64,000 bases of DNA from positions 51,513 through 115,512 of the forward strand of contig CAVVMA010000018.1 in the NCBI GenBank assembly GCA_963749215.1, given 5' to 3'. Source of the stretch: an uncultured delta proteobacterium (GTDB lineage: Bacteria > Desulfobacterota > Binatia > Binatales > Binataceae). Shown in pieces: positions 1 to 64,000 of this stretch. The notes under the pieces were generated by a model, which saw only the letters and a list, made by a program, of their open reading frames with translations, did not search any database and had not been told where the DNA came from. A program made the translations under genes and the position numbers. Within the stretch, counting starts at the first letter, position 1, and each line of letters starts with the position of its first letter.

Positions 1-2829
1 GCGCGCGGCCAACTGAAATACCAGCCGCACACGCTGTCATTCGGCGGAGTTCAGGCCGGCACTTCGTATGCGAAGCCGGTGACCCTCAGCAACAACAGCC
101 CTGTCGCGATCAACATCAGCCGCATCTCCGTCGCTGGGAGCGGATACACGGCCAGCCAGAACTGCGTCAGCACGCTGGCGGCCGGTGGCAGCACTTGCCA
201 GGTCCTGGTCACCTTCAGTCCGATCCGCGCCAGGAATCTCAACGGAACCAAAATGACCGGGACTCTCACGGTTAAGGACAACGGCACGAATAGTCCGCAG
301 AAGGTGACATTGTCCGGGGTAGCCTACGGTACTCCGCCCGCCGCGACTCCGACACCGAGTCCGACTCCGACGCCAACATCTCCCCCGACGCCTACTCAGG
401 CCCCGACGCCAACACCAACACCGTCTGCAGCGCCAACTCCGACGCCAACACCGACCCCGCCTCCAACGCCAACACCGACGCCGACCCCAACGCCTACGCC
501 GACTCCGACACCGAGTCCGACTCCGACGCAAACCCCAACACCGACGCTGACCCCGACCCCGACACCAACACCAACCACAACGGCGACACCAACACCAACA
601 CCAACCACAACGCCGACGCCAACACCGACCCCGACGCCAAGCCCAACTTCGACACCAACACCGACCCCAACTCCTACTGCGACGCCGACGCCGACCCCGA
701 CCCCGACCCCGACGCCGACACCGACACCGACGCCAACGCCGACACCGACGCAGACGCCGACACCGACGCCAACGCCGACCCCGACGCCGACGCCGACACC
801 GACACCAACGCCGACGCAGACGCCGACACCCACGCCGACGCCAACTCCAACGCCAACGCCAACACCGACGCCGACGCCAACGCCCACGCCGACGCCAACA
901 CCAACACCGACGCCAACACTCACGCCCACGCCGACGCCGACACCAACTCCGACACCGACGCCGGCGCCCGCTATCAGTGGCTCGGTGATGGGTGGCTTGA
1001 CGCCGGTAGTTGGTTCGACGGTCGAGTTGTACGCGGCCGGCGCCGCCGGCTACGGCTCGGGCTCTGCTTCGATCGGGACGGCAATCACGAACGCCAGCGG
1101 CGCCTTTACCGTTTCATACGGCTGCCCGGCGGGAAATCCGCTGACCTATATGATCGCGCGAACAGGCAATGTGGGCGGCGGCTTCAACTTGGCCGTCAGG
1201 CTGATGACGGCGCTTGGTCCGTGTAACAATCTTTCGCCTTCCACCAACGTCACCGTCAACGAGTTGACTACGGCGGCAACCCAGTGGGCGCTGGCGCAGT
1301 TCATCGATCCGAGCGGGAACGACATCGGCGCGCCGTCGACTAACGCGACCGGGCTGCAAAACGCCTATGCAGGCTTCGCCAACCTGGCGGACATAAGCCC
1401 GGGCAATCTGTCGGTGAGCGGCAATCCGTCGAGCTTCTTGCCCAGCGCGCCGGCGTGTGGCGCGGTTCCGCCGTCCGGTTGCGACGCGCTCGAGCGGCTG
1501 AACACGCTGGCCAACATCCTGGCGGGATGCGTGGAGAGCGGCGGATCGATGTCGAGCGCCTGCACGGCGCTAATGTGCAACGCGACCCCCGGGCTGATCT
1601 ACACCACTTCCTGCTCGGGGTTTCCTACCATCAGCGACACGCTGGGGGCGGCGCGCCTGATTGTCACCAACCCGGCGAACAACGTGAGCGCGTTGTACGG
1701 ACTTGCAGCGGCCAGCACGCCATTCATCCCGGCGCTGGGAGCAGCGCCCGACGGATGGGAGATGGGACTCAACTTCGCCCCCGCGGGCGCCTCGTTCAGT
1801 GCTTCGGTTTCGCTGGCGCTGGACGAATCCGGCAACGTCTTTGTGGCGAATTCCAACGCCCCCGACGGCGGCGGCAGCGTGAGCGAGCTGACGGCGGCGA
1901 GCAGTTACGGCACGGGCCTCAACTTCGCGCCCATGGCCGCGGTGTTCAATGCCCCCAGCTCGATAGCGCTGGACAAATCCGGCGACGTCTTTGTCGGCAA
2001 CATTGGCGCCGTTGACGGCGGCATTGGCACCGGCAGCGTGAGCGAGCTGACGGCCGCCAGCCACTACGTCACAGGCCTCAATTTCGCGCCCACGGCCGCG
2101 GCGTTCAACAGCCCCCCCTCGATAGCGCTGGACGGATCCGGCGACGTGTTTGCAGCGAATTCCAACTTGCCCAGCAGCGGCGGCAGCGTGAGCGAGCTGA
2201 CGGCGGGGAGCAGTTATACTACGGGCCTGAACTTCTCCGCCGCAGGTGCGTCGTTCGACGAGCCCTTCTCGGTAGCGCTCGACAAGTCCGGCAACGTCTT
2301 TGTCACGAATGAAAACGGCAACAGCGTGAGCGAGCTGACGGCGGCGAGCAGTTACGCGACGGGCCTGAACTTGACGGCCTCGGGCGCGTCGTTCGATGCC
2401 CCGCGATCGATAGCACCGGACAAATCCGGCAACCTTTTTGTGGGGAATTTCGCCGGCAGCGTGAGCGAGCTGACGGCGGGCAGCAGCTACGGCACGGGCT
2501 TCAACTTCGCTCCCGCGGGCGCGGCGTTGCTTGGCGTCGGCTCGATAGCCGTGGATGGATCCGGCAACGTCTTTGTAGCGAATGGCCTCGGCAACAGCGT
2601 GAGCGAGCTCACGGCTGGCGCTTATGGAACAGGCTTCAACTTCGCCCCCACGTGTGCGGCGTTTGACGACCCCGAATCGATAGCGGTGGACGCCTCCGGC
2701 AACATCTTTGTGGCGAATTTCGGCAACGGCGTGAGCGAGATTATGGGGCTGGCCAAGCCGGTGATCACGCCCGTCCAAAGCTGCCTCGCCTTCTGGGCGA
2801 AGCATTCCGGACAAGCCTGCGTGCCATAG
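1..2829 (+). CDS. Large secreted/surface protein, 5'-partial: Ig-like (choice-of-anchor D/ASH-like) module, very long Pro-Thr linker, central domain and C-terminal NHL-repeat beta-propeller
   Basis: Frame is open from base 1 ([20 protein letters not shown]...), so the track start at 79 is internal. Ig-like motif [20 protein letters not shown], about 210 aa of PT repeat, then repeated [28 protein letters not shown]-like units. Confidence 0.8.
331..969 (+). repeat. Pro-Thr dipeptide tandem repeat (coding low-complexity linker)
   Basis: Degenerate CCN-ACN hexamer repeat translating to (PT)n with occasional Q, S, A, L. Confidence 0.95.
1790..2745 (+). repeat. About seven coding NHL-type repeats (about 42-48 aa)
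   Basis: AGCGTGAGCGAGCT(G/C)ACGGC recurs six times in frame, plus a final variant (GVSEIMG). Confidence 0.85.
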
Positions 2830-2883
2830 CGATCTCAGAACATCATGAGTCGGCAACGGCCGTTCTGACCGGCCCCCTCGGGA

Positions 2884-3516
2884 GTGATGGAAGATCGGTG
2901 TTCAGGAAGGAACGATGTTGTGAGTGAGACGCTTCCCGTTGTCTACCTGGCCAGACACGCTGAGACGTCCTGGAGCCTCTCGGGCCGGTACACGGGACTT
3001 GCCGATCTGCCCTTGACCGAGCGCGGCCAGCGCAACGCGCGCCAGCTTGGGGAACGGCTGCGCGGACTCATTTTCGCCAAGGTCTTTACCAGCCCCTTGC
3101 TGCGCGCTGCCCGGACCTGCGAGCTGGCCGGCTTCGGCGCCGCCGCCGAATTCGATCCCGACCTGGTCGAATGGGACTACGGCCAATATGAAGGCCGACG
3201 TATCGACGAGATCCTCGCGGAGCGGCCGGACTGGCAACTGTTCCGCGACGGTTGCCCCGGGGGGGAGTCGCCGGACCAAGTCGGCGCGCGAGCTCAACGC
3301 GTAGTGAGCCGCGTGCGCGCCGTCGAAGGGAGCGTGCTGCTCTTTTCGAGCGGGCACTTCCTGCGCGTGCTCGCTGCCTGCTGGCTCGGACTCGAACCCG
3401 CGGCCGGCAGGCACTTCCTGCTGAGCACGGCCAGCCTCAGCGCGCTCGGCTACGAACGCGACCTCGCCCAGCCGGTGATCCGCCTGTGGGATGACACGCG
3501 GCATGTGGGCACCTGA
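2884..3516 (+). CDS. Histidine phosphatase (phosphoglycerate mutase-like) family protein
   Basis: LARHAET catalytic motif, FTSPLLRAART, LVEWDYG, HFLRVL. True start may be the GTG at about 2920. Confidence 0.9.
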   Translation: MMEDRCSGRNDVVSETLPVVYLARHAETSWSLSGRYTGLADLPLTERGQRNARQLGERLRGLIFAKVFTSPLLRAARTCELAGFGAAAEFDPDLVEWDYGQYEGRRIDEILAERPDWQLFRDGCPGGESPDQVGARAQRVVSRVRAVEGSVLLFSSGHFLRVLAACWLGLEPAAGRHFLLSTASLSALGYERDLAQPVIRLWDDTRHVGT

Positions 3517-3617
3517 CCTGATCTCCTCGGCTATTTTCGGTAAGATGGCCCGTAAGCATTCGCGACCGGGCTTGGGCGACTGCGAACGAAACTAGCGATT
3601 CTGAGGAAAGCCGGTTT

Positions 3618-5318
3618 ATGGAAGTCAGTCCACTCGCAGGCAAGCCTGCCGACCCGTCGATACTCATAAACGTGCCCCGGCTCATAACGGCCTATTACAC
3701 GGGGCAGCCGGATCCGTCCGTGCCCGCGCAACGCGTGGTGTTTGGAACCTCGGGGCATCGCGGCTGCTCGCTGGACAACTCCTTCAACGAAGCGCACATC
3801 CTCGCGATAACCCAGGCCATCTGCCTTTACCGCAAACATCAGGGCATCGACGGGCCGCTGTATATCGGCATCGATACCCATGCGCTCTCGGAGCCGGCCT
3901 TTGCCAGTGCGATGGAGGTGCTGGCGGCCAACGGCGTCGAGGTGATGGTCGATGCGGCCGGCGGCTATACGCCGACCCCGGTAATCTCGCACGCGATTCT
4001 CACCTACAACCGCGGGCGCGATCGAGGCCGCGCGGACGGTATAGTGATTACGCCATCGCACAACCCGCCGCGATTCGGCGGCTTCAAATACGATCCGCCG
4101 CATGGCGGTCCTGCTGACACGCAAGTAACCGATTGGATCGAACAACGGGCCAACGCGCTGATCGCCGCCGAGCTGCGCGAAGTGGTGAGAGTGCCGTTTG
4201 AGCGCGCCCGCACGGCTCCCACCGCGCATAAGCACCCATACCTCGACTCTTATGTGAGCGATCTCGCCGGCGTGATCGACATGCAGGCAATTGGCGACAG
4301 TAAAGTTCACATCGGAGTCGATCCGCTGGGCGGCGCCAGCGTTGCCTATTGGGACGAGATCGGCGATCGCTACAAGCTGAACCTGGAGGTCGTGAATCAC
4401 ACCGTCGATCCGACTTTCCGCTTCATGACGGTCGATTGGGACGGCCAAATCCGGATGGACCCTTCGTCGGCGTACGCGATGGCGCGGATGGTCGGGCTGA
4501 AGGATCGCTTTGACGTTGCCTTCGCGTGCGATACCGACGCCGACCGCCATGGGATCGTGAGCCACAGTCACGGCCTGCTCGAGCCCAACCACTATCTCGC
4601 TGCCGCGATCGCATACCTGTTCGCGAACCGCCCTCGATGGTCCAGGACGGTCGCCGTCGGCAAGACCGTCGTCAGCACCGGCATGATCGATCGGGTCGCG
4701 GCGCGTCTGAACCGCCGGCTGATCGAGGTCCCGGTGGGTTTCAAGTGGTTCGTCGAAGGATTCATGGACGGCTCGCTCGGCTTCGGCGGCGAGGAGAGTT
4801 CGGGCGCCACCTTCCTGCGTCGTGACGGTACGGTCTGGACGACCGATAAGGACGGACTCGTACCGGACCTGCTCGCGGCAGAGATCACGGCCCGGACCGG
4901 ACATGACCCGGGCGAGCATTACGCCAAACTGACCGCTGAATTTGGCGATCCGGTGTACGAGCGCATCGACGCGCCGGCGACACTCGAGCAGAAAGCACGG
5001 CTGGGAAAATTGTCGTCCGAGGCGGTCACGGTCTCGAAGCTCGCAGGCGAGCCGATCGTAGCCAAGCTCACCAACGCGCCGGGCAACAACGCTTCGATCG
5101 GCGGCCTCAAAGTGATCGCGGCGAGCGGCTGGTTCGCCGCGCGGCCTTCGGGAACGGAGAGCATCTACAAGATTTACGCGGAAAGCTTCAAAAACCGGTC
5201 CCATTTGGAGGCCATTCTGAGCGAGGCCTATGAAATCGTGAACAACGCTCTGGCCGGCTCCTCCGGCGAGTCTGGCAATCCGGCGACGGCAGAGCGTAAG
5301 GTTGGAGTCGCATCATGA
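3618..5318 (+). CDS. pgm: Phosphoglucomutase (alpha-D-glucose-1,6-bisphosphate dependent)
   Basis: [16 protein letters not shown] (phosphoserine loop), DTDADRHG (metal loop), [19 protein letters not shown]. Confidence 0.97.
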
Positions 5319-5377
5319 CGCTGCACAACCTGAACGTGCATTTGGTTCTGCGCTCTTGCTGATTCAGAGGTGACACC

Positions 5378-6469
5378 ATGAAAGCTACTCAAATGTTGCA
5401 TAACCTGGGGCAAAGTATCTGGCTCGACAACATCACGCGCGAGTTTGTTGACCAGTGGAACGCTCCGCCGCTATATCGACGAATTGTCCGTAACCGGTCT
5501 CACGTCGAATCCGACGATCTTCGATCAGGCGATCAAGGGCAGCGCTGACTACGACGCCGCGATCCGAAAAGGACTCAGCGAGGGCAAATCGGAAGAGGGA
5601 CTGTTCTTCGGGCTGGCGCTCGAGGACCTGACTCAGGCGGCCGACCTGTTCCGTCCGATTCACGACCAGACTCGCGGCGTCGATGGCTGGGTGTCGCTGG
5701 AGGTCTCTCCTCTGCTTGCCCATGAAACCAAGACCACGCTGGCCGCGGCCAAAGATCTGCACGCGCGGGCGCGGCGCCCCAATCTGTTCATCAAGATACC
5801 CGGGAACCAGCGAGGGCCTGCCCGCGATCGAGGAAGCGATCTTTCGCCGGCGTTCCCATCAACGTGACGCTGTTGTTCTCGCGCGAGCAGTACCTCGCGG
5901 CTGCCGAGGCATACCTGCGCGGTATCGAGCGGCGCATCGCGGCGGGACTCGAGCCGGAGGTCGGCTCGGTAGCCTCGGTGTTCATCAGCCGCTGGGACGT
6001 CGCGGTGTCGGGCAAGGTGCCCGAGGCGCTGCGCGGCCAGCTCGGCATCGCGATCGCCAAACGCACTTACAAGGCCTATCGTGAACTGCTCGATTCACCA
6101 CGCTGGCAAACTATCCTCAATAGCGGTGCGCGTTCGCAACGCCTGCTCTGGGCCAGCACCGGAACCAAGGATCCGAAAGCCTCCGACATTCTGTACGTTA
6201 AAGCGCTGGCCGCGCCTTTCACGGTGAACACGATGCCCGAGGGCACCCTGAAGGCCCTGGCCGATCACGGCCAGCTCGATTCGATCTTGCCGGCCGACGG
6301 CGGCGATTGCGAAGAAGTCCTGGCGCAGTTCGCCAAGGCCGGAATCGATGTTGTCGCACTGGCTGCTCAGCTCCAGGATGAAGGAGCGAAGTCGTTCGTG
6401 AAGTCCTGGAATGAGCTGATGGAGTCGATCGATTCCAGAAGTTCGGCGATCAAGAAGAAGGCATCATGA
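5378..6469 (+). pseudogene. tal: Transaldolase (type 2/3), interrupted by three +1 frameshifts; probably an intact gene with sequencing errors
   Basis: ATG 5378 gives MKATQMLHNLGQSIWLDNITR; other frames give GLTSNPTIF, VSLEVSP, NLFIKIPG, EGLPAIEEAI, INVTLLFS, SVASVFISRWD, QRLLWASTGTKDP. Frame jumps at about 5444, 5801 and 5843, each in a homopolymer. Confidence 0.9.
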
Positions 6470-8106
6470 ATCCCGCACCATTGTCCCGGCGACCGCCGTG
6501 GGCCGCTCTGGAAGCTCATTATCGGAAGGTCAAGTCGCTCCATCTCCGGCAACTGTTCGCCGACGATCCGAATCGCGGCGAGCGGATGACGGCCGAGGCG
6601 GCCGGCGTCTACCTGGATTACTCCAAGAATCGCGTCAACGACGAAACGCTCAAGCTACTCGTTCAGCTCGCCGAAGAATCCGGTCTGCGAGCGCGGATCG
6701 ACGCGATGTTCAGCGGCGAGAAAATCAACGTCACGGAAAAGCGGGCGGTCCTGCACGTGGCCTTGCGCGCGCCGAAAGGCGCGTCGATCGTCGTCGACGG
6801 CGAGAACGTGGTGCCTCAGGTTCATGCCGTCCTCGACCGGATGACCGATTTTTCCAACCGCATCCGCAGCGGCGAATGGAAGGGCCGCACCGGCAATCGC
6901 ATCCGTAACGTGATCAACATCGGCATCGGCGGCTCCGACCTCGGGCCCGTGATGGCCTACGAGGCGCTGAAGCACTACAGCGACCGCGCGATGACGGTCC
7001 GCTTTGTCTCCAACGTCGATGGCACCGATTTCGTGGAGGCGACCCGCGACCTCGATCCGAAAGAGACGCTCTTCGTCATTTCGTCAAAGACCTTCACGAC
7101 GCTGGAGACGATGACCAACGCTGAGAGTGCGCGCGAATGGTTTCTCAAAGGTTCCGGCGGCGACACCAAGGCGGTGGCCCGCCATTTCGTCGCAGTTTCC
7201 ACCAACGCGGCGGAAGTCGCGAAGTTCGGCATCGACACCGCCAACATGTTCGGTTTCTGGGACTGGGTTGGCGGGCGCTACTCGATGGACTCGGCGGTCG
7301 GCCTCTCCACGATGCTGGCCATCGGGCCCGACAACTTCCGCGCGATGCTGGACGGCTTCCACCAGATCGACGAGCATTTCCGCACGGCGCCGTTCGAGCG
7401 CAACCTGCCGGTGCTCATGGGGCTCCTGTCGGTATGGTACAACGACTTCTTCGGTGCTCAGACCGTGGCGGTGTTGCCGTACGAGCAATACCTCAAGCGA
7501 TTCCCGGCCTATCTCCAGCAGTTGACGATGGAGAGCAATGGCAAACACGTCACGCTCGATGGGACTGAAGTAGATTATCAGACCGGGCCCATCTATTGGG
7601 GCGAGCCGGGAACCAACGGCCAGCACTCGTTTTACCAACTCATCCATCAGGGCACGCGGCTTATCCCTGCCGATTTCATCGCGTTTGGCCACGCGCTCGA
7701 CCCGCTGGGGCGGCATCATGACATCCTGCTCGCAAATGTCTTCGCCCAAGCCGAGGCATTGGCGTTCGGCAAAACGCCCGAGCAGGTGAAGGCCGAGGGC
7801 ACCCCGGATTGGCTCGTACCGCATCGCGTATTCGAGGGCAACCGGCCCTCCAACACGATTCTGATGGACCGGTTGACGCCGGCTGCATTGGGCAAGCTGG
7901 TCGCACTCTACGAGCACAACGTCTTCACACAGGGCGCCATCTGGAATATCGACTCGTTTGACCAGTGGGGCGTCGAGTTGGGCAAGGTCCTGGCCCAGCG
8001 CATCATTCCGGAACTCGAGAGCAAGACGGAACCCACGCTCGGCCATGACAGTTCGACGAATAAGCTAATCCGGAGCTACCGCAAAATTCGGGAAGCCTCG
8101 CGATGA
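6466..8106 (+). CDS. pgi: Glucose-6-phosphate isomerase
   Basis: [69 protein letters not shown] overlap with tal. Confidence 0.98.
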
Positions 8107-8115
8107 CTGACGGAT

Positions 8116-9288
8116 ATGTCGCGAGTCGTTTTCTGCCTGAATAGCGGCTCCTCGTCGCTCAAATTCGCTCTCTATCGAATCGGTGACGGAGAAGAGACTC
8201 TGCTTGCGCAGGGTGCGGTCGAGCGCGATGGCCCGCAAGGCGCCCGTCTGTGGATCAACAGTGCGCAGCAGAAAATCGAGACCGTAGGCCAAGATTTGTT
8301 CTCGTCCTCAGGGACATCTTTGCAGGCGGTCTTTGCGCAGCTTCAGCGCCTGGAGCTTCCGCATCCCGATGCCGTAGGTCATCGACTGGTGCACGGCGGG
8401 CCGCATCACATGGCTCCGGAGCGGATCACGGACACTCTGATTGACGAACTGCGAACTTTGGTGCCGTTCGCGCCATTGCATCTGCCCGACGAGATCGCCG
8501 GCATTGAAGCGATGGCCCGCCTCTCCAACTTGCCGCAGGTCGCCTGCTTCGACACTGCCTTTCACCGCAAGATGCCCGAAGTGGCACAGCGTTTCCCCTT
8601 GCCGAATTCCCTGTGGGAGAAAGGCATTCGCCGCTACGGCTTTCACGGCATCTCGTACGAATACATCATGCGGACCCTGGGTGATAATCCGCCAGCGCGG
8701 GTGATCATCGCGCATCTCGGAAACGGCGCAAGCATGGCGGCGGTGAAGGACGGAAGTCCGCTCGATACGACCATGGGATTCACGCCTACCGGCGGCTTCA
8801 TGATGGGAACGCGCAGCGGCGACCTTGACCCCGGACTGATTCTCTACTTGCTGAACCAGGGGCATTTCGACACGCGAGGGCTCGCGCAGCTCGTGACCGA
8901 TCAGGCGGGGCTGCTCGGTGTATCAGGCATCAGCTCGGACGTGAAGACACTGCTCGAACGAAGAGCCGCCGACCCGCATGCCGCGCTGGCAATCGAGATG
9001 TTCTGCTACCAGTTGCGCAAGTATATCGGCGCCCTCACCGCCGCGCTGGATGGACTCGATCTCCTGGTATTTACCGGCGGCATCGGCGAACGGGCCGCTC
9101 CGGTGCGATGGGAGGTCGGCAGTGGCCTGGAGCATCTCGGCGTCAAGCTCGATCGCGCCCGAAACGACGCCAATGCCGATACGATCAGCGCCGACAACAG
9201 CCGCTGCGTGGTTCGCGTCATCCCGACCAACGAGGACCTGATGATCGCCCGCCACACCTACCAGCTAATCTTCGCCGCTGCGGTTTGA
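8116..9288 (+). CDS. ackA: Acetate/propionate kinase
   Basis: CLNSGSSSLKF, VGHRLVHGG, FDTAFH, RRYGFHGISY, HLGNGAS, MGTRSGDLDPG, FTGGIGE, PTNEDLMIAR. Confidence 0.95.
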   Translation: MSRVVFCLNSGSSSLKFALYRIGDGEETLLAQGAVERDGPQGARLWINSAQQKIETVGQDLFSSSGTSLQAVFAQLQRLELPHPDAVGHRLVHGGPHHMAPERITDTLIDELRTLVPFAPLHLPDEIAGIEAMARLSNLPQVACFDTAFHRKMPEVAQRFPLPNSLWEKGIRRYGFHGISYEYIMRTLGDNPPARVIIAHLGNGASMAAVKDGSPLDTTMGFTPTGGFMMGTRSGDLDPGLILYLLNQGHFDTRGLAQLVTDQAGLLGVSGISSDVKTLLERRAADPHAALAIEMFCYQLRKYIGALTAALDGLDLLVFTGGIGERAAPVRWEVGSGLEHLGVKLDRARNDANADTISADNSRCVVRVIPTNEDLMIARHTYQLIFAAAV

Positions 9289-9372
9289 CATCGTGTGCCT
9301 TTGAGTGAGAGATGGAACTGAGGCGGGGCTCTTTGCACACGGGGCTTTTGAGCGCGGCAGTCGGAGGGCAAC

Positions 9373-12300
9373 ATGCGACAGGCCGGGCGTCGGGGGTTTT
9401 CTCGTTTGCACGGTCTTGTCCTGATTGCGGCCGGGGGTCTGTTGCTGCTGACCGGGTACTCAGCCTCGCTGGCTTTTGCTGAGGCGGCTTATCAATTCCT
9501 TCTGCTTCCGAACGCGGCGACACCGGAGTATCTGAACGCGCCGGCGACCAGCGTCGACATCTCCCGGAGCGCGCCGGCAGCCACTTCCGTTCCGGCCTGG
9601 ACGTTTATCGGACCGGAACATCTGAACGAGCCGGTGAATTTCGGCGGGCCTCTGTTCACGCCCACGGCGACACCCGCTGCGACACCTACTGCGACGCCGC
9701 CGGGAACCTACACCGCGACCGGCCGCGTGACCTCGATAGCCTTCGATTCGCAAAGCTCCAATATCTTCGTCGGTACCGCGAACGGTGGTGTGTGGAAGAG
9801 CGCCGACCTCGGAGCGACGTTTCAGCCGCTCACGCCCACGGTGCCCGCGTCATCGATCGGCACCGAAGCCATCGGCGCCATCGCGATCGACCCGAGCACG
9901 ACGCCCTCCACCCTCTATGTGGCTACCGGCGAGGCCAACAACAGCGCCGATTCGTACTACGGCCAGGGGATCTTCAAATCGACGAACCTCGGCAACAGTT
10001 GGAAGTCGCTGGGCGTGGGGCTCTTCAACCACGCCGCGTTCTCCAGGTTGGTGATCGTGCCGAACTCGCCGGGTCCCACTATCTTCGCGGCGGCCGGACT
10101 TGGGTTCAGCGCCGGCCGGGGCGATCCCGATTTCCAGGAAAACGCCGGGACAACGACCAACGGGCTTTTCCGATCGACCGACGGAGGTGGATCCTGGTTT
10201 CACTATGCGGGCGGAGCCTTCAAAACGGCGACTCCAACGCCTACGCCGATGCCGACGTCCACCGCGACGCCAGTGCCGCCACCGACGAAATTTTCGTGCA
10301 CCGTGCCAGGCACGGCTAATGAGCCCTGTCCGGCCAACGACGTTGCGATCGACCCGGGCAATCCCCTCAACGTCTACGTGGCAATCCAGACCGATGACGT
10401 CTTCGCATCCAGCGACGGCGGTATCACCTTTACGGCCGCCTGCTTCAGCAACGATGAACCCAGTTGCAGCTTTCCCCGCGTCCACAATCAGATCGGGCGC
10501 GCGAGTATCGCGGTCGGCCCTCACGCGCCCGGCGCGCCGCTGGCCTGCTCCGGTTCGACCAAGGCCTGCGGCACGGTGTACGTAATGCTCGGAGCGCCCG
10601 ACGGCGTCGAGTACAACGGATTCTTCAAATCAACCGACGGTGGCGGGACCTGGACTGCCGGGACGGTTCCCAGCTTCGTCTACCCGTTGAGTCACGAGAC
10701 GCTCGACGGGACGAGCTCGCAGGACTTGACGCTCTCGTCTTCCGATCAGACGCTCATGGCCGATCCTCTCGACTCGACCGGGAGCACCGTTTTCTTCGGC
10801 GGCGTGGGACTCTACGAGTCCACAAACTCGGGCGTGTCGTGGACTTTTATCGCGGGCAACGGCGGTACTCATTCCGGGCAGCACGCGTTGGCGTTCGATT
10901 CGATGGACAACAACACGGTATTCCTGGGCAACGACGGCGGCGCGTTCGAGTTTGCGCTCAGCGCGATCTCGGGCGGAAAGGCAACTTTCACTTCGCTGAG
11001 CAACACCATCGCGGCGGCGCAAATCCGGTCGATCGCGCCCCTTCCGACGAACAACAACTTTGCGTTCGCGGCCTCCGGCGATAACGGTCTGCTGAGGTTC
11101 AGCGCCTTCTCGCCAATCCCGGTCGGATGGCCCTCGGTGGATACCGGCGACGTTGGCATGGCTCTGTTCGACCATGCCGACCCGAATTTCGCCTACCACA
11201 CGTTCGCGACGACCGGCGCGGGCGCGTCCCTCTCGCGATCGAGCGACGGAGGAGTTACGTGGGATTCAGTCGATCCGACCGGATCGATCCAAAGCGCGAT
11301 GAGTCTCGCCCACGATGCGGGCGCAAACCTGTATCCACCGCTTGCGGGCGATCCAGCCGTGCCCGGCCGCGTATTTTTCGGGTCGCATTTCATCTACGAG
11401 TCGACCGACGCGATGCTCACGTGGCAGCGGCAGGAAAACACCGACCTGACCGGAGGATGCCCTGACGGAACGTGCGCGCTGCAGGACATCGAGTTCGCGC
11501 GATCCGACGAGACCAGGGCGTGGGCTCTGTCGATCGCCAGTAATTCCAACGGCGGTGTGACGAATCCTGCCGCGGCGCCCTTCACGATTTCATTCGTACC
11601 TCCGTTCGATACCACGTTCAAACTGTTCAACACGACTCAGGCCAATCTGAGCAATGGAGCGGTCTGGAACGATGTGACGGGGAACTTCACTTCCAATGTG
11701 GAAATCAACCTGCCCCAACTCCAGGCCACCGGAATCGCGGCCGATCCGAACAACCCGATGATCGCTTACCTGAGTCTTTCGGGCTCAAGGGCCGCGACCG
11801 GCGTCGGCCACCTGTACCGGACGACCAACTTTGGCGCTTCGTGGACGATGCTCGACGGCGCGTTCTTCTCGCCGACGGCGCTGCCTGACGTACCGGTGCT
11901 GAAGGTGATGGTCGAGCGCTCCGATGTTACCGGGTCGACGATCTACGTGGGCACTGATATCGGCGTCTATCGAAGCACCGACTCGGGCACGACTTGGGCG
12001 ACGTTCAACCAGGGTACCAATCCGCCGGTGCCGATTTTCGACCTCGAGGAGAACGACAACAATCTCATCTTCCTCGGCACCTATGGTCGCGGCGTCTATA
12101 CGATGGTCGCGCCCCAACCCGCGCCCGTCTCGCTGACGGTCAACCCATCGACGATCAAGTTCGGCAACTCGCTGGTGTTCGGCTCCAACGGCCAGGCTCT
12201 TATGCCGGTCGCCGTGAATCTGTCCGATCCGAAGAACTCGAAGCAATCCAGACCCGTGTTGATGACGAACGCTCCGCGAATTACCGGCGATGCGGATTTC

Positions 12301-12789
12301 AGCGTGACGAGCAACACGTGCGGCACCGGAAGTTTACTGCTCGCGCCTAACGCCGGATGCACCGTCAAGGTGGGATTCCAGGCCAAGGCGGCCGGCTCGC
12401 GTTCGGCCACGCTGGTGTTTGTCGACAGCGCCACGAATAGCCCTCAGACCGTGTCGCTCGCCGGCGCAGGCGTGCAGGGCAAAGTGGCCATCAGTCCGAT
12501 GTCGGTAAATTTCTCTCCGCAGAAAGTCGGAACGCCAAGCCCGGCCCGGCCCGTCGCGATCAGCAACAACAACCCGATAGCGATGGGAATTCAGTCAATC
12601 GCCATCGTTGGTCCCGCTGACTTCACCTTCTCGACCGCTTGCCCGACGAGCCTCGCGGCCAACCGAAGCTGCGCCGTCAAAGTGGTCTTCAATCCGACGA
12701 CTACCGGAACGCGCACCGGGACACTTCAGATTACCGACGACGCCGTCGGCAGCCCACAGCAGATCAACCTAAGCGGCCAAGGCCGGTAG
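9373..12789 (+). CDS. Secreted BNR/Asp-box (VPS10/sialidase-like) beta-propeller protein with two C-terminal choice-of-anchor-D-like Ig domains
   Basis: N-terminal signal/TM segment, repeated S.D.G.TW Asp-boxes (KSTDGGGTW, RSSDGGVTW, RSTDSGTTW), GT.NGGVWKS, and C-terminal ..SATNSPQTVSLAG.. and ..DDAVGSPQQINLSGQG modules. Confidence 0.8.
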   Translation: MRQAGRRGFSRLHGLVLIAAGGLLLLTGYSASLAFAEAAYQFLLLPNAATPEYLNAPATSVDISRSAPAATSVPAWTFIGPEHLNEPVNFGGPLFTPTATPAATPTATPPGTYTATGRVTSIAFDSQSSNIFVGTANGGVWKSADLGATFQPLTPTVPASSIGTEAIGAIAIDPSTTPSTLYVATGEANNSADSYYGQGIFKSTNLGNSWKSLGVGLFNHAAFSRLVIVPNSPGPTIFAAAGLGFSAGRGDPDFQENAGTTTNGLFRSTDGGGSWFHYAGGAFKTATPTPTPMPTSTATPVPPPTKFSCTVPGTANEPCPANDVAIDPGNPLNVYVAIQTDDVFASSDGGITFTAACFSNDEPSCSFPRVHNQIGRASIAVGPHAPGAPLACSGSTKACGTVYVMLGAPDGVEYNGFFKSTDGGGTWTAGTVPSFVYPLSHETLDGTSSQDLTLSSSDQTLMADPLDSTGSTVFFGGVGLYESTNSGVSWTFIAGNGGTHSGQHALAFDSMDNNTVFLGNDGGAFEFALSAISGGKATFTSLSNTIAAAQIRSIAPLPTNNNFAFAASGDNGLLRFSAFSPIPVGWPSVDTGDVGMALFDHADPNFAYHTFATTGAGASLSRSSDGGVTWDSVDPTGSIQSAMSLAHDAGANLYPPLAGDPAVPGRVFFGSHFIYESTDAMLTWQRQENTDLTGGCPDGTCALQDIEFARSDETRAWALSIASNSNGGVTNPAAAPFTISFVPPFDTTFKLFNTTQANLSNGAVWNDVTGNFTSNVEINLPQLQATGIAADPNNPMIAYLSLSGSRAATGVGHLYRTTNFGASWTMLDGAFFSPTALPDVPVLKVMVERSDVTGSTIYVGTDIGVYRSTDSGTTWATFNQGTNPPVPIFDLEENDNNLIFLGTYGRGVYTMVAPQPAPVSLTVNPSTIKFGNSLVFGSNGQALMPVAVNLSDPKNSKQSRPVLMTNAPRITGDADFSVTSNTCGTGSLLLAPNAGCTVKVGFQAKAAGSRSATLVFVDSATNSPQTVSLAGAGVQGKVAISPMSVNFSPQKVGTPSPARPVAISNNNPIAMGIQSIAIVGPADFTFSTACPTSLAANRSCAVKVVFNPTTTGTRTGTLQITDDAVGSPQQINLSGQGR

Positions 12790-12801
12790 ACTAAAGCCCG
12801 C

Positions 12802-12845
12802 GGCGATCAAAATCGTCCGTGGGTTCGAATCGCACTTCCTCCACC
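12802..12845 (+). other. Degenerate 3' half of a class II tRNA (or tmRNA-like 3' end); not a functional tRNA
   Basis: GGCGAT-CAAA-ATCGTC stem-loop (variable-arm-like), C, GTGGG-TTCGAAT-CGCAC T-arm with one mismatch, TTCCTCC-A-CC acceptor strand. No matching 5' half upstream. Confidence 0.4.
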
Positions 12846-12861
12846 GGTAGAATCGGTCGCT

Positions 12862-13545
12862 ATGAGTGAGTCCTCGGTAAAGCGGGCCTTCGATCAGGCG
12901 GCGCGCGACTACGATCGCACGCGGCGCAAGCTCATCCCGTGTTTCGACGATTTCTATCGCGCCGCGATCGACGCGATCCGGTTCGATCGCCACGAGCCGA
13001 TTCGCGTGCTCGACCTCGGCGCCGGCACCGGCCTGATGTCCTTCTATGTTGGATCATCGTTCCAGAACGCGGCCGTCACGCTGGTCGATATCTCCGAAGA
13101 GATGATGGCGCAGGCCCGCGAGCGCCTCGAAATCGGCGGCGACCGCTTTCGCTTCGAGCTTGCGGATTTCGCCGAACGGCCGATCGAGGAAAAATACGAG
13201 GTCATCGTTTCGGCGCTGTCGATCCATCATCTCGCCGACTCGAGGAAGCGGGTGCTGTTCGGCAAAATTTTCAACGCGCTCGAGCCGGGCGGAGTGTTCG
13301 TCAACGCCGACCAGGTGCGCGGCGAGACCGACTCGATCGAGCAGCGAAATCACGAGCACTGGCTCATCCGCGCGCGCGAGCACGGCGTGGAGGAGTCCGC
13401 CCTGCGCGCGGCGCTCGATCGGATGACGCTCGATCGCGCAGCCACTCTCGACGAGCAACTCGGATGGCTTCGCGAGGCCGGTTTTCGCGAGGTCGCCTGC
13501 GAGTACAAGAACCTGATCTTCGCCGTATATTGCGCCCGCAAATGA
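12862..13545 (+). CDS. Class I SAM-dependent methyltransferase
   Basis: VLDLGAGTG motif I, VDIS..M, SALSIHHL, LEPGGVFVNAD. Confidence 0.9.
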   Translation: MSESSVKRAFDQAARDYDRTRRKLIPCFDDFYRAAIDAIRFDRHEPIRVLDLGAGTGLMSFYVGSSFQNAAVTLVDISEEMMAQARERLEIGGDRFRFELADFAERPIEEKYEVIVSALSIHHLADSRKRVLFGKIFNALEPGGVFVNADQVRGETDSIEQRNHEHWLIRAREHGVEESALRAALDRMTLDRAATLDEQLGWLREAGFREVACEYKNLIFAVYCARK

Positions 13546-13712
13546 AGGCGCCAAGCGAGCGCCGAGTCTGCGCGACATGAGGATGTTCCGCCGTTTCCCG
13601 TTCCGTACCGACACGAGCGACAGGCATCGCGTTTGCTTGTGCGTCATAGATCGCGCGGTGCGGCAGGCTTGACGGCTGAAGCGCAGGCAATCCGCGCAGC
13701 GCGCGCGATCGT

Positions 13713-15197
13713 ATGAGCATGACTGCCGCCGATGTAAGCAAATCGCTGCCCGTTTGGGCGGCGTATCGTGCCGGCGAAGGGCTGTTCGACGAGATGCTCG
13801 ATCTCGCCAAGGGCCGCAACTCCCGAGCTCTGCCGATAACCGAAGCGCTGCTCTCGATGCCGCCGGAGGCGCTCGCAGAATTGTGCGCGCGAGCCGAAGC
13901 GATGTTCCGCCGGATGGGCGTAACGTTCAACGTCTACGGCTCCGAGGACGGCGCCGAGCGAATCTTCCCGTTCGATCCGATCCCCAGGGTCATCGACGCC
14001 GAGACCTGGGCCACGCTCGAAGCGGGCCTGATCCAGCGCGTCCGCGTGCTGAACGCGTTCCTGGCCGACGTTTACGGCGAGGCCTGTATCTTCAAGGACG
14101 GCGTGGTGCCTCGCGACCTGATCCTCGGCTGCCCCCAGTTCAGGCGCGCCGCCGCCGGAATCCGCCCTCCACTCGGCAACTACGTGATCGTCGGCGGAAT
14201 CGATCTGGTGCGCGGTCCCGACGGCCGCTTTCACGTGCTTGAAGACAACGTCCGCACGCCCTCGGGCGTGTCGTACGTGCTGGAGAATCGGGTCGTGATG
14301 ACGCGGCTGCTCCCCGATCTGATTCGCGCCTGCCGGGTCCGCAGCGTCGAGCGCTATCCGACCGATCTGCTCCAGTGCCTGTGCGAGATCGCGCCGGGTG
14401 GAAAATCGCAACCAACGGTAGCGCTGCTCACGCCCGGTCCTTTCAACTCCGCGTTTTTCGAGCACGTCTTTCTCTCGCAGCAGATGGGTGTGGAGTTGGT
14501 CGAGGGGCGCGACCTGGTCTGCATGGACTTGAAGCTTTACATGAAGACCGTTCACGGCCTGCACCAGGTCGACGTGCTCTACCGCCGGGTGGACGATGAC
14601 TTCCTCGATCCGATGGTCTTCCGGTCCGACTCGGAGCTCGGCGTGCCGGGGCTGGCCGCAGTGCTTCGCGCCGGCAACGCTGCGATCGCCAATGCGATCG
14701 GAACCGGCGTCGCCGACGACAAAGCCGTATACGCCTACACGCCCGCGATGATCCGCTACTACTTCGGCGAGGAGCCGATTATCCCGATCGTCGAGACCTA
14801 TTTGCTGCGCGATCGCGATGCGCGCGAGATGGTGCTCAAGGAACTCGACCGTTACGTGGTCAAGCCGACCGGCGCGTCGGGCGGCTACGGCGTCGTGATC
14901 GGCCCGCACGCCGGCGAGCGCGAGCTGGAGGAGACGCGCCTGCAAATAATGCGCGATCCGGCGGCGTTCATCGCGCAGCCGGTAGTTTCGCTGTCGGTCC
15001 ATCCGACGGTCGTCAACGGCCGGCCCGACCCGACTCTGGCGCCTCGCCATATCGATTTGCGTCCGTTCGTGCTGCTCGGCGCGAAGCCCCGGGTGCTGCC
15101 GGGCGGGCTGACGCGGGTGGCGCTGCGCGAGGGCTCGCTGATCGTCAACTCGTCGCGGGGGGGCGGCAGCAAGGATACCTGGGTGCTAGAGGCTTAG
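13713..15197 (+). CDS. Circularly permuted type 2 ATP-grasp protein
   Basis: [97 protein letters not shown]. Confidence 0.93.
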
Positions 15198-16139
15198 GTG
15201 CTCAAACGAATCGCCGACCATCTGTTCTGGACCGCGCGCAACCTGGAGAGAGCCGAATGGCGCGCGCGACTGGCCGAAGTGAACTACCAGCTCCTGATCG
15301 AGACTCCGCCCCGCGATTTGCAGCCGTGGGAGCCGCTGCTCGCGATCTTCGGCGAGCGCGAGGAATTCAGCAGCCTGTACGCGACCGCTGATGAAGCCTC
15401 GGTGCTGAACTTCTTCACGCTGGACGCCAATAACCCCAACTCGATCCGCAACTGTATCAATGTTGCGCGCACCAACGCTCGCGCGCTCAGGAACCAGATC
15501 TCCTCCGAGTTGTGGCTGAGCCTGAACACGCTCTACCTGGCGGCGCAGGAATGGACCCCCGAGGTTTTCAAATCGCCGGGCGTGTTCGCCTTCTTCGCCG
15601 AGCTCAAGGACAGCTTCTACCAGCTCGCCGGAATCAGGCGCGGCACGATGCCGCGCGATCTCTCCTACGATTTCATGGAGCTCGGGATCATGCTCGAGCG
15701 CGCCGAAGACGTCTCGCGGATGCTGGATGTTAAGTACCACTTCCTGCTCCCCCGGCTGGAGGACGTTGGCGGCGCCATCGATCTGCTGCAATGGGCGGCG
15801 GTGTTGCGCAGCGCGTCGGGGCTCGAGGCTTATCGCAAGCGCTATGGCGGCGCGATTCGGGTCGACAACGTGGTCGATATCCTGCTCTTCGATTCGACCT
15901 TCCCGCGCTCGGCGCTTTATTCGGTCGAGCGCCTCGGCGCCTTCCTCAGTCATATCGCCGCGGCCGCGCCTGACTCCTCGCCCGCTTCGGCGGCGGCCGG
16001 CAAGCTGCTCGACGAGATTCGGGCCGGAAAGCCCGGCGAGGTCATCCAACAGGGGCTGCATCCGTTCCTGTTGCACCTCCAGGATTCCTGCGCCGAAATC
16101 TCCGAGCTGGTGTTCGACGAATATCTGAAAGCCGCCTGA
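15198..16139 (+). CDS. Alpha-E domain-containing protein (DUF403)
   Basis: MLKRIADHLFW.AR.LERAE start, ARTNARALR.QISSELW, LERAE..SR.LDVKY, FPRS. Directly after the ATP-grasp gene. Confidence 0.92.
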   Translation: MLKRIADHLFWTARNLERAEWRARLAEVNYQLLIETPPRDLQPWEPLLAIFGEREEFSSLYATADEASVLNFFTLDANNPNSIRNCINVARTNARALRNQISSELWLSLNTLYLAAQEWTPEVFKSPGVFAFFAELKDSFYQLAGIRRGTMPRDLSYDFMELGIMLERAEDVSRMLDVKYHFLLPRLEDVGGAIDLLQWAAVLRSASGLEAYRKRYGGAIRVDNVVDILLFDSTFPRSALYSVERLGAFLSHIAAAAPDSSPASAAAGKLLDEIRAGKPGEVIQQGLHPFLLHLQDSCAEISELVFDEYLKAA

Positions 16140-17047
16140 TGCTGTTTCAAATCCGCCACACGACCGGCTTCAAATACGAGCAGCCCGCCTACGAGTCGCA
16201 CAATGAGCTTCGGATGCGGCCGCTGGAGGGGCCGCGCCAGCGATGTATCAGCTTCGGGCTCGAAATCGATCCGGTCGGCGCGATCCTGGAGTACCAGGAC
16301 TTCTACGGCAACTCGGTCCATGCGCTCTCGGTTTATCCGCCGCATGGAGCGCTCGCGATCGTCGCGCAATCGCTCGTGGAGCGATTACCCGAAGGCGACG
16401 ACGCCGCCGGTGCGATGACGTTCCGCGAGTTCCTGGCGCGCGATTTGTCACGCAACCGGCTTGAGTACGATTTCCTGAATCCGAGCATCTACGTTCCCTT
16501 CAGCGATCCGCTCAGGAAGTTCTTCTGGATGGCCCATCCCGCCAGCGACGAGGATGTGTTCGAGTACGTGCAGCGCGTGGTGAGTTTCGTGTGCGGTCAA
16601 TTCGAGTACGAACCCGGCCTGACGGAGGTCCATTCTACGGCGGACGAAATCCTGACGATTGGCGGCGGCGTATGCCAGGACTTCGCGCATCTAACGATCG
16701 GCGTGCTGAGGCTGGCCGGCGTTCCGGCCCGCTACGTCTCGGGATATCTGGCGCCCGCGCCGGGTTCCAAGGCACGTGCCGCGCCGAGTGCCAGCCACGC
16801 CTGGATCGAGGCGCAGGTGCCGCTGCTCGGATGGGTGGGCTTCGATCCGACCCATGGCTGCCGCTCCGACTATCGCCATATCAGGATCGCGATCGGCCGC
16901 GACTATGCGGACGTCCCGCCGATCAAGGGAGTTTTTCGCAGCGCGGGCGGCGAGCAGAAGATGACGGTGGAGCTCGATATCGAGCCTGTCAGCAGTGCCC
17001 AGACCGCACCACCCGGCTATTCGGGCCAGTCTCAATCGCAGCAGTGA
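16139..17047 (+). CDS. Transglutaminase family protein
   Basis: N-terminal I.HTT.F.Y, catalytic GVCQDFAH, ARYVSGY, SHAWIE, GFDPT, IAIGRDYADVPP. Confidence 0.93.
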   Translation: MLFQIRHTTGFKYEQPAYESHNELRMRPLEGPRQRCISFGLEIDPVGAILEYQDFYGNSVHALSVYPPHGALAIVAQSLVERLPEGDDAAGAMTFREFLARDLSRNRLEYDFLNPSIYVPFSDPLRKFFWMAHPASDEDVFEYVQRVVSFVCGQFEYEPGLTEVHSTADEILTIGGGVCQDFAHLTIGVLRLAGVPARYVSGYLAPAPGSKARAAPSASHAWIEAQVPLLGWVGFDPTHGCRSDYRHIRIAIGRDYADVPPIKGVFRSAGGEQKMTVELDIEPVSSAQTAPPGYSGQSQSQQ

Positions 17048-17255
17048 GCGGGGAAGTCCGCCGAGCAGGGCTGGTCTGCCGGGTTTAGGAAAATGCTTTG
17101 CCTAAGATGCGCCATTGGCGGAGCGAGCGGTCAAGGAACGGACACTCTAGAGTCACGGGTGGTTAATCGGGATTTCACACGGATGTGAGAGCATAGGGCG
17201 CCGTTGTGCCGCCACGCGGAATGCGGCCCCATGATGGGGAGGCAGAGGAATTCGG

Positions 17256-18662
17256 ATGGCTGACTTCGAGTATGACCTTGTAGCGATCGGGTCCGGACCG
17301 GCGGGTCATCACGCCGCGATTCAGGCCGCCAAGCTGCGCAAGCGCGTGATGGTCGTGGAGCGCAAGGCGATCGTCGGCGGAACCTGCATGAACACCGGCA
17401 CGATTCCGAGCAAGACCATGCGCGAGGCGGTGCTCTATCTCTCCGGCTATCGCGAACATGCGATCTACGGCGAGTCGTACAAGGTCAAGGAGAAAATCAC
17501 CCTGCAGGATCTGCTCTTTCGGGTCGATCCGGTGGTCCGCCATGAAATCGATGTGATGCGCCATCAGTTGCAGCGCAACAATGTCGAGTTGACGCATGCG
17601 GAGGCTTCGTTTCAGGACGCGCATACTCTGCGGCTCAATTTCGACAACGGCGGAGGCGTGCGGCAGATCACCACCGACAAGGTTCTGGTGGGGGTGGGAA
17701 CCGAAGCGGTGCGCGATCCCCGGATGCCGCTGGACGGGCGCTGCGTCTTCTCCAGCGACAACATCTTTTTGATGGACGGGTTGCCGCAGACCCTCACTGT
17801 GATCGGCGCGGGCGTGATCGGATGCGAGTACGCGAGCATGTTCGCCGCGCTTGGCGTCCGCGTCACCGTGGTCGAGAAGCGCGCGCGCCTGCTTCCCTTC
17901 GTCGACTCGGAGATAGTCGAGGCGCTTACCTACCATCTGCGCGAGAAGCGGGTCACGCTGCGCCTTGGAGAGGAAGTCGACTGCGTTGAGCTGATCGAAG
18001 ACGCCAACGGCAAACGTGTTCGCGTGAAGCTCGTGAGCGGCAAGCAGATAGTGAGCGACAAGGTGCTGTGCAGCACGGGGCGCAGCGGCGCGACCTCGAA
18101 GCTGAACCTGGAGGCGATTGGCGTTAAAACCGACGATCGCGGGCGGATTAAAGTCAACAACTTCCTCCAATCAGAAGTCCCGTCGATTTATGCCGCCGGC
18201 GACGTGATCGGATTCCCAAGCCTCGCGTCCACTTCAAAAGAGCAAGGTCGAATCGCTGCTTGTCATGCCTTTGGTCACGAGACTGCTCATACTCCCGAGT
18301 TCTTTCCCTACGGCGTGTACACGATTCCGGAAATCTCGTTCGTGGGCCGCACCGAGGACGAGCTGACCGAAGCGGGCGTGCCGTACGAGATCGGCAAGGC
18401 CAACTATCGCGAGATCGCGCGCGGGCAGATTCTCGGCGACACGATCGGGATGCTCAAGCTGATCTTCCATCGCGAGACCCTCAGTCTGCTCGGCGTGCAC
18501 GTGATCGGCGAGGGCGCCGTCGAGCTGGTCCATATCGGGCAGGCGGTGATGGCGCTCGACGGCAAGCTCGACTACTTCATCCGCACGGTCTTCAACTACC
18601 CGACGCTCGCCGAGTGCTACAAGAACGCCGCGTTCGACGGGATCAACCGCTTGCAGAATTAG
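17256..18662 (+). CDS. sthA: Soluble Si-specific NAD(P)+ transhydrogenase
   Basis: IGSGPAG FAD motif, GGTCMNTGTIPSKTMREA (single Cys, SthA type), GAGVIGCEYASMF, YAAGDVIGFPSLA, FNYPTLAECYK. Confidence 0.92.
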   Translation: MADFEYDLVAIGSGPAGHHAAIQAAKLRKRVMVVERKAIVGGTCMNTGTIPSKTMREAVLYLSGYREHAIYGESYKVKEKITLQDLLFRVDPVVRHEIDVMRHQLQRNNVELTHAEASFQDAHTLRLNFDNGGGVRQITTDKVLVGVGTEAVRDPRMPLDGRCVFSSDNIFLMDGLPQTLTVIGAGVIGCEYASMFAALGVRVTVVEKRARLLPFVDSEIVEALTYHLREKRVTLRLGEEVDCVELIEDANGKRVRVKLVSGKQIVSDKVLCSTGRSGATSKLNLEAIGVKTDDRGRIKVNNFLQSEVPSIYAAGDVIGFPSLASTSKEQGRIAACHAFGHETAHTPEFFPYGVYTIPEISFVGRTEDELTEAGVPYEIGKANYREIARGQILGDTIGMLKLIFHRETLSLLGVHVIGEGAVELVHIGQAVMALDGKLDYFIRTVFNYPTLAECYKNAAFDGINRLQN

Positions 18663-18683
18663 TTCGGGACTCGAGAGCCCGAA
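18663..18683. terminator. Possible hairpin terminator between convergent sthA and S53 peptidase genes
   Basis: TTCGGG-A-CTC-GA-GAG-CCCGAA inverted repeat immediately after the sthA stop. Confidence 0.35.
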
Positions 18684-18702
18684 TCGCCCGCCGCTGCGGC
18701 CG

Positions 18703-21700
18703 TCAGTTCGGCACCAGCGCCCACGAGGTCGCCCACTCATAGCCGGTGCACTTGGGTTTCACCGAGGTTACGCTGACACCTGCGAACTGCTCGGTGGTAA
18801 AGAAACTCGTGTCGCCGGGATACGACAACGGATCTGATAGTCGTCGCGCTGTATCCGCCGGTGGGTATCGAGGTCTGAAGCCCCATCGTGCAGGCCTGGT
18901 ATGAGCCCAGACCCTGGCCGCCGTTGTAAAAGTTGGGAGCCCCCTGAGCGGCGTTGTTAGGAGTCAATACATAGGCCGAGCTCATATAGCCACTGGTCGA
19001 GCTTCCAGGTATCGCAGTAAAGCCGACCAGGACATCGCAGGTCGGGCCGTTCCCGCTGTACTTGGTACAGTTCGAGTCGACCGCGAGGCTGGGATTGACG
19101 ACATTCTGAGGGATCAGGTTGCCACCGCCAATCCGGTTGAAGGCCAGGACTTGCCCCGCGAACAGGCCGTTCGACGCCAGATTAAGCTCCCACCATTGCG
19201 CCGCCAACGCGGGCTTCGAGCCCGGTAACCCGACCGTCTGGGCAGCCCACAGCGCCCCGTTCCTCTGCACGCACGAGGTGAAACGCGTGTCGCCGGGATT
19301 GAAGGCAACCTTGGTCGAGCTGCCGTTCTGCGCGACCGATTGCGCGGGCGCGACCCACGATGAAGGCGCCGCAATCGTGTCGATATCGGGCAGGAGGGAC
19401 GGACCGGGAGCTGTGTTCAACAGCTCGCTTAGCTCGACTTTCGAGGTCGAGTTGTTGGGAACGTTTATCACGGGAAGGAAGGTCAGCTCGGAACTGTCCA
19501 CAGGGGTGCCTGGGGCGGGAGCATACCACTGCGTCGGACACGCGTTTTGGAGCGCGACATCCCAACTCGGCTGCACAGTCGGGGTGATCTTCGGATCGTT
19601 CGCTATCGGCTGAAACCCAAGCGCCGGTTGAGTCGAACTGTTGCCGCACTCCAGTGCGTCGTGCGACATGCCCAGCATGCCCGGATGCCAAGTGCCGTTG
19701 TAGTAGTAATTGTTCACGGCCACGGCTATGAAATGGATGTTCCAGCCAAGCTGCGGAGAATCGGCGCAGCCCTGCCTGGCGTTGCAATCCGCCGGGAGAA
19801 AAGCCTGATGCCACTGCGAAGGGGGAACGGTGGGATCGCTGCCGGGAGAGGAAGCGATGAGTATCCCCGCCGTCCCGATCGCGGGACGCTTCCCGTTCTG
19901 GTCCGGCGTCGCCGCCGATCCGGCCGTGCCCAGCTCGACGATTAGCCAGCGCCCGCCCGGCGCACATCCTGCGACGTGGACGTAGCACGACGCGCTGGCG
20001 GGACTCTCGGCGGTGCAGGGGCCGCTGGCGTCGTAGTAGACCCGGCCCTGGTTCGGAACCGCGGCATTCGGCCCGCTTGAGCGCGGTGAGCCGAGACTCC
20101 TGGTGAAAAAATTAACGTCGTCAATCGGGTTCCCTACGACGTTCCCGGATCGATCGTAAATTACGATCCGGTTGTTGGTTTTCAGAACGAAGTTGCTGGG
20201 ACCAAGTGCGCCGCTGGAACCCGACGGGTTGACGGTGTTGTTGATGAGGCCGTCGCTGGAGGCCCACGATATTCCGGTTCCGGAGACCATCGTGGGTATG
20301 GCCGTGGGCGCCGGAACTGGAGAGGGAGTCGGAGTCGGCGTAGCTATCGGCGTGGGAGTAGGCGTGGGGGTTGGGGTCGCGATCGGTGTCGGCTCCGGCG
20401 TAGGAACCGGAACGCCGAGGAATGCCGCGGCGAAGTCTGCGACATCCGGCGAGCCCCATCCGGTGGCTTGATCGTAAAGCGGGCCCGCGTCGAAACCCAT
20501 CACGGAATTGAAACTGTTGTTGCCGACGGTGACGTTGCGAAGGCCGACGTTGGAAAAATCTTCCATTGGCCCAAGCTGATAGAGCCGCGGGTTGATATTT
20601 CCCAATCGCCCGCCGTTTAGTTGCGCGATCAGCGTCGCGAAACCGGCCCAGATCGGCGCGCTGAAGCTGGTACCGACGCCGCAGCAGTCGAGTTCTCCGT
20701 TTTCAGAGGTCACATAGAACCCTGCGGGAGCCGGCCAATGCCGCAACGTCGGGAACATCGCGTGCGCCGTCGTCCGGCGTCACGCCTTTCTGGTAATCGG
20801 GCTTGGGGTACGCCGCGCTCGCGCCCCCTCCGCTTGCGCCTTCGCCCCTGTCGTTCCAGACTTGTTCTTGTACGAAGCCAACGTCGTTGCCCGATGAGTC
20901 GAAGTTGGGCGTGGCTTGCGTGCCGCCCACCGAAGTCACGTTGGGATTGGCCGATATTTCGTTCACCCCGCGGGTTTTCTCGGCCACGCAGGTCAACTTC
21001 GAGGGGTCGCCTCCAAGCCCGGCGGCCCCGTAGTCCCACGAGGCGACGAATGACGTCATCCCCTGGCTGGCCGCCTGACTGGCCAGCGTGCCCGCGACTC
21101 CGGGGAAGAAACTCTCGGGCGTGCCGCACGATCCGAGACTGGTGCTGCTTACTCCGCAGGAATTGTCATTAACGGCACTCTGGGCAGCCTGTGTAGTTGC
21201 AGTTATTCCTCCGACAGTGGACCCGTTTCCGATGTAAACCTTGAGTGCGGCGCCGGGAGCAGCCGCGTGTGCCCATTCAACGTCCAGTATCGCTTCGAAC
21301 TCGAGCAGGGTCGGACTATCGCCGGGGCTGGTGGTGGGGAACACGCGCGTGACGACGGGATCGGGCAACGAAAATTCCTGATCGAACGCTTCTACTCCGG
21401 CGTCCGGGTAGTCCGAGAGTTCGATAAAGGCAATGCAGTCGCTGCCGTGGCCATCGACACCTGCCTCCAGCAGCGGGGTCTCGTCGTAAAAGGTATGCAG
21501 ATCGGACGGTCCGAACGCGTTGCCCCTGAACTCGGGTTCCGGCCGAGCGTCGGCGATACCTTGGCTGAGGAGGCTCGCCAATTGCAGTGGTCGAAATTGC
21601 GGCTCGCCCCGCGTCGGATCCGCGTGAGAGGCCGCAACCACGACGCGCAGATTGTCGAGACCGTCGATGAACGCGATTACGCCGTCGAAGCGCGCCGGTA

Positions 21701-22229
21701 TCGAAGGCTCCCAGGCATTGCCGAAAAATTTCCCGTCCTCCGAGCCTAAGATCGGCGACCCGAACATCTGCTCGGCATGCGCGACCGTGTCCGCGAATCG
21801 AATCTGACGGGACTTGATGTCCGCCGACTCGATGTTGACATTCTGCGAATGAAGCCAGTCCAGCGCAGCGCTGAAGTCCGTCTGGGTCGGACCAAAGCGC
21901 GCGGCAAACTCGTCGGGCGTCAGCCAGCGATGATACTGCGGGGAGCTGGGATCCTGCTGATCGGCCAGCAACTTGTCGAGCGCGGCCTGATTGCGCAAGG
22001 CGAAGAAAATCGTGAGATCGAGCGGTTTGTCGCCTGCGGCCCGGCGAGTGAGGGGCAGATTGGAGATCGACGTGGAGACATTCCCGCGAAGCTGGACTGT
22101 GCCCGCGTTGGCTACGCCGAGGCACATCGATGCCGCAAAGGCTAAGGCGCAGAGAACGCGTTGCGTCCTTCCCGTCTCCGGCACGTGCGGGAATGGGGGC
22201 GCCAAAACCACCCGCGTCTCGCGGTCCAT
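18703..22229 (-). pseudogene. Secreted S53 (sedolisin/kumamolisin) peptidase with pro-domain, Pro-Thr linker and uncharacterised C-terminal domain; two apparent +1 frameshifts, likely sequencing errors
   Basis: Signal peptide, pro-domain (LTIFFALRNQ..L..LL..QQDP.SP.Y..WLTP..FA.RFGP), EAILDVEWAHAAAPGA, ASWDYG, VGGT, RDVPDVA. Deleting one C at about 20727 joins this to GFYV..GTS.SAPIWAG. Deleting one base at about 18836 gives C-terminus TIDPLSYPGDTSFFTTEQFA..WATSWALVPN* ending at 18703. Confidence 0.85.
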
Positions 22230-22372
22230 TGGGTCATGCCCCGGAGTAATTCGTCCGGGCCGGTCTGGCTGGGTCCGCCCGCGCGCTCTGTTCCACGACC
22301 CAGCCCATGAGATCAAGAGAAACCCTAACGAATGGACCACACCACAACGCTGACACGAATGTCAATCGGGCT

Positions 22373-22380
22373 CACATTGG
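22373..22380. repeat. Left target-site duplication CACATTGG
   Basis: The identical 8-mer occurs directly outside the right TIR (25654-25661). Confidence 0.93.
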
Positions 22381-22399
22381 GGTGGTGTCCTAATCTGAA
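22381..22399. repeat. Terminal inverted repeat (left in window)
   Basis: GGTGGTGTCCTAATCTGAA. Confidence 0.93.
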
Positions 22400-22596
22400 A
22401 AATTATCGCCGTCTTCGGCGTTGGGCGCGTCGAGGCCGACGAATTCGCCTCGACCCGGCAGCCGCGCCGTCGAAGAGTTCGGCCAGCGTGACGTGCTGCG
22501 GCTTCTTCCCCATGATTTCGGCGATTGTTTTTCGTAGACCTGACGGAGCATCCACACCCCGAAAATGAGCACTATTATCGCGATTGCAATTTCCAT
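22390..22596 (-). CDS. Small hypothetical protein with N-terminal hydrophobic segment inside the IS
   Basis: ATG 1 nt after the transposase stop, MEIAIAIIVLIFGVWML TM-like segment, stop codon inside the left TIR. The C-terminal frame is uncertain at an A-run near 22530. Confidence 0.45.
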   Translation of the reverse strand: MEIAIAIIVLIFGVWMLRQVYEKQSPKSWGRSRSTSRWPNSSTARLPGRGEFVGLDAPNAEDGDNFSD

Positions 22597-22597
22597 A

Positions 22598-23445
22598 TCA
22601 GGCCGCCGCTATGCCTTCCTCGGATTCTGCCGCTTCGATCAACTCGCCGACAGACCATAGCCGATTCGTGACCCCGGCTGCCATCGCGGGAGTGCAGCGC
22701 AATGTCCGATGCACGCGGACGAAATTGTAGTGCGCGTAGTGAAGTGCCACGGATGCCTTGAGGTTCGCCAGTTTTTTCGAGAAAGCCAGCGTTAGCCGCG
22801 CGAATCGCTTGTTTTCCATGCGAACGCTCAGGTTCTGGCGCTCGACAAAGCTTGTCGAAATATGGTCGGGATTTGGGCTCCTATAAGCTCCTCCCGCGTC
22901 GTGCGGATCATGCTGGGCGGCGAGTACCGACCACGCCCGACGTTAAGCTCGGATGCGAATACTTTGGTGATTTGCGCATAGTCTACCCTCCCGCTAAACG
23001 CATCGCGGATGGCTTCGTAGTACGGCTGAAAGGCGTCCGTGCTGATTTGCACTCTGCCGACGACGCGCGAGCGCAAGTCGTTAATAAATTCCTCAGTATC
23101 GAACCACGTGCGTCGTCCGACGTGAAAGCTCGGGACCAATTTTGTATCGCTATCGATTGCGACGAACGTGTAGGCATCGCCAAACTCACCACGTTCAGGA
23201 AGTTGAGCCGCACGCTTCTGTTTCATCCCGACGAAGGCCCACAATTCGTCCAGTTGGAGCCGCTGGCAGTTGAGGTTCCGCATTTCGTGGTCCATCAAAC
23301 GCAGGCATCCTTCGCCTACGCGAAACCCAAGCCGCATGATCGTGTCGCGATGGATTCCGGTCATACGCTCGATACTGCGAATCGAATTGCACTCGACAAG
23401 AGCCGCGATTACGCGGCAGCGCTGCTCTGCGTTTAACGTATACAT
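22598..23445 (-). pseudogene. IS1-family DDE transposase with one -1 frameshift (about 22880); inactivated or a sequencing error
   Basis: HTH (LVECNSIRSIERMTGIHRDTIMRL), QLDELWAFVG (D), ISTDAFQPY (D). Adding one base restores SPNPDHISTSFVERQNLSVRM.NKRFARLTLAFSKK (E), continuing into ORF 22598-22819. Confidence 0.9.
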
Positions 23446-23578
23446 GACACACATGGTGCCCGAGCGGTCACGCATAGTCAAGGGCCATAAACATCGTCAC
23501 AGACTTGCGGGTTAGGTAAAGTGTCTGCAAATGGTCATCGCGCCTATTGCACGCGCCAACAAAAATCAGATATGTAAT

Positions 23579-23746
23579 CGATGGAGGGTGGCGGGACCTG
23601 AGGATTTTCTCTTCGCGGGAGTTGCCTCAGGCCCGCCGCCGTGGGAGGTGGTCCTATGATACTAGGAGCCGGTTGAACCGGCGTGAGAGGGGGCGGCGTT
23701 TCACGTGGACGTGCAGCCCTCTCTGCTGTCTCCCATCGCTTTTTAT
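23579..23746 (+). ncRNA. Candidate structured RNA / leader inside the IS, upstream of the HTH gene (strand uncertain)
   Basis: GGCGGG-A-CCTGAGG/CCTCAGG-CCCGCC long hairpin, then TGGGAG/CTCCCA enclosing TCCTA/TAGGA, GCCGG/CCGGC and GAGAGGG/CCCTCTC stems, followed by a T5 tract. Confidence 0.45.
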
Positions 23747-23772
23747 ATCAGATGGAATCGAGGTGAACAACG

Positions 23773-24435
23773 ATGGCAACGGAAATCGATTATGCCGTAG
23801 TTCTGGCCGATTTGGAGGCTAAAAGAGGCGCTATCGACAGCGCAATCGCGGGCGTCAGGCAGGTTCTAAATCTCGGCGCTGAACAAGGGGTAGCCCCATC
23901 TTCGCCATTGGGGATCGAGAGGAAGGATCAACCTACGCAAGTTAGATTTGACACGTTTTTCCGAATGTCGATGCCCAGCGCGATTGTCAAATATCTTGAA
24001 ATGGCGAAGGCTCCTCAGTCTGTCAGCGACGTAACAAAGGCGCTATTGGAAGGCGGGTTTAAGACAACCTCCAAAAACCTAATGCCGATTGTCGGGTCGA
24101 ACCTCTCGCGGCTGAAATCAGCGGGCCAGACTGTTAACGTTGAAGGCAAGTGGGGTTTGGCTTCTTGGTATCCCGCAGCCCGAAAAGCCGAGCTGGCACC
24201 GAAATCTAAAAGGGGGCGCAAGCGGGGGCGACCGAAAGGATCGGGAAAGGCCAACGCCAAGGGGAGCACGCCAACGGCAGAAAAGAAGGCGACCCCGGTA
24301 AAGCCGACTGTCGATCAGATTGAGCAGATCAAAAAACTGAGTGCGGCAGGGAAAAAACCCGGCGAGGTCGCAAAGGCAGTGGGCCTCCACCACTTTACGG
24401 TAATGGCCGTTCTGAAATCGAAGAAGGCGGCGTAA
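23773..24435 (+). CDS. Hypothetical DNA-binding protein: N-terminal coiled coil, winged-helix (HARE-HTH-like) domain, Lys/Arg-rich linker, C-terminal HTH
   Basis: GAGGTG RBS. AIVKYLEMAKAPQSVSDVTKALLEGGF...VGSNLSRL..WGLASWY winged-helix pattern, KRGRKRGRPKG AT-hook-like motif, KKPGEVAKAVGLHHFTVMAVL HTH. Confidence 0.7.
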   Translation: MATEIDYAVVLADLEAKRGAIDSAIAGVRQVLNLGAEQGVAPSSPLGIERKDQPTQVRFDTFFRMSMPSAIVKYLEMAKAPQSVSDVTKALLEGGFKTTSKNLMPIVGSNLSRLKSAGQTVNVEGKWGLASWYPAARKAELAPKSKRGRKRGRPKGSGKANAKGSTPTAEKKATPVKPTVDQIEQIKKLSAAGKKPGEVAKAVGLHHFTVMAVLKSKKAA

Positions 24436-24447
24436 AGGGGAAAGCGG

Positions 24448-25227
24448 ATGCTGGTCTACGTAGACGAAAGCTATCAAGCGGCGAACGTTTCAAACTGCAA
24501 ATCGACGTTCGCCGCTGTCTGTATCCCGCAGGAAAATTACCGTGCGTTTGACACAGACTTTTTCAAACTAAAGAAGCACTTTTGGAAGAATATTCAGGAA
24601 CCATCAGAACTCGAATTGAAAGGGCGTAATCTGTTATCGACGCACGCGCTTGAACTCCCTAAAAATCGTGACCTCATCCGTCAACTAATCATCCTGATGA
24701 AAGAATATGGGATCGTGCCTTTTGCCGTTGTGCAAAATGGTTCGCTTCAATTGTCAGCAATTCAACCGCCCGACCTCCCCTCGTTATATCGCGGGGTATT
24801 GCGCCGAGTAGATCGGTACATGACGGAGAGATTCCCAACTGGGCAAGCGATCTTGTTCTTTGACGGAATTGATCATCAAACGAACCAAAAAATCGCGATC
24901 GCTTTCAACGGCTATATGTTCCGTCACTTTTGGGGTTCCCAACTGCTGCATGTCCTTCCGGTTCCAAACTTCAGCGATTCGGTTGTTACGCCCGGTATCC
25001 AAATCGCCGATGTGCTTGCGTATTGCGTTAACGAGCGATACGCAAACTACGGTCATCAAGGCGAGCATCTGGAGGATTTCTTTCGACAATTCCGAGAGTT
25101 GAGCTTTACCTACGAAAACCCCGACGAAAATGTCAGAGTGTGGGGATTTCAAAGGCTTGGTTCATCCTGGACGGGCCATCCCGAAACCGAAGACGAGGCC
25201 AAACCGGAGTCTGAAGAACCTATTTGA
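24448..25227 (+). CDS. DUF3800 domain-containing protein
   Basis: N-terminal YVDES, ELKG, LFFDG and C-terminal SDS..TPGIQIADVLAY (DE and QxxD motifs typical of DUF3800). Confidence 0.85.
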   Translation: MLVYVDESYQAANVSNCKSTFAAVCIPQENYRAFDTDFFKLKKHFWKNIQEPSELELKGRNLLSTHALELPKNRDLIRQLIILMKEYGIVPFAVVQNGSLQLSAIQPPDLPSLYRGVLRRVDRYMTERFPTGQAILFFDGIDHQTNQKIAIAFNGYMFRHFWGSQLLHVLPVPNFSDSVVTPGIQIADVLAYCVNERYANYGHQGEHLEDFFRQFRELSFTYENPDENVRVWGFQRLGSSWTGHPETEDEAKPESEEPI

Positions 25228-25335
25228 GGGGGTCTGAAGGGGGGAGAAAACTGGCTGCCGTTTAAGGCACGCGACGTTAGCGATTGGCCAACGCACCAGT
25301 TTCCTACTGATTTGAATTTAGACATTGTAGACCCC
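25228..25335 (+). ncRNA. Candidate DUF3800-associated structured RNA
   Basis: Starts directly after the DUF3800 stop. Outer stem GGGGTCT/AGACCCC (25229-35/25329-35), inner stem AAACTGG/CCAGTTT (25248-54/25296-302) enclosing TGCC-GTTTAA-GGCA and CGTT..AACG hairpins. Confidence 0.55.
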
Positions 25336-25340
25336 ATGCG

Positions 25341-25598
25341 TCAAGACTGGCGTTTCAGCCATCGAGCCCGTGCTGCCTTGGAAGCGCTCTCCCGCAGTTG
25401 TTCTTTCGTCAGCCTTGCCGCCCTTGCCGGTCCGCCCTTGAGCCCGCCCAACCTGCCCAGCGCCCGCGCTAGGCTGCTCCGCATTGCAGCGTCGCTCAGG
25501 TCGGGCTCCTCGGTCGCTTCGATGACGTGGCGCGCCATCCGACCGGCGATCTGATTTATGTCCTCGGGTTCCTGCCGCTTTCGTGACCGCTTACGCAT
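25341..25598 (-). CDS. Small basic protein with KGG-like motif (family often mis-annotated as histone H1/RNA-binding), IS passenger
   Basis: EDINQIA..MA..ALGRLGGLKGGPARAARLTKEQLRESASKAARARW. Starts 37 bp inside the right TIR and is co-oriented with the transposase. Confidence 0.75.
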   Translation of the reverse strand: MRKRSRKRQEPEDINQIAGRMARHVIEATEEPDLSDAAMRSSLARALGRLGGLKGGPARAARLTKEQLRESASKAARARWLKRQS

Positions 25599-25634
25599 AC
25601 GGCCATCGTGGCAGATATGGGCGGATCGGGCAAA

Positions 25635-25653
25635 TTCAGATTAGGACACTACC
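25635..25653. repeat. Terminal inverted repeat (right in window)
   Basis: TTCAGATTAGGACACTACC, followed by TSD CACATTGG (25654-25661). Confidence 0.93.
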
Positions 25654-25807
25654 CACATTGGAAGAAAGGCTGGCCCATGGGCTCAGGGGAGCGAGCCGCG
25701 GGTGCGATCGGCGCCGGCCCGATGCAAACGCTTTGCGGCACGATCCAGGAGCCGAGCTCGCCGGCGTCCGGCTGGTGTTCGCGTCGGACCAGGCTGCACT
25801 CTGGACA

Positions 25808-25842
25808 TTAACAATCTGATATAATACAATACAGTTTGTTAA
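25808..25842 (+). promoter_or_regulatory. Extended -10 promoter (TGnTATAAT) flanked by an inverted repeat (putative operator)
   Basis: TG-A-TATAAT at 25817-25825 lies between TTAACAATCTG and CAGTTTGTTAA (10/11 inverted match); AAAGGAGG RBS follows. Confidence 0.55.
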
Positions 25843-25893
25843 AGGAGGCCGGAGCGATGAGGCGAGCGCTCATTCGGCCGAGGAGCAGTCACG

Positions 25894-26100
25894 ATGGCAT
25901 CGACACAGGCGCCCGCAGCCCACGAAAAACGCTTCGAGATCCCCAAAGCCGTCACCGGCGGTCTTCGCCTGCTCGACCGGCTGAGCGCCTTCGAATCGCC
26001 GATCGTTCAGGTCGCGGTCATAATCCTGGCGGCCGCGATGGCTTCGGTAGTGGGCGGCACGATCATCAGGATGCTGGCCGACGGCCTGGGCCAGTCCTGA
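25894..26100 (+). CDS. Small hypothetical membrane protein
   Basis: GAGGAG RBS 8 nt upstream; one hydrophobic helix IVQVAVIILAAAMASVVGGTII. Confidence 0.55.
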   Translation: MASTQAPAAHEKRFEIPKAVTGGLRLLDRLSAFESPIVQVAVIILAAAMASVVGGTIIRMLADGLGQS

Positions 26101-26375
26101 CAAGTCAGGGCCTCGCAGTTGTTCCGTAGCTGAAGGCACGGCTCTGCTGCTGCGGCCATGCGGGTGGCCCGTCCCGCCGTATCTCTCTATATCCTCCCAG
26201 TTGCGTCAGACCGCATCCCGATCCTTCTCGTGTGCAACAAGCCGGGGCATCGCGGCCACTCGACGCGAGGTCATTGCAATGCGAGCGAACGCGCGGGTCC
26301 AGACCCGCGTAGTGTGCGCAAACACCCGCGATCTGTTATGGTCTGCGACGAACGTTGTTCCGGAGGTAAACAGCT

Positions 26376-26669
26376 ATGGCAACATTCGTGGTCCTGGCCC
26401 GCTATACGCATCAGGGTGTCGAGCACGTGAAGGCCTCGCCCGATCGACTTGAGGCGGTCAAGAAGGCTTTCCACACCAAGGGCGCGGAGGTTAAGGCCTT
26501 CTATAATTTGATGGGTGAGTACGATTCCCTCCTGATTGTGGAGGCTCCGTCGGACGAGCTCATGGCGCAGCTTGCGCTCGGAGTGGAAAGCAAAGGCAAC
26601 GTGCGCACCGAGACCCATCGCGCCTTCAGCGAAGCCGAGTTCCGCAAGATCGTGGCCGGAATGTCCTAG
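26376..26669 (+). CDS. GYD domain-containing protein
   Basis: MATFVVLARYT.QG, MGEYD..LIVEAP, GNVRTET.RAF; GGAGG RBS. Confidence 0.9.
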   Translation: MATFVVLARYTHQGVEHVKASPDRLEAVKKAFHTKGAEVKAFYNLMGEYDSLLIVEAPSDELMAQLALGVESKGNVRTETHRAFSEAEFRKIVAGMS

Positions 26670-26808
26670 GCCCTGCCAACCAAGCGATCGCGCCCGTGGC
26701 CAGTTCTCACCTTGGGGGGCTCGACGAAAGTCGCGGTGTTCTCCACGCTGGCTCTGGTTGCGGCGGGCGCGCACTGCGGAATGCTACGCACGCTGCGTAT
26801 CGATCCCG

Positions 26809-27684
26809 CTATTGCCAGCGTTTGGGCGCGGTCTTGAGCCGGGCGACGCCGAGGTCGTCGCACCAGCGCTCGAAGCGCGCGCGGGGCACGCCGCGGAACC
26901 TCAGGTCATCGAGCGAGCATTCGAACGTAATGGTGTCGACCAGCGTCGCCAGCTTCCGATAGAGGAGGGCGTCGTCGCGGCGCTCGACCAGCGTGGCCGC
27001 AAGCTGCTGCGCTCCGCGCGGCTTGACCTTCCACTGAAATGGGTCCGCAGGAATCCGCTCGAGCCGCTCGTAGGCGCCGATCAGCAGCGAGGCACTCTTC
27101 TTGCCGAAGCCCGGCAGTCCGGGAATCCCGTCGGCAGTGTCGCCGGTGAGCGCCAGAAAATCGGGCATGCTATGTGGCCCAAAGCCGCGCTCGGCGCGAA
27201 ACGCGCTTTCGTTGACAAGCTTTCTCTGACGCCGGTCGACCTGGACCACCCGATCGCCCTGCAGACACTGGCCGAGATCCTTGTCGGGCGTGAGAATCAG
27301 CACCTGCTCGACCTGATCGCAAAACTGCCGCGCCCCGCTGGCGAGGCCGTCATCCGCCTCGTACTCGCGCATCGACCAGACCACCACACCAATCGAGCGG
27401 ACGGCCTCCTCCACCGCATCGAACTGCGCGCGTAGCTCAGGCGGCACGCCCTCATCACTCTTGTATTGCGGGAACAGATCGTTGCGAAAGGACCGGATCG
27501 GGTTGTCGAACGCCACCGCTATGTGTGTGACTGCTTCTCCGACGTCGTGCAGTAACGCCAGCAGCGACTCCACCACGCCGACGGTGGCCTTTGCGTCGCG
27601 CCCCGACGGCGTGAGGTGACCGGGACGCGGCGCGAAGTGAGCCCGATACAGCTCATATGTCCCGTCGACGAGGTGTAGCCTCAC
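26809..27684 (-). CDS. Stand-alone 5'-3' exonuclease / flap endonuclease (PolA N-terminal-like)
   Basis: LVDGTYELYRAHF, AFD, EADD, TPDKDL.Q, FLALTGDTADGIPGLPGFGKK H3TH motif. Confidence 0.9.
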   Translation of the reverse strand: MRLHLVDGTYELYRAHFAPRPGHLTPSGRDAKATVGVVESLLALLHDVGEAVTHIAVAFDNPIRSFRNDLFPQYKSDEGVPPELRAQFDAVEEAVRSIGVVVWSMREYEADDGLASGARQFCDQVEQVLILTPDKDLGQCLQGDRVVQVDRRQRKLVNESAFRAERGFGPHSMPDFLALTGDTADGIPGLPGFGKKSASLLIGAYERLERIPADPFQWKVKPRGAQQLAATLVERRDDALLYRKLATLVDTITFECSLDDLRFRGVPRARFERWCDDLGVARLKTAPKRWQ

Positions 27685-27742
27685 CTTGCCACTGTAGCAT
27701 CGGCTCGCTTTGGCCAGAGCACCCTCCGCTCACCTTAGCCAC

Positions 27743-28456
27743 TCACACCTGAGGCATCTCGCGATCGACCTCGTCTCCTGAGGGGACGCATAGATACCAG
27801 CCGACGCAGGCGAACGCGATTAGAATGGCGAAAGCCGCCGCCAGGCTGGCGAGACTCCCCGCTTGCGAAAGGCGGACTTTGTCCAGATGGAATACCGACG
27901 GGAAGCCCTCCGGAGGACCGTCGACCGCAGCTATGCTCACCGAACGAAACCAGGCTCGACCTGGGCTGAAATCCCAATAGTCTCCGAGCCGCAAAGCGAT
28001 CTCCACGTCGGCACCGCTCTTGCCGACTTCGAGATAGAAGGCTAACCGCTCCCAGTCGGTGTCGCCGAGACCTTGAGGCGACCCCACGCCCTCGTCCGTC
28101 AGGCCTATGAAGGCGCCGGTCCCGTGCCGCGAAACACCGTCGGTCCTGCTTTCGGCGCTTATGTAGTACCATCCGGGCGGTAAGTATACCGGATGCATCA
28201 ACCGGGCATCGCTTCGGAGGTGATTGTCTATCTCAATCTGGCCCGGATTCGAGTCCGAAGGCGCCGTCCACGTATACTCAGTCGAGGGCAGACTCACTCG
28301 CGCATGCCATCCTGTTGGCGAGTTGTCACTCCCCGCGGTGAAGTCTCCATTAGTCAGCAAGTCCGCGATCGCCGGCGCCGGCGCGCAGACCGACCCCACC
28401 GCGATGATGATCGCGCTCGCCAGAAGGACACCGACAGGTTGCAGGAGTTGTCTCAT
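27743..28456 (-). CDS. Exported carbohydrate-binding-like (galactose-binding/CBM4-9-like) protein with C-terminal membrane anchor, paralog 1
   Basis: Signal peptide, LLTNGDF..G..P.GW, L..GWYY, DW.R, G.AWFR and C-terminal TM. Clearly similar to 41804-42529 and 49125-49994. Confidence 0.6.
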   Translation of the reverse strand: MRQLLQPVGVLLASAIIIAVGSVCAPAPAIADLLTNGDFTAGSDNSPTGWHARVSLPSTEYTWTAPSDSNPGQIEIDNHLRSDARLMHPVYLPPGWYYISAESRTDGVSRHGTGAFIGLTDEGVGSPQGLGDTDWERLAFYLEVGKSGADVEIALRLGDYWDFSPGRAWFRSVSIAAVDGPPEGFPSVFHLDKVRLSQAGSLASLAAAFAILIAFACVGWYLCVPSGDEVDREMPQV

Positions 28457-28465
28457 TACGGCATT

Positions 28466-31204
28466 TCACCACCAGGTTGGAGGTGCGGGCTGATCGACTC
28501 CCACGCGCGCCTGGTATCCGGCCGCTGAGATTGGGAGTCCGAGCCGGACGGGAAGAAACCACGCAAATGCGATTAGGGCGGCGGCAAAAAATGAAGCCGA
28601 GACGATTTTGCCCGCGTTGTCATAGCGCAGCGTCGCGGCCATCCAGAGGGCGGCCAGCAGCAGCGAGCCCACGATGCCGACGAACGTGCCGGCGATGAAT
28701 ACCAGAGACGCCGCGAGCGCGAGCATCAGCGCGGCCTGCTCCCATCGCGTCGCATCGCCGCGCCAACTTTCGGAAAGCATCGCCGCGAGCGCCAGGTAAC
28801 CGAGATAAAGCGACGGCATAAAGTCAAAGGAAAAAAGGTTGCCGCTGATCGGGAACCACGCGATCCATAGTCCAAGATAGCCGGCCACCAGGAAGCTCCC
28901 GGCCAGATTTGCGCGCCTCAGCAAGCGAGCGCCGGTGATGGCTATCGCGGCGAGTGCGCCGAACCAGAGGACCGGATTTCCGCCGGCCGCGATCGTGCCG
29001 ATTTGACCGCCTGCGAAAGTCTGCTGCCAATACGTCACTGGGCTGGGTATCACGGGCCAGGTCCACCATAGCGACGCACGGGGATCTTGGAGACTCGCTT
29101 TCAACTGGTCGAAATATCCCGCCTCAGTGAAGTATTGCCACAGTGCCGCAAGCCCGCCCCATTGCTTCAGCAGGTAGTTAGGCGCGAGCGCGAGCAAATA
29201 AACCATAAGTGCTATTGAGCCGGTGAGCAGCAAAGCCCCGAATGCCAGCCGGCCGCGAGTGAGGTTTCGCGGCTCGCGAATCGGGGCTTCCCGCGCGATC
29301 GAGACCTGGATCAACGTTCCTATCACCAGGGCCGTGACTACGATCGGAAGGTAGAGCTTGGATGCGAGGCAGAGGCCCACCGCGAGCCCGATGCAGGCGA
29401 GAGTGCGCGGACGCGCCGCGGCTTGGTTGCTCTGGATGAATCGGAACAAGAGCAGATATGAGAGGGCGGCGAAGGTGACGAATACGATCTCCAAAGAGAC
29501 GACCCGCGATTGCACAATGAACATGCCGTCACACAGGATGAACGTCGCAGCTATCGAGGCGGCCGTTCGCGAGCCCAGCATCCGGCGGCCGAGCAGATAG
29601 GTAATTCCCACCAGCGCAATTCCGGCGGCGGCCATCGGGAACCGCCGGCTCCACGCATAGTCGCCGAAAATCCTGATCGATAGCGCGATCAGCTCGACGA
29701 CCAGCGGCGGCTGCGAGTCGAAATAAGATTGTCCCGCCAGATGGGCGCGCGCCTGTCCCACGAACTCGCGCTCGTCGAAGAGCGTGGGCAGATTCCCAAG
29801 ATGCCACAGGCGCGATAGCGCCAGAACGATCAGCGTGCCGAGCACGATCGTGTCGGTGCGAGTCCAGCGCATCGCAGCGGCGGGCGGGCCGGCGCCTCGC
29901 GGCACGGCCGTTGGCTCGTCGCGGACCAAGGGCGCTGCGCGAGAAGCAGGCGAGACAAATGCGCTCCACAGCGCGTATAGAAATACCAGCAGATTGACGA
30001 CACCGATGGCCTTGGCGAAGGGGTCATGCGTGGCGATGAAACCGCCGGGGCTCTCGAGCAAATGCTTGGCGTAGACCAGATTGAAGAAGCAGGTTGCAGT
30101 CAGTACGGCCAGCGCGATGAGCATCGCGGGCTCCTCGATCGCCAGCGGAATCGCGACGACCAGAGCCGTGTAGAAATAGCGCTCGTGCATCCGCGAGGAG
30201 AACACAAAAGTGCCGAAGGTCGTGATAAAGACCGCGTACCACAAGTTGCGCGCCGATGGGCTCCGCCACAGAAGCCAGGCCGAGCCCGCATAAAGCGGTA
30301 TCGTCAGGAGCATCCCGATAGTGACAAACGCGAGGCCGCCGATCGTGTTCGAGTCGGGTACGTTGAAGCCGCCCAGCAGCGCCATGAAGTTGAAGGCGTT
30401 GTTGGAGGTGTAGGCAAAGAGCTGGACCGACTCGAAATAGCGTTCGATCTTGAACGGGGCAATCGCGACGGCTATGACCGCGACGAAGGCGAGCGCCGAC
30501 CGCCACCACTTGCCGAAATCGGCGCGCAGCAGAGTCCACACTCCGAGCACCGGCAGATACAGGAGCGCCTGCGGCTTGACGACCAGCGCGAGTCCCGCCA
30601 GCGCCCACGCGAGCTCGTACTGGGAATCGATCGCGCTCACGATACTCAGGAAAAGCGGCAGGGCCAGCGCCGAATCGGTCTGGCCCCATACCACCGTGTC
30701 GTAGATCAGGGCCGGATTGAGCGCGAACGCGAGCATCGCAACCCATGCGGCCCTCTTTGACCGGCCAGAACCACGGACCAGGACGAAGACGCTCGCAGCC
30801 AAAAGGAAATCGGCCACCAGCGGGGGACTCTCCACTATCACGCGCAGCGTTTCGCCGGTGGCCCCGGTCAGGCGCGCGATGATCCCGACCAACCAGCTTA
30901 CGTACAGATAACCCGGCGGGTAGTTGACGAAAAATCCAGGGTAGGCATTGGCGGGTCCCTGCTCGGCGATGTCGAGCGCCCAAACCCGGAAATTATTTAC
31001 GTCCTGATAGTATCCGGGAAAAAAGGGCAGCAGCGCGACCTTCGCTGCGGCGATCGCGAGCAGCGCCGCCAGCGCGGAGCGCAGACCGGAATCACGATCG
31101 TTCCATAGCAGCGCCGCTTTGCGGAGGATCGCGCCGCCCAGCAGCGTCGCGAGCGCGATCCCGGCGACGGCGCCGCTTATCCTTCCGTCCGAACCGAGCA
31201 TCAC
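28466..31204 (-). CDS. Tandem GT-C fusion: N-terminal PIG-M/GT87-like transferase plus C-terminal PMT (GT39) protein O-mannosyltransferase-like domain
   Basis: NYPPGYLY, ALNPALIYDTVVWGQTDS, VKPQ, MHERY in the first half; LFDE..FV..A..L.G..YFD.QPPL..LIA, S.WWTWP, GGNP..W in the second half. Confidence 0.8.
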   Translation of the reverse strand: MMLGSDGRISGAVAGIALATLLGGAILRKAALLWNDRDSGLRSALAALLAIAAAKVALLPFFPGYYQDVNNFRVWALDIAEQGPANAYPGFFVNYPPGYLYVSWLVGIIARLTGATGETLRVIVESPPLVADFLLAASVFVLVRGSGRSKRAAWVAMLAFALNPALIYDTVVWGQTDSALALPLFLSIVSAIDSQYELAWALAGLALVVKPQALLYLPVLGVWTLLRADFGKWWRSALAFVAVIAVAIAPFKIERYFESVQLFAYTSNNAFNFMALLGGFNVPDSNTIGGLAFVTIGMLLTIPLYAGSAWLLWRSPSARNLWYAVFITTFGTFVFSSRMHERYFYTALVVAIPLAIEEPAMLIALAVLTATCFFNLVYAKHLLESPGGFIATHDPFAKAIGVVNLLVFLYALWSAFVSPASRAAPLVRDEPTAVPRGAGPPAAAMRWTRTDTIVLGTLIVLALSRLWHLGNLPTLFDEREFVGQARAHLAGQSYFDSQPPLVVELIALSIRIFGDYAWSRRFPMAAAGIALVGITYLLGRRMLGSRTAASIAATFILCDGMFIVQSRVVSLEIVFVTFAALSYLLLFRFIQSNQAAARPRTLACIGLAVGLCLASKLYLPIVVTALVIGTLIQVSIAREAPIREPRNLTRGRLAFGALLLTGSIALMVYLLALAPNYLLKQWGGLAALWQYFTEAGYFDQLKASLQDPRASLWWTWPVIPSPVTYWQQTFAGGQIGTIAAGGNPVLWFGALAAIAITGARLLRRANLAGSFLVAGYLGLWIAWFPISGNLFSFDFMPSLYLGYLALAAMLSESWRGDATRWEQAALMLALAASLVFIAGTFVGIVGSLLLAALWMAATLRYDNAGKIVSASFFAAALIAFAWFLPVRLGLPISAAGYQARVGVDQPAPPTWW

Positions 31205-31268
31205 GTCGCCGGCAGCGCTGGCCCGATACGGCTAACCCGTGCCGCTTTGGCAACTCTGCGCCGAGCGC

Positions 31269-32318
31269 TCATAATCCCCGGAACGCCGCGAAGATCTTTT
31301 CCGCGTTGAGATGGTAAATCTTCTCCAGGATCTGGTCCGACAGTGCGAGACCATAGATCTTCCAGCGGCCCTGGCGCGGATAGCCCCAGTAGTCGAAGTA
31401 TTCATCGTCGGTTTCGAGCCATCGAAAGTAACTGCGATACATCGCTTCGGCAACTGGATGGTCGGTGCCGAACAGGATTCGGTCCTGATGCTTCTCAAAG
31501 AACGTGCGCGCGGCCCGCGGCTGGCGGCCCAGTTCGTTCTGACGGGCCCCGAAATCGACGAACACGTTCGGACGACGGTCCAGAACGTGGGCAACCTCGG
31601 CAAGGTCCTCGGCGCTGCTCCCCACGTGGAGCGCGATGAACGCGGTCCGCGGATGACGCGCGAACAGGCGCTGCTGCGCCTCCAGAAGCGATACCCTGGT
31701 GGGAAGGCCGGGCGCGCAGAAGCTCCATACCGGGTTGGCGAGCAGTTCCTCGTAGCGTTCGTTCGCCGTGTCGAGCGGATGAAAGAAGGCCTCAGGATCG
31801 GCGGTATGGATCGCGATCGGGATACCGAGCGCGGCGCATTCCTCGCAGATCGGATCGAGGCGAGGGTCGTCGACCGTGAGCAGCTTGCCCGAGCCGTCGC
31901 GAACCTGCAGACCGAGGTCTTTCAATATCTTGAGCCCACGCGCGCCGCGAGCCACGGCGTCGCGGATCTGACGCACGGTCAGCGGCGCGAATTCGGGATC
32001 GGCAATCCGGCTCCAGTCGATCTGTGTGAACACGGTCAAGCGATCCGGGAAAAGCTCTCCGGCCTCGTCGATTACTCTCTGGAGCTGCTCGCCCCACATC
32101 GCAGTCAGAATCACGACCCTGCGCACGTTGCATTCGTCCATGATCGCCGCGAGCCGTTCGCGCGGCACACGGCGCGGGAACAGTCCCATCGCATCGTTGA
32201 CGTGTTGATGCATGTCGATGGCCGGGAACCGGGCGCGCTCGATCTTATGCACCGGGACCTGCAATACAGTCCTCGGCTCGAATTCTTTCAAGAGCAAATT
32301 GGGGTCGCCGTTAGCCAT
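31269..32318 (-). CDS. Amidohydrolase family protein (Amidohydro_2)
   Basis: IDMHQH, GLKILKDLG, IHTADP, FIALHVG, RILFGTD. Confidence 0.88.
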   Translation of the reverse strand: MANGDPNLLLKEFEPRTVLQVPVHKIERARFPAIDMHQHVNDAMGLFPRRVPRERLAAIMDECNVRRVVILTAMWGEQLQRVIDEAGELFPDRLTVFTQIDWSRIADPEFAPLTVRQIRDAVARGARGLKILKDLGLQVRDGSGKLLTVDDPRLDPICEECAALGIPIAIHTADPEAFFHPLDTANERYEELLANPVWSFCAPGLPTRVSLLEAQQRLFARHPRTAFIALHVGSSAEDLAEVAHVLDRRPNVFVDFGARQNELGRQPRAARTFFEKHQDRILFGTDHPVAEAMYRSYFRWLETDDEYFDYWGYPRQGRWKIYGLALSDQILEKIYHLNAEKIFAAFRGL

Positions 32319-32437
32319 CGTTGGCAGTCATCCGGATTGGGACGCAGTGGCGGGTCAATCTCATAGATGTCAAAGTATTGCCGGAGCACGGATTGACCAG
32401 CGAGCCGGAGAATCCTTGAACATTCAAGTTTGACGTT

Positions 32438-33475
32438 ATGGCCATCGCAAAGAGCGCCGAACTCGCAACCGCGCCGGTTGCCCGCCCCTCCAGCGATACG
32501 GCCTCGTTCAATTTCTACGGGGTCGGCCTTGCGGTCTCAAGCTCGGCGCCGAAAGTGCTGGAGTATCTGGCGCGCGATTTCGAGTACTTTGCCGCGTCCA
32601 CCGCCGGCCCGGGAATCGAGCTCCGAGCGCATGCCGGCGTTCCGCCGTGGGAGCGGATTCCCGAGCGGATCGCCGCGATGGTCACGCCAAACGCGATCAG
32701 CTATGACGACGGCCCGGTCCGTTACAACGATTACCATCGCCAGGCACTCGCGATTTACGATTTCAACTGCGAGCGCGGCGAGATCTGGGCGCTAACCGAA
32801 GATCTCCTCTACGAGATAACTTATCTCATGGCGCTCTCGCGGATAGGCGAGGCCCACGACCTTCGTAGAATCCATCGCGTGCACGCGCTCGGCGTAGCGG
32901 TCGCCGGCAAGGGCACGCTGGTCCTGCTTCCCGAGGCCGGGGGGAAGACTACGCTCGCTCTCGAACTGCTGAAGTATCCCGAGGTGGAACTGCTGTCCGA
33001 CGACACGCCGCTGGTCGAGCGCGGGATGCTGCGGGCGTTTCCGACCCGGCTCGGCATTCGAGGCGACTGCGACTATGGGATCGATCCAAGCCACATCCGC
33101 ACGATGAATCGTCGCAGCGGCGGGCCCAAGACGCTGGTGGATTTCAGCCATTTCCGGGACCGCGTCGTGGCCCAGGCGCGCCCGCAAGCATTGATCGTCG
33201 GTGTTCGGAGCAGCGGGACGGCTTCGCGAATCGAGCCAATCAGCCGAGTCCGCGGGCTGCCCGTGCTCACCGCGAATCTGGTCTTTGGCCTCGGATTGCC
33301 GCAGGTAGTCGAGTTCTTCCTGAGGGGCGGCGTGTTCGAGCTTTTCCGTAAGGCGTCGATCGTCGGGTCGCGAGTCGGCGCGAGCCTGCGTCTGTCGGCG
33401 CAGACCAGATGCTACCGCCTGGTGCTTGGGCGCGATATCGAAGCCGCGGCGCGAGCGCTGCGTTCCGTGCTATGA
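32438..33475 (+). CDS. HprK-related P-loop kinase-like protein
   Basis: VHALGVAVAGKG..L..GGKTT..LSDD, the HprK-like signature with a variant Walker A. Confidence 0.65.
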   Translation: MAIAKSAELATAPVARPSSDTASFNFYGVGLAVSSSAPKVLEYLARDFEYFAASTAGPGIELRAHAGVPPWERIPERIAAMVTPNAISYDDGPVRYNDYHRQALAIYDFNCERGEIWALTEDLLYEITYLMALSRIGEAHDLRRIHRVHALGVAVAGKGTLVLLPEAGGKTTLALELLKYPEVELLSDDTPLVERGMLRAFPTRLGIRGDCDYGIDPSHIRTMNRRSGGPKTLVDFSHFRDRVVAQARPQALIVGVRSSGTASRIEPISRVRGLPVLTANLVFGLGLPQVVEFFLRGGVFELFRKASIVGSRVGASLRLSAQTRCYRLVLGRDIEAAARALRSVL

Positions 33476-35022
33476 AGCTCGCGAGGCTGGTTCAGGATGC
33501 GGCTATCCGCACCGCTCCGTATCATCCGTTTCGCGCGGTCTATGCCGCGTCGTACGGTGCGGGGCTGCGATGGCTGATGGCGCGGCTCAAACGTGCGCCC
33601 GAGATTCAGACCGTCGATCTATGCCAGCCGCGCTGGCTACCCTGTTTCGGCAGCAGCGACTTCGACCTCCGGGCGCAAACGGTGCCGCTCTCTGCGCCCG
33701 ATTATTTTGCCCTGTCGGAGCGGTTCTCCGACGTTCTGCTCGCCGAACGGACCTGGCTCAGGATCTTCGATCTTCACTTGTGCATGCCGGCCGAGTTCGA
33801 GTTGCACAGTCGACTAGCGTCGAGCGTCGATGGCCGCGGCCGCACCAATACGCGACTGCATGGTGCCGGAGAGCCCCCTGGCGATACGCGCGAAGCACGT
33901 AACGCCTATGTCGGAAGAATCATGTTCGACTACGGCTATATCTGTCGCGACCTGTTCGAGGGAGCCCTCGGGCTCGGCTCGATCCGGCTCGTCTATAAAA
34001 AGATGCTGCAGATTCATCAGGAGGCCGAGGAGCAACTGCCTACATGGGCGGCGAGGGCCGCGGCATCTTCGCCGATACTCGAGGTCGCGGCCGCGGCGGC
34101 TTTTGAGGGGCGTGTGCGTCCGGCCGGTCTGGAAGAGCTGGCCCGCGCGCACGCCTTCGCCTTGGCTGAGGTAACCGCGCTCTGCCGCGAATCGCAGGAC
34201 GAGACCTGGCCGGAGGAGGACAAGCCGGCCCTGGTTGACGATGCGCTCGCGCCCGACACGCTCCAGGCGGCGGTGGACTTGTGCCAGCCCGCGATCGCTG
34301 CGTTCTGCGCGTCACTCGGCGGCTCGGTACAAAGCGCGATCCTCGGCGCGATCCCCGGATGCAGCTACGAGTACCGCATCTATCTTGTCGTCCCCGACGA
34401 TCTGGACGGCGCCCGGCACATGGATCTATGCAGCCGTGTCCGCGAGCTCCTCACCGGCCCCGGAGCCTACAAACGGATTCCCCATCGCTACTTCAGGCTT
34501 CGATACCCGACCCTTTTGACGCGCTCGGCATGGCGCGCCCGATCGCGCTGGTACGACTCGCGGCGGCCGGTGGAAGAATGCTACTACATCGAGCGTCACG
34601 GCGTGGTCCTGTGGGGCGAGGACTTGCGCCACGACGGGCCGCGGCCGGTGCGGGACGCCGTGCTCAACAGCGCGGTGGTAGCGGTGGCGGACCTGCGCAA
34701 CCGAATCTGGTCGGCGATGCACCTCGATTGGCCGGCGCGGCTGGCGGACCTGATCGTCGGCCGAATTCCGGCGCTGTGGGCTGTGCTGGAGAATCTGAGA
34801 GTCGCGACTTCGGCCGCGGAGGCGGTCGCCGCGTGCGGCTCGAACGGATTCCCGCACTGGGAGAAGCTCGAGACGATGCGCCGCCGGATCGCCGGGCTCA
34901 AGCCCGAGGAGCTGCCGGCGGTCAGCGACGAGAGCTGGCGGCCGTGCATCGAGTCGCTTTCCGACTGGCTCGACGGCCTCAATGCGATGGCCCTGCGCGC
35001 GTCGGCGAGGGAAGAACGATGA
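33472..35022 (+). CDS. Hypothetical protein, possible Pol-beta-type nucleotidyltransferase-like domains
   Basis: ATGA overlap with the kinase gene (true start 33472). FGSSDFDL resembles an NTase D-x-D motif, and ERHGVVLWGED resembles the end of an NTase fold. Confidence 0.45.
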   Translation: MKLARLVQDAAIRTAPYHPFRAVYAASYGAGLRWLMARLKRAPEIQTVDLCQPRWLPCFGSSDFDLRAQTVPLSAPDYFALSERFSDVLLAERTWLRIFDLHLCMPAEFELHSRLASSVDGRGRTNTRLHGAGEPPGDTREARNAYVGRIMFDYGYICRDLFEGALGLGSIRLVYKKMLQIHQEAEEQLPTWAARAAASSPILEVAAAAAFEGRVRPAGLEELARAHAFALAEVTALCRESQDETWPEEDKPALVDDALAPDTLQAAVDLCQPAIAAFCASLGGSVQSAILGAIPGCSYEYRIYLVVPDDLDGARHMDLCSRVRELLTGPGAYKRIPHRYFRLRYPTLLTRSAWRARSRWYDSRRPVEECYYIERHGVVLWGEDLRHDGPRPVRDAVLNSAVVAVADLRNRIWSAMHLDWPARLADLIVGRIPALWAVLENLRVATSAAEAVAACGSNGFPHWEKLETMRRRIAGLKPEELPAVSDESWRPCIESLSDWLDGLNAMALRASAREER

Positions 35023-35795
35023 AGACCCGAATCGGCGATTTTCTGGAGCGTTACGACCTGCTGCGCAATCTGGTCTGGGCCGAGCTGACCGCCCGCTACA
35101 AGACCGCGCTGCTGGGGATTCTGTGGTTCGTGCTCAACCCCCTGATCGTCATGGTGATGCTGATTATCGTCTTCAGCCGTTTGATACATCTGGACATAAA
35201 GAACTACCCGGTGTTTGTCTTATCGGCCCTGCTGCCGTGGACTTTCTTCTCGATGGCGCTTACCAACGCGACCGGCTCGCTCGCCCGCTCGGCAAGCCTG
35301 GTCAAGCGGGTGCGAATTCCCCGCGCCTACATCCCCGTCTCGGCGGTCGGGGCGAGCCTGATCCACTTCCTGATTTCGCTTTCGATTTTGTTTGCCTTCA
35401 TGCTGGTCTCGGCCTCCAGGTTTTCGCTCCTGATCCTGCTGCTGCCGCTGATAGTTTGCCTGCAGATGATGTTCCTGACCGGCGCCTCGCTGCTGACCTC
35501 GAGCCTCAACGTGTTCTACCGCGACATCGAGCACATCCTGAGTCCCGCGATCCAGGCGCTGTTCTATCTGACGCCGAGTTTCTATCCGCTTTCGTACGTG
35601 CCGAAGCGATGGCTGGGATGGTACCTGCTGAACCCGATGGCCGGGATCATCGAGACTTACCGAGACGCGCTCACCGAGGGAATTCTTCCGGCGCGGTCGG
35701 TGATCGGGATGGCCGTGCTGATGTCGACGATCACGCTGGTTGCTGGAGTGTTGGTGTTCCGGCGTCTGGAGCCCTATTTCGATGACTACATCTAG
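35019..35795 (+). CDS. wzm: ABC-2 polysaccharide export permease (Wzm-like)
   Basis: ELTARYK..LLG.LW..LNPL, LLPWTFF, FYRDIEH, FYLTP.FY, LNPM..IIE.YR. ATG at 35019 overlaps the upstream stop. Confidence 0.92.
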   Translation: MKTRIGDFLERYDLLRNLVWAELTARYKTALLGILWFVLNPLIVMVMLIIVFSRLIHLDIKNYPVFVLSALLPWTFFSMALTNATGSLARSASLVKRVRIPRAYIPVSAVGASLIHFLISLSILFAFMLVSASRFSLLILLLPLIVCLQMMFLTGASLLTSSLNVFYRDIEHILSPAIQALFYLTPSFYPLSYVPKRWLGWYLLNPMAGIIETYRDALTEGILPARSVIGMAVLMSTITLVAGVLVFRRLEPYFDDYI

Positions 35796-36925
35796 GCCCG
35801 AGCCGAAAGGGGCGGCGCCGCGGACCGACGGCGCGCGCCCGCTGCGCGTCGCGTGCGTCTACTCGCTCAAACGCCCGCCGAACATGGCCGCGATGGACGG
35901 AATCCGCTTCGTCCGGATGGCGGAGGCGCTGGCCCGTCGTGGCCATGAAGTAGACCTCTTCCTGAACCGCGCGCCGCAGGCGGCGGTGCTCGCGCCGCGC
36001 TTGCGCGAGCTGTCGATGGAGCACGCGCGCTGGGACCAATACGATGTCGTGAAGACCTTCTTCCACAGCGGGTTCGAGTCGCTGGTCGCGTGCGGGGGCG
36101 GCGAGCATCCCTTTATCGTCAGCAAGCTCGGATCGGTAGTCGGCCGCGAACAGACCGAAGGCGTGTACTTCTTCGGCGCGAGGCGGGAAAAGCTGTTCGC
36201 GATCCAGAGCGAGATCGCGCGTCGCAGCCGCGTGGTCACGGTGCTCACCAATCAAAGCGCCGCGCTGTGGTGGAAGGAGCACGGCTACACGACCCGGCTG
36301 ATGCAGGTCCCGACCGGCGTGGACGCAGAAATTCCCCGGCTCGGTCCCAATCCCTACCCGGCCTTGGGTATCACCGAGCCGGTCGCGATCTACGCGGGCA
36401 ACCTTTACCACCTTGAATCACAGCCGGAAATCAACCGCCTGTGGCAGGAGCGGCTCAATCTGATCGGCGCGCGGCTCAGGCGACAGGGAGTCAGGCTGGT
36501 CGTAATGGGCAAGGGAGTGACGGACCGGCTGGACCCGGATGTGGTGAAGCACGTCGGTGCGATTGCGCCGCCGGCCTTCTGGAATTGGCAGCGCCATGCC
36601 CGGGTCGGGATAGTGCTCGCGCAGGGGCCGGTTCAGGACAACGAGAGCAGCAAAATCTACTATTACCTGCGGACCGGGCTTCCGGTCGCATGCGAACGAT
36701 CGGTGCCCAACGCCTGGCTGATCGAGAGCACCGGGCTTGGCGCGGTTGTGAACTTCGGCGACGTTCGAGAAGCTCGCCGACTCGGCAGCCGCTCTGGCGC
36801 GGATGCGGCCGAGAAGCGATGGAGTCGTGCAGCACCTGATCCAGCATCACTCGTGGGACGCTCGCGCAGCGCTCTACGACCGGGTGTTTGCCGAAGCGTC
36901 CGCCTCGCGAGGCGCAGCCGCATGA
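35782..36925 (+). CDS. GT-B (GT4-like) glycosyltransferase; one +1 frameshift at about 36764 fuses it to the next gene in the ORF track
   Basis: AEALARRGHEV, VPTGVD, YAGNL, SSKIYYYL..GLPV. Removing one T gives DVEKLADSA..HSWDARAALYDRVF..GAAA*, whose TGA overlaps the next ATG (36922). Confidence 0.75.
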
Positions 36926-38736
36926 CCACTGCGTTCCAGCCTCCGAGCAGTGCGATGAAGATCGTGCTCTTCAGCCCAGGCCTCAATGAGAAAACTGTCT
37001 GGGGAGAAAAGATCGGGCTTGCGAGCAAGGCGACTTGCCTGCGGACGGAGTTCCCCGGTGCGGAGGTGTTCACCTTCGACTTCGGCGATATCGACAAGAT
37101 CGCGGCGATGCGGGTCGACCTTCTGATCTCCTACTACACGGGCCCGCGGCCTCCCTGGCGGGTCGACAATATCGCCGATCTGGTCGATGGAATCACCATC
37201 CTCAGAGTCTGGAACCACGGCGGCCTGCTCGAGGATTTCGCCTGTATCCGCGTCGACGGGTTCGCGACCAACAGCAAGCCCGCCACGCAAATCCTCGGGC
37301 GGCATCGCCCGGCGCTCTATCTTCCCACCGCGGTCGCCGACACTTACGGCCCCGTCGAGTCCGACCCGCGCTATCGCGCCGATATTGTGTATCTTGGCGG
37401 CGGCGGGCGCGGCAACAAGCGGCCCGAGACTAGCCGGCGCTACCTCGAGCCGGCCCTGAAATTCGACTTCGCGCTCTGGGGCTCGCACTGGGATCGCGAA
37501 TACTGGGCCGATGTTTACGCGGACCATCCGGAAGGGCCGGACGCGAACCGGTGGCATCGCTTCTGGCGCGGCCAGTTGCCGCTCGACGATATCGCGAAGC
37601 TCTACAGCTCGGCGAAGATCGTCCTGAACTATCACGAGGACAGCCAGCGTGAATGGGGCATGTGGAACAGCCGGGTTTTCGAGGCGCCCGGTTGCGGAGC
37701 GTTGATGATCTGCGATGAGGCGCTCGGCCTTCGCGAGGAGTTCGGCGACGCGATCGTCTACACCTCCGGCGGCCGGGAAACCGAAGAGCTAATCGCGTAC
37801 TACCTGGCGCATCCTGAGGAGCGACGCCGCCGCGGCGACCTCGGCCGCCACATCGTGCAGCAAAAGTATACCTTCAGTCGCTGGGCACGGACGCTGCGCG
37901 AGTTCTACGAGCGGCTGCTGCGCGACCGGCGGCTTGCGTCCGGCGGTAACGGCGATCGCGCTTATGACGGGAACAGCGTTTCAACCAGCGATGGACCCTC
38001 GCGAACCGCGCCGAGGTTCACCGTCATGATTCCGATCTACGAGCGGGTGCTCGGCCTGCGCGACGCGATCGAAAGCGTCCTCAACCAGTCCTTTCGTGAC
38101 TTCGAGCTGATTCTCGCCGACGACGGCAGCATTTCGCCCGAAGTCTCCGCAATCATCGACGGCTATGGCGCCGAGCCGAGGGTGCGCGTGCTCCGCATGA
38201 ACCATCGCGGCCAGGGTGCGGCGCTGAACAGCGCGGCTAGCACGGCGCGCGGTCCGTATTTGTGCCGGCTCGACTCGGACGATCTGCTTGCGCCGGAAGC
38301 GCTCGAGGTCATGAGCGGCTACGTCGAACGCTATCCGGGCGTATCGTATTTCTATTCCTCGCGATTGGTCGTCGATGAAGGCGGCGAGATCGTCAGCAGT
38401 CACAGAAGCCGGCCATTCGATCCCGCCCGGCTGGTCGAAGGGTACATGACGAATCCTCTTTTGTGCTGGAAGCGGGACGACTTTCTCGCGGTGAACGGCT
38501 TTCGCGAGCACATCCGGTTTGCCGAGGACTACGATCTGGCGCTGCGGATGGCCGCCCGGTTCAGGTTCCAGAATGTCGATGAATTCCTGTATAAGATTCG
38601 CTATCACTCGGCGGGCCGGATCACGACCACCCTCTCGGAAGAGGAACGCCGAAGAGAGGAAGACGCAGTACGCGCCACCTCGGGCGCGGCGCTCCGTGAA
38701 AGCTTGAACTGCCTCGCGAGCACAGACCGTGGATAG
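36922..38736 (+). CDS. Two-domain glycosyltransferase: CgeB/Glyco_trans_1_2-like plus GT2
   Basis: YSSAKIVLNYH..WNSRVFEA.GCGA.MICDE, then TVMIPIY..ESVLNQSFRDFELILADDGS..LDSDD..EDYDLALR. Confidence 0.8.
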   Translation: MTTAFQPPSSAMKIVLFSPGLNEKTVWGEKIGLASKATCLRTEFPGAEVFTFDFGDIDKIAAMRVDLLISYYTGPRPPWRVDNIADLVDGITILRVWNHGGLLEDFACIRVDGFATNSKPATQILGRHRPALYLPTAVADTYGPVESDPRYRADIVYLGGGGRGNKRPETSRRYLEPALKFDFALWGSHWDREYWADVYADHPEGPDANRWHRFWRGQLPLDDIAKLYSSAKIVLNYHEDSQREWGMWNSRVFEAPGCGALMICDEALGLREEFGDAIVYTSGGRETEELIAYYLAHPEERRRRGDLGRHIVQQKYTFSRWARTLREFYERLLRDRRLASGGNGDRAYDGNSVSTSDGPSRTAPRFTVMIPIYERVLGLRDAIESVLNQSFRDFELILADDGSISPEVSAIIDGYGAEPRVRVLRMNHRGQGAALNSAASTARGPYLCRLDSDDLLAPEALEVMSGYVERYPGVSYFYSSRLVVDEGGEIVSSHRSRPFDPARLVEGYMTNPLLCWKRDDFLAVNGFREHIRFAEDYDLALRMAARFRFQNVDEFLYKIRYHSAGRITTTLSEEERRREEDAVRATSGAALRESLNCLASTDRG

Positions 38737-39505
38737 CCCGAAGAACGACATCATCATCGTCGACGGGGTATCCAAGTACTATCACTTGCGGCCCGGCAAG
38801 CAGGCTCTGATCGAACAGGCCTACAAATGGCTGACGGGCACGCTTCCCAGGCCGCGCGAGATCTGCGCTCTGCGCGACGTCACGTTCCGCGTCAAACGCG
38901 GGGAATCGGTCGGCGTGGTCGGCAGGAACGGTGCGGGCAAGAGCACTCTGCTGAAGATCATCGCCGGCATCGCGACTCCTTCCGACGGCAAAGTGCAGGT
39001 GCCGGCGCGAATCTCGACCCAGATCGCGCTCGGCTCGGGCTTCCATCCGTTTCTCACCGGCCGCGAGAATATCTTCCTCCAGGGAACGATCCTGGGCATG
39101 ACCAACCGGCGCGTACGCAGCCTGATGTCCAGGATCACAGACTTTGCCGGCCTGGAGAGCGCGATCGATCGGCCGCTGTGGACCTACTCGCACGGAATGG
39201 TGGCGCGGCTGGGATTTTCCGTCGCAGCGCATGCCGAATTCGAAGTGTTGCTCCTGGACGAAGCGTTGACTGCCGGCGATATAGGGTTTCGCGATCGATG
39301 CGAAGAAACCTTGCGCGGGTTTCGCGCATCCGGCGCCACTTTGGTGATCGTTTCGCACGGGACCGAGAATATCTACGAACTGTGCGACCGCGCGATCTGG
39401 CTCGAAGATGGAAGGATAAGGGCCATCGGGGCGGTGCCTGAAGTGATGGAGCAGTACGAGCTGTCAGCCGGCCGCGTCCGAACCCGCCAGGAGAAAAGCG
39501 CGTAG
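38729..39505 (+). CDS. wzt: Polysaccharide ABC exporter ATPase (Wzt-like), without C-terminal carbohydrate-binding domain
   Basis: GRNGAGKST, TYS.GM.ARLGF, LLDE.L.AGD..F, VSH; only 258 aa. Confidence 0.92.
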   Translation: MDSPKNDIIIVDGVSKYYHLRPGKQALIEQAYKWLTGTLPRPREICALRDVTFRVKRGESVGVVGRNGAGKSTLLKIIAGIATPSDGKVQVPARISTQIALGSGFHPFLTGRENIFLQGTILGMTNRRVRSLMSRITDFAGLESAIDRPLWTYSHGMVARLGFSVAAHAEFEVLLLDEALTAGDIGFRDRCEETLRGFRASGATLVIVSHGTENIYELCDRAIWLEDGRIRAIGAVPEVMEQYELSAGRVRTRQEKSA

Positions 39506-39511
39506 CCTGCG

Positions 39512-40687
39512 ATGATTCGAGTCGGCTTCATCTGCGACCATCTCGAGATCGGCGGTCAGGAGCTCGGCTACATCGAACTGATGAAGCGGCTCGACCGCGC
39601 CCGCTTCTCTCCATACCTCTATGCATTCCGCCCCGGCCTTCTGCTCGCGCAGGCGCAGTCGCTGGGTGTTCCGATCGTGCTCGGCCACGACAAGCCGGGC
39701 GCGGATGAGGCCTGGACGGAGGCGGACTCGGCCGCGCGCATCCGCTATCGAGCTACGCTGGCGCGGCAATTGCGCGCCGACGCGATCGACGTATGCCTGC
39801 TGTACGCATGGTGGGACGGCCTCGCAGTCGCGCAGGACGCCGGCATCAAGGCGATCGTCGAACGCCTGGACGGGCCGACGCTGGCGAGCCGGATTCCCGA
39901 CAAGTCGCCGTGCCGGCGAATCGTTTGCGAATCGAGGGGAATCCGCGACCTGATTCTCGCGCAGCGCGAGCTGCTTCGATGCCGTCCGGAGCAAGTGGTC
40001 GTGATTCCCAATGGAATCGACCTCGACCGCTTCGATCCGGGCCGCTACGACCGCGCCCGCTGTCGCCATACGCTGGGCTTCGCGCCGGACGATTTCGTGA
40101 TCGGATCCGTAGCCCGTCTGGCGCCTGAGAAGAACCTCGGTCATCTGCTGCAGGCGGTAAAGTTTCTCATCGACTCGATCGGCAAAGCGCGTGATCGGCA
40201 TGCCCGGCTCCCGCGGATTCAGGCGGTCGTAGCCGGGCCCGATCAAGGTTGCCGCGCGGCTCTGGAGTCCGATGCGCGGCAATTGGCGATAGCCGATCGG
40301 GTTCGCTTCCTCGGCGCGCGGTCCGACGTGGCCGAAGTCCTGGCCGCGCTCGATGTCTTCACCCTGACCTCGATTTACGAGGGGAGCCCGTTCGCCCTGC
40401 TGGAAGCGATGGCGATGGGACTGCCGGTGGTGGCGACGCAGGTCGGAGCGGTGGCCGAAGTGATCGACGGGAACGGCTTTCTGGTAGGCCCGCTCAATCC
40501 CGAGCAGACCGGTCGCGCGCTGCGCGAGCTTCTGCTAAACGGTGAGCTTCGCGCGCGGCTCGGATGGCGCAGCCGTGAAGTCTCGCGGCGCTACGACGTC
40601 AGGCAGATGGTCGAGTCCTACGAAGCGATACTTATCGAAGCGCTCGCAGAATCGAGGGCGGAGTCGGCGATCGGGGGAACCTCGTGA
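39512..40687 (+). CDS. Glycosyltransferase family 4
   Basis: IGGQE, IPNGID, ARL.PEKN, EGSP..LLEAMA.GLPVVAT.VG. Confidence 0.92.
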   Translation: MIRVGFICDHLEIGGQELGYIELMKRLDRARFSPYLYAFRPGLLLAQAQSLGVPIVLGHDKPGADEAWTEADSAARIRYRATLARQLRADAIDVCLLYAWWDGLAVAQDAGIKAIVERLDGPTLASRIPDKSPCRRIVCESRGIRDLILAQRELLRCRPEQVVVIPNGIDLDRFDPGRYDRARCRHTLGFAPDDFVIGSVARLAPEKNLGHLLQAVKFLIDSIGKARDRHARLPRIQAVVAGPDQGCRAALESDARQLAIADRVRFLGARSDVAEVLAALDVFTLTSIYEGSPFALLEAMAMGLPVVATQVGAVAEVIDGNGFLVGPLNPEQTGRALRELLLNGELRARLGWRSREVSRRYDVRQMVESYEAILIEALAESRAESAIGGTS

Positions 40688-40709
40688 AGATCCTCTCCGA
40701 GGAACGCAA

Positions 40710-41807
40710 TTGCGCGTAGCCGCGACCAGCCTGAATCTTCAAGCCGATGGACCGGCCGGCCGGCCGGCGGCGAACGCGCAAGTTGCGCCCCTGAGCGTCA
40801 TAGTCCCGACTCACCGGCGTCCGGCCGATCTCAAAAAGTGCCTCGCCAGTATCGTGACGCCGGATCTTCCCGCCGACGCCGAAGTGCTCGTGGTATGCAA
40901 CGGGCCCGACGCGGACAGCGAGAGCTTTCTCGACCAGTTGGCGGCGCGCGAGCCCCGGCTGCTGGTGATGCGGCTTCAGAAACGGCAACCGGGCGCAGCC
41001 CGCAACGCCGCGCTCGATCGGGCGCGCGGCGAGATCATCTTCTTCCTCGATGACGACGTGACGGTCGCGCCCGGATTCTTCTCCAGCGCGATGCGGCTGT
41101 TCGCGGAGCGCCCGGAGCTCGACGTGCTCGGCGGTCCGAACCTCACCCCGGTTGACTCGGGAAAATTCGAGCACTGCGTAGGGCGCGTGCTTGCCTCTCC
41201 GTTCGGCTCGGCCACCACTCGTCACAGATTCCGCGGCGCCGGCCGCTTGAGGCCTGCCGACGATCGATCGCTGATTCTTTGCAACCTGATCATACGCAGA
41301 AGAGCCATGGAGGGGCTGAACGCTCCGTTTCGCAATCACATGATCAGCAACGAAGAAAATGTCCTGCTGGCGGAGCTGGCGTTCCGGCACAAGGTGATGC
41401 TCCACGATCCCTCGTTGATCGTCTACCACAGCCGCCGGCCCAACTTTAGCGGGTTTTTCCGGCAGGTCTTTCGCTATGGCCAGGGACGATGGCAGAACAT
41501 CGAGGCGTTGCCGTCCTCGCTCTCGCCGGTTTTCCTGATCCCCTTGCTGTTCCTGCTTTATCTGCTTTCGATACCGATTGTCCGAAGCCCTATCTACAGT
41601 GTGCCGCTCTTTGTATATGCCGCTTTGGCAGTTATTTTTTCGCTGATTGAGGCGTTGCAGGCCGGCGATCCGCGTGCGTTCCCGACCCTGCTCGTTCTTT
41701 TTCCTTGTTGCCATATCGGCTACGCGATGGGTTTCGGGTGGCAATTAGTCAGATCGCTCGCTTCGCGATGGTTCGGCGTCGGTGCTGCGTACTCATCAGC
41801 GCCTTAG
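40710..41807 (+). CDS. Glycosyltransferase family 2 (start uncertain)
   Basis: SVIVPT..R..LKKCL.SI, ARN..L..ARG.II.FLDDD, FRQVFRYGQGR and C-terminal TM helices. Confidence 0.85.
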   Translation: MRVAATSLNLQADGPAGRPAANAQVAPLSVIVPTHRRPADLKKCLASIVTPDLPADAEVLVVCNGPDADSESFLDQLAAREPRLLVMRLQKRQPGAARNAALDRARGEIIFFLDDDVTVAPGFFSSAMRLFAERPELDVLGGPNLTPVDSGKFEHCVGRVLASPFGSATTRHRFRGAGRLRPADDRSLILCNLIIRRRAMEGLNAPFRNHMISNEENVLLAELAFRHKVMLHDPSLIVYHSRRPNFSGFFRQVFRYGQGRWQNIEALPSSLSPVFLIPLLFLLYLLSIPIVRSPIYSVPLFVYAALAVIFSLIEALQAGDPRAFPTLLVLFPCCHIGYAMGFGWQLVRSLASRWFGVGAAYSSAP

Positions 41808-42529
41808 CTTTTGTCTGGTTCCTCGAGCGCGAGCCAACCCCACAGCGTGATCGCCATCAGCGAGAGCACCAGGGCCGCGACGCTCCAGAGGCGGCCCCGG
41901 GCCGGCGCGAACGCGCTTGGCTCGGCGGCACGGAATGACTCGACGGATTTGTCATGAATGTTGCCAAGATCGACCTGAGCGGCGCCGGCGGGTGGATCGC
42001 CCGAGATCGCCACGAGCCTGATATGACGAAAGGATGCGCTGCCGCGGCCTTCGAGCTGGCAGATGATCTGCATGCTGTGCCGGTTCCCGGGGACCTTGAT
42101 GTACATTTCGCCCCTGGTCCAGCCGTCGCCGCGAGAGCTTGTATCGAGTCGCGATAATCCGAACTCATGCCTCATGAGGTGGACTCCAATCGTGCCCACG
42201 TCACCTGAATTACCGATCGTCTTCGTCTCGCCAGTCAGGTAGTACCAGCCTAGCGGCAGCGTGACCGTCTGACTCCACAGTGCGATGTTAGGTTTGTGGT
42301 TGACCACGTGGAGCTCGCCGCCGCTCCCCGGCTGATGGCTCCATGAAAACGTGTCACTGGCGATGACTACCCTTTGACTCGCGGTTCGCCAGCCGTTGGG
42401 TAGTTGGCCGGTGCCTTCGCTCAAATCGCCGTTGCTAACGAGATTGTCGCCGGCCAAAGCGCTGCGCGGCAGCCACAGCCCCAGATTGACTACTATCAGC
42501 GCGGTTGCGAGACGACGCCTGTTCATCAA
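41804..42529 (-). CDS. Exported carbohydrate-binding-like protein with C-terminal membrane anchor, paralog 2
   Basis: Signal peptide, NLVSNGDL..G..P.GW, L.LGWYY, WTR, G.A.FR, PP.G..DL, GRLW and TM. Confidence 0.6.
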   Translation of the reverse strand: MMNRRRLATALIVVNLGLWLPRSALAGDNLVSNGDLSEGTGQLPNGWRTASQRVVIASDTFSWSHQPGSGGELHVVNHKPNIALWSQTVTLPLGWYYLTGETKTIGNSGDVGTIGVHLMRHEFGLSRLDTSSRGDGWTRGEMYIKVPGNRHSMQIICQLEGRGSASFRHIRLVAISGDPPAGAAQVDLGNIHDKSVESFRAAEPSAFAPARGRLWSVAALVLSLMAITLWGWLALEEPDKS

Positions 42530-42572
42530 CGCGGTCGCGAACCTTGTCTATAGAAACTCAATCTATCGATGG

Positions 42573-44066
42573 TCAGAACCAGTTGACCAACCCGGAGCCA
42601 TGAAGCCACAGCCGCGCCTGCTGTGCAGCCGGACTGATCGGCGTCCCGATCCAGAGCGGAAGGAAGTAGACGAACGCGATAAGCGTGGCGCCGACGTAGC
42701 AAGCGCATACAAAGCGCCCAGCGAAGAGGCGGCCCCGGCGCAAGGAGAGCACGTAGCCCGAGGCGGTCGCGGCTGCCGCGGCCAGGCCGGGACCGGTTCC
42801 GAGGCCGAGGATCATAGACGGCGACAGCGCCGCGAGCAGCGCGACGTTTTCAAAGCTTCGGGTCTCGCCCTCCCAGCATTCGGCGAGCAGAACCGCGAGC
42901 GTCAGGAACCCGAGGTACAGTGCAGGCATATAGTAATAGGTAAATTTGTACCGGGTAATTGGAATCCATACCACGAGGTAGGCGAGGTACCCGAGCACGA
43001 GAAATGCTCGTGGCAAGCTTCTGCGCCTGACCGCCTCTAGGCCCACGAGCGGAATCGCCACCACCACCGCCCACCAGATTATCGGGTTGCCTATTCCTCG
43101 AATCGAGGCGACGTCCGCACCGGGCAGCGCCAGGAAATCCTCCTGTCTCCAGTACCGGATCGGCCTGAGCATCAGCGGCCAGCTCCACCACGGCGAATTC
43201 TGCGGATGGTAAGGTGGCAGACTGGTCTGGAAGTTCCACTCGCTTTTGTAATAGACGATCTGATCGCTCACTCCGTGCCAGAATCCGAACCAGTAGTTCG
43301 GCATGTACAGGGCCAGGTAGACCAGCGCGCTCAGACCTCCCACCAGCGCGAAGGCAGCCGCGATTTGCCGTATCGGGACGGAACCCGCTTTGCGCGCGCT
43401 TGCGGGCGTCTGCCGGATTATGACGAACGTCACCGCGCTCATCACCAGCGCGCCGGTCAGGACCGGGATGCCGAGCTTGGAGGCCAGCGACAGTCCGAGG
43501 GCGAGTCCCATCCAGGCGAGCGATCTTCTGCGCGATAACGGGTCCGCGCTTTGCGCAAACCTGAAGACCATCAGGTACGCCCAAGCACCGAAGGTGAGAT
43601 AGAAGATCTCCCAAAGCCCGGTGCGCGAATCGATCAGAAACTGGCCGTCGCAAAGCAGGAAGAGCGACGCGAAGCCGGCCGTGACGCGCGAATTGAACAT
43701 CCGGCGCGTCAGCAGGTAGGTGATCGCCACCAGTGCAGTTCCTAGCGCTGCGCTGGCGAGCCGCCAGCTCCACGGATGGTCGCCGAAGAGTGCGATAGAC
43801 GCAGCTATCATTTCTGCGGCCAGCGGCGGATGGGTCGTTTTATCCGGCAGATGGCGCAGGTAAAGCCTGGCTGCTGTGACTGTGAACCATTCGTCGAACA
43901 CGATGGTGGGCGGATAACCCAAGCCGGGGAATCGGGTCGCCAGCGAGGCGGCCACGAACCCGCACAGGGCGTAAGTGTCGATTCGCGACCATTGCGGCGC
44001 CTGGAACCCTTCCGGTTTTGCGATACCGGGCGGGACGGCGCCTTCTGCGATTTTGCCTGTCGGCAT
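42573..44066 (-). CDS. PMT (GT39)-like phospholipid-carrier-dependent glycosyltransferase
   Basis: TIVFDE, THPPLA..MIA.SI.LFGD.PWSWR, SPWWSWPLMLRP, GNP.IWW, YYMPAL. Confidence 0.85.
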   Translation of the reverse strand: MPTGKIAEGAVPPGIAKPEGFQAPQWSRIDTYALCGFVAASLATRFPGLGYPPTIVFDEWFTVTAARLYLRHLPDKTTHPPLAAEMIAASIALFGDHPWSWRLASAALGTALVAITYLLTRRMFNSRVTAGFASLFLLCDGQFLIDSRTGLWEIFYLTFGAWAYLMVFRFAQSADPLSRRRSLAWMGLALGLSLASKLGIPVLTGALVMSAVTFVIIRQTPASARKAGSVPIRQIAAAFALVGGLSALVYLALYMPNYWFGFWHGVSDQIVYYKSEWNFQTSLPPYHPQNSPWWSWPLMLRPIRYWRQEDFLALPGADVASIRGIGNPIIWWAVVVAIPLVGLEAVRRRSLPRAFLVLGYLAYLVVWIPITRYKFTYYYMPALYLGFLTLAVLLAECWEGETRSFENVALLAALSPSMILGLGTGPGLAAAAATASGYVLSLRRGRLFAGRFVCACYVGATLIAFVYFLPLWIGTPISPAAQQARLWLHGSGLVNWF

Positions 44067-44275
44067 ACTGTCGCGGGATGCGCCGAACGATCGACGGCCG
44101 CCGCGATCGTTCGCGACGCGTCCATCCGGGCGCGATTGGCATCAGTCTTACGGAAGTGGTCTCGACCGGCAAGCGCCGAACCCGTTCACCGGTCTTGGAT
44201 GGAGCGGCGTTGCTATGCACAATTGCGTGATGCCGGGTCCGCGCAACCATGCGCAGGACCTGGCGCACGAATCAC

Positions 44276-45958
44276 GTGAGCGGCCTTGTTGCATACGGCG
44301 GGCCTCGGCCGAAGCCTGGTCCACCTCCGGCGCGGGAATATTCGGTCTGGCGCGTGTTCGCCCATCGGGTCTTCTTCGCGCTCTGGATCGCCGCGCTGGT
44401 GTCGAATATCGGCACCTGGATGCAGAACGTCGGAGCGGCGTGGCTTATGACCGCGCTCTCGCCGTCGCCGCTGATGGTCGCGCTGATCCAGACCGCGTCG
44501 AGTCTCCCGATCCTGCTTCTGGCGCTGCCGGCGGGTGCGCTGGCCGACATCGTGGATCGACGCCGGCTGCTGCTTGTATCTCAAGCCTGGATGCTGCTGG
44601 CGGCAGCCGCGCTGGCCGCTCTGACGATCGCAGACCTGATGACGCCATGGACGTTGCTCGGCCTGAGCTTCGCGCTGGGCGTAGGCTCGGCGCTCAACGC
44701 GCCGGCCTGGCAGGCGATCACTCCCGAACTGGTGCCGCCCGAGGAGCTCACTTCCGCGATCGCGCTGAACGGAGTCAACTTCAACGCCGCCCGCGCGGTC
44801 GGTCCCGCGCTCGGAGGGATCGTGGTGGCGTGGGCGGGCGCCGGCGCGACCTTCGTTCTCAACGCGGTTTCGTTTCTGGGCGTGATGGTGGTGCTGTACG
44901 GATGGAATCGATCGCAGCAACCGGGCGTGCTCCCCGCGGAGCGGATGATCGGTGCGATTCGAAGCGGACTCCGTTACGTGCGCTATGCGCCGCCGCTGCG
45001 GGCAGTGTTGATGCGCACGGCAGGGTTCACAATCGGCGCCAGCGCGGTGTGGGCTATCCTGCCGTTGCTGGCACGTCACCAGCTCAATCTCAGCGCTGAC
45101 GGCTACGGGTTGTTGCTGGGCGCCTTCGGCGCGGGGGCGATCGTCGCGGGAGCCGCGCTTGAGCGAATCGAGCAGCTAGTCTCGCGCGACACAATCGTCA
45201 CCGCCGCCACCGCGATTTTCGCCGCGGTTCTGGTCGGCCTGGGGGTCTGGTCGAGTTACGCGCTGGCGCTGGCCCTCATGCTGGTCGGCGGCGCGATGTG
45301 GGTTCTCGCCAACTCGTCGCTCAATATCGCCGCGCAGTTGTCGGTGCCGCGATGGGTCCAGGGACGCGCGCTCGCTTGCTACCAGCTCGTTCAGCAAGCC
45401 GCGATGGCCGGCGGCAGCGTACTGTGGGGCGTCGCGGCGGAGCGCGGGGGTGTGCCTTTGTCGCTGCTGCTGGCGGCGATCGCGATGATTTCGGGCCTGG
45501 TTCCGATGATGTGGTTTCATTTGATTTCAGACCACGAGCTGGATCTCGATCCGATTCTGCTGCCCGCGCCCGAGGTCGCGGGCCACGTCGATCCGGAAAG
45601 CGGCCCGGTGCTGGTGACGATCGAGTACCTGATCAGGCCCGAGGCGGCACGCGAGTTCAGGGCGGCGATGAACGCGCTGCGTCCGATCAGGCTTCGCGAT
45701 GGGGCGATCTTCTGGGGATTGTTCTTCGACCTGGCGCGGCCCGAACGCTTCGTTGAGTACTTCGTCTCCGAGTCGTGGCTCGATCATCTGCGCCTGCATG
45801 GGCGCGGCGTTTCCTCCGACCTGGAGCTTGAAACGCGGGCGCGCGCGTTTCATGTCGGAAGCTCGCCGCCCGCCGTAACGCATCAGCTTTCCTCACGCGC
45901 GATCATCGAGCGCAACAGTGCGTTGTTCGCTGCGCCGCGCCCATCGGAACCGCGGTGA
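44276..45958 (+). CDS. MFS transporter (MFS_3/DUF894 type) with C-terminal extra domain
   Basis: SNIGTWMQ.VGAAWLMT.L, GALAD.VDRR, PAWQA..PELV, N.ARAVGPALGG, C-terminal GPVLVTIEY..R.RDGA..W.LF.D. Confidence 0.9.
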   Translation: MSGLVAYGGPRPKPGPPPAREYSVWRVFAHRVFFALWIAALVSNIGTWMQNVGAAWLMTALSPSPLMVALIQTASSLPILLLALPAGALADIVDRRRLLLVSQAWMLLAAAALAALTIADLMTPWTLLGLSFALGVGSALNAPAWQAITPELVPPEELTSAIALNGVNFNAARAVGPALGGIVVAWAGAGATFVLNAVSFLGVMVVLYGWNRSQQPGVLPAERMIGAIRSGLRYVRYAPPLRAVLMRTAGFTIGASAVWAILPLLARHQLNLSADGYGLLLGAFGAGAIVAGAALERIEQLVSRDTIVTAATAIFAAVLVGLGVWSSYALALALMLVGGAMWVLANSSLNIAAQLSVPRWVQGRALACYQLVQQAAMAGGSVLWGVAAERGGVPLSLLLAAIAMISGLVPMMWFHLISDHELDLDPILLPAPEVAGHVDPESGPVLVTIEYLIRPEAAREFRAAMNALRPIRLRDGAIFWGLFFDLARPERFVEYFVSESWLDHLRLHGRGVSSDLELETRARAFHVGSSPPAVTHQLSSRAIIERNSALFAAPRPSEPR

Positions 45959-46161
45959 GAGTGGTGCGTATTTTGGGTTGCTCTGTTGCGCGGAAATAAT
46001 AATGACCGGCGAGACGCCGGTCCTACTACGTAGGCTGGAGCGCGATGCCGGTTGGCAAGCAGGCCTTCACCCGGCGCCAATCGGGCACCTGTTAATCGGC
46101 TGAGCTTCCTGCTTAGCTTATTTCCGGTGCGGCGGCCCTCCAGCGGCGCCGGGCGACACGG

Positions 46162-49122
46162 ATGACTGTGTGCGACAATTCCAGAACGCGCTCGATGCGC
46201 GGGGTGATCGCCGCGCTCGCGTGTGCCGCGACGCTGGTCTTCGCTCACACGATCGCGTGGGCCGCGGCCGACAATCCGGACGCACCTGACGGACGGCTCG
46301 CAGGCTATATCGCTGCACTGACGATCATCCTGCTGATCGGCTATGGGCTCTATCTGTGCCTGAAGCCGATCCTGAACCGGCCCGATTCAGGTCTCTCGCA
46401 GGCGCTGCTGATACTGGTCGTTATTTTCCTGCTCAAGGAGGCCGTGGCGCCGCTCTTTCCGGGGTTCGGCGTCGACGTTGGCAGCTATCAGTCGTGGGCG
46501 GAAAGGATGGCCGACCTCGGCCCCGCCCGCATGTACGCGTCCGGGTACTTCCTGGATTATCCGCCCGGATACCTCTACGCGCTGTGGTTGGTCGCCGCGA
46601 TCGGACGGGTTTTCAACGTTAGCGGCGAAGCGTTACGCCAGCTCGTCGAGAGCCCGGCGCTGGTCGCGGATTTTCTGCTCGCGCTCGCCGTTTTCGGCTA
46701 CGTCCGGCGCTCCGCCGGCACTGCGTTGGCCTACGCGGCGATGCTGATGGTCGCGCTCAATCCGGCGATGCTGTTCGAAAGCGTGGTCTGGGGGCAGAGC
46801 GATTCGGTCTCGGCCCTGCTGATGTTCCTGTGCGTCACCTGCGTGCTCGACGGCGAGTTCGAGGCCAGTTGGGCGCTCGCCGCGGTTGGCGTGCTGGTCA
46901 AACCGCAGGTGCTGCTCTTTTTGCCGGTGCTTGGACTGTGGACGCTGATCAAGGGCGATCCCGAAAAATGGTGGCGCTCGGCGCTGGCGCTGCTCGCGAT
47001 GGGCGTTGTCACGGCGATGCCGTTCCAGCTCGGCCATCCGTGGAGCTGGCTGCTGGACCTCTACCGGAGCACCGCAGGCTACTATCACGAGACCTCGGTC
47101 AACGCATTCAACCTGATGGCGTTGCTCGCGGGTCTGCGCGCACCCGATGCGACCACGGTGCTGGGCGTGTCGTGGTTCACGCTCGGGATGACGATGCTGG
47201 CCGGCCTGTACGCATTCATCGCGTGGGTTCTGTGGCGGCGCGCCACCGCGAAGAACCTGCTGTACTGCACCTTTCTGGTGGTGTTCGGGTCCTTTATGCT
47301 CGCGCCGCGGATGCACGAGCGTTACGTGTATCCCGCCCTGGTGTTTCTGATTCCGATCGCGTTCGAGGATCCCCTGATGCTCGCGGTGTACGCGATCACG
47401 ACGGCGACGCTGCTCTTCAATCTCGCCTATATCAAGCGCGTCCTGGAAAGCCCGAAGATTTTTCTCGACGGCCGGGACACCCTTGCGATGATCGCTTCGG
47501 CGATCAACGTGGTAGGACTCGCGGCCGCCTTCGTCTACGCGCTGAAGCCCGCGGCCACCGAAGAGGTGGTCGAGGAGCCCCCCGAGAAACTCCGCGCCGA
47601 GGCCGGGATACAGGCGCTGGTCGCAAGGTTCAGGGCCGCCTCGACGGCCACCGCTACGGTTCCTCCTGCCTCGGAGCCGGCGCTGGCCGGCCGCGCGATG
47701 CCATGGCTTCGCATCGACACGATCGTAATGACGGTTCTGATCGCGTGCGCTGCAGTGACACGCCTGTGGCGGCTGGCGCTTCCAGGAGAGATCGTCTTCG
47801 ACGAAGTCCACTTCGTCGAGAATCAGGCGCGTCACTACCTGCACGGCGAGTCGTTCCTCGACCCCCATCCGCCGCTCGACAAGCTGGTGATTACGCTCGG
47901 CATCCTGCTCTTCGGCGACCATCCATGGAGCTGGCGAATCGGCAACGCGGTAATCGGCATCGCCCTGGTAGGTATCACCTATCTGCTCGGACGGAGGATG
48001 TTTCATTCGCGGCTGGCTGCGGCGCTGGCGGCCGCCTTTATCGCCGGCGACGGGCTGTTCATTGTCGATTCGCGGATCGCGGTGATCGATATCGCGTATG
48101 TGACCGCGGCGGCGTTTGCTTACCTGATGCTGTTCCGGTTCCTCGAGAATACCGAGCCGCTCGATCGCCGCCGGACGATGGTCTGGATGGGCCTGGCGCT
48201 CGGACTTTGCATGGGCTCGAAGCTCTACATTCCATTCGTCGCCTTCCTGCTGGTGATGGGATTTCTGATTCGTGCCTTGTGGGTACCCGACGGAGTATCG
48301 TTGCGCCTGGCGAGATACGACCCCCAGCGCTATCGGCGCGTCGGCGGCGCGGTGCTCCTGACCGGCGCGATAAGCGCCGCCGTCTACATCGCGATCTTCC
48401 TGCCGCATTTCCTGCTCGGATGGTGGGGCGGAGTCGCCGACCTGGTCCATTACTACAGCGACGTCCTGTGGTACGAGCGGAGCGTCTCGTCGGCGACCCA
48501 TCCCTATTCCTCGCCGTGGTGGAGTTGGCCGCTGATGCTTCGCCCGGTCGCCTATTGGCAGAATTTTCCGAACACCGGCAAGGTCCAGACCGTCTGGGGC
48601 GGCGGCAACCCCGCCTCGTGGTGGGCAGCCTTTACCGCGATCGGGATAATCGCGGTGCAGGCCTACGAGCGCCGCTCGACGTGGCGTCCCTTTATACTGA
48701 TCGGATACCTGGGCTTCCTGGCGATCTGGGTCCCGATCGGGCGCACGCTGTTCCTGTATCACTACATGGGGTCCATATATCTCGCCTATCTGGCGCTGGG
48801 CGCGGTGCTGGCCGAGTGCTGGAATGACGGCGCGCAGCCGTGGGAGCATCTGGCGCTCCTGCTCACGCTCGTGCCGGTCTTCATACTCGGACTCGGCCCG
48901 GCCTGGGGCATAGCCAACTTGCTCATCGTCGCGGTCTGCTACGCAACCGTTCTGCTCCAACGGCCGCAATACGCCGGCAAATTCACCTGCGCAGTGCTCT
49001 GCGCGGTCTCGTTGGTCGTGTTCCTCTACTACTACCCGATCTGGATCGGTCTCCCGATCGAACGCTCCGGATATTACGCCCGGATGTGGTTGCAAGGCGG
49101 GGGACTGCGGTCCTGGATCTGA
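46162..49122 (+). CDS. Tandem GT-C fusion (PIG-M/GT87-like plus PMT/GT39), paralog of 28466-31204
   Basis: DYPPGYLY, ALNPA.LF.SVVWGQ.DS, VKPQ, MHERY, then EIVFDEVHFV, DPHPPL.KL, SPWWSWPLMLRP, GGNP..WW. Confidence 0.85.
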   Translation: MTVCDNSRTRSMRGVIAALACAATLVFAHTIAWAAADNPDAPDGRLAGYIAALTIILLIGYGLYLCLKPILNRPDSGLSQALLILVVIFLLKEAVAPLFPGFGVDVGSYQSWAERMADLGPARMYASGYFLDYPPGYLYALWLVAAIGRVFNVSGEALRQLVESPALVADFLLALAVFGYVRRSAGTALAYAAMLMVALNPAMLFESVVWGQSDSVSALLMFLCVTCVLDGEFEASWALAAVGVLVKPQVLLFLPVLGLWTLIKGDPEKWWRSALALLAMGVVTAMPFQLGHPWSWLLDLYRSTAGYYHETSVNAFNLMALLAGLRAPDATTVLGVSWFTLGMTMLAGLYAFIAWVLWRRATAKNLLYCTFLVVFGSFMLAPRMHERYVYPALVFLIPIAFEDPLMLAVYAITTATLLFNLAYIKRVLESPKIFLDGRDTLAMIASAINVVGLAAAFVYALKPAATEEVVEEPPEKLRAEAGIQALVARFRAASTATATVPPASEPALAGRAMPWLRIDTIVMTVLIACAAVTRLWRLALPGEIVFDEVHFVENQARHYLHGESFLDPHPPLDKLVITLGILLFGDHPWSWRIGNAVIGIALVGITYLLGRRMFHSRLAAALAAAFIAGDGLFIVDSRIAVIDIAYVTAAAFAYLMLFRFLENTEPLDRRRTMVWMGLALGLCMGSKLYIPFVAFLLVMGFLIRALWVPDGVSLRLARYDPQRYRRVGGAVLLTGAISAAVYIAIFLPHFLLGWWGGVADLVHYYSDVLWYERSVSSATHPYSSPWWSWPLMLRPVAYWQNFPNTGKVQTVWGGGNPASWWAAFTAIGIIAVQAYERRSTWRPFILIGYLGFLAIWVPIGRTLFLYHYMGSIYLAYLALGAVLAECWNDGAQPWEHLALLLTLVPVFILGLGPAWGIANLLIVAVCYATVLLQRPQYAGKFTCAVLCAVSLVVFLYYYPIWIGLPIERSGYYARMWLQGGGLRSWI

Positions 49123-49124
49123 GA

Positions 49125-49994
49125 ATGAGGGCCTCGGCGGCCGGAACCACGCGCACCGGCTTGCTGTTCGCCGCCGCTGCGCTCGCCGCGATCGTCATCG
49201 GCGCGGGCGCTCTCGGCGCGGAGCCGATCAAGGGCGCGAGCGCCGAGAACCTGATCATCAACGGCCAGTTCATCAAAGGCGCCGGAAATTCCCCGGATCA
49301 CTGGCGCACGGAGGGATGGGACCAGAAGCCGGAAACAACCTCCTACCAGTGGCACCATTCGGAAGCGGGCGGTCCCGGCCAGCTCGAGATCGACAGCACG
49401 CAACCTAACGACGCGCGCTGGATGGAAAGCCTGAGCCTCAACGCCGGATGGTACTACTTCAGCGTCGACGCGCGCACCGAGAACCTCGGCACCCAGGCGG
49501 GCGCAACGCTTAGTATCATGGAGGATGGGATCTCCTCGCGGGAACTCAAAGGCACCACCGACTGGACCAGGATCGGGCTCTATCTGAAAGTCGGCGGGAT
49601 GGGCGCTGATATTGAAATGGCGCTCAGGCTGGGCGGCTACAGTTCCTTGAACACCGGGCGCGCGTTCTTCCGCGACGCGACCCTTATTCGCGTGCCGGCC
49701 CCGCCGCCAGGCGCGGAGCACGTCTTCGACCTCGATGTCGTACGCAAGGCGTCCCAGGAGCAGCCGATCGGACGACTGTGGACGATGGTCGCGCTGTTCG
49801 CGATGCTCGGCTGGGCCGCGGTCCAGGGATGGCGGCTTTATGGCGAGGCGACGTTGCGTCCGGCGCGCCCGGTCGCAGTCCCGGCTCCGCCCAAGCCGGT
49901 AGAAAAGCCCAAGCAAGAACCCCCCAGAGACGAACGCCCCAAGGACGAGCGCAAGCCGGTGCGCGGCAAGAAAAAACAGCGCAAACGGAAGTAG
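49125..49994 (+). CDS. Exported carbohydrate-binding-like protein with C-terminal membrane anchor and basic tail, paralog 3
   Basis: ATG 2 nt after the upstream stop. NLIINGQF..G..P..W, L.AGWYY, DWTR, GRAFFR, PPG..FDL, GRLW and TM. The track start at 48840 is over-extended. Confidence 0.65.
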   Translation: MRASAAGTTRTGLLFAAAALAAIVIGAGALGAEPIKGASAENLIINGQFIKGAGNSPDHWRTEGWDQKPETTSYQWHHSEAGGPGQLEIDSTQPNDARWMESLSLNAGWYYFSVDARTENLGTQAGATLSIMEDGISSRELKGTTDWTRIGLYLKVGGMGADIEMALRLGGYSSLNTGRAFFRDATLIRVPAPPPGAEHVFDLDVVRKASQEQPIGRLWTMVALFAMLGWAAVQGWRLYGEATLRPARPVAVPAPPKPVEKPKQEPPRDERPKDERKPVRGKKKQRKRK

Positions 49995-50073
49995 GGTTCA
50001 CGTCGCATCGGATCGTCTACGAGGTTCGCGATCGGCCGGATCGCCAACGCCGGCGCTGCCCGACAAACGCTGG

Positions 50074-50097
50074 TGTACATCTTGGCCCAAATGTACA
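50074..50097. promoter_or_regulatory. Putative autoregulatory operator of the Phd/YefM gene
   Basis: TGTACAT-CTTGGCCCAA-ATGTACA: two TGTACA palindromes forming an inverted repeat about 37 bp upstream of the ATG. Confidence 0.6.
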
Positions 50098-50134
50098 ATT
50101 GAGGCAGTTTCAGCGTTCGGGAGACGGATCATCG

Positions 50135-50416
50135 ATGGCAGCCAGGAAAAGAACCGCCCGTGGAGCGATCACCACGGTCTCCGCCCGGCAGCACTTCTCC
50201 GACCTTATCAATCGTGTCGCTTACGGCAAGGATCGGATCGTGCTGACGCGGCGCAGCAAGCCGCTCGCAGCGATGGTGCCGATCGAGGACATGGCATTGC
50301 TCGAAGAGCTCGAGGAGCGCGAGGACCTCAAGGCCGCCCGCGCGGCGCTCCGCGAGGTCGCCCGCAAAGGCACCCGGCCGTGGACGCAGATAAAGAAAGA
50401 ACTGGGGCTCGACTGA
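50135..50416 (+). CDS. Phd/YefM family antitoxin (no adjacent toxin)
   Basis: TVSARQHFSDLINRVAYGKDRIVLTRR.KP.AAMVPIED plus acidic C-terminus ending QIKKELGL. Lies at the 3' end of track ORF 49778-50416. Confidence 0.88.
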   Translation: MAARKRTARGAITTVSARQHFSDLINRVAYGKDRIVLTRRSKPLAAMVPIEDMALLEELEEREDLKAARAALREVARKGTRPWTQIKKELGLD

Positions 50417-50461
50417 CACCGAGATGGCCTGCGCCCAGCCGTCCCGGTGCCAGCCCGGCTG

Positions 50462-50992
50462 CTAATTCAGATGCAGGGGGCCCTTGTAGACGGGGCGATG
50501 TTCCAGTGTGGCTTGCTCGCGGACCTCGCTCAGCAGACGCGCCTCGTCAGTACCCCGCGATACACATTCGACGCTCGACGGCGGACGGAGCGGGAGCGCC
50601 AGCGGCGCCACGAAAGTCGTTTCGACTGCGACGGTCGAGGCTTCAGGGCCGTCCGCTTTAACATGGAAATTGTACTCCGCCGCCGACGCCGCGGTCGGGT
50701 CGACCGCGAATCGGCCGCCGAGGCTCCGGAATTCTCCGCAGTCTGCGGCTTGGAGCGTGAAGCTGGTCCCTTGCGCCTCGATTATCCCATGAGTGGGATC
50801 CTGCGCTCGCACGGCGTAGTTGTTTCTTTTGATCACCGAGTTGACCGCGTCCCACGCCAGATCGTACGCGACCTCGAGCCGCACGTGCTCCTGATCGGCT
50901 CTGGGCGGCCGGGCCATCGGCGGATAGAAGCATCCGGATAGCGCGAGCGCCGCGCCCAGAGTTGCTGCGATACGTGCGGCCGCGGCTTTCAT
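50462..50992 (-). CDS. Hypothetical lipoprotein
   Basis: Signal peptide with lipobox ALSGC. Confidence 0.65.
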   Translation of the reverse strand: MKAAAARIAATLGAALALSGCFYPPMARPPRADQEHVRLEVAYDLAWDAVNSVIKRNNYAVRAQDPTHGIIEAQGTSFTLQAADCGEFRSLGGRFAVDPTAASAAEYNFHVKADGPEASTVAVETTFVAPLALPLRPPSSVECVSRGTDEARLLSEVREQATLEHRPVYKGPLHLN

Positions 50993-51197
50993 GCGATGGT
51001 CTTCATGCGACTGTCTTCACGGTCGATTCCGCGATCCGGCCGGACGCCATGATAGCGAATCGAAGGGCGAGTTGAACGGTGTCCACGCGGGTGTGTGAGC
51101 GCCGCAATCGCTCCCCATCGATGTGTCCCTTGTGGTAGGCTTCCGCACTGGGCACGCCGGTCGGTACGGCCCGGCCAAGTCCCCCAAAGAGGTTCCG

Positions 51198-51950
51198 ATG
51201 TCAGGCCATTCCAAGTGGTCCTCAATCAAGCATAAGAAAGCTGCCCGCGACCAGCAGCGCGGCAAGGTCTTCACGAAACTCATCAAGGAGATCACTATCG
51301 CGGCGCGTCTCGGCGGCGGCGATATCAACGGCAACCCGCGCCTGCGGACCGCGGTGGCCGCGGGCCGGGCGCAATCGATGCCCAACGACAATATCGACCG
51401 CGCGATCAAGAAGGGCACCGGAGAGCTCGGCGGGCAGCAGCCCGAACAGATCACTTACGAAGGATACGGGCCGGGCGGCGTCGCCGTCATCCTTGACGTC
51501 CTGACCGACAACCGCAACCGGGTGGTCGCGGAGCTGCGCTTTATCTTCTCGCGCCATGGCGGCAACCTTGGCGAGTCCGGATGCGTGGGCTGGATGTTCA
51601 AGAAGCGCGGCGTGATCACGGTCGAGAAGGGCGCCGCAGACGAAGACCGCCTGATCGAAATCGCGCTCGAAGCGGGCGCCGACGACGTCTCGGGCGACAG
51701 CGACACCTACGAAGTGATGACCGCGCCCGACAAATTCGCCGCCGTCAAAGACGCGCTCGACAAGGCCGGTATCGCGGCCTTGCAGGCTGAGGTCACGATG
51801 CTGCCGGAGAACACCGTCAAGGTGTCGGGCCATACGGCGGAGCAGGTCCTCAAGATGGTCGAGGAGCTCGAGGAGCACGACGACGTGCAGAGCGTTGCCG
51901 CCAACTTCGATATCGACGAACAGGAGATGGCGCATTTCTCGGCGGCCTAG
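51198..51950 (+). CDS. yebC: YebC/PmpR family protein
   Basis: [38 protein letters not shown]. Confidence 0.96.
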
Positions 51951-52001
51951 CCGGGGCCACTGCGAAAATTTCCCGAAGCTGCGGTAGCGCGGAGGTGGGG
52001 T

Positions 52002-52565
52002 ATGGGGTTGTCTCGGCGGGTGATCGGAGTGGATCCGGGCACCGCAGTGTGCGGATTTGGGATCGTGGAGCGTGGGCCGGGCGGTCTCCTGTTCCTCGCC
52101 ACCGGAACCATCCGCACCGGTCGATCTCAGGGCGCGCCGGCGCGGCTCAAGTTGATTTACGAGCGGCTCCTGGAACTGATCGACGAGCACGCTCCTGACG
52201 CGATGAGCCTGGAGCGGAGCTTCGTCGCGACCAACGTCCAGAGCGCATTCAGGCTTGGCGAAGCGCGCGCGATGGCGATCCTGGCCGCCGCGCAGCGGAA
52301 GTTGGTCCTCTTCGAGTATGCTCCCAATCAGGTCAAGCTGTCGGTCGCGGCGTACGGGCATGCCGATAAGAAGCAGGTCAAGTTCATGGTGCGGCGCGCG
52401 CTCAATCTCGACGAAAGCACGGAGCTCGCCGACGACGCGACCGACGCGCTTGCGCTGGCGCTCTGCCATCTGACGCGCTCGCGAATCGCGCTGGCGGCCG
52501 AGGCGGCGTCGCATCGCAGGCGGCGGATCGCCGGCGGGGTCTCATCGGCCAGGGCCGCGTCATGA
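52002..52565 (+). CDS. ruvC: Crossover junction endodeoxyribonuclease RuvC
   Basis: IGVDPG...GFG, ERSFV..N, LGEAR, GHADKKQV, DATDALALALCH. Confidence 0.95.
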   Translation: MGLSRRVIGVDPGTAVCGFGIVERGPGGLLFLATGTIRTGRSQGAPARLKLIYERLLELIDEHAPDAMSLERSFVATNVQSAFRLGEARAMAILAAAQRKLVLFEYAPNQVKLSVAAYGHADKKQVKFMVRRALNLDESTELADDATDALALALCHLTRSRIALAAEAASHRRRRIAGGVSSARAAS

Positions 52566-53221
52566 TCGCCTCGCTCAGCGGCCGAGTCCGAATCCGCGAG
52601 GCCGGGCGCGTGCTGGTCGAAACCGGCGGCGTCGGCTACGAGGTCTTCATCCCGCTCAGCACTTACTATCGGCTGCCGTCGGCGGGCGAGGCCGTGACGC
52701 TCGAAATCCGGCAAGTGGTGCGTGAGGACTCGCTCGCGCTGTATGGATTCTCCAGCGCGGGCGAGAAGCGCGCTTTCGACGTCCTGCTGGGCGTGCAGCA
52801 CGTGGGGCCTAAACTGGCCCTGGCGATCCTTTCGGTGCTCTCGCCCAGGGAGCTGGTCGCGGCGATCCAGCGCGGCGACGCGGATCGAATCGATGCGGTT
52901 CCCGGAGTCGGACCGAAGGTCGCCGAGCGCGTGGTGCGCGAGCTCAAGGACAAGGCCGCCGACCTCAAGCTGATCGCACCCGAGGTCCCGGCCGACGGCG
53001 CCGGCCCTGCCCGGACCGATTCGCGCGACGGCGCGGCCGGAATCGGAACTCCTGCCGACGACGCGATTTCGGCCCTGATTAATCTTGGCTACAAGCCGGG
53101 CGAGGCGAAGCGCGCGGTCGATTCGGTGACCGCCGCCGGCGGCGTCTCGCGAGCCGGTGCCGAGCCCGATCTCGAAGTGATTATCCGCAAATCGTTGGCT
53201 ATCCTGATCGGCGAAAAGTGA
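52562..53221 (+). CDS. ruvA: Holliday junction branch migration protein RuvA
   Basis: [43 protein letters not shown]. Confidence 0.96.
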
Positions 53222-54270
53222 AAGCCAATCCGAAGCAAGCCGCCCCCGACGGATCCGACGAAAAGGCGCGGGCGCTCGCGGCCGCGGCGGCGACCGAGGA
53301 GGAGCGCGTACTCGACCTGTCGCTGCGGCCGCGCTCGCTCGGTGAGTTCGTCGGCCAGGAGCGGATCAAGAAAATTCTCGGGATGTCGATCGTAGCCGCC
53401 CGGCAACGGGCCGAGCCGCTCGATCACGTCCTGTTCTCGGGGCCGCCGGGGCTGGGCAAGACCTCGCTGGCTCATATCATCGCCCGCGAATTGGGAGTGA
53501 ATCTCCGCTCCACGTCGGGACCGGCGATCGAGCGCGCCGGCGACCTCGCCGCGATAGTTGCCGACCTCGAGCGCGGCGACGTTTTCTTTATCGACGAGAT
53601 CCATCGCCTCGCCCGTCCGGTCGAGGAGATTCTCTATCCGGCGATGGAAGACTTCGAGCTCAATATCGTGGTTGGCAAGGGTGCGGGCGCTCGCTCGATG
53701 AAACTCGCGGTGAAGCCCTTCACCCTGGTCGGCGCGACCACGCGCTCGGGTCTGCTGAGCTCGCCGCTGCGCGACCGCTTCGGCCAGCATTTCCATCTCG
53801 ATTTTTATGACAAGACGGAGCTGACGGAGATCGTGCGCCGCTCGGCTCGACTGCTCGAGGTCAAGACCGACGACGGCGGGGCGGTCGAGATCGCCTCGCG
53901 CTCGCGAGGCACGCCGCGAATCGCCAACCGCATCCTGCGCCGGGTGCGCGATTTCGCCCAGGTCAATGAGGCGCCGATCGTGACCCAGCCGGTCGCGCTC
54001 GGCGCACTGGAGCTGCTCGAGATCGACCAATGCGGATTCGACAAGATGGACCGCGACATCCTGACGGCGATCATCGACAAGTTCGACGGTGGTCCGGTAG
54101 GTGTCGAGAGTCTCGCCGCCGCGATCGGCGAGGAATCCGACACTTTGGAGGAAGTCTACGAGCCGTATCTGTTACAGGAGGGATTCATCGCGCGCACCAG
54201 CCGCGGCCGCGTCGCCACCCAGCGCGCCTACAGTCATCTCGGCCGCACGCGCCGCGGCACGCTGCTGTGA
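53218..54270 (+). CDS. ruvB: Holliday junction branch migration helicase RuvB
   Basis: [48 protein letters not shown]. Confidence 0.97.
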
Positions 54271-54282
54271 GACCTTAATGAC

Positions 54283-54990
54283 GTGGCCAAAATCTGGGTG
54301 ATACAGCATCATCCGGTCGAGAACCTCGGCCGGATTGCCGACGCGCTGGCGGCGTCCGCGCTGGCGTGGCAGTACGTGCGCAGCTTTGCCGGACAGCCGG
54401 TGCCGAAAGACATGAAGGGCGCGGGTGGATTGATCGTGATGGGCGGTCCGATGGGTGTCTACGAGCAGGATCGCTATCCGTTTCTGCGCGATGAGATGCG
54501 GCTGATCGAAGCCGCTCTCAAGGACGGCAAACCCTTGCTCGGCGTATGTCTGGGGAGTCAGCTCCTGGCCGCGGCGCTCGGGGCGAAAGTCGGCAGGGGG
54601 CCGGGCAAGGAGATCGGATGGCATCCGGTGCGTCTGCTTGCCGGCGCGCGTGATGACCGGCTGTTTGCCGGCGTGGCCGAATCGTTTACCGCGCTCCATT
54701 GGCACGGCGACGTGTTCGACCTGCCGGCCGGGGCGGTTCCGCTCGCGTCGTCCGAAAAGACCCCGCTTCAAGCCTACCGGTATGGCGACAAAGCCTACGG
54801 CCTGTTATTCCATATCGAGCCGACCGCCGCGATCGTGGCGGGGATGGTCCGCGAGTTCGCCGCCGAGCTCAAGGGAGCCGGGACCGACGGAGCGGCAATT
54901 GCCACTGCGGCGAATCAGCGTCTGGCTGCGATCGACGATCTCGCCGAGATGGTTTTCGGGCGCTGGGCCGCGCCGATTCAGGGTACCTGA
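54283..54990 (+). CDS. Type 1 glutamine amidotransferase-like protein
   Basis: MGGPM.VY, LGVCLGSQL (Cys nucleophile), HWHGD.F.LP, FHIE. Confidence 0.9.
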   Translation: MAKIWVIQHHPVENLGRIADALAASALAWQYVRSFAGQPVPKDMKGAGGLIVMGGPMGVYEQDRYPFLRDEMRLIEAALKDGKPLLGVCLGSQLLAAALGAKVGRGPGKEIGWHPVRLLAGARDDRLFAGVAESFTALHWHGDVFDLPAGAVPLASSEKTPLQAYRYGDKAYGLLFHIEPTAAIVAGMVREFAAELKGAGTDGAAIATAANQRLAAIDDLAEMVFGRWAAPIQGT

Positions 54991-55027
54991 CGGGAAGTAG
55001 CGCGCTCGCCCGGCGCGGCGATTTGCC

Positions 55028-56854
55028 TTATCGGCCGGGTGGGCCCGCGGTTGCGGCGCCAGGCCCCAACCTCTCGCGGTCGCCGGACTGCGATGTGCCT
55101 TGGCTGCGATACGGCGCCAGCATCTCTGGCGGAATGTGGTAAACAGTCACGTCGCTGACCCCGATTGGGTCGATTTTCAATCCGGACAGGTACAGCCTCC
55201 AAAGCGTCGGAGAGGGCGGAACCGATTTCCACGAGGGGACGCCGAAAAATTTACCGAATCTCCACACGCGGTTGCGCAACACGATCGCGGTAATGTTGTG
55301 GCTGGCAAGGAAGGGCAGCAGAGTACGGCTCTCTTTCCGCGGCCAGCGCGTAAAGCCGGCCGGATCGGGGCCCATGTATCCGTCTGCTATACGAAAGTGC
55401 ATTCCCGACGCCGCCTGCCAGAGCATGCTGTCGTTGCCGCCGCTTGGCAGCGGCAGCACCACCTCGCCGTCCCGCAGGTACTGGCGGTAGAGCCCGCTGG
55501 AGAAGAAGACCGGGAGATCGACCTGATTCACCCACGCCAGCGCATTCGGGTTGGGCAGCAGCATGAGGATCGTCGCGAGCATCACCGCCGGCCGGAAGAT
55601 CGAGTGCGGGTGCGCTTCGCTGAGCCACAGCGCGGCTATCACGGCCAGATCCAGAAAAGCGAACATGGTGAATCGCACCGGCAGAGCCTTGTCGATGAGC
55701 GGCAAATAGGAAATCAGCCTCCACGGCATCGGGAGTATCTTGTGTCCGCCGACGTGGAGCACGATTCCCATCGAAGCCACGCAGATGATCAGCAACGATC
55801 CGGCGAGCAGCGCTCCACTGAAATCCCGCCGGTGCGAATACGCGAACGCCGCTGCGATAAAGATCAGCCCCGGGCTCAGGTAGGCGGAGGTCTCGCCGAG
55901 ATTGCCGGTGAATTCGCCCGTAATTCGCGCGAACCAATCGAGCCTGCCCGGCAGATTTGCGGGCGTGGGTATCACGAAGTTCAGCAGATCGGCGGAGAAG
56001 ATATCGGTCGGCCAGGGAGGTCCGCTCGGGAATCCGAACGCGAAAAGATAGTAGAAATAAGGGCTCAGGATGATTGCTACCAGCACGTAGGATACCGCTA
56101 CATCCTGAAGTGTGGAGTACACTCGCCGCCGGAGCTCGCCCTTGGCGAGCGCCAGCGCCAGCAGAATCGCTACGCCGCCGAAGAAGGTCATGGTCGCGAA
56201 GATTTCCGTCTCGATCAGGAACTGCGCCATCAGCACCAGCGCCAGCAGGATCGCGAACGCGCGCCGTCCGAACTCGCCGTTGACCCGCCGCACGACCAGA
56301 TACGCTGCGAGCGGAATCGGGAAAACCAGCATCAGAACCAGATGCGTGTTCATCTGGCAGATAATGTACGGGGAGAAACCGAACAGGTAGCCGCCAACCA
56401 GCGACGGCCAGTAGCGCTTGGTGAGGTAGCGGCAAAGGATGAACGCGCTCCAGCCTGCGAGCGCCGGGGAGACCAGGCATAGAATGTTGAAGGTTACGAT
56501 CGGTCCCAGCGTCGCGGTCATCGGATAGGCGGCCAAATCCACCAGCGGCATGAAGGTAGTCCAGGCGAGATTGATGCCGGTCGGCGCCCAAAGCAGCGTG
56601 GTGAAGAACGGATTTAGGCGATGGCCGATCGCGTAAGGGAGCCAGACCAGGCACCACATGTAGCACCCTGGATCGCGGCTCTGACCCAGATTGTAGGTCG
56701 AGAAGTGGCCGATCAGACCGCGCCCAAAGAACAGGATAGAAAGCAGAAGATAGATGGCCAGTTCGGCGAACCGGTACCGGCCTGAGAGAAGTCTCTTCAA
56801 GACCCGCCGACAGCTATCGGTATTGTGCCCGCGCTCGGGCATCAGGACGCGCAA
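55028..56854 (-). CDS. Polytopic GT-C/YfhO-like membrane glycosyltransferase, tandem paralog A
   Basis: DP..Y.W.L.WLPYAI...NPFF..WAPTG..LAW, FSPY..Q, S.DLLNFVIP, YL..GL, RF. About 600 aa with many TM segments. Confidence 0.6.
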   Translation of the reverse strand: MRVLMPERGHNTDSCRRVLKRLLSGRYRFAELAIYLLLSILFFGRGLIGHFSTYNLGQSRDPGCYMWCLVWLPYAIGHRLNPFFTTLLWAPTGINLAWTTFMPLVDLAAYPMTATLGPIVTFNILCLVSPALAGWSAFILCRYLTKRYWPSLVGGYLFGFSPYIICQMNTHLVLMLVFPIPLAAYLVVRRVNGEFGRRAFAILLALVLMAQFLIETEIFATMTFFGGVAILLALALAKGELRRRVYSTLQDVAVSYVLVAIILSPYFYYLFAFGFPSGPPWPTDIFSADLLNFVIPTPANLPGRLDWFARITGEFTGNLGETSAYLSPGLIFIAAAFAYSHRRDFSGALLAGSLLIICVASMGIVLHVGGHKILPMPWRLISYLPLIDKALPVRFTMFAFLDLAVIAALWLSEAHPHSIFRPAVMLATILMLLPNPNALAWVNQVDLPVFFSSGLYRQYLRDGEVVLPLPSGGNDSMLWQAASGMHFRIADGYMGPDPAGFTRWPRKESRTLLPFLASHNITAIVLRNRVWRFGKFFGVPSWKSVPPSPTLWRLYLSGLKIDPIGVSDVTVYHIPPEMLAPYRSQGTSQSGDRERLGPGAATAGPPGR

Positions 56855-57049
56855 AACAATCCCGGCTCTGCGATCAGAAGACTTCCGGACAACCGCATCC
56901 CATCGGCCACGTCCCCGGCTTCTCGCGCTGCTTATCTGCCCGCATCAGAGGCCACTGTAGGCAAAGTCGACTCGATCAGGCAACCAAGGATCTGCGCCGA
57001 GCTGTAGCCAGGCGCGCTGACTAGATCGATCTTCGGGCCGAAGCCGGTG

Positions 57050-58906
57050 TCAGCTCCCGGAATCTGCGTCGGCGCTGCGAAGCGGCGATCCGTCCAAACT
57101 TCCGGCTTTTGTGTTGCGGGAATCCCTGTAACGCGCGAGCAGTTGCGGCGGCACCTTGTAAATCAGCAGGCCGCCGACTCGGAGCGGCTGGACCTTCAGG
57201 CCCGACAAATAGAGTTGCCACATTATCGTCGGCTGGCGAACCATCTTCCATGACGGCGTGCCCTCGAACACCCGGCACTTCCAGCGGTGGTCGCTCACGA
57301 TGATCGTGCTCACGTCGCGGTCTGAGAGGAAGGCCAGCAGGGCGTTGTTGCTTCGGCACCAGTTCTGAAGCCCCGGCGGATCTGGGCCGATATATCCGTC
57401 TGTGAGCCGGAAGTACATGCCCGTCTGCGCCTGCCACAGCATGTTGTTGGAGCCGGAACTCCTGGGCAGCGACATCACGACCTCGTTCTCGCGCAGGTAC
57501 TGCCGGTAGAGTCCTTTCGAGAAAAAGGCCGGCACCTGGAGCGGGCTGACCCAGAAATCGGCTTTCAGGTTGGGCAGTATAAGCACGAGGCTCAAGATTG
57601 CGATTGCGGGCCGGTCCAACGCCCACGGCGGCGCGGCGCTCAGCCAGAGCGCCACAATTACCGCCAGGTCGAGGAAGGCGTACATCATGAAGCGAGCGGG
57701 CAGGGCCTTGTCGATGAGCGGAATACCCTGGGCCAGCCTCCACAGCATCGGGAAGTGCTCGGCCCCGCCGATGTGCATCAGCGCGCCCATCGACGCGGCG
57801 CACGTGATTGCCAGCGATGCGATCAGCAACCGCCCCCGGAACTCGCGCCATTGACCGCACGCGAACTCGAAAGCGATCAAAATCAGACCCACGCCCAGAT
57901 ATCCGGTGGCTTCGGCCACATTGCCCCTGAACGCGCCCGAGATGGCCGCGAACCCATGAAGCCCTCCCCACAGGTTGGCCGGCGTCGGTATCACGAAGTT
58001 CAGCAGATCGGTCGAAAAAGTCTCGGGCGTATAGATCGGACCGGCTTTGACGGGGAAAGCCAACATGAAGTACAGGTACGGGCTGAGCACCACACCGGCC
58101 AATACGTAGGTCGAGCGCAGATCCGGGAGAGCCGCGTACAAGCGCTTTCTCAGCTCAGCCGGCGCCAGAATGGCAGCCGTCAGCATTACGATAGCGCCGA
58201 AAATCGTCAGCGTTGCGGCATACTCGAGGTCGATAAGACACTGCGTCACGACAGTCAGCGCGAACAGAATAACGAACGCCCGCGAGTTGATGTCGTTGTT
58301 GACTCGACGCAGGACAAGATAGACCGCCAGAGGTATTGGAAAGATCAGTATCAACACCAGGTGTGAAGTCATCTGGCAGACAAGATATGGTGAAAACGCG
58401 AATATGTAGCCGCCAACTAGTGACGGCCAGTAGCGATTAGTAATGTAACGGCAAAGAATAAAGGTGGTCCAGCCGGCCAGAGCAGGCGCCAGAAGACAAA
58501 GTACATTGTACGTGGCTACAGGGCCGATCGTCGCGGTGATCGGCCACGCCACCAAACCGACGAGAGGCAGGAACGTTGCCCATGCCAGAGAGGCACCGGT
58601 CGGCGCCCAGACCAATGGGCTGAAGAACGGGTTGATACGATGCGAGATCGCATAGGGCAGCCAGACCAGGCACCAGATATAGAAATCCGGGTCCGGGCTC
58701 TTACCTATGATTGACGCAGAGAAGTGGCCGAACAGCGAACGCCCGAAGAACAATACCGAGAGTGCAAGGTAGAGCAGCAGCGCCCGCACACCGTGGCGGT
58801 CCGCGTCGCGATCCGACGGCCGCTGGACGCCGTGCGATTCAGTCGGGGCCGCGTCGCGAGGACTCGGCGCGGCGGCGATCCTGAGCGCGCTGGTGAGATT
58901 CGGCAC
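57050..58906 (-). CDS. Polytopic GT-C/YfhO-like membrane glycosyltransferase, tandem paralog B
   Basis: Co-linear with 55028-56854 along its whole length (e.g. DLLNFVIPTPANL, LIDKALP.RF, FF..GLYRQYLR, MLWQA). Confidence 0.6.
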   Translation of the reverse strand: MPNLTSALRIAAAPSPRDAAPTESHGVQRPSDRDADRHGVRALLLYLALSVLFFGRSLFGHFSASIIGKSPDPDFYIWCLVWLPYAISHRINPFFSPLVWAPTGASLAWATFLPLVGLVAWPITATIGPVATYNVLCLLAPALAGWTTFILCRYITNRYWPSLVGGYIFAFSPYLVCQMTSHLVLILIFPIPLAVYLVLRRVNNDINSRAFVILFALTVVTQCLIDLEYAATLTIFGAIVMLTAAILAPAELRKRLYAALPDLRSTYVLAGVVLSPYLYFMLAFPVKAGPIYTPETFSTDLLNFVIPTPANLWGGLHGFAAISGAFRGNVAEATGYLGVGLILIAFEFACGQWREFRGRLLIASLAITCAASMGALMHIGGAEHFPMLWRLAQGIPLIDKALPARFMMYAFLDLAVIVALWLSAAPPWALDRPAIAILSLVLILPNLKADFWVSPLQVPAFFSKGLYRQYLRENEVVMSLPRSSGSNNMLWQAQTGMYFRLTDGYIGPDPPGLQNWCRSNNALLAFLSDRDVSTIIVSDHRWKCRVFEGTPSWKMVRQPTIMWQLYLSGLKVQPLRVGGLLIYKVPPQLLARYRDSRNTKAGSLDGSPLRSADADSGS

Positions 58907-59004
58907 TTCGAGATGAGAATATACTCGCGATACTACTCCGGATGAAGGAGTAGTTACACGGTATGACAGCTTGGATAGTCAAAGCCTAAACTGAGACGAA
59001 AGTG

Positions 59005-59050
59005 AGTAAAGAAGCCAACTCCCGCTGAATAGAGACCATCAGCGGGTTGG
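59005..59050 (-). terminator. Probable intrinsic terminator after the ferredoxin gene
   Basis: CCAAC(TC)CCGCTGA / TCAGCGGGTTGG hairpin followed on the minus strand by CTTCTTTAC. Confidence 0.5.
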
Positions 59051-59072
59051 GTAAAGATAGGCCAAGCGGCGG

Positions 59073-59270
59073 CTATTCGCCTTCGACGATCGAGATCGCC
59101 TGCTTGGGACATCGACGCGCGGCTTTTTCGACCTTGGCGCGCAGCGCCTCGGGCGGATGCTCGTTGAGGATGTAGAGCTTGTCGTCGGGGCGGACTTCAA
59201 AGACTTCCGGCGCTACTTCCATGCATCGGGCGTTGCTCTCGCACAATTCGAAATCCACGACGACTTTCAT
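59073..59270 (-). CDS. Small ferredoxin (3Fe-4S/4Fe-4S single-cluster type)
   Basis: C-ESNAR-C..AP.VF..CPKQAI; 65 aa. Confidence 0.9.
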   Translation of the reverse strand: MKVVVDFELCESNARCMEVAPEVFEVRPDDKLYILNEHPPEALRAKVEKAARRCPKQAISIVEGE

Positions 59271-59295
59271 GACTCGCTCCTGCGATCTGATCGGA

Positions 59296-60506
59296 TTACT
59301 TGGGTAATTTCAGGACCCGCTCGCCGATGATGTTGTGCTGGATCTCGCTCGACCCTGCCGCGACCGTGAGGCCACGGGCCGAGAGCGTTCGCTGCATCCA
59401 TCGCCCGTTTTCGATCGCGCCGGGCGAGCCGGCTGCGAGTATCCCGCGCGCGCCGAGCATCTCGTCCGCGAACATCGCGACGCGCAGATTGAGCTCGGTC
59501 GCGAAAAGCTTGCCGAAGCTGCTCTCGGGTCCGGGCACTTTTCCTCTTAGCTGAGCAGTCAGCGAGCGATAACGGCTAAGGCGCATGCAGTTGGCTTCGA
59601 TCGAGAACTGGGCGAGCTTCTGGCGCACGTACGGATGCCTCGACGCGGGCATCCCGTCGAACTCGACCGTTTTCGCCAGCGCGATCAATTCCCGCACCGT
59701 CCGCTCGACCGGATGGCGCGTGCCGCCCGAGACCCGCTCGAACATCAGCGTAGCGATCGAAACCTGCCATCCCCCGTTGAGATCGCCGACCAGATTTTCC
59801 TTCGGCACCCGGACGTTGTCGTAAAAGACCTCGTTGAATCCGTGCTCGCCGGTCATCTGGACCAGCGGGCGAATAGTAATACCGGGAGAATGCATGTCGC
59901 AGAGCAGGTAGGAGATTCCCTTGTGCTTGGGTGCATCCGGATCGGTGCGGACCAGCAGCACCTGCCAGTCGGCGCGATGGGCCAGGCTGGTCCATACTTT
60001 CTGTCCGTTGATGACAAAATAGTCGCCCTCCAGCACGGCGCGAGTCTGGAGGCTCGCCAGATCGGAGCCGGCGTTGGGCTCCGAATAGCCCTGACACCAG
60101 ATCTCCTCGCCGGTCAGCATCTTCGGCAGGAAGCGCCGCTTCTGCTGCTCGGTGCCCATAAAGATGATAGTCGGCCCGATGCGATCGATCGCGAGCCCGT
60201 TGGCGCCGTAAACCGGCAGGCCGAGCTTCAGCACTTCGTCCTGATAGATCGCCTGCTCGACGAGGCCGGCGCCTCCGCCGCCCCATTCCTTGGGCCAGTG
60301 CATCGCGACGTAGCCCGCCTGATGGAGCCGGCGATGATATTCGACCAGACGTTTCCATCGGGCATCGTCGTCGAACGTCGAACAGGCTCGCGCCCGAACG
60401 CGGTCATCGCGTCGCCGCGCCCGAAGACCTCGTCCGACGTGCTCTCGAGCCATTGGTGCAGCCGGCTGCGAAAGGCCTCTTGCTCAGGGGTGTAGCTGAA
60501 ATCCAT
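59296..60506 (-). pseudogene. Acyl-CoA dehydrogenase family protein; frameshift near 60375-60398, likely a sequencing error
   Basis: MDFSYTPEQEAFR start in one frame; WPKEWGGG, WCQGYSEPNAGSDLASL, NGQKVWTS, FNEVFYDNVRVP, GSSEIQHNIIGERVL in another. Removing two Ts gives TASGASLFDVDDDARWK. Confidence 0.88.
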
Positions 60507-60571
60507 TATCTTCTCTCGATGCTGCTCAGCGGTTCCGAAGCCGCCGAGGCAGGTCGTAGATTCAACCGTCG

Positions 60572-62371
60572 ATGCGACATTCTATACGGGCCATCTTCAG
60601 GTTCCCACTGGTCGCGCAGTCCGCGCTGATCGCGGCGATTCTGGCCGGGCTCGCGAGCGCCGCGGCCACGCCGCTTGCGGCCCAAACCTCCGGCACGCCG
60701 GCCGCGGCGATCTCCGGTGACGCGGGCTTTCGCTCGCTGGTCGATCAATTCACCGAGGAGCATTTCAAACTGAACCCCGAGTCGGCAACTCGCGCCGGCG
60801 AGCATCGCTTCGACGCGGATGCGACCGACCTGACCCGCAAGGGAATCGACACCCGCGTCCGCTGGGCGTCCGAATGGAAGGACCGCTTCAACCGAATCGA
60901 CCCGAAAACGCTCTCTGCCGAAAACGAGGCCGATCGTGAATGGCTGGCCGCGACCTGCGACGGATACCTGCTCGGCGACCAGGAGATTCGCGTCTACCAG
61001 AAGGAGCCCGGGCTCTACGTGCCGACCTCGGGCATCTACGCGCTGCTGGAGCGTGACTTCGCGCCGCTTCAGGATCGGATGCGGCTGGTGGCCGCGCGCG
61101 AACGCGCCGCGCTGCCGAACTTCCAGGCCGCGCGGGAAAATATCCGGCCCGACACGATGGCGAAGGTCGCGGCGGAGATCCTCGCGCAGGAAATGGCCGG
61201 GACACTCCAATTCTTCTCTCAGCAACTTCCCGAGGCCTTTGCGTCGGTGCCGGAGGGGCCGGCCAAGGCTGACTTCAACGATGCGAACGGCAAGACGATC
61301 GCGGCGATCCGGGCCTATCAGAAATGGCTGATGGAGGAAGTCGTTCCCAAGGCCTCCAACAACTTCGCGATCGGCGCCCACGCTTATCGCCGAATGCTGG
61401 CCGACGACGACATGGTGGATTTGCCGCTATCCCAGCTCGAAGAGATCGGCGAGCGCGAGCTTGGGCGGCTCAAGACGGCCTTCGCGGCGACCGCGGCAGG
61501 AATCGATCGCAGCCGCGATCCGGCCGCGGTCATGACCTCGCTCAGCCTCAACCATCCCGGAACCAACGACGTGGTCCCGACCGTGGCGGGAGGCTTGGCC
61601 GCGATTCGCGCCTACGTCGTCGCGCATCACCTGGCGACGATCGCGCCCGAAGCGCCCAACCCGATCGTGAGGCAGACGCCGCCCTACATGCGTGCGACTA
61701 CGTTCGCCTCGATGGACTCGCCGGGTCCACTCGAAAAGTCGACCGAGGCCTACTTCAACGTCACGCTGCCCGAGCCGTCGTGGAGCGTGGAGCAAAAGGC
61801 GCAGGCGCTGCGGTTGTTTTCACCTCCGAGTATCTCCGACATTTCGGTGCATGAGGTCTACCCCGGCCATTACGTGCAGTTCCTCGACAATCGCCTGAAC
61901 TCCGACCATGTGCGCACTTTGTTCCGCTCGGGTTCCAATGTCGAAGGCTGGGGTTTCTACTGCGAGCAAATGATGCTCGACGATGGATGGCGCGGCGACG
62001 ATCCGGTCTACCGGCTGGCGGAGCTCCAGATGGCCTTACAGCGTGCCTGCCGCTTCCTGGCGGGCATCAGAATGCATACACGCGGCATGACCGTCGACGA
62101 GGCCGCCGCATTCTTCGTGCAGAACGCCTACATGACGCCGCACAACGCGATGGTCGAGGCCCTCAGAGGCACCCAGGACCCCGGCTATCTGCGCTATCAG
62201 CTCGGCAAACTGATGATCATGAAGCTGCGCGACGACGTGCGGAGCAAGGAGGGCGACGCGTTCGACCTCGGCCGCTTCCATGACGACTTCCTGCGCTACG
62301 GCGCGATTCCGATCAAGTTGATCCGCCGCGGGATGCTGGGTTCGGACGGCCCGCTACTCGGTTCGAAGTAG
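60572..62371 (+). CDS. DUF885 family secreted protein (predicted metallopeptidase-like)
   Basis: Signal peptide, P..AT..G.H..D, HEVYPGHY.Q, EGW.FY.E, RACR...IRMH, Y..GKL.I..LR, FHD..L..G.IP. Confidence 0.88.
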   Translation: MRHSIRAIFRFPLVAQSALIAAILAGLASAAATPLAAQTSGTPAAAISGDAGFRSLVDQFTEEHFKLNPESATRAGEHRFDADATDLTRKGIDTRVRWASEWKDRFNRIDPKTLSAENEADREWLAATCDGYLLGDQEIRVYQKEPGLYVPTSGIYALLERDFAPLQDRMRLVAARERAALPNFQAARENIRPDTMAKVAAEILAQEMAGTLQFFSQQLPEAFASVPEGPAKADFNDANGKTIAAIRAYQKWLMEEVVPKASNNFAIGAHAYRRMLADDDMVDLPLSQLEEIGERELGRLKTAFAATAAGIDRSRDPAAVMTSLSLNHPGTNDVVPTVAGGLAAIRAYVVAHHLATIAPEAPNPIVRQTPPYMRATTFASMDSPGPLEKSTEAYFNVTLPEPSWSVEQKAQALRLFSPPSISDISVHEVYPGHYVQFLDNRLNSDHVRTLFRSGSNVEGWGFYCEQMMLDDGWRGDDPVYRLAELQMALQRACRFLAGIRMHTRGMTVDEAAAFFVQNAYMTPHNAMVEALRGTQDPGYLRYQLGKLMIMKLRDDVRSKEGDAFDLGRFHDDFLRYGAIPIKLIRRGMLGSDGPLLGSK

Positions 62372-63691
62372 GGCCGGCGTCTCGCCGGCCTTGGGCGCCG
62401 CCGGCGCGGGCGACCTTGGCACTTCCGAGAGCGCGACCATGAACTTCCCGCTCGGCGCGCGCATGATTTCGGGTACGCGCTCGAATCCGATCGATGCGGT
62501 TGCTCCCACGATTTCGCGGAAGTCGGAGCGGATTCGGACTTCGCTGTCCTCCCCAATCGCTCGATCGGCAACGTAGCGGACCGCGATCCGATCGGTGGAT
62601 TTCTGCACGATCTGGAACTGCGTGATCTCGGAGCACCTAGTGACGATGTTCATCAAAGTGCTGGGCGCCATCAGGCTCCCGTCCGACAGTCGAAACAGAT
62701 TGATGTCCCGTCCGGCAATTCGTCCCAGCCGCGGCAGAGTCCGCTCGCACGCACAGGAACTTTCGATCGCTGTCGTATAGTCGCCGATTTCGTACCTCAC
62801 CAGCGGCATCAGATAGTTCTCCAGCGTCGTGACCAGCACGCTTCCCATCGCGCCTGGCGGAGCCGGGTACCCGTCGGGATCGACGATCTCGGTGAAAACA
62901 TGCTCGGCGTTGACGTGATAGGAGCCTTGCGGGCATTGCCAGCCGACAAACGCTTCAGTCGATCCATAGTTGTCCGCGATCTCGACGCCAAGGTGCCGTC
63001 GCACGCGCTCGCGCAGGGAGTCGTCCAACACCTCGCCGCTGGTGAAAATCCGCCTGAGCGACGGTAGGCGCTGGTGGCGCTCTTCAAGCGCGCTGAGCAG
63101 GCCGTCGAGAGTGGAGGGATAGGAGAAAATGAAAAACGGGTCCAGTTTCGCTATCGTTGCCGCCTGCCGGTGGAAGTCGACCCCGAGGTAAACGAAGCGA
63201 ATGCCGAAGAACAGGCGGCTCATGAGCTGGACGTCGGGATCGTCGGCGCGGCGAGCCGGGCCGTGGAATCTCGATCCGCCGAACCAGGCGCTGCGCTGGA
63301 GCGGATTCCAGCCGTTGGCGCGCAGGTATCGGGCCCGCGCCGCATAGCGGCTTCGCTGGTGAGAACTGTCGAAGATGAACTCCGCGGTCATCCCGCTGGA
63401 TCCGGAAGTGGCCGCGCGAACGAACGCGGTGCGGGGAGGATAGAGAGCGCGGACCGACTGATTGAGCGAGCCCACGTCGGCGCGGCGCAGAACGGGCAAT
63501 CGCGCGAAGTTCTCGATACGCGGAGCGCCCCCGAAGCGTTCCGCATAGAAGGGAATTCTGGCCGCGGCGGCCAGGGTTCGCTCGAGGTGTTCTTCCCGGT
63601 ACGAGTTGAGTCTTGCCGGCGGCCAGTATTGCGACCGGAGAAGCGCCGCATACCGCGGCGCCGACTCCAGGATTCTTGCAAGTGCTCCCAC
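62354..63691 (-). CDS. Phenylacetate-CoA ligase (PaaK/CapK)-like adenylate-forming protein
   Basis: IPFY, TSGSSG, YPS, SGE, YGSTE, VTTL.NY.MPL.RY.IGD, C.C.R..P.L..I.GR, QFQIVQ. Confidence 0.85.
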   Translation of the reverse strand: MGALARILESAPRYAALLRSQYWPPARLNSYREEHLERTLAAAARIPFYAERFGGAPRIENFARLPVLRRADVGSLNQSVRALYPPRTAFVRAATSGSSGMTAEFIFDSSHQRSRYAARARYLRANGWNPLQRSAWFGGSRFHGPARRADDPDVQLMSRLFFGIRFVYLGVDFHRQAATIAKLDPFFIFSYPSTLDGLLSALEERHQRLPSLRRIFTSGEVLDDSLRERVRRHLGVEIADNYGSTEAFVGWQCPQGSYHVNAEHVFTEIVDPDGYPAPPGAMGSVLVTTLENYLMPLVRYEIGDYTTAIESSCACERTLPRLGRIAGRDINLFRLSDGSLMAPSTLMNIVTRCSEITQFQIVQKSTDRIAVRYVADRAIGEDSEVRIRSDFREIVGATASIGFERVPEIMRAPSGKFMVALSEVPRSPAPAAPKAGETPALLRTE

Positions 63692-63851
63692 TTCGAGGCG
63701 AGTCTATACATCGCAGGAAGCCGGGACCAGTCGAATCGTGCGATAGCGCCCCGCGCGGACGATGCGACCCGGCTGCTGGCATCGCGGGGCCTTTTCTATA
63801 TGATCGGTACGCACAGTCTCCCAAGTCTCCATAGAGCAGGCGGCGGTATCG

Positions 63852-64000
63852 ATGACTTACAAAACGGTGAAAGTTCCCAGCGACGGCGAGAAGATCACGC
63901 TCAACTCCGATCGCACGCTGAGCGTGCCCGATCGGCCGATCCTGCCGTTTATCGAAGGCGACGGCACCGGCCGCGACATCTGGCGCGCGTCGCAATATGT
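63852..64000 (+). CDS. icd: NADP-dependent isocitrate dehydrogenase, 3'-partial
   Basis: Not in the ORF track. Manual translation [39 protein letters not shown] matches the E. coli-type IDH N-terminus. Confidence 0.9.

Follow-up and report, generated by a model that had tools for sequence, protein, structure and literature searches.

A conserved structured RNA in front of the HARE-HTH regulator gene of an IS1-family cargo transposon

The host transposon and its genes

The 64,000-nt stretch of Binataceae DNA analysed here (the window) contains a 3.3-kb cargo transposon of the IS1 family. The element is bounded by 19-bp terminal inverted repeats, the left one being GGTGGTGTCCTAATCTGAA (22381–22399, plus strand) and the right one lying at 25635–25653 on the minus strand; the repeat search returned 20 nt that are 95% complementary to 25635–25654. 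An 8-bp target-site duplication, CACATTGG, precedes the left repeat (22373–22380) and recurs directly behind the right one (25654–25661). The same inverted repeats bound the copies in genomes G029 and G023, and the 8-bp duplications at three independent insertions (CACATTGG, CCGCGGCG and TCGCGTTG) share no common motif. The element thus has the DDE transposase, the terminal inverted repeats and the duplication of about 8–9 bp that define the IS1 family. It encodes, in order, a transposase on the minus strand, a structured RNA and a HARE-HTH regulator on the plus strand, a variable cargo slot, and a small KGG-like protein on the minus strand. By sequence comparison, the RNA is one of four conserved core parts, the other three being the transposase, the HARE-HTH protein and the KGG-like protein. 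This unit occurs in Binatota, and a diverged form of it, judged by eye, appears to be present in Gemmatimonadota, Nitrospirota, Proteobacteria and Chloroflexota. Plain IS1-like paralogues in the same genome have neither the RNA nor the HTH gene nor the KGG gene.

The gene for the IS1-family-like DDE transposase (22598–23445, minus strand) is frameshifted near 22819–22828 and probably starts at the ATG at 23445 (MYTLNAEQ...). Its product matches the NCBIfam IS1 transposase family with E = 2e-10, below the curated cutoff, and is therefore regarded as a distant IS1 member; intact orthologues of 275–283 aa are encoded in G029, G023 and the locus L033. A putative promoter for this gene (23446–23481, minus strand) consists of the −35 hexamer TTGACT (23481–23476), a 17-nt spacer that contains a degenerate copy of the palindrome CGTGACCGGTCACG, and a −10 hexamer that is degenerate in the window copy (CACCAT), with the ATG following 7 nt after it. 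In G029, the corresponding promoter was called by the scan as TTGACA-18-TATAGT, ending 7 nt before the ATG. The transposase mRNA appears to be leaderless and its promoter lies to the left of the RNA, so the two transcripts should not overlap; the suggestion in the first-pass annotation that the RNA might control the transposase finds no basis in such an overlap.

The regulator gene (23773–24435, plus strand) encodes a protein of 220 aa with a long N-terminal helix, a winged helix, a KR-rich linker and a C-terminal three-helix HTH. The domain assignment was obtained through its alignment, members of which are matched by Pfam HARE-HTH and HTH_7/HTH_23. The nearest folds to its AlphaFold model (pLDDT 80.7) are the winged helices of RNA polymerase delta and linker histones, none with E < 0.001. 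The protein looks like a DNA binder, which lends no direct support to autoregulation through RNA binding. No relative of it was found in the plasmid collection. The cargo gene begins 12 nt after the HTH stop (24448–25227, plus strand) and encodes a DUF3800 protein of 259 aa (Pfam PF12686, E = 2.7e-9). Elsewhere, the cargo slot holds NYN, GAF-like or Panacea genes or is empty; the DUF3800, NYN and Panacea cargoes are defence- or toxin-like. A small RNA proposed earlier beside DUF3800 cannot be a partner in all elements, as those of the G029 type leave no intergenic space at that place. The last core gene (25341–25598, minus strand) encodes the small basic KGG-like protein of 85 aa, which has no Pfam match and has orthologues in G005, G093, G029, G023, G106, L033, L043 and L054.

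Fold and conservation of the RNA

Positions 23587–23736, between the divergent transposase and HTH genes, make up the core of an RNA of about 150–190 nt that is conserved and highly structured. In the minimum free energy (MFE) structure computed with RNAfold, this segment folds into a long bulged hairpin, H1, followed by a four-way junction of helices P1–P4. A bulged hairpin followed by a four-way junction closed by TGGGAG/CTCCCA had been proposed in the first-pass annotation, and every stem it named recurs at the same position, both in the sequence and in the MFE structure. Hairpin H1 (23587–23640, plus strand) has stems of 9 and 7 bp separated by the bulged A23596, and a 5-bp apical helix with the consensus CUC-UUUGGCCG-GAG. 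The junction is closed by P1, whose 5' strand GUGGGAGGUGGU (23641–23652) pairs with the 3' strand GCUGUCUCCCAU (23725–23736), a pairing seen both in the MFE structure and in covariation. P1 includes TGGGAG/CTCCCA and is lengthened by G-U pairs that are possible on the plus strand only. The consensus of its 5' strand, GGGAGGUGGUG, is Shine-Dalgarno-like, and that of its 3' strand, CACCACUCCC, contains an anti-Shine-Dalgarno-like CUCCC. P1 is the weakest helix thermodynamically, and its sequence (GGGAGGUGGUG with CACCACUCCC) is unusually conserved. Within the junction, all on the plus strand, P2 (23653–23666) is a short hairpin, CCTA/TAGG, with the conserved loop UGAUA(C/G/A); P3 (23668–23682) reads GCCGGU-UGA-ACCGGC, with the loop consensus UnGAA; and P4 (23686–23724) is a GC-rich hairpin with the stem GAGAGGGGC/GCCCTCTC and an inner stem. 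The length of P4 varies, from the two-tier form in the window to 7–11 bp in other members.

Two further segments flank this core. The purine-rich 5' flank CGAUGGAG (23579–23586, plus strand), which provides the 5' partner in an alternative pairing discussed below, reads GUGGAAGGAAGG in most homologues. On the 3' side, a tentative hairpin, P5 (23733–23755, plus strand), is formed by CCAUC (23733–37) and GAUGG (23751–55) and folds in most homologues, with a loop that holds the conserved UUUAUA(U/G)CA. P5 shares 2–3 nt with P1, and its tail with the 23579–84 alternative pairing.

With an MFE of −88.2 kcal/mol, the segment 23587–23736 is far more stable than its shuffled controls (−68.4 ± 4.3 kcal/mol; z = −4.67), none of which (0/200) was as stable. 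The folding energy thus exceeds what shuffling yields in a region of 62% G+C. The minus strand has a z of −4.85, close to the −4.67 of the plus strand, so folding energy alone does not decide the strand. The homologue in G029, folded by itself, adopts the same architecture (z = −6.49).

Every close homologue of the HTH gene has the same architecture a short way upstream, with one copy in each of 8 Binataceae genomes, and HTH homologues on at least 10 further distinct soil-metagenome contigs have it as well. These homologues were retrieved with the protein alignment as the query; the single HTH protein as a query of the genome contigs gave no match. Among 165 genomes of the family, the covariance model yielded 9 matches, of which 8 fall in the genomes that have a close HTH homologue and the ninth, in G104, is weak and partial; outside the family, 400 genomes sampled from the class yielded no member. 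In the window's own genome, a DNA search found a single copy, so that the RNA is not a repeat family. At loci fetched through the HTH protein, from metagenomes and genomes alike, all matches with E < 0.1 are on the plus strand, and they end about 25–60 nt before the HTH start where that start could be placed.

Alignments were built through three successive covariance models (R1, R2 and R3); they superseded an RNAalifold analysis of a MAFFT alignment, in which register shifts had left the consensus poor. Among 15 sequences, 87% of the cells are paired, a figure that, like all paired percentages here, is inflated by fitting the alignments to the model; 47 of 58 pairs have double changes, and the covariation score is 0.497 against 0.184 in shuffles, with 0/500 shuffles reaching it and slid controls at 0.108 or less. 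With 18 distinct sequences, flanked by proteins that share as little as about 35% identity, the respective values are 85.3% of cells (likewise inflated), compensatory changes in 49 of 58 pairs, and a score of 0.477 against 0.167, again reached by 0/500 shuffles. On these inflated percentages, the main stem of H1 (helix 2 of the model, 14 pairs) is 93–96% paired, with compensatory changes in 13 of the 14; P1 is 79% paired, with double changes in 11 of its 12 pairs in the 18 sequences; in P2, 72% of cells are paired and all four pairs covary; P3 is the most conserved hairpin (94% paired), its stem being of the GCCCC/GGGGC type in distant members; and the two helices of P4 are 79% and 97% paired, with double changes in 13 of 15 pairs. 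Both fold and covariation are therefore kept upstream of homologous HTH genes. The earlier proposal of an element-encoded noncoding RNA is borne out to the extent that a conserved structured RNA, in the orientation of the HTH gene, lies directly in front of it.

The RNA is kept where the cargo gene differs or is missing, and it is intact in G001 and G002, where the HTH gene has decayed. Inspection by eye indicates that it is also retained in Nevskiaceae and Steroidobacteraceae metagenome-assembled genomes that have no adjacent IS1-like transposase. The relatives in other phyla lie at the detection limit of model R3, with matches on both strands; their putative homology is based on the likeness of P2–P3–P4 as judged by eye.

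The RNA is previously uncatalogued. A cmscan search of positions 22000–26000 against Rfam 15 (E ≤ 10, permissive filters) returned a single chance match, to sR38 (15 bits), inside the HTH gene, and in nine homologous loci (E ≤ 1) only a tRNA with no relation to it and a histone stem-loop at chance level were seen. Rfam 15 should include the DUF3800 motifs, HEARO and the known riboswitches and ribozymes; with no relevant match in the window or in the nine loci, the initial impression that this is not a known riboswitch or ribozyme holds. ARAGORN found no tRNA or tmRNA gene in 23400–23900, and a tRNA-like reading does not fit the P3 loop of 3–5 nt and the lack of a T-loop. A literature search found no published RNA associated with IS1 or HARE-HTH.

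The leader reading and its alternatives

Several features point to the direction of transcription. On the plus strand, G-U cells outnumber A-C cells among paired cells by 68:24 in one count and by 76:39 in another, and the G-U counts are inflated by the fit to the model. A putative promoter (23547–23578, plus strand), read by eye and below the threshold of the promoter scan, which called no sigma-70-like site in the window, comprises a −35 element TTGCAC (23547–23552) and a −10 element TATGTA/TGTAAT (23571–23578), and places the predicted RNA start at about 23583–23586. The pattern TTGCnn, a 17–18 nt spacer and TAnnnn keeps its spacing in 10 homologues although the sequence of the spacer differs. 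Downstream, the HTH gene has a Shine-Dalgarno sequence GAGGUG (23760–65) and its ATG at 23773 (together 23760–23775, plus strand); in most homologues, GGAGG or GAGGUG precedes the start codon by 7–10 nt, and AGGA was assigned in 2 of the 14 that were modelled. Conservation continues beyond the RNA, across UAUAGCA and GGAUCG, as far as the Shine-Dalgarno sequence and the ATG. The G-U to A-C counts, the promoter-like spacing and the fixed distance to the start codon thus suggest a rightward transcript that continues into the HTH gene.

With moderate confidence, we read the RNA as a structured 5' leader, acting in cis, of the mRNA that encodes the HARE-HTH regulator and the cargo; the RNA probably controls the regulator gene behind it. 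We infer its strand, promoter, cis action and switching from sequence. Transcription of the RNA would proceed rightward from a promoter-like site of its own (−35 at 23547, −10 at about 23571–78, start at about 23584) and would give the mRNA a 5' leader of about 190 nt, followed by the regulator and then the cargo gene. The leader would fold into H1, the P1–P4 junction and probably P5, reaching 23755, and would set in cis the amount of regulator and cargo made. Other pairings would compete for both strands of P1: GUGGUG could pair with an upstream CGCCAC, the tail after CUCCC with the 5' flank or the 3' strand of P5, and CUCCC itself with the true Shine-Dalgarno sequence. Binding of a factor could then remodel the fold and alter translation or the stability of the mRNA. 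Such a factor might be a small ligand, the HARE-HTH or KGG protein of the element, or a protein of the host that reads the conserved loops UUUGGCCG, UGAUA, UnGAA and UAUAGCA. The first-pass annotation had described a switchable leader of an HTH-DUF3800 operon. Of the readings, a switchable leader of the HTH and cargo genes fits best, but the tie is not to DUF3800 as such: the cargo varies or is absent while the RNA stays.

The mutually exclusive pairings suggested earlier include one (P0) between 23579–84 and 23733–38. This complementarity is present in the window, but across homologues it is 61% paired against 51% in shuffles, with a score of 0.291 against 0.195 that is reached by 13/500 shuffles, and its comparative support appears weak; moreover, the predicted transcription start may leave most of the 5' partner of P0 outside the RNA. 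For P5, with 58.8% of cells paired and a score of 0.269 against 0.189, reached by 5/500 shuffles, comparative support appears weak to moderate. Constrained partition-function folding of 14 homologues gave mean unpaired probabilities of the Shine-Dalgarno sequence of about 0.59 with P1 forced and about 0.51 with the 5' strand of P1 blocked; there was no consistent change of accessibility of the kind that an anti-Shine-Dalgarno switch would produce, and the direction differed by sequence. The T5 tract, suggested earlier as an attenuator or terminator, finds no support in that role: the terminator scan called none in the window, and the tract is not conserved, its position reading UUUAUA(G/U)CA in homologues. 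A terminator after the junction was rejected as well, since the scan called P4 with a U-rich tract terminator-like in G029-type members only.

That last arrangement is one of the points in favour of a trans-acting RNA, as it would release a product of about 145 nt. The main rival of the leader reading, possible if doubtful, is a stable separate noncoding RNA that acts in trans or forms a ribonucleoprotein with the HARE-HTH protein, the KGG-like protein or the transposase. Such an RNA would arise through termination or processing ahead of the HTH gene and would owe its place beside that gene solely to the compactness of the element. Conserved loops and a multi-helix junction are typical of RNAs that bind proteins or ligands, the RNA is intact in G001 and G002 despite the decayed HTH gene, and the DUF3800-associated motifs of Weinberg et al. 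2017 (PMC5737381) offer a precedent for structured RNAs, as yet unexplained, next to genes of this kind. Members of the window type, however, have no U-rich tract after P4, and no terminator was called in the window. Termination at P4 would also drop the 3' strand of P1, yet P1 covaries (double changes in 11 of 12 pairs), and the tightly kept distance from the Shine-Dalgarno sequence and ATG, together with the conserved linker, is more typical of a leader.

The remaining alternatives are weaker. It is improbable that the palindromes act at the DNA level, as operators or cruciforms for the element's HTH proteins and without any RNA structure. The region does separate two divergent genes, P3 (GCCGGTT-G-AACCGGC) is a perfect palindrome that hardly varies and looks like an operator, the z-scores are alike on both strands, and symmetric operators 'covary' too. 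Such an element would nevertheless be a misfit for four to six nested or adjacent helices with 49 of 58 pairs compensatory, stems of variable length and the long-range P1; G-U exceeds A-C by 2–3 to 1 on the plus strand only; and the clear operator-like palindrome sits elsewhere, in the spacer of the transposase promoter. Even less probable is a guide or transposition-cofactor RNA of the IS110 bridge or IS605/IscB omega type, or an antisense regulator like IS10 RNA-OUT, a reading suggested by the strict conservation of a structured RNA beside a transposase gene in elements of several phyla. The transposase here is a DDE IS1-like enzyme, the three target duplications differ and share no motif, the IS1-like paralogues in the same genome have no RNA, and relatives of the HTH gene appear to retain the leader without any transposase. 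As for antisense action, an RNA that starts at about 23584 would not overlap the transcript of a transposase whose ATG is at 23445. The RNA is complementary to the element ends or the empty site over 6–7 nt at most, which equals the shuffled expectation; this and the variable target duplications led us to reject the guide-RNA reading. Chance stems in GC-rich intergenic DNA are a negligible prospect: at 62% G+C even the shuffled controls reach −68 kcal/mol, but the z of −4.67 (0/200 shuffles) and a fold that is conserved and covaries across 18 distinct sequences with flanking proteins down to about 35% identity argue otherwise, and covariation in the sets of 15 and 18 sequences (0/500 shuffles each) refutes this explanation.

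Implications and comparison with known systems

It is rare for a large bacterial RNA to combine multi-helix junctions with conserved loops and strong covariation, and RNAs of this kind have repeatedly proved to be riboswitches, ribozymes or ribonucleoprotein subunits. Beyond the cis-acting leader favoured above, the RNA might be a true sensor or scaffold, that is, a riboswitch-like aptamer or a ribonucleoprotein subunit that serves as the control centre of a widespread transposon family, which we consider rather unlikely. If so, it would couple a cellular or phage-derived signal to the expression of the regulator and the exchangeable cargo, and RNA-based control of DDE transposons would gain a new class. 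The comparative support for the RNA equals the quality of curated Rfam families, and the RNA is tied to a defined, experimentally tractable 3-kb unit. The sensed signal, once found, would explain how these transposons control themselves and their defence-like cargo, and would make a new RNA part available for regulation.

The single-ORF ISMhu11-type subgroup in ISfinder comprises IS1 elements with passenger genes. The element in the window resembles them in its IS1-like DDE transposase, GGT-initiated inverted repeats, 8-bp duplication and passengers; a literature search found no paper on IS1 elements with passenger genes of this type. To our knowledge, neither a conserved structured RNA nor a HARE-HTH/KGG accessory module has been described for the IS1 family. 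IS110 bridge RNAs and IS605/IscB omega RNAs are structured, about 150–200 nt long and conserved beside the transposition gene of their element, and their partners are the IS110 DEDD recombinase or TnpB/IscB. The RNA in the window differs from them in the enzyme class beside it, in the variable target duplications, in having no complementarity to ends or target and in its absence from plain paralogues.

IS10/Tn10 RNA-OUT is a transposon-encoded regulatory RNA that acts on transposase mRNA. The 5' untranslated region of IS200 with art200 is likewise an element-encoded regulatory RNA acting on transposase mRNA (PMC5435999). The likeness lies in an element-encoded structured RNA in the control region close to the transposase. 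The IS10 and IS200 RNAs work by antisense pairing or by hiding the Shine-Dalgarno sequence on the transposase mRNA, whereas the RNA in the window points away from a transposase mRNA that probably has no leader, should not overlap it, and lies in front of an accessory regulator gene.

Compared with riboswitches and protein-binding mRNA leaders, such as those of ribosomal proteins, the gene behind the RNA encodes a transposon regulator rather than a metabolic or ribosomal function, and there is neither a conserved terminator nor a consistent switch of Shine-Dalgarno sequestration in silico. In common with them, the RNA has a large multi-helix fold in a probable 5' untranslated region, an anti-Shine-Dalgarno-like 3' strand of P1, conserved unpaired nucleotides in loops and junction, and a fixed distance to the start codon; its conserved, covarying fold (49 of 58 pairs in 18 sequences) is of the kind expected of a riboswitch aptamer.

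A further likeness is to the motifs DUF3800-I to -XI, structured RNAs beside DUF3800 genes that are often found on mobile DNA and whose function is unexplained (PMC5737381). Like the RNA in the window, these motifs (Weinberg et al. 2017, Nucleic Acids Res 45:10811, PMC5737381) are structured RNAs next to a DUF3800 gene and have complex conserved features. In contrast to them, the RNA described here is matched by no Rfam 15 model in the window or the nine homologous loci, and it tracks the HARE-HTH gene and not DUF3800, which occupies a variable slot that can be empty. It thereby adds a test case for the unsolved structured RNAs that accompany DUF3800 genes.

A conserved structured RNA

At minimum free energy, positions 23579–23746 of the forward strand fold into a hairpin, H1, followed by a four-way junction of helices P1 to P4, which is exactly the bulged hairpin and four-way junction drawn in the first-pass annotation. 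H1 (23587–23640) is a 9+7 bp hairpin with A23596 bulged and a 5-bp apical helix on top. P1 (23641–52 with 23725–36, including TGGGAG/CTCCCA) closes the junction, which holds the hairpins P2 (23653–66), P3 (23668–82) and P4 (23686–23724), all on the plus strand. The folding energy is -88.2 kcal/mol, compared with -68.4 ± 4.3 kcal/mol for dinucleotide shuffles (z = -4.67), none of 200 of which was as stable. The reverse strand gives a similar z of -4.85, so the strand of the RNA cannot be read from folding energy alone. The homologue in genome G029, folded independently, takes the same architecture (z = -6.49). The region is single-copy in its own genome by DNA search. ARAGORN finds no tRNA-like gene in it, and no Rfam 15 family matches within 22000–26000 of the window, even at E <= 10, in agreement with the first reading, which recognised no known riboswitch or ribozyme.

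Among relatives, DNA search finds a copy in another genus with identical gene order and 77% identity, and compensatory changes are visible already in the pairwise alignment with it. Covariance models were built successively from the window sequence alone (R1), from 7 sequences (R2) and from 15 (R3). R2 matches nine of the 165 genomes of the family; eight are those with a close homologue of the HARE-HTH regulator gene that starts downstream at 23773, one copy each, and the ninth, G104, has a weak, partial match. There (locus L030, 1501–1616) H1, P2 and P3 (GCCGGUGGAACCGGC) are present, P1 and P4 are absent, and the genome has no close HTH homologue; the match is probably a remnant. Beyond the family, a covariance model search of 400 genomes sampled from the class detected no copy of the RNA. 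Further loci, fetched by alignment of the HTH protein and then searched with the RNA models, added at least 10 distinct metagenome contigs, as well as weak matches in Nitrospira and Nevskiaceae MAGs. All R3 matches with E < 0.1 lie on the plus strand, and those with a placeable HTH start end about 25–60 nt upstream of it.

Two alignments were made through such models and fitted to them, so their pairing and covariation figures are somewhat inflated: the first, of 15 distinct sequences, has 87% of cells paired, both-side changes in 47 of 58 pairs and a covariation score of 0.497 (shuffled, 0.184; slid registers, at most 0.108), and the second, of 18, has 85.3% paired, changes in 49 of 58 pairs and a score of 0.477 (shuffled, 0.167; slid registers, at most 0.118). 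In neither case did any of 500 shuffles reach the score. In the main H1 stem (the model's helix 2), 93–96% of cells are paired and 13 of 14 pairs covary; P1 is 79% paired with 11 of 12 covarying, and P3 and the inner P4 helix have 94% and 97% of cells paired. The slid-register control and the independent fold of the G029 homologue indicate that the covariation signal is real. Excess folding energy, covariation across homologous elements and conservation upstream of homologous HTH genes, by which the first-pass annotation proposed to judge its structure, are thus all found, and the structured-RNA finding stands: this is a real, well-supported, uncatalogued structured RNA family.

The mobile element and its cargo

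The RNA lies in an element with 19-base terminal inverted repeats (22381–22399 and 25635–25653), flanked by an 8-bp direct duplication, CACATTGG. The same repeats delimit homologous elements at unrelated sites in two other genomes, where the duplications differ (CCGCGGCG and TCGCGTTG). The order within the window element is transposase (minus strand), structured region, 220-aa HTH protein (a HARE-HTH winged helix, and a resolvase-type HTH at the C terminus), DUF3800 protein and an 85-aa KGG-like protein (minus strand). The transposase is an IS1-family-like DDE enzyme (NCBIfam IS1, E = 2e-10, below the curated cutoff), and the element as a whole is consistent with the IS1 family elements with passenger genes of ISfinder; a literature search found no paper on such elements.

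In the homologue alignment, the putative transposase promoter, to the left of the RNA, consists of TTGAC(T/A), a 17-nt spacer with the palindrome CGTGACCGGTCACG, and TATAnT; the scan tool picks it up in G029 as TTGACA-18-TATAGT (L017 5632–5668). The transposase ATG lies 7 nt past the -10 hexamer (window 23440–23481; L017 5632–5668), so the mRNA is probably leaderless. With a transposase gene frameshifted near 22819–22828 and a -10 degraded to CACCAT, the window element probably cannot move by itself. Two near-identical copies of a 17-mer, ATGCGT(G/A)A(C/G)CGGTCACG, lie on the minus strand of the element: one at 23459–23475, as the spacer of the putative transposase promoter with its palindrome, and one at 25582–25598, over the initial codons of the KGG-like gene (ATGCGTAAGCGGTCACG). 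G029 and G023 conserve the two copies, and the repeat has the look of a common operator at which one of the HTH proteins of the element would bind.

Between the HTH and KGG genes is an exchangeable slot (window 24436–25340; equivalents in L004, L017, L018, L019, L033, L054 and L081). By Pfam assignment it holds DUF3800 in the window and a Gemmatimonadaceae MAG, a GAF-like membrane protein in G005, an NYN-domain protein in G029 and L033, two small membrane ORFs in G106, and a SocA/Panacea gene with a 103-aa partner in L054; in G023 it is empty. The cargos resemble genes of defence or toxin-antitoxin systems. All of these elements, the one with the empty slot included, keep the RNA together with the HTH and KGG genes; the window genome's plain IS1-like paralogues lack all three. 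HTH relatives in Nitrospira, Alphaproteobacteria, Gemmatimonadaceae and Chloroflexia MAGs have a divergent IS1-like transposase 330–400 nt upstream; in two gammaproteobacterial MAGs the relative lacks such a transposase and has, by eye, a P2-P3-P4-like leader. Cargo variation and these transposase-free relatives indicate that the RNA moves together with the HARE-HTH gene. Within this IS1-like cargo transposon family it is a core part, not strictly tied to the transposase and not tied to DUF3800.

Many copies of the element are decaying. The transposase is broken in the window, G093 and G106 copies. G002 has a frameshift in the HTH gene (L020 5900–6671) and G001 a C-terminal truncation of it (L021 5700–6435), while the upstream RNAs still score 92 and 75 bits with R2. 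The G093 copy (L016 3470–6603) is rearranged: beyond the fragmented transposase, on its far side, are found the KGG gene and another, second gene for a HARE-HTH protein (208 aa), and a copy of the promoter palindrome lies at each end of the transposase gene, in inverted orientation (4762–4777 and 5693–5708). The G106 copy directly adjoins an IS1595-like transposase that is split between two ORFs (L019 4008–4965). In many places of the window's own genome the same IS1-like terminal repeat occurs in facing pairs 230–800 bp apart (for example C13:17888–18498, C8:140866–141111, C9:195723–195970 and C15:326945–327761); one pair matches GGTAGTGTCCTAATTTGA exactly and many others read GGTAGTGTCTCAGTTTGA. 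These pairs, which lack the RNA, have the appearance of non-autonomous MITEs derived from this IS group.

Transcript and mode of action

G-U exceeds A-C in paired cells (68:24 and 76:39 in two alignments), which argues for a plus-strand RNA, since a minus-strand RNA would give the reverse. Ten homologues keep TTGCnn, a 17–18 nt spacer and TAnnnn about 7 nt upstream of the purine-rich tract preceding H1, at constant spacing although the spacer sequence varies. In the window the putative elements, placed by homologue alignment, are TTGCAC (-35, 23547–52) and TATGTA/TGTAAT (-10, 23571–78), both on the plus strand, predicting a start near 23584; a simple promoter scan makes no call there. Downstream, conservation runs through UUUAUA(G/U)CA and GGAUCG on to the Shine-Dalgarno sequence and ATG. 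We infer a rightward transcript that continues into the HTH gene. In G029 (L017 5919–5952), as in G002, G023, L033 and L036, a U-rich tract (UAUUUUCA, CUCUUUUCA and similar) follows P4; the scan tool calls P4 with this tract terminator-like in G029, and it could be a subgroup-specific attenuator or a route to a short RNA.

A regulatory 5' leader is the likeliest role of the RNA, and on balance we lean towards a structured cis-regulatory leader of the HARE-HTH/cargo transcript. Its main rival, which we consider rather improbable, is a stable trans-acting or protein-bound RNA; conserved loops and the terminator-like P4 of G029-type members would suit it, but P1 covaries and window-type members lack the terminator-like tract. 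Because the putative transposase promoter and start lie left of the RNA, the two transcripts should not overlap, which disfavours an antisense role; of the ncRNA or leader first proposed for control of the operon or the transposase, the cis leader fits best, and control of the transposase through overlap finds no support. A guide RNA is disfavoured as well: the transposase is of the DDE type, the three target duplications bear no relation to one another, and the RNA is no more complementary to the element ends and the reconstructed empty site than expected from shuffles. A DNA operator cannot explain nested long-range helices, free compensatory change and the G-U excess.

How such a cis-acting leader might switch is suggested by P1, which pairs a Shine-Dalgarno-like with an anti-Shine-Dalgarno-like strand and is conserved in sequence far beyond pairing needs (GGGAGGUGGUG with CACCACUCCC). 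It is the least stable helix in full-leader folds, where forcing it costs about 1–18 kcal/mol relative to the free minimum. Conserved CGCCAC upstream of GUGGUG could form a 4–6 bp hairpin in about two-thirds of the sequences, by eye. For the tail that follows CUCCC, pairing is possible with the 5' flank, the alternative proposed at first (61% vs 51% paired; reached by 13 of 500 shuffles), or with a downstream segment as the tentative hairpin P5 (58.8% vs 54.2%; 5 of 500). The instability of P1 and the alternative partners of both its strands look faintly like an expression platform. The evidence for such a platform is weak, and in a partition-function test the exposure of the Shine-Dalgarno sequence did not change consistently from one state to the other; our claim is therefore confined to the structured leader itself.

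Relation to known RNAs

For IS1-like passenger-gene elements, a literature search turned up neither a structured RNA nor a HARE-HTH/KGG module. The nearest described phenomenon is that of the DUF3800-associated motifs (Weinberg et al. 2017, PMC5737381), from which the window RNA differs in matching no Rfam model and in its association with another gene. The closest working analogy is with riboswitches and protein-binding leaders, whose kind of fold the RNA shows and whose position it probably shares.

What the first reader, a model, noticed from the sequence alone, without database searches (positions are those of the whole stretch)
27743..49994. Three independent copies of a two-gene module: PMT-type glycosyltransferase followed by a membrane-anchored lectin-like partner
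Seen: each PMT-containing gene (28466-31204, 42573-44066, 46162-49122) is directly followed on the same strand (gaps of 9, 43 and 2 nt) by a paralogous gene encoding signal peptide + NG.F..G..P..W / GWYY / G.A.FR domain + C-terminal TM helix. The three pairs are in separate transcription units. Established: PMT/GT39 enzymes O-mannosylate Ser/Thr in eukaryotes and actinobacteria, and several GT-C enzymes rely on periplasmic or luminal carbohydrate-binding modules. Inference: these are dedicated accessory subunits (acceptor recognition or product binding) of a two-component bacterial protein O-glycosylation machine that I do not recognise as characterised.
Basis: partly seen in the sequence, partly recalled or inferred. 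Interest (0 to 1): 0.62.

Follow-up and report, generated by a model that had tools for sequence, protein, structure and literature searches.

The report
PMT glycosyltransferases with CBM-like membrane partners
This uncultured soil bacterium (Binataceae) pairs every one of its protein-mannosyltransferase-like membrane enzymes with a small membrane-anchored protein of sugar-binding fold, which probably acts as a substrate-selecting cap; this is an undescribed variant of the multi-subunit mannosylation complex recently reported in mycobacteria.

Summary
Three PMT/GT39-type GT-C genes are each followed on the same strand, after 9, 43 and 2 nt, by a paralogous gene. Each partner encodes a signal peptide, a beta-sandwich domain and a C-terminal TM helix.

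The partner matches no Pfam, NCBIfam or PDB sequence. Its AlphaFold model (pLDDT 88.9) matches CBM70, CBM4, CBM16 and CBM61. A profile comparison ties it to a Pfam-recognised CBM_4_9 domain (98.5%).

The linkage is not chance. In 121 sampled genomes of the class, 51 of 52 PMT modules have a partner domain within 3.5 kb on the same strand. It is either the next gene or fused N-terminally in proteins of about 1,150-1,400 aa (CBM, then a GT87-like module, then PMT). Paralogous pairs co-diverge.

PMT1 and PMT3 are GT87-like::PMT fusions. The PMT3 pair is the conserved ancestral copy.

Most likely reading: the partner is a dedicated periplasmic lectin-type subunit of a protein O-glycosylation machine acting on Pro/Thr-rich secreted proteins. 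The genome has about 50 ORFs with (TP)n linkers. The partner would play the role of the eukaryotic MIR domain or the mycobacterial Rv3212 beta-propeller.

The acceptor, the sugar and physical contact between enzyme and partner are all untested. I rate this a new variant of a known kind, of moderate interest.

The parts
27743..28456 (-). Partner 1 (237 aa): signal peptide, CBM4_9-like beta-sandwich, C-terminal TM helix
   Evidence: Translation. AF2 model with pLDDT 88.9: strands at residues 59-190 and a TM helix at 202-223. Foldseek matches CBM70, CBM4, CBM16 and CBM61.
28466..31204 (-). PMT1 (912 aa): a double GT-C fusion. The N-terminal GT87/ALG3/ALG6-like module covers about residues 1-430. 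The C-terminal PMT/GT39 module covers about residues 440-912 and carries an LFDE motif.
   Evidence: PF02366 49.8 bits, PF16192 37.4 bits, and weak ALG3 and Alg6_Alg8 hits in the N-terminal half.
41804..42529 (-). Partner 2 (241 aa), the most divergent of the three paralogues
   Evidence: Its closest paralogue is the C15 partner, and PMT2's closest paralogue is the C15 PMT.
42573..44066 (-). PMT2 (497 aa): a PMT/GT39 module only, with a VFDE motif
   Evidence: PF16192 72.8 bits, PF02366 56.9 bits.
46162..49122 (+). PMT3 (986 aa): a double GT-C fusion (GT87-like plus PMT). It is the conserved ancestral copy in the family.
   Evidence: Its ortholog in genome G190 is 51-60% identical, and the yebC-ruvCAB genes downstream are syntenic.
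49125..49994 (+). Partner 3 (289 aa): the same architecture, plus a Lys/Arg/Pro-rich cytoplasmic tail
   Evidence: It has 111 close homologs, mostly from Binataceae metagenome-assembled genomes (MAGs).
40542..41807 (+). GT2 with C-terminal TM helices. It is a possible, unproven polyprenyl-phosphate-sugar synthase. It is the last gene of an ABC-2 transporter/GT cluster (about 32438-41807) that lies between pairs 1 and 2.
   Evidence: The link to the PMT pairs is not conserved in other genomes.
79..2829 (+). Secreted beta-propeller-repeat protein with a (TP)n linker; a candidate acceptor by inference only
9373..12789 (+). BNR/Ig-like secreted protein with a PT-rich linker; a candidate acceptor by inference only
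18737..20758 (-). 673-aa protein with a PT-rich linker; a candidate acceptor by inference only

Best explanation
Each partner is a type-I membrane protein. A cleavable signal peptide exports a divergent CBM4_9-type beta-sandwich to the periplasm. A tether of about 10 residues and a conserved C-terminal TM helix hold that domain at the membrane surface, next to its cognate GT-C enzyme.

The enzyme uses a polyprenyl-phosphate-hexose donor, probably mannose. Its PMT/GT39 module, through the FDE motif in the first periplasmic loop, puts the first sugar on Ser/Thr of exported Pro/Thr-rich proteins. Where a GT87-like module is fused to it (PMT1, PMT3), that module probably extends the glycan or acts as the Pmt2/Rv0051-like second protomer.

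The CBM-like partner sits over the periplasmic active sites. There it selects or holds the acceptor, binding either the extended (TP)n chain or its already glycosylated part. This is the job done by the MIR domain in eukaryotic PMTs and proposed for the Rv3212 beta-propeller in mycobacteria.

Shown here: the fold, homology to CBM_4_9, obligate genomic linkage, natural fusions, and co-divergence of pairs.

Inferred: physical contact, ligand binding, the nature of the acceptor, and the sugar.
For: Fold and family
- The AF2 model has pLDDT 88.9.
- Foldseek top hits are CBM70, CBM4-2, CBM16, CBM61 and CBM22, with E down to 9e-9 and TM-scores (TMt) of 0.6-0.7.
- hhalign of the family profile against the N-terminal domain of P0376 gives 98.5% probability, E 3.8e-15. 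Pfam calls that domain CBM_4_9.

Linkage
- In this genome, 6 of 6 PMT modules lie beside a partner.
- In 121 genomes of the class, 51 of 52 PMT modules have a partner domain within 3.5 kb on the same strand. The one exception sits at a contig end. The two families also occur in the same genomes.

Natural fusions
- CBM, GT87-like and PMT modules occur in one 1,150-1,400-aa protein in sister families.
- The same fusion occurs in a Christensenellaceae MAG.

Co-divergence
- PMT and partner identity matrices correlate: Mantel r = 0.79, with 7 of 720 permutations at or above that value.

Conserved TM helix
- L205, L212 and G219 are at least 90% conserved and W220 is invariant.

PMT identity
- Pfam scores are above threshold, and F-D-E is invariant.
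- The model of a fused homolog matches Pmt4, Pmt1 and Pmt2 best (TMt 0.74). Its N-terminal module matches PimE and PIG-M (TMt 0.63).

Acceptor
- The genome has about 50 ORFs with (TP)n linkers.
- (TP)6-coding DNA occurs in 20 of 44 genomes with the system against 4 of 77 without it.
- Bacterial Pmt prefers Pro-rich Ser/Thr sites (PMC12331936).

Precedent
- Mycobacterial Pmt co-purifies with a GT87-like protein and a periplasmic cap protein (preprint).
Against: - No interface was tested. The tools cannot co-fold two chains, and neither PAE nor coordinates of the fused-protein model were available. Docking of the CBM on the enzyme is therefore not shown.
- No carbohydrate-binding site was mapped. 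Most invariant residues could be purely structural.
- CBM4/16/22-type modules usually bind glycan chains, which fits a polysaccharide acceptor as well.
- Pairs 1 and 2 flank an ABC-2 transporter/GT cluster.
- The (TP)n correlation is phylogenetically confounded. Many genomes with the system have no (TP)6 run, for example G163, which has 4 pairs.
- 33 of 98 partner-domain hits are not near a strong PMT module. Some are fused to GT87-like or unannotated polytopic domains, and some sit beside a fabF-like gene.
- The NCBIfam Pmt equivalog scores far below its cutoff (at most 84 bits against 800). These enzymes are therefore not orthologs of the characterised actinobacterial enzyme.
Confidence: 0.6

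Rival explanations
1. The enzymes decorate or extend a polysaccharide or glycolipid in the periplasm, and the CBM-like partner binds that glycan acceptor. This is how the lectin-like C-terminal CBMs of mycobacterial EmbC and AftD work.
For: - The CBM4/16/22/61/70 fold is typical of glycan-chain binders.
- Pairs 1 and 2 flank an ABC-2 permease/ATPase plus a cluster of several GTs, with a GT2 carrying C-terminal TM helices next to partner 2.
- Partner domains also accompany non-PMT polytopic proteins and PA14 domains.
- There is precedent for a GT-C enzyme with a CBM: PMC3044687, listed.
Against: - The catalytic modules score as GT39 (PMT plus PMT_4TMC, with the FDE motif). To my knowledge every characterised GT39 enzyme is a protein O-mannosyltransferase.
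- The conserved ancestral pair (PMT3 and partner 3) sits beside yebC-ruvCAB, not in a glycan locus.
- PMT2-like pairs in other genomes have no homologs of the window's ABC/GT cluster nearby.
- (TP)n-linker proteins are enriched in genomes carrying the system.
Confidence: 0.2
2. The partner is a structural or assembly subunit only. Its TM helix and beta-sandwich stabilise the GT-C enzyme or bridge two of them, much as the small subunit Rv1209 is proposed to do in mycobacteria, and it has no ligand-binding role.
For: - TM-helix residues are conserved.
- No ligand site has been identified.
- Direct Pfam CBM_4_9 hits are absent for the window proteins.
Against: - A CBM fold of about 150 residues is retained across more than 1,400 clusters, with conserved aromatic residues (W50, W63, W96/Y97, W135). 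That is more than a membrane brace would need.
- Some relatives carry additional lectin-type domains, PA14 and F5/8-C.
Confidence: 0.12
3. The partner is an independent, co-expressed periplasmic lectin or a substrate of the enzyme. For example it might retain glycoproteins at the membrane, without being part of the enzyme.
For: - One copy (C17) lacks the TM anchor.
- A 1,649-aa relative carries 8 tandem copies of the domain.
Against: - Repeated in-frame fusion to the enzymes, with the TM helix retained.
- A tether too short to reach away from the membrane.
- No Ser/Thr/Pro-rich acceptor stretch in the partners.
Confidence: 0.08

Closest known systems
Mycobacterial Pmt complex: Pmt/Rv1002c (GT39), Rv0051 (GT87-like), Rv3212 (periplasmic beta-propeller) and Rv1209. 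Source: bioRxiv 10.64898/2026.07.15.738315.
   Same: - A GT39 enzyme is combined with a GT87-type GT-C protein.
- A membrane-anchored periplasmic accessory protein is proposed to cap the active site and select acceptors.
- The preprint also notes GT87::GT39 fusions in Paenibacillus.
   Different: - Here GT87-like and GT39 are one polypeptide in two of the three copies.
- The GT87-like module keeps many invariant acidic residues and a His-Glu-Arg motif, whereas Rv0051 is described as non-catalytic.
- The cap is a CBM4_9-like beta-sandwich with a C-terminal TM helix, not a beta-propeller.
- A DivIVA-like subunit was not looked for.
Eukaryotic PMT1/PMT2/PMT4 with a luminal MIR domain (PDB 6P25, 9I5K; eLife 2020, PMC7759382)
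   Same: - The PMT fold is the best structural match.
- The DE motif is present.
- A lectin-type domain sits next to the active site and serves Ser/Thr-rich acceptors.
   Different: - MIR is a beta-trefoil inserted in a loop of the same chain.
- Here the lectin-like module is a jelly-roll. It is encoded as a separate gene, or fused at the N-terminus in relatives.
EmbC and AftD arabinofuranosyltransferases with lectin-like CBMs (PMC3044687; the AftD cryo-EM preprint listed)
   Same: A GT-C enzyme is combined with periplasmic CBM-type jelly-roll modules that hold the acceptor.
   Different: - They belong to a different GT family (GT53 and others).
- Their acceptor is a polysaccharide.
- Their CBMs are always in the same chain.
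Pfam CBM_4_9 (PF02018); CAZy CBM4, CBM16, CBM22, CBM61 and CBM70
   Same: The fold, the NGDFE-like first strand, and profile-level homology.
   Different: - The window proteins do not reach the Pfam threshold.
- They are attached to a TM anchor and accompany glycosyltransferases, not glycoside hydrolases.

Membership tests
GT39 / PMT protein O-mannosyltransferases | Pfam PMT (PF02366) and PMT_4TMC (PF16192) scores above the gathering cutoffs | tested here: met
   PF02366 scores 49.8, 56.9 and 80.4 bits (cutoff 22.7). PF16192 scores 37.4, 72.8 and 66.4 bits (cutoff 32.4).
GT39 / PMT protein O-mannosyltransferases | Asp-Glu catalytic motif in the first extracytoplasmic loop | tested here: met
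   The motifs are LFDE, VFDE and VFDE. F57, D58 and E59 are invariant in alignment A3 and in the 45-sequence alignment A4.
GT39 / PMT protein O-mannosyltransferases | PMT fold | tested here: met
   The AF2 model of a fused homolog (about 32-39% identical to the window enzymes) matches Pmt4 best (9i5k, TMt 0.74), then Pmt1 and Pmt2 (6p25). The window proteins themselves were not modelled.
GT39 / PMT protein O-mannosyltransferases | Orthology to characterised actinobacterial Pmt (NCBIfam equivalog NF058602) | tested here: not met
   Scores are 39.7-84.5 bits against a cutoff of 800.
GT39 / PMT protein O-mannosyltransferases | Transfer of mannose from polyprenyl-phosphate-mannose to protein Ser/Thr | not testable with these tools
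   Needs biochemistry or glycoproteomics.
GT87 (PimE-like) GT-C | Pfam GT87 (PF09594) score above cutoff, and a PimE-like fold | tested here: inconclusive
   - The window N-terminal modules hit only ALG3 (24.1 bits against 23.6) and Alg6_Alg8, both weakly.
- Stand-alone paralogues in this genome score 21.2 and 28.1 bits against a cutoff of 25.
- Fused relatives carry precomputed PF09594 hits.
- The fold matches PimE (9dm7) and PIG-M (9wno) at TMt 0.63.
CBM_4_9 (PF02018) carbohydrate-binding modules | Sequence-profile membership | tested here: inconclusive
   The window partners have no direct Pfam hit at E of 0.1 or better. The family profile aligns to a Pfam-positive CBM_4_9 domain at 98.5% probability, E 3.8e-15. 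One distant stand-alone relative carries PF02018.
CBM_4_9 (PF02018) carbohydrate-binding modules | Beta-jelly-roll fold of CBM4, CBM16 and CBM22 | tested here: met
CBM_4_9 (PF02018) carbohydrate-binding modules | Binds carbohydrate | not testable with these tools
   Needs glycan arrays or ITC with the recombinant domain.
Mycobacterial-type Pmt holo-complex | A GT39 catalytic subunit together with a GT87-like GT-C partner | tested here: met
   The two are fused in PMT1 and PMT3. At the C15 locus of the same genome they are separate genes.
Mycobacterial-type Pmt holo-complex | Rv3212-like periplasmic beta-propeller cap | tested here: not met
   The adjacent accessory protein is a CBM-like beta-sandwich. 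The genome was not searched for a propeller homolog.
Three-component (GtrABC-like) extracytoplasmic glycosylation systems | An adjacent GT2 polyprenyl-phosphate-sugar synthase and a GtrA-type flippase | tested here: inconclusive
   A GT2 with C-terminal TM helices lies next to partner 2, but it matches only generic GT2 structures. No flippase was identified. The neighbourhood is not conserved in other genomes.

The most novel reading that the evidence does not exclude
The CBM-like partner is a third, independently evolved lectin cap for protein O-mannosyltransferases, after the MIR beta-trefoil and the Rv3212 beta-propeller. It would bind the already glycosylated part of a (TP)n linker and feed the chain processively through two active sites, with PMT initiating and the GT87-like module extending. 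The expansion to 6 enzymes and 9 partners in this genome would then represent cognate enzyme-lectin pairs, each tuned to a different class of Pro/Thr-linker surface proteins.
Probability: 0.3. Interest if true: 0.7.

Novelty: new variant of a known kind. Interest (0 to 1): 0.55.

Why it matters
How bacterial protein O-mannosyltransferases choose their substrates is an open question, because they lack the MIR domain of the eukaryotic enzymes. A complex with a periplasmic cap was proposed for mycobacteria only in 2026.

This family gives a genetically clean, separable version of that idea. It is a small, soluble-domain lectin-type subunit that is obligately linked to the enzyme, naturally fused to it in relatives, and present in more than 1,400 sequence clusters.

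It yields direct experiments: binding assays with the isolated domain, and swaps between cognate and non-cognate pairs. It also provides parts for engineering O-glycosylation of Pro/Thr linkers, and suggests that Binatia coat many secreted proteins with O-glycans.

Tried and rejected
1. Sequence searches of the partner against Pfam, NCBIfam and PDB gave nothing usable. Only fold and profile-profile comparison gave an answer.
2. The search for related loci with the 51-sequence alignment failed because it had no conserved stretch to search with. I used the genome search instead.
3. The apparent PMT-partner fusion at C11:21733-23874 in the same genome is rejected as a true fusion. The last 47 or so residues of the PMT are in another frame, so this is a frameshift or an assembly error.
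4. I rejected the idea that pairs 1 and 2 belong to the ABC-2/GT polysaccharide cluster between them. PMT2-like pairs in other genomes lack homologs of that cluster, and the ancestral pair sits next to yebC-ruvCAB.
5. PDB sequence search did not show the GT2 at 40542-41807 to be a Ppm1/GtrB-type synthase. It gave only generic GT2 hits.
6. The fused protein was modelled with AF2 to see whether the CBM docks on the enzyme (pLDDT 84.6, pTM 0.71). The tool returns neither coordinates nor PAE, so docking could not be judged.
7. Polytopic neighbours of distant stand-alone partners could not be assigned to any family.
8. Literature searches for Binatota glycosyltransferases found nothing specific.
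Full report
**What is in the window**

The ORF map and translations confirm the three gene pairs.
- Pair 1: 28466-31204 (-) followed by 27743-28456 (-), gap 9 nt.
- Pair 2: 42573-44066 (-) followed by 41804-42529 (-), gap 43 nt.
- Pair 3: 46162-49122 (+) followed by 49125-49994 (+), gap 2 nt.

All three large proteins score above Pfam's cutoffs for PMT, PMT_2 and PMT_4TMC. Each carries an F-D-E motif after the first TM helix of the PMT module.

PMT1 (912 aa) and PMT3 (986 aa) have an extra N-terminal polytopic module of about 430-470 residues. It gives weak ALG3, Alg6_Alg8 and GT87 similarity. PMT2 (497 aa) is the PMT module alone.

The three partners are paralogues at 29-38% identity (E 5e-18 and 1e-44). 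Each has a signal peptide with an AxA site and a C-terminal hydrophobic helix. None hits Pfam, NCBIfam or any PDB sequence.

Genes on the opposite strand lie between the pairs.
- One group is an ABC-2 permease, an ABC ATPase, a 998-aa multi-domain GT, a GT4 and a GT2 with C-terminal TM helices.
- The other is an MFS_3 transporter.

**What the partner is**

An AlphaFold2 model of partner 1, built with 50 homologs, is confident (pLDDT 88.9, pTM 0.77). It shows these parts in order:
- an N-terminal helix;
- a beta-sandwich at residues about 41-190;
- a tether of about 10 residues;
- a TM helix at 202-223.

Foldseek against the PDB returns carbohydrate-binding modules almost exclusively. The hits are CBM70 (4d0q, E 9e-9), CBM4-2, CBM16, CBM61, CBM22 and the CBM-like domains of phage tailspikes, with TMt of 0.6-0.7.

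A profile of the family aligns with 98.5% probability (E 3.8e-15) to the N-terminal domain of a 1,364-aa GT-C protein, P0376. Pfam itself calls that domain CBM_4_9. The partner is therefore a divergent, membrane-anchored CBM4_9-type module. Whether it binds sugar was not testable.

**Is the pairing real?**

In the window's own genome (a MAG, 86% complete, whose relatives are named Candidatus Binataceae) there are 6 PMT modules and 9 partner copies.
- Every PMT module lies beside a partner.
- The other three loci are a partner-PMT-PMT-partner-partner cluster on C11, a PMT-partner pair on C15, and two partner copies away from any PMT.
- One of those two is fused to a DUF6057-like polytopic domain. 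The other lacks the TM anchor.

I then surveyed 121 evenly sampled genomes of the class.
- The partner family and strong PMT modules occur in the same families and nowhere else.
- 51 of 52 PMT modules have a partner domain within 3.5 kb on the same strand.
- 37 of these have it as the next gene, at most 317 nt away.
- The remaining exception lies at the end of a contig.
- A sample of 150 genomes from the rest of the phylum gave only one weak hit.

In three sister families the partner domain sits 1.3-1.5 kb upstream in the same reading frame. BLASTP on fetched loci and Pfam on database proteins show genuine proteins of about 1,150-1,400 aa with the order CBM, TM helix, GT87-like, PMT. In one of these families (f80, for example L009 and L010) a second, stand-alone partner gene usually follows; the f81 loci examined (L011, L014) have none.

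The same architecture, sometimes with an added F5/8-type-C domain, occurs in a Christensenellaceae MAG and in other metagenomic proteins.

Within this genome the identity matrices of PMT modules and of their partners correlate (Mantel r = 0.79; 7 of 720 permutations reach it). So the pairs duplicated and diverged as units.

The TM helix of the partner is itself conserved, which suggests specific packing in the membrane.

**Limits of the PMT specificity**

Of the 98 partner-domain hits in the class, 33 are not near a strong PMT module.
- Some are fused to a GT87-like module alone (660-aa proteins).
- One lies directly upstream of a more distant PMT-family gene.
- One is joined to a PA14 domain.
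- A group in one family sits next to a fabF-like gene.

An exhaustive profile search finds 2,484 clusters at 50% identity (1,419 at E of 1e-10 or better), with many N-terminal fusions. Distant stand-alone members from low-GC organisms keep the same build and lie next to unannotated proteins with 8-12 TM helices.

The domain is thus a companion of GT-C-type membrane enzymes in general. GT87-like::PMT is its main client in Binatia.

**Which copy is ancestral, and is the glycan cluster relevant?**

Most Binataceae genomes have one double GT-C gene and one partner. The ortholog in another genus is 51-60% identical to PMT3 and 48% identical to partner 3. It keeps the downstream yebC-ruvC-ruvA-ruvB genes. 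PMT3 with partner 3 is therefore the core copy, and it is not in a polysaccharide locus.

PMT2-like pairs in other genomes have no homologs of the window's ABC-2/GT cluster nearby. Its position between pairs 1 and 2 is probably local.

**What it most likely does**

The catalytic modules carry the GT39 signatures. The AF2 model of a fused homolog (pLDDT 84.6) matches fungal Pmt4, Pmt1 and Pmt2 best. Its N-terminal module matches PimE and PIG-M, and its first domain matches CBMs.

The GT87-like module keeps many invariant residues across 45 sequences. These include Asp in the first periplasmic loop and an H-E-R-Y motif, so it looks active rather than degenerate. This is an inference.

The genome encodes about 50 ORFs with (TP)n linkers, three of them in the window. 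DNA encoding (TP)6 is found in 20 of 44 genomes with the system but in 4 of 77 without it. This genome has by far the most, at 232 matches. That correlation is confounded by phylogeny and is not universal.

Bacterial Pmt is known to prefer proline-rich Ser/Thr sites (PMC12331936).

Taken together, the best reading is a protein O-glycosylation machine for Pro/Thr-rich exported proteins. PMT initiates, the GT87-like module extends or scaffolds, and the short-tethered CBM-like partner sits at the periplasmic face to select or hold the acceptor or the nascent glycopeptide.

**Comparison with what is known**

A 2026 preprint (10.64898/2026.07.15.738315) reports that mycobacterial Pmt co-purifies with three proteins.
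- Rv0051 is GT87-like.
- Rv3212 is a beta-propeller, modelled above the active site as a MIR-like gatekeeper.
- Rv1209 is DivIVA-like.

The preprint also notes GT87::GT39 fusions in Paenibacillus. The Binataceae system has the same logic with a different cap (a CBM jelly-roll on its own TM anchor) and a fused, apparently active GT87-like module.

EmbC and AftD are the precedent for a GT-C enzyme with a CBM acting on glycans, and they define the main rival reading.

Other agents of this scan reached similar conclusions for related Binatia loci. I treat those notes as agreement, not as independent evidence.

**Verdict**

This is an uncharacterised but widespread accessory family, best classed as a new variant of a known kind.

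Not shown here: physical contact between partner and enzyme, ligand binding, the donor sugar, and the acceptor.

Noticed in passing
window 79-2829, 9373-12789 and 18737-20758; whole genome: About 50 ORFs in this genome carry long (TP)n linkers. (TP)6-coding DNA gives 232 matches in this genome, against 0-118 in the other 120 genomes of the class.
   Followed up: partly
G000 C11:19432-24583: A second cluster with the order partner-PMT-PMT-partner-partner. The second PMT has its last 47 or so residues in another frame, so its ORF runs into the partner frame. This is a frameshift, a pseudogene or an assembly error, not a real fusion.
   Followed up: partly
G000 C15:41414-43576: A 720-aa protein that joins the partner domain to a polytopic membrane domain with weak DUF6057 similarity. 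It lies next to a GT2 gene.
   Followed up: partly
G000 C15:427062-434642: At this locus the GT87-like module (430847-432265) and the PMT (427928-429484) are separate genes. A gene that looks PaaK/F390-synthetase-like from its N-terminal sequence (no search run) lies between them, and a PT-rich protein (433425-434642) is nearby.
   Followed up: no
G000 C17:43522-44220: A partner-family copy without the C-terminal TM helix, so it may be soluble. It lies next to a 411-aa gene that looks like an MFS-type transporter from its sequence (no search run), and no PMT is nearby.
   Followed up: no
window 31269-32318: An Amidohydro_2 gene lies 64 nt upstream of PMT1 on the same strand.
   Followed up: no
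window 32438-41807: An ABC-2 transporter glycan cluster. It holds a 998-aa protein with three GT domains (GT4-like, Glyco_trans_1_2, GT2), and two genes with no Pfam hit. One of those (32438-33475) has a P-loop-like GGKTT motif.
   Followed up: partly
P0231 (metagenomic protein): A 1,649-aa protein with 8 tandem stretches matching the partner-domain profile.
   Followed up: no
L012 (G225:C1:2534000-2553000): A cluster in another Binataceae genome. It holds a 972-aa protein with the partner domain and a C-terminal PA14 domain, a 468-aa membrane protein, a 255-aa partner and a 534-aa PMT-family gene.
   Followed up: partly
window 22373-25661: A low-GC stretch (0.55-0.57) holding a DUF3800 gene. 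Earlier notes of this scan treat it as an IS1-type cargo transposon.
   Followed up: no
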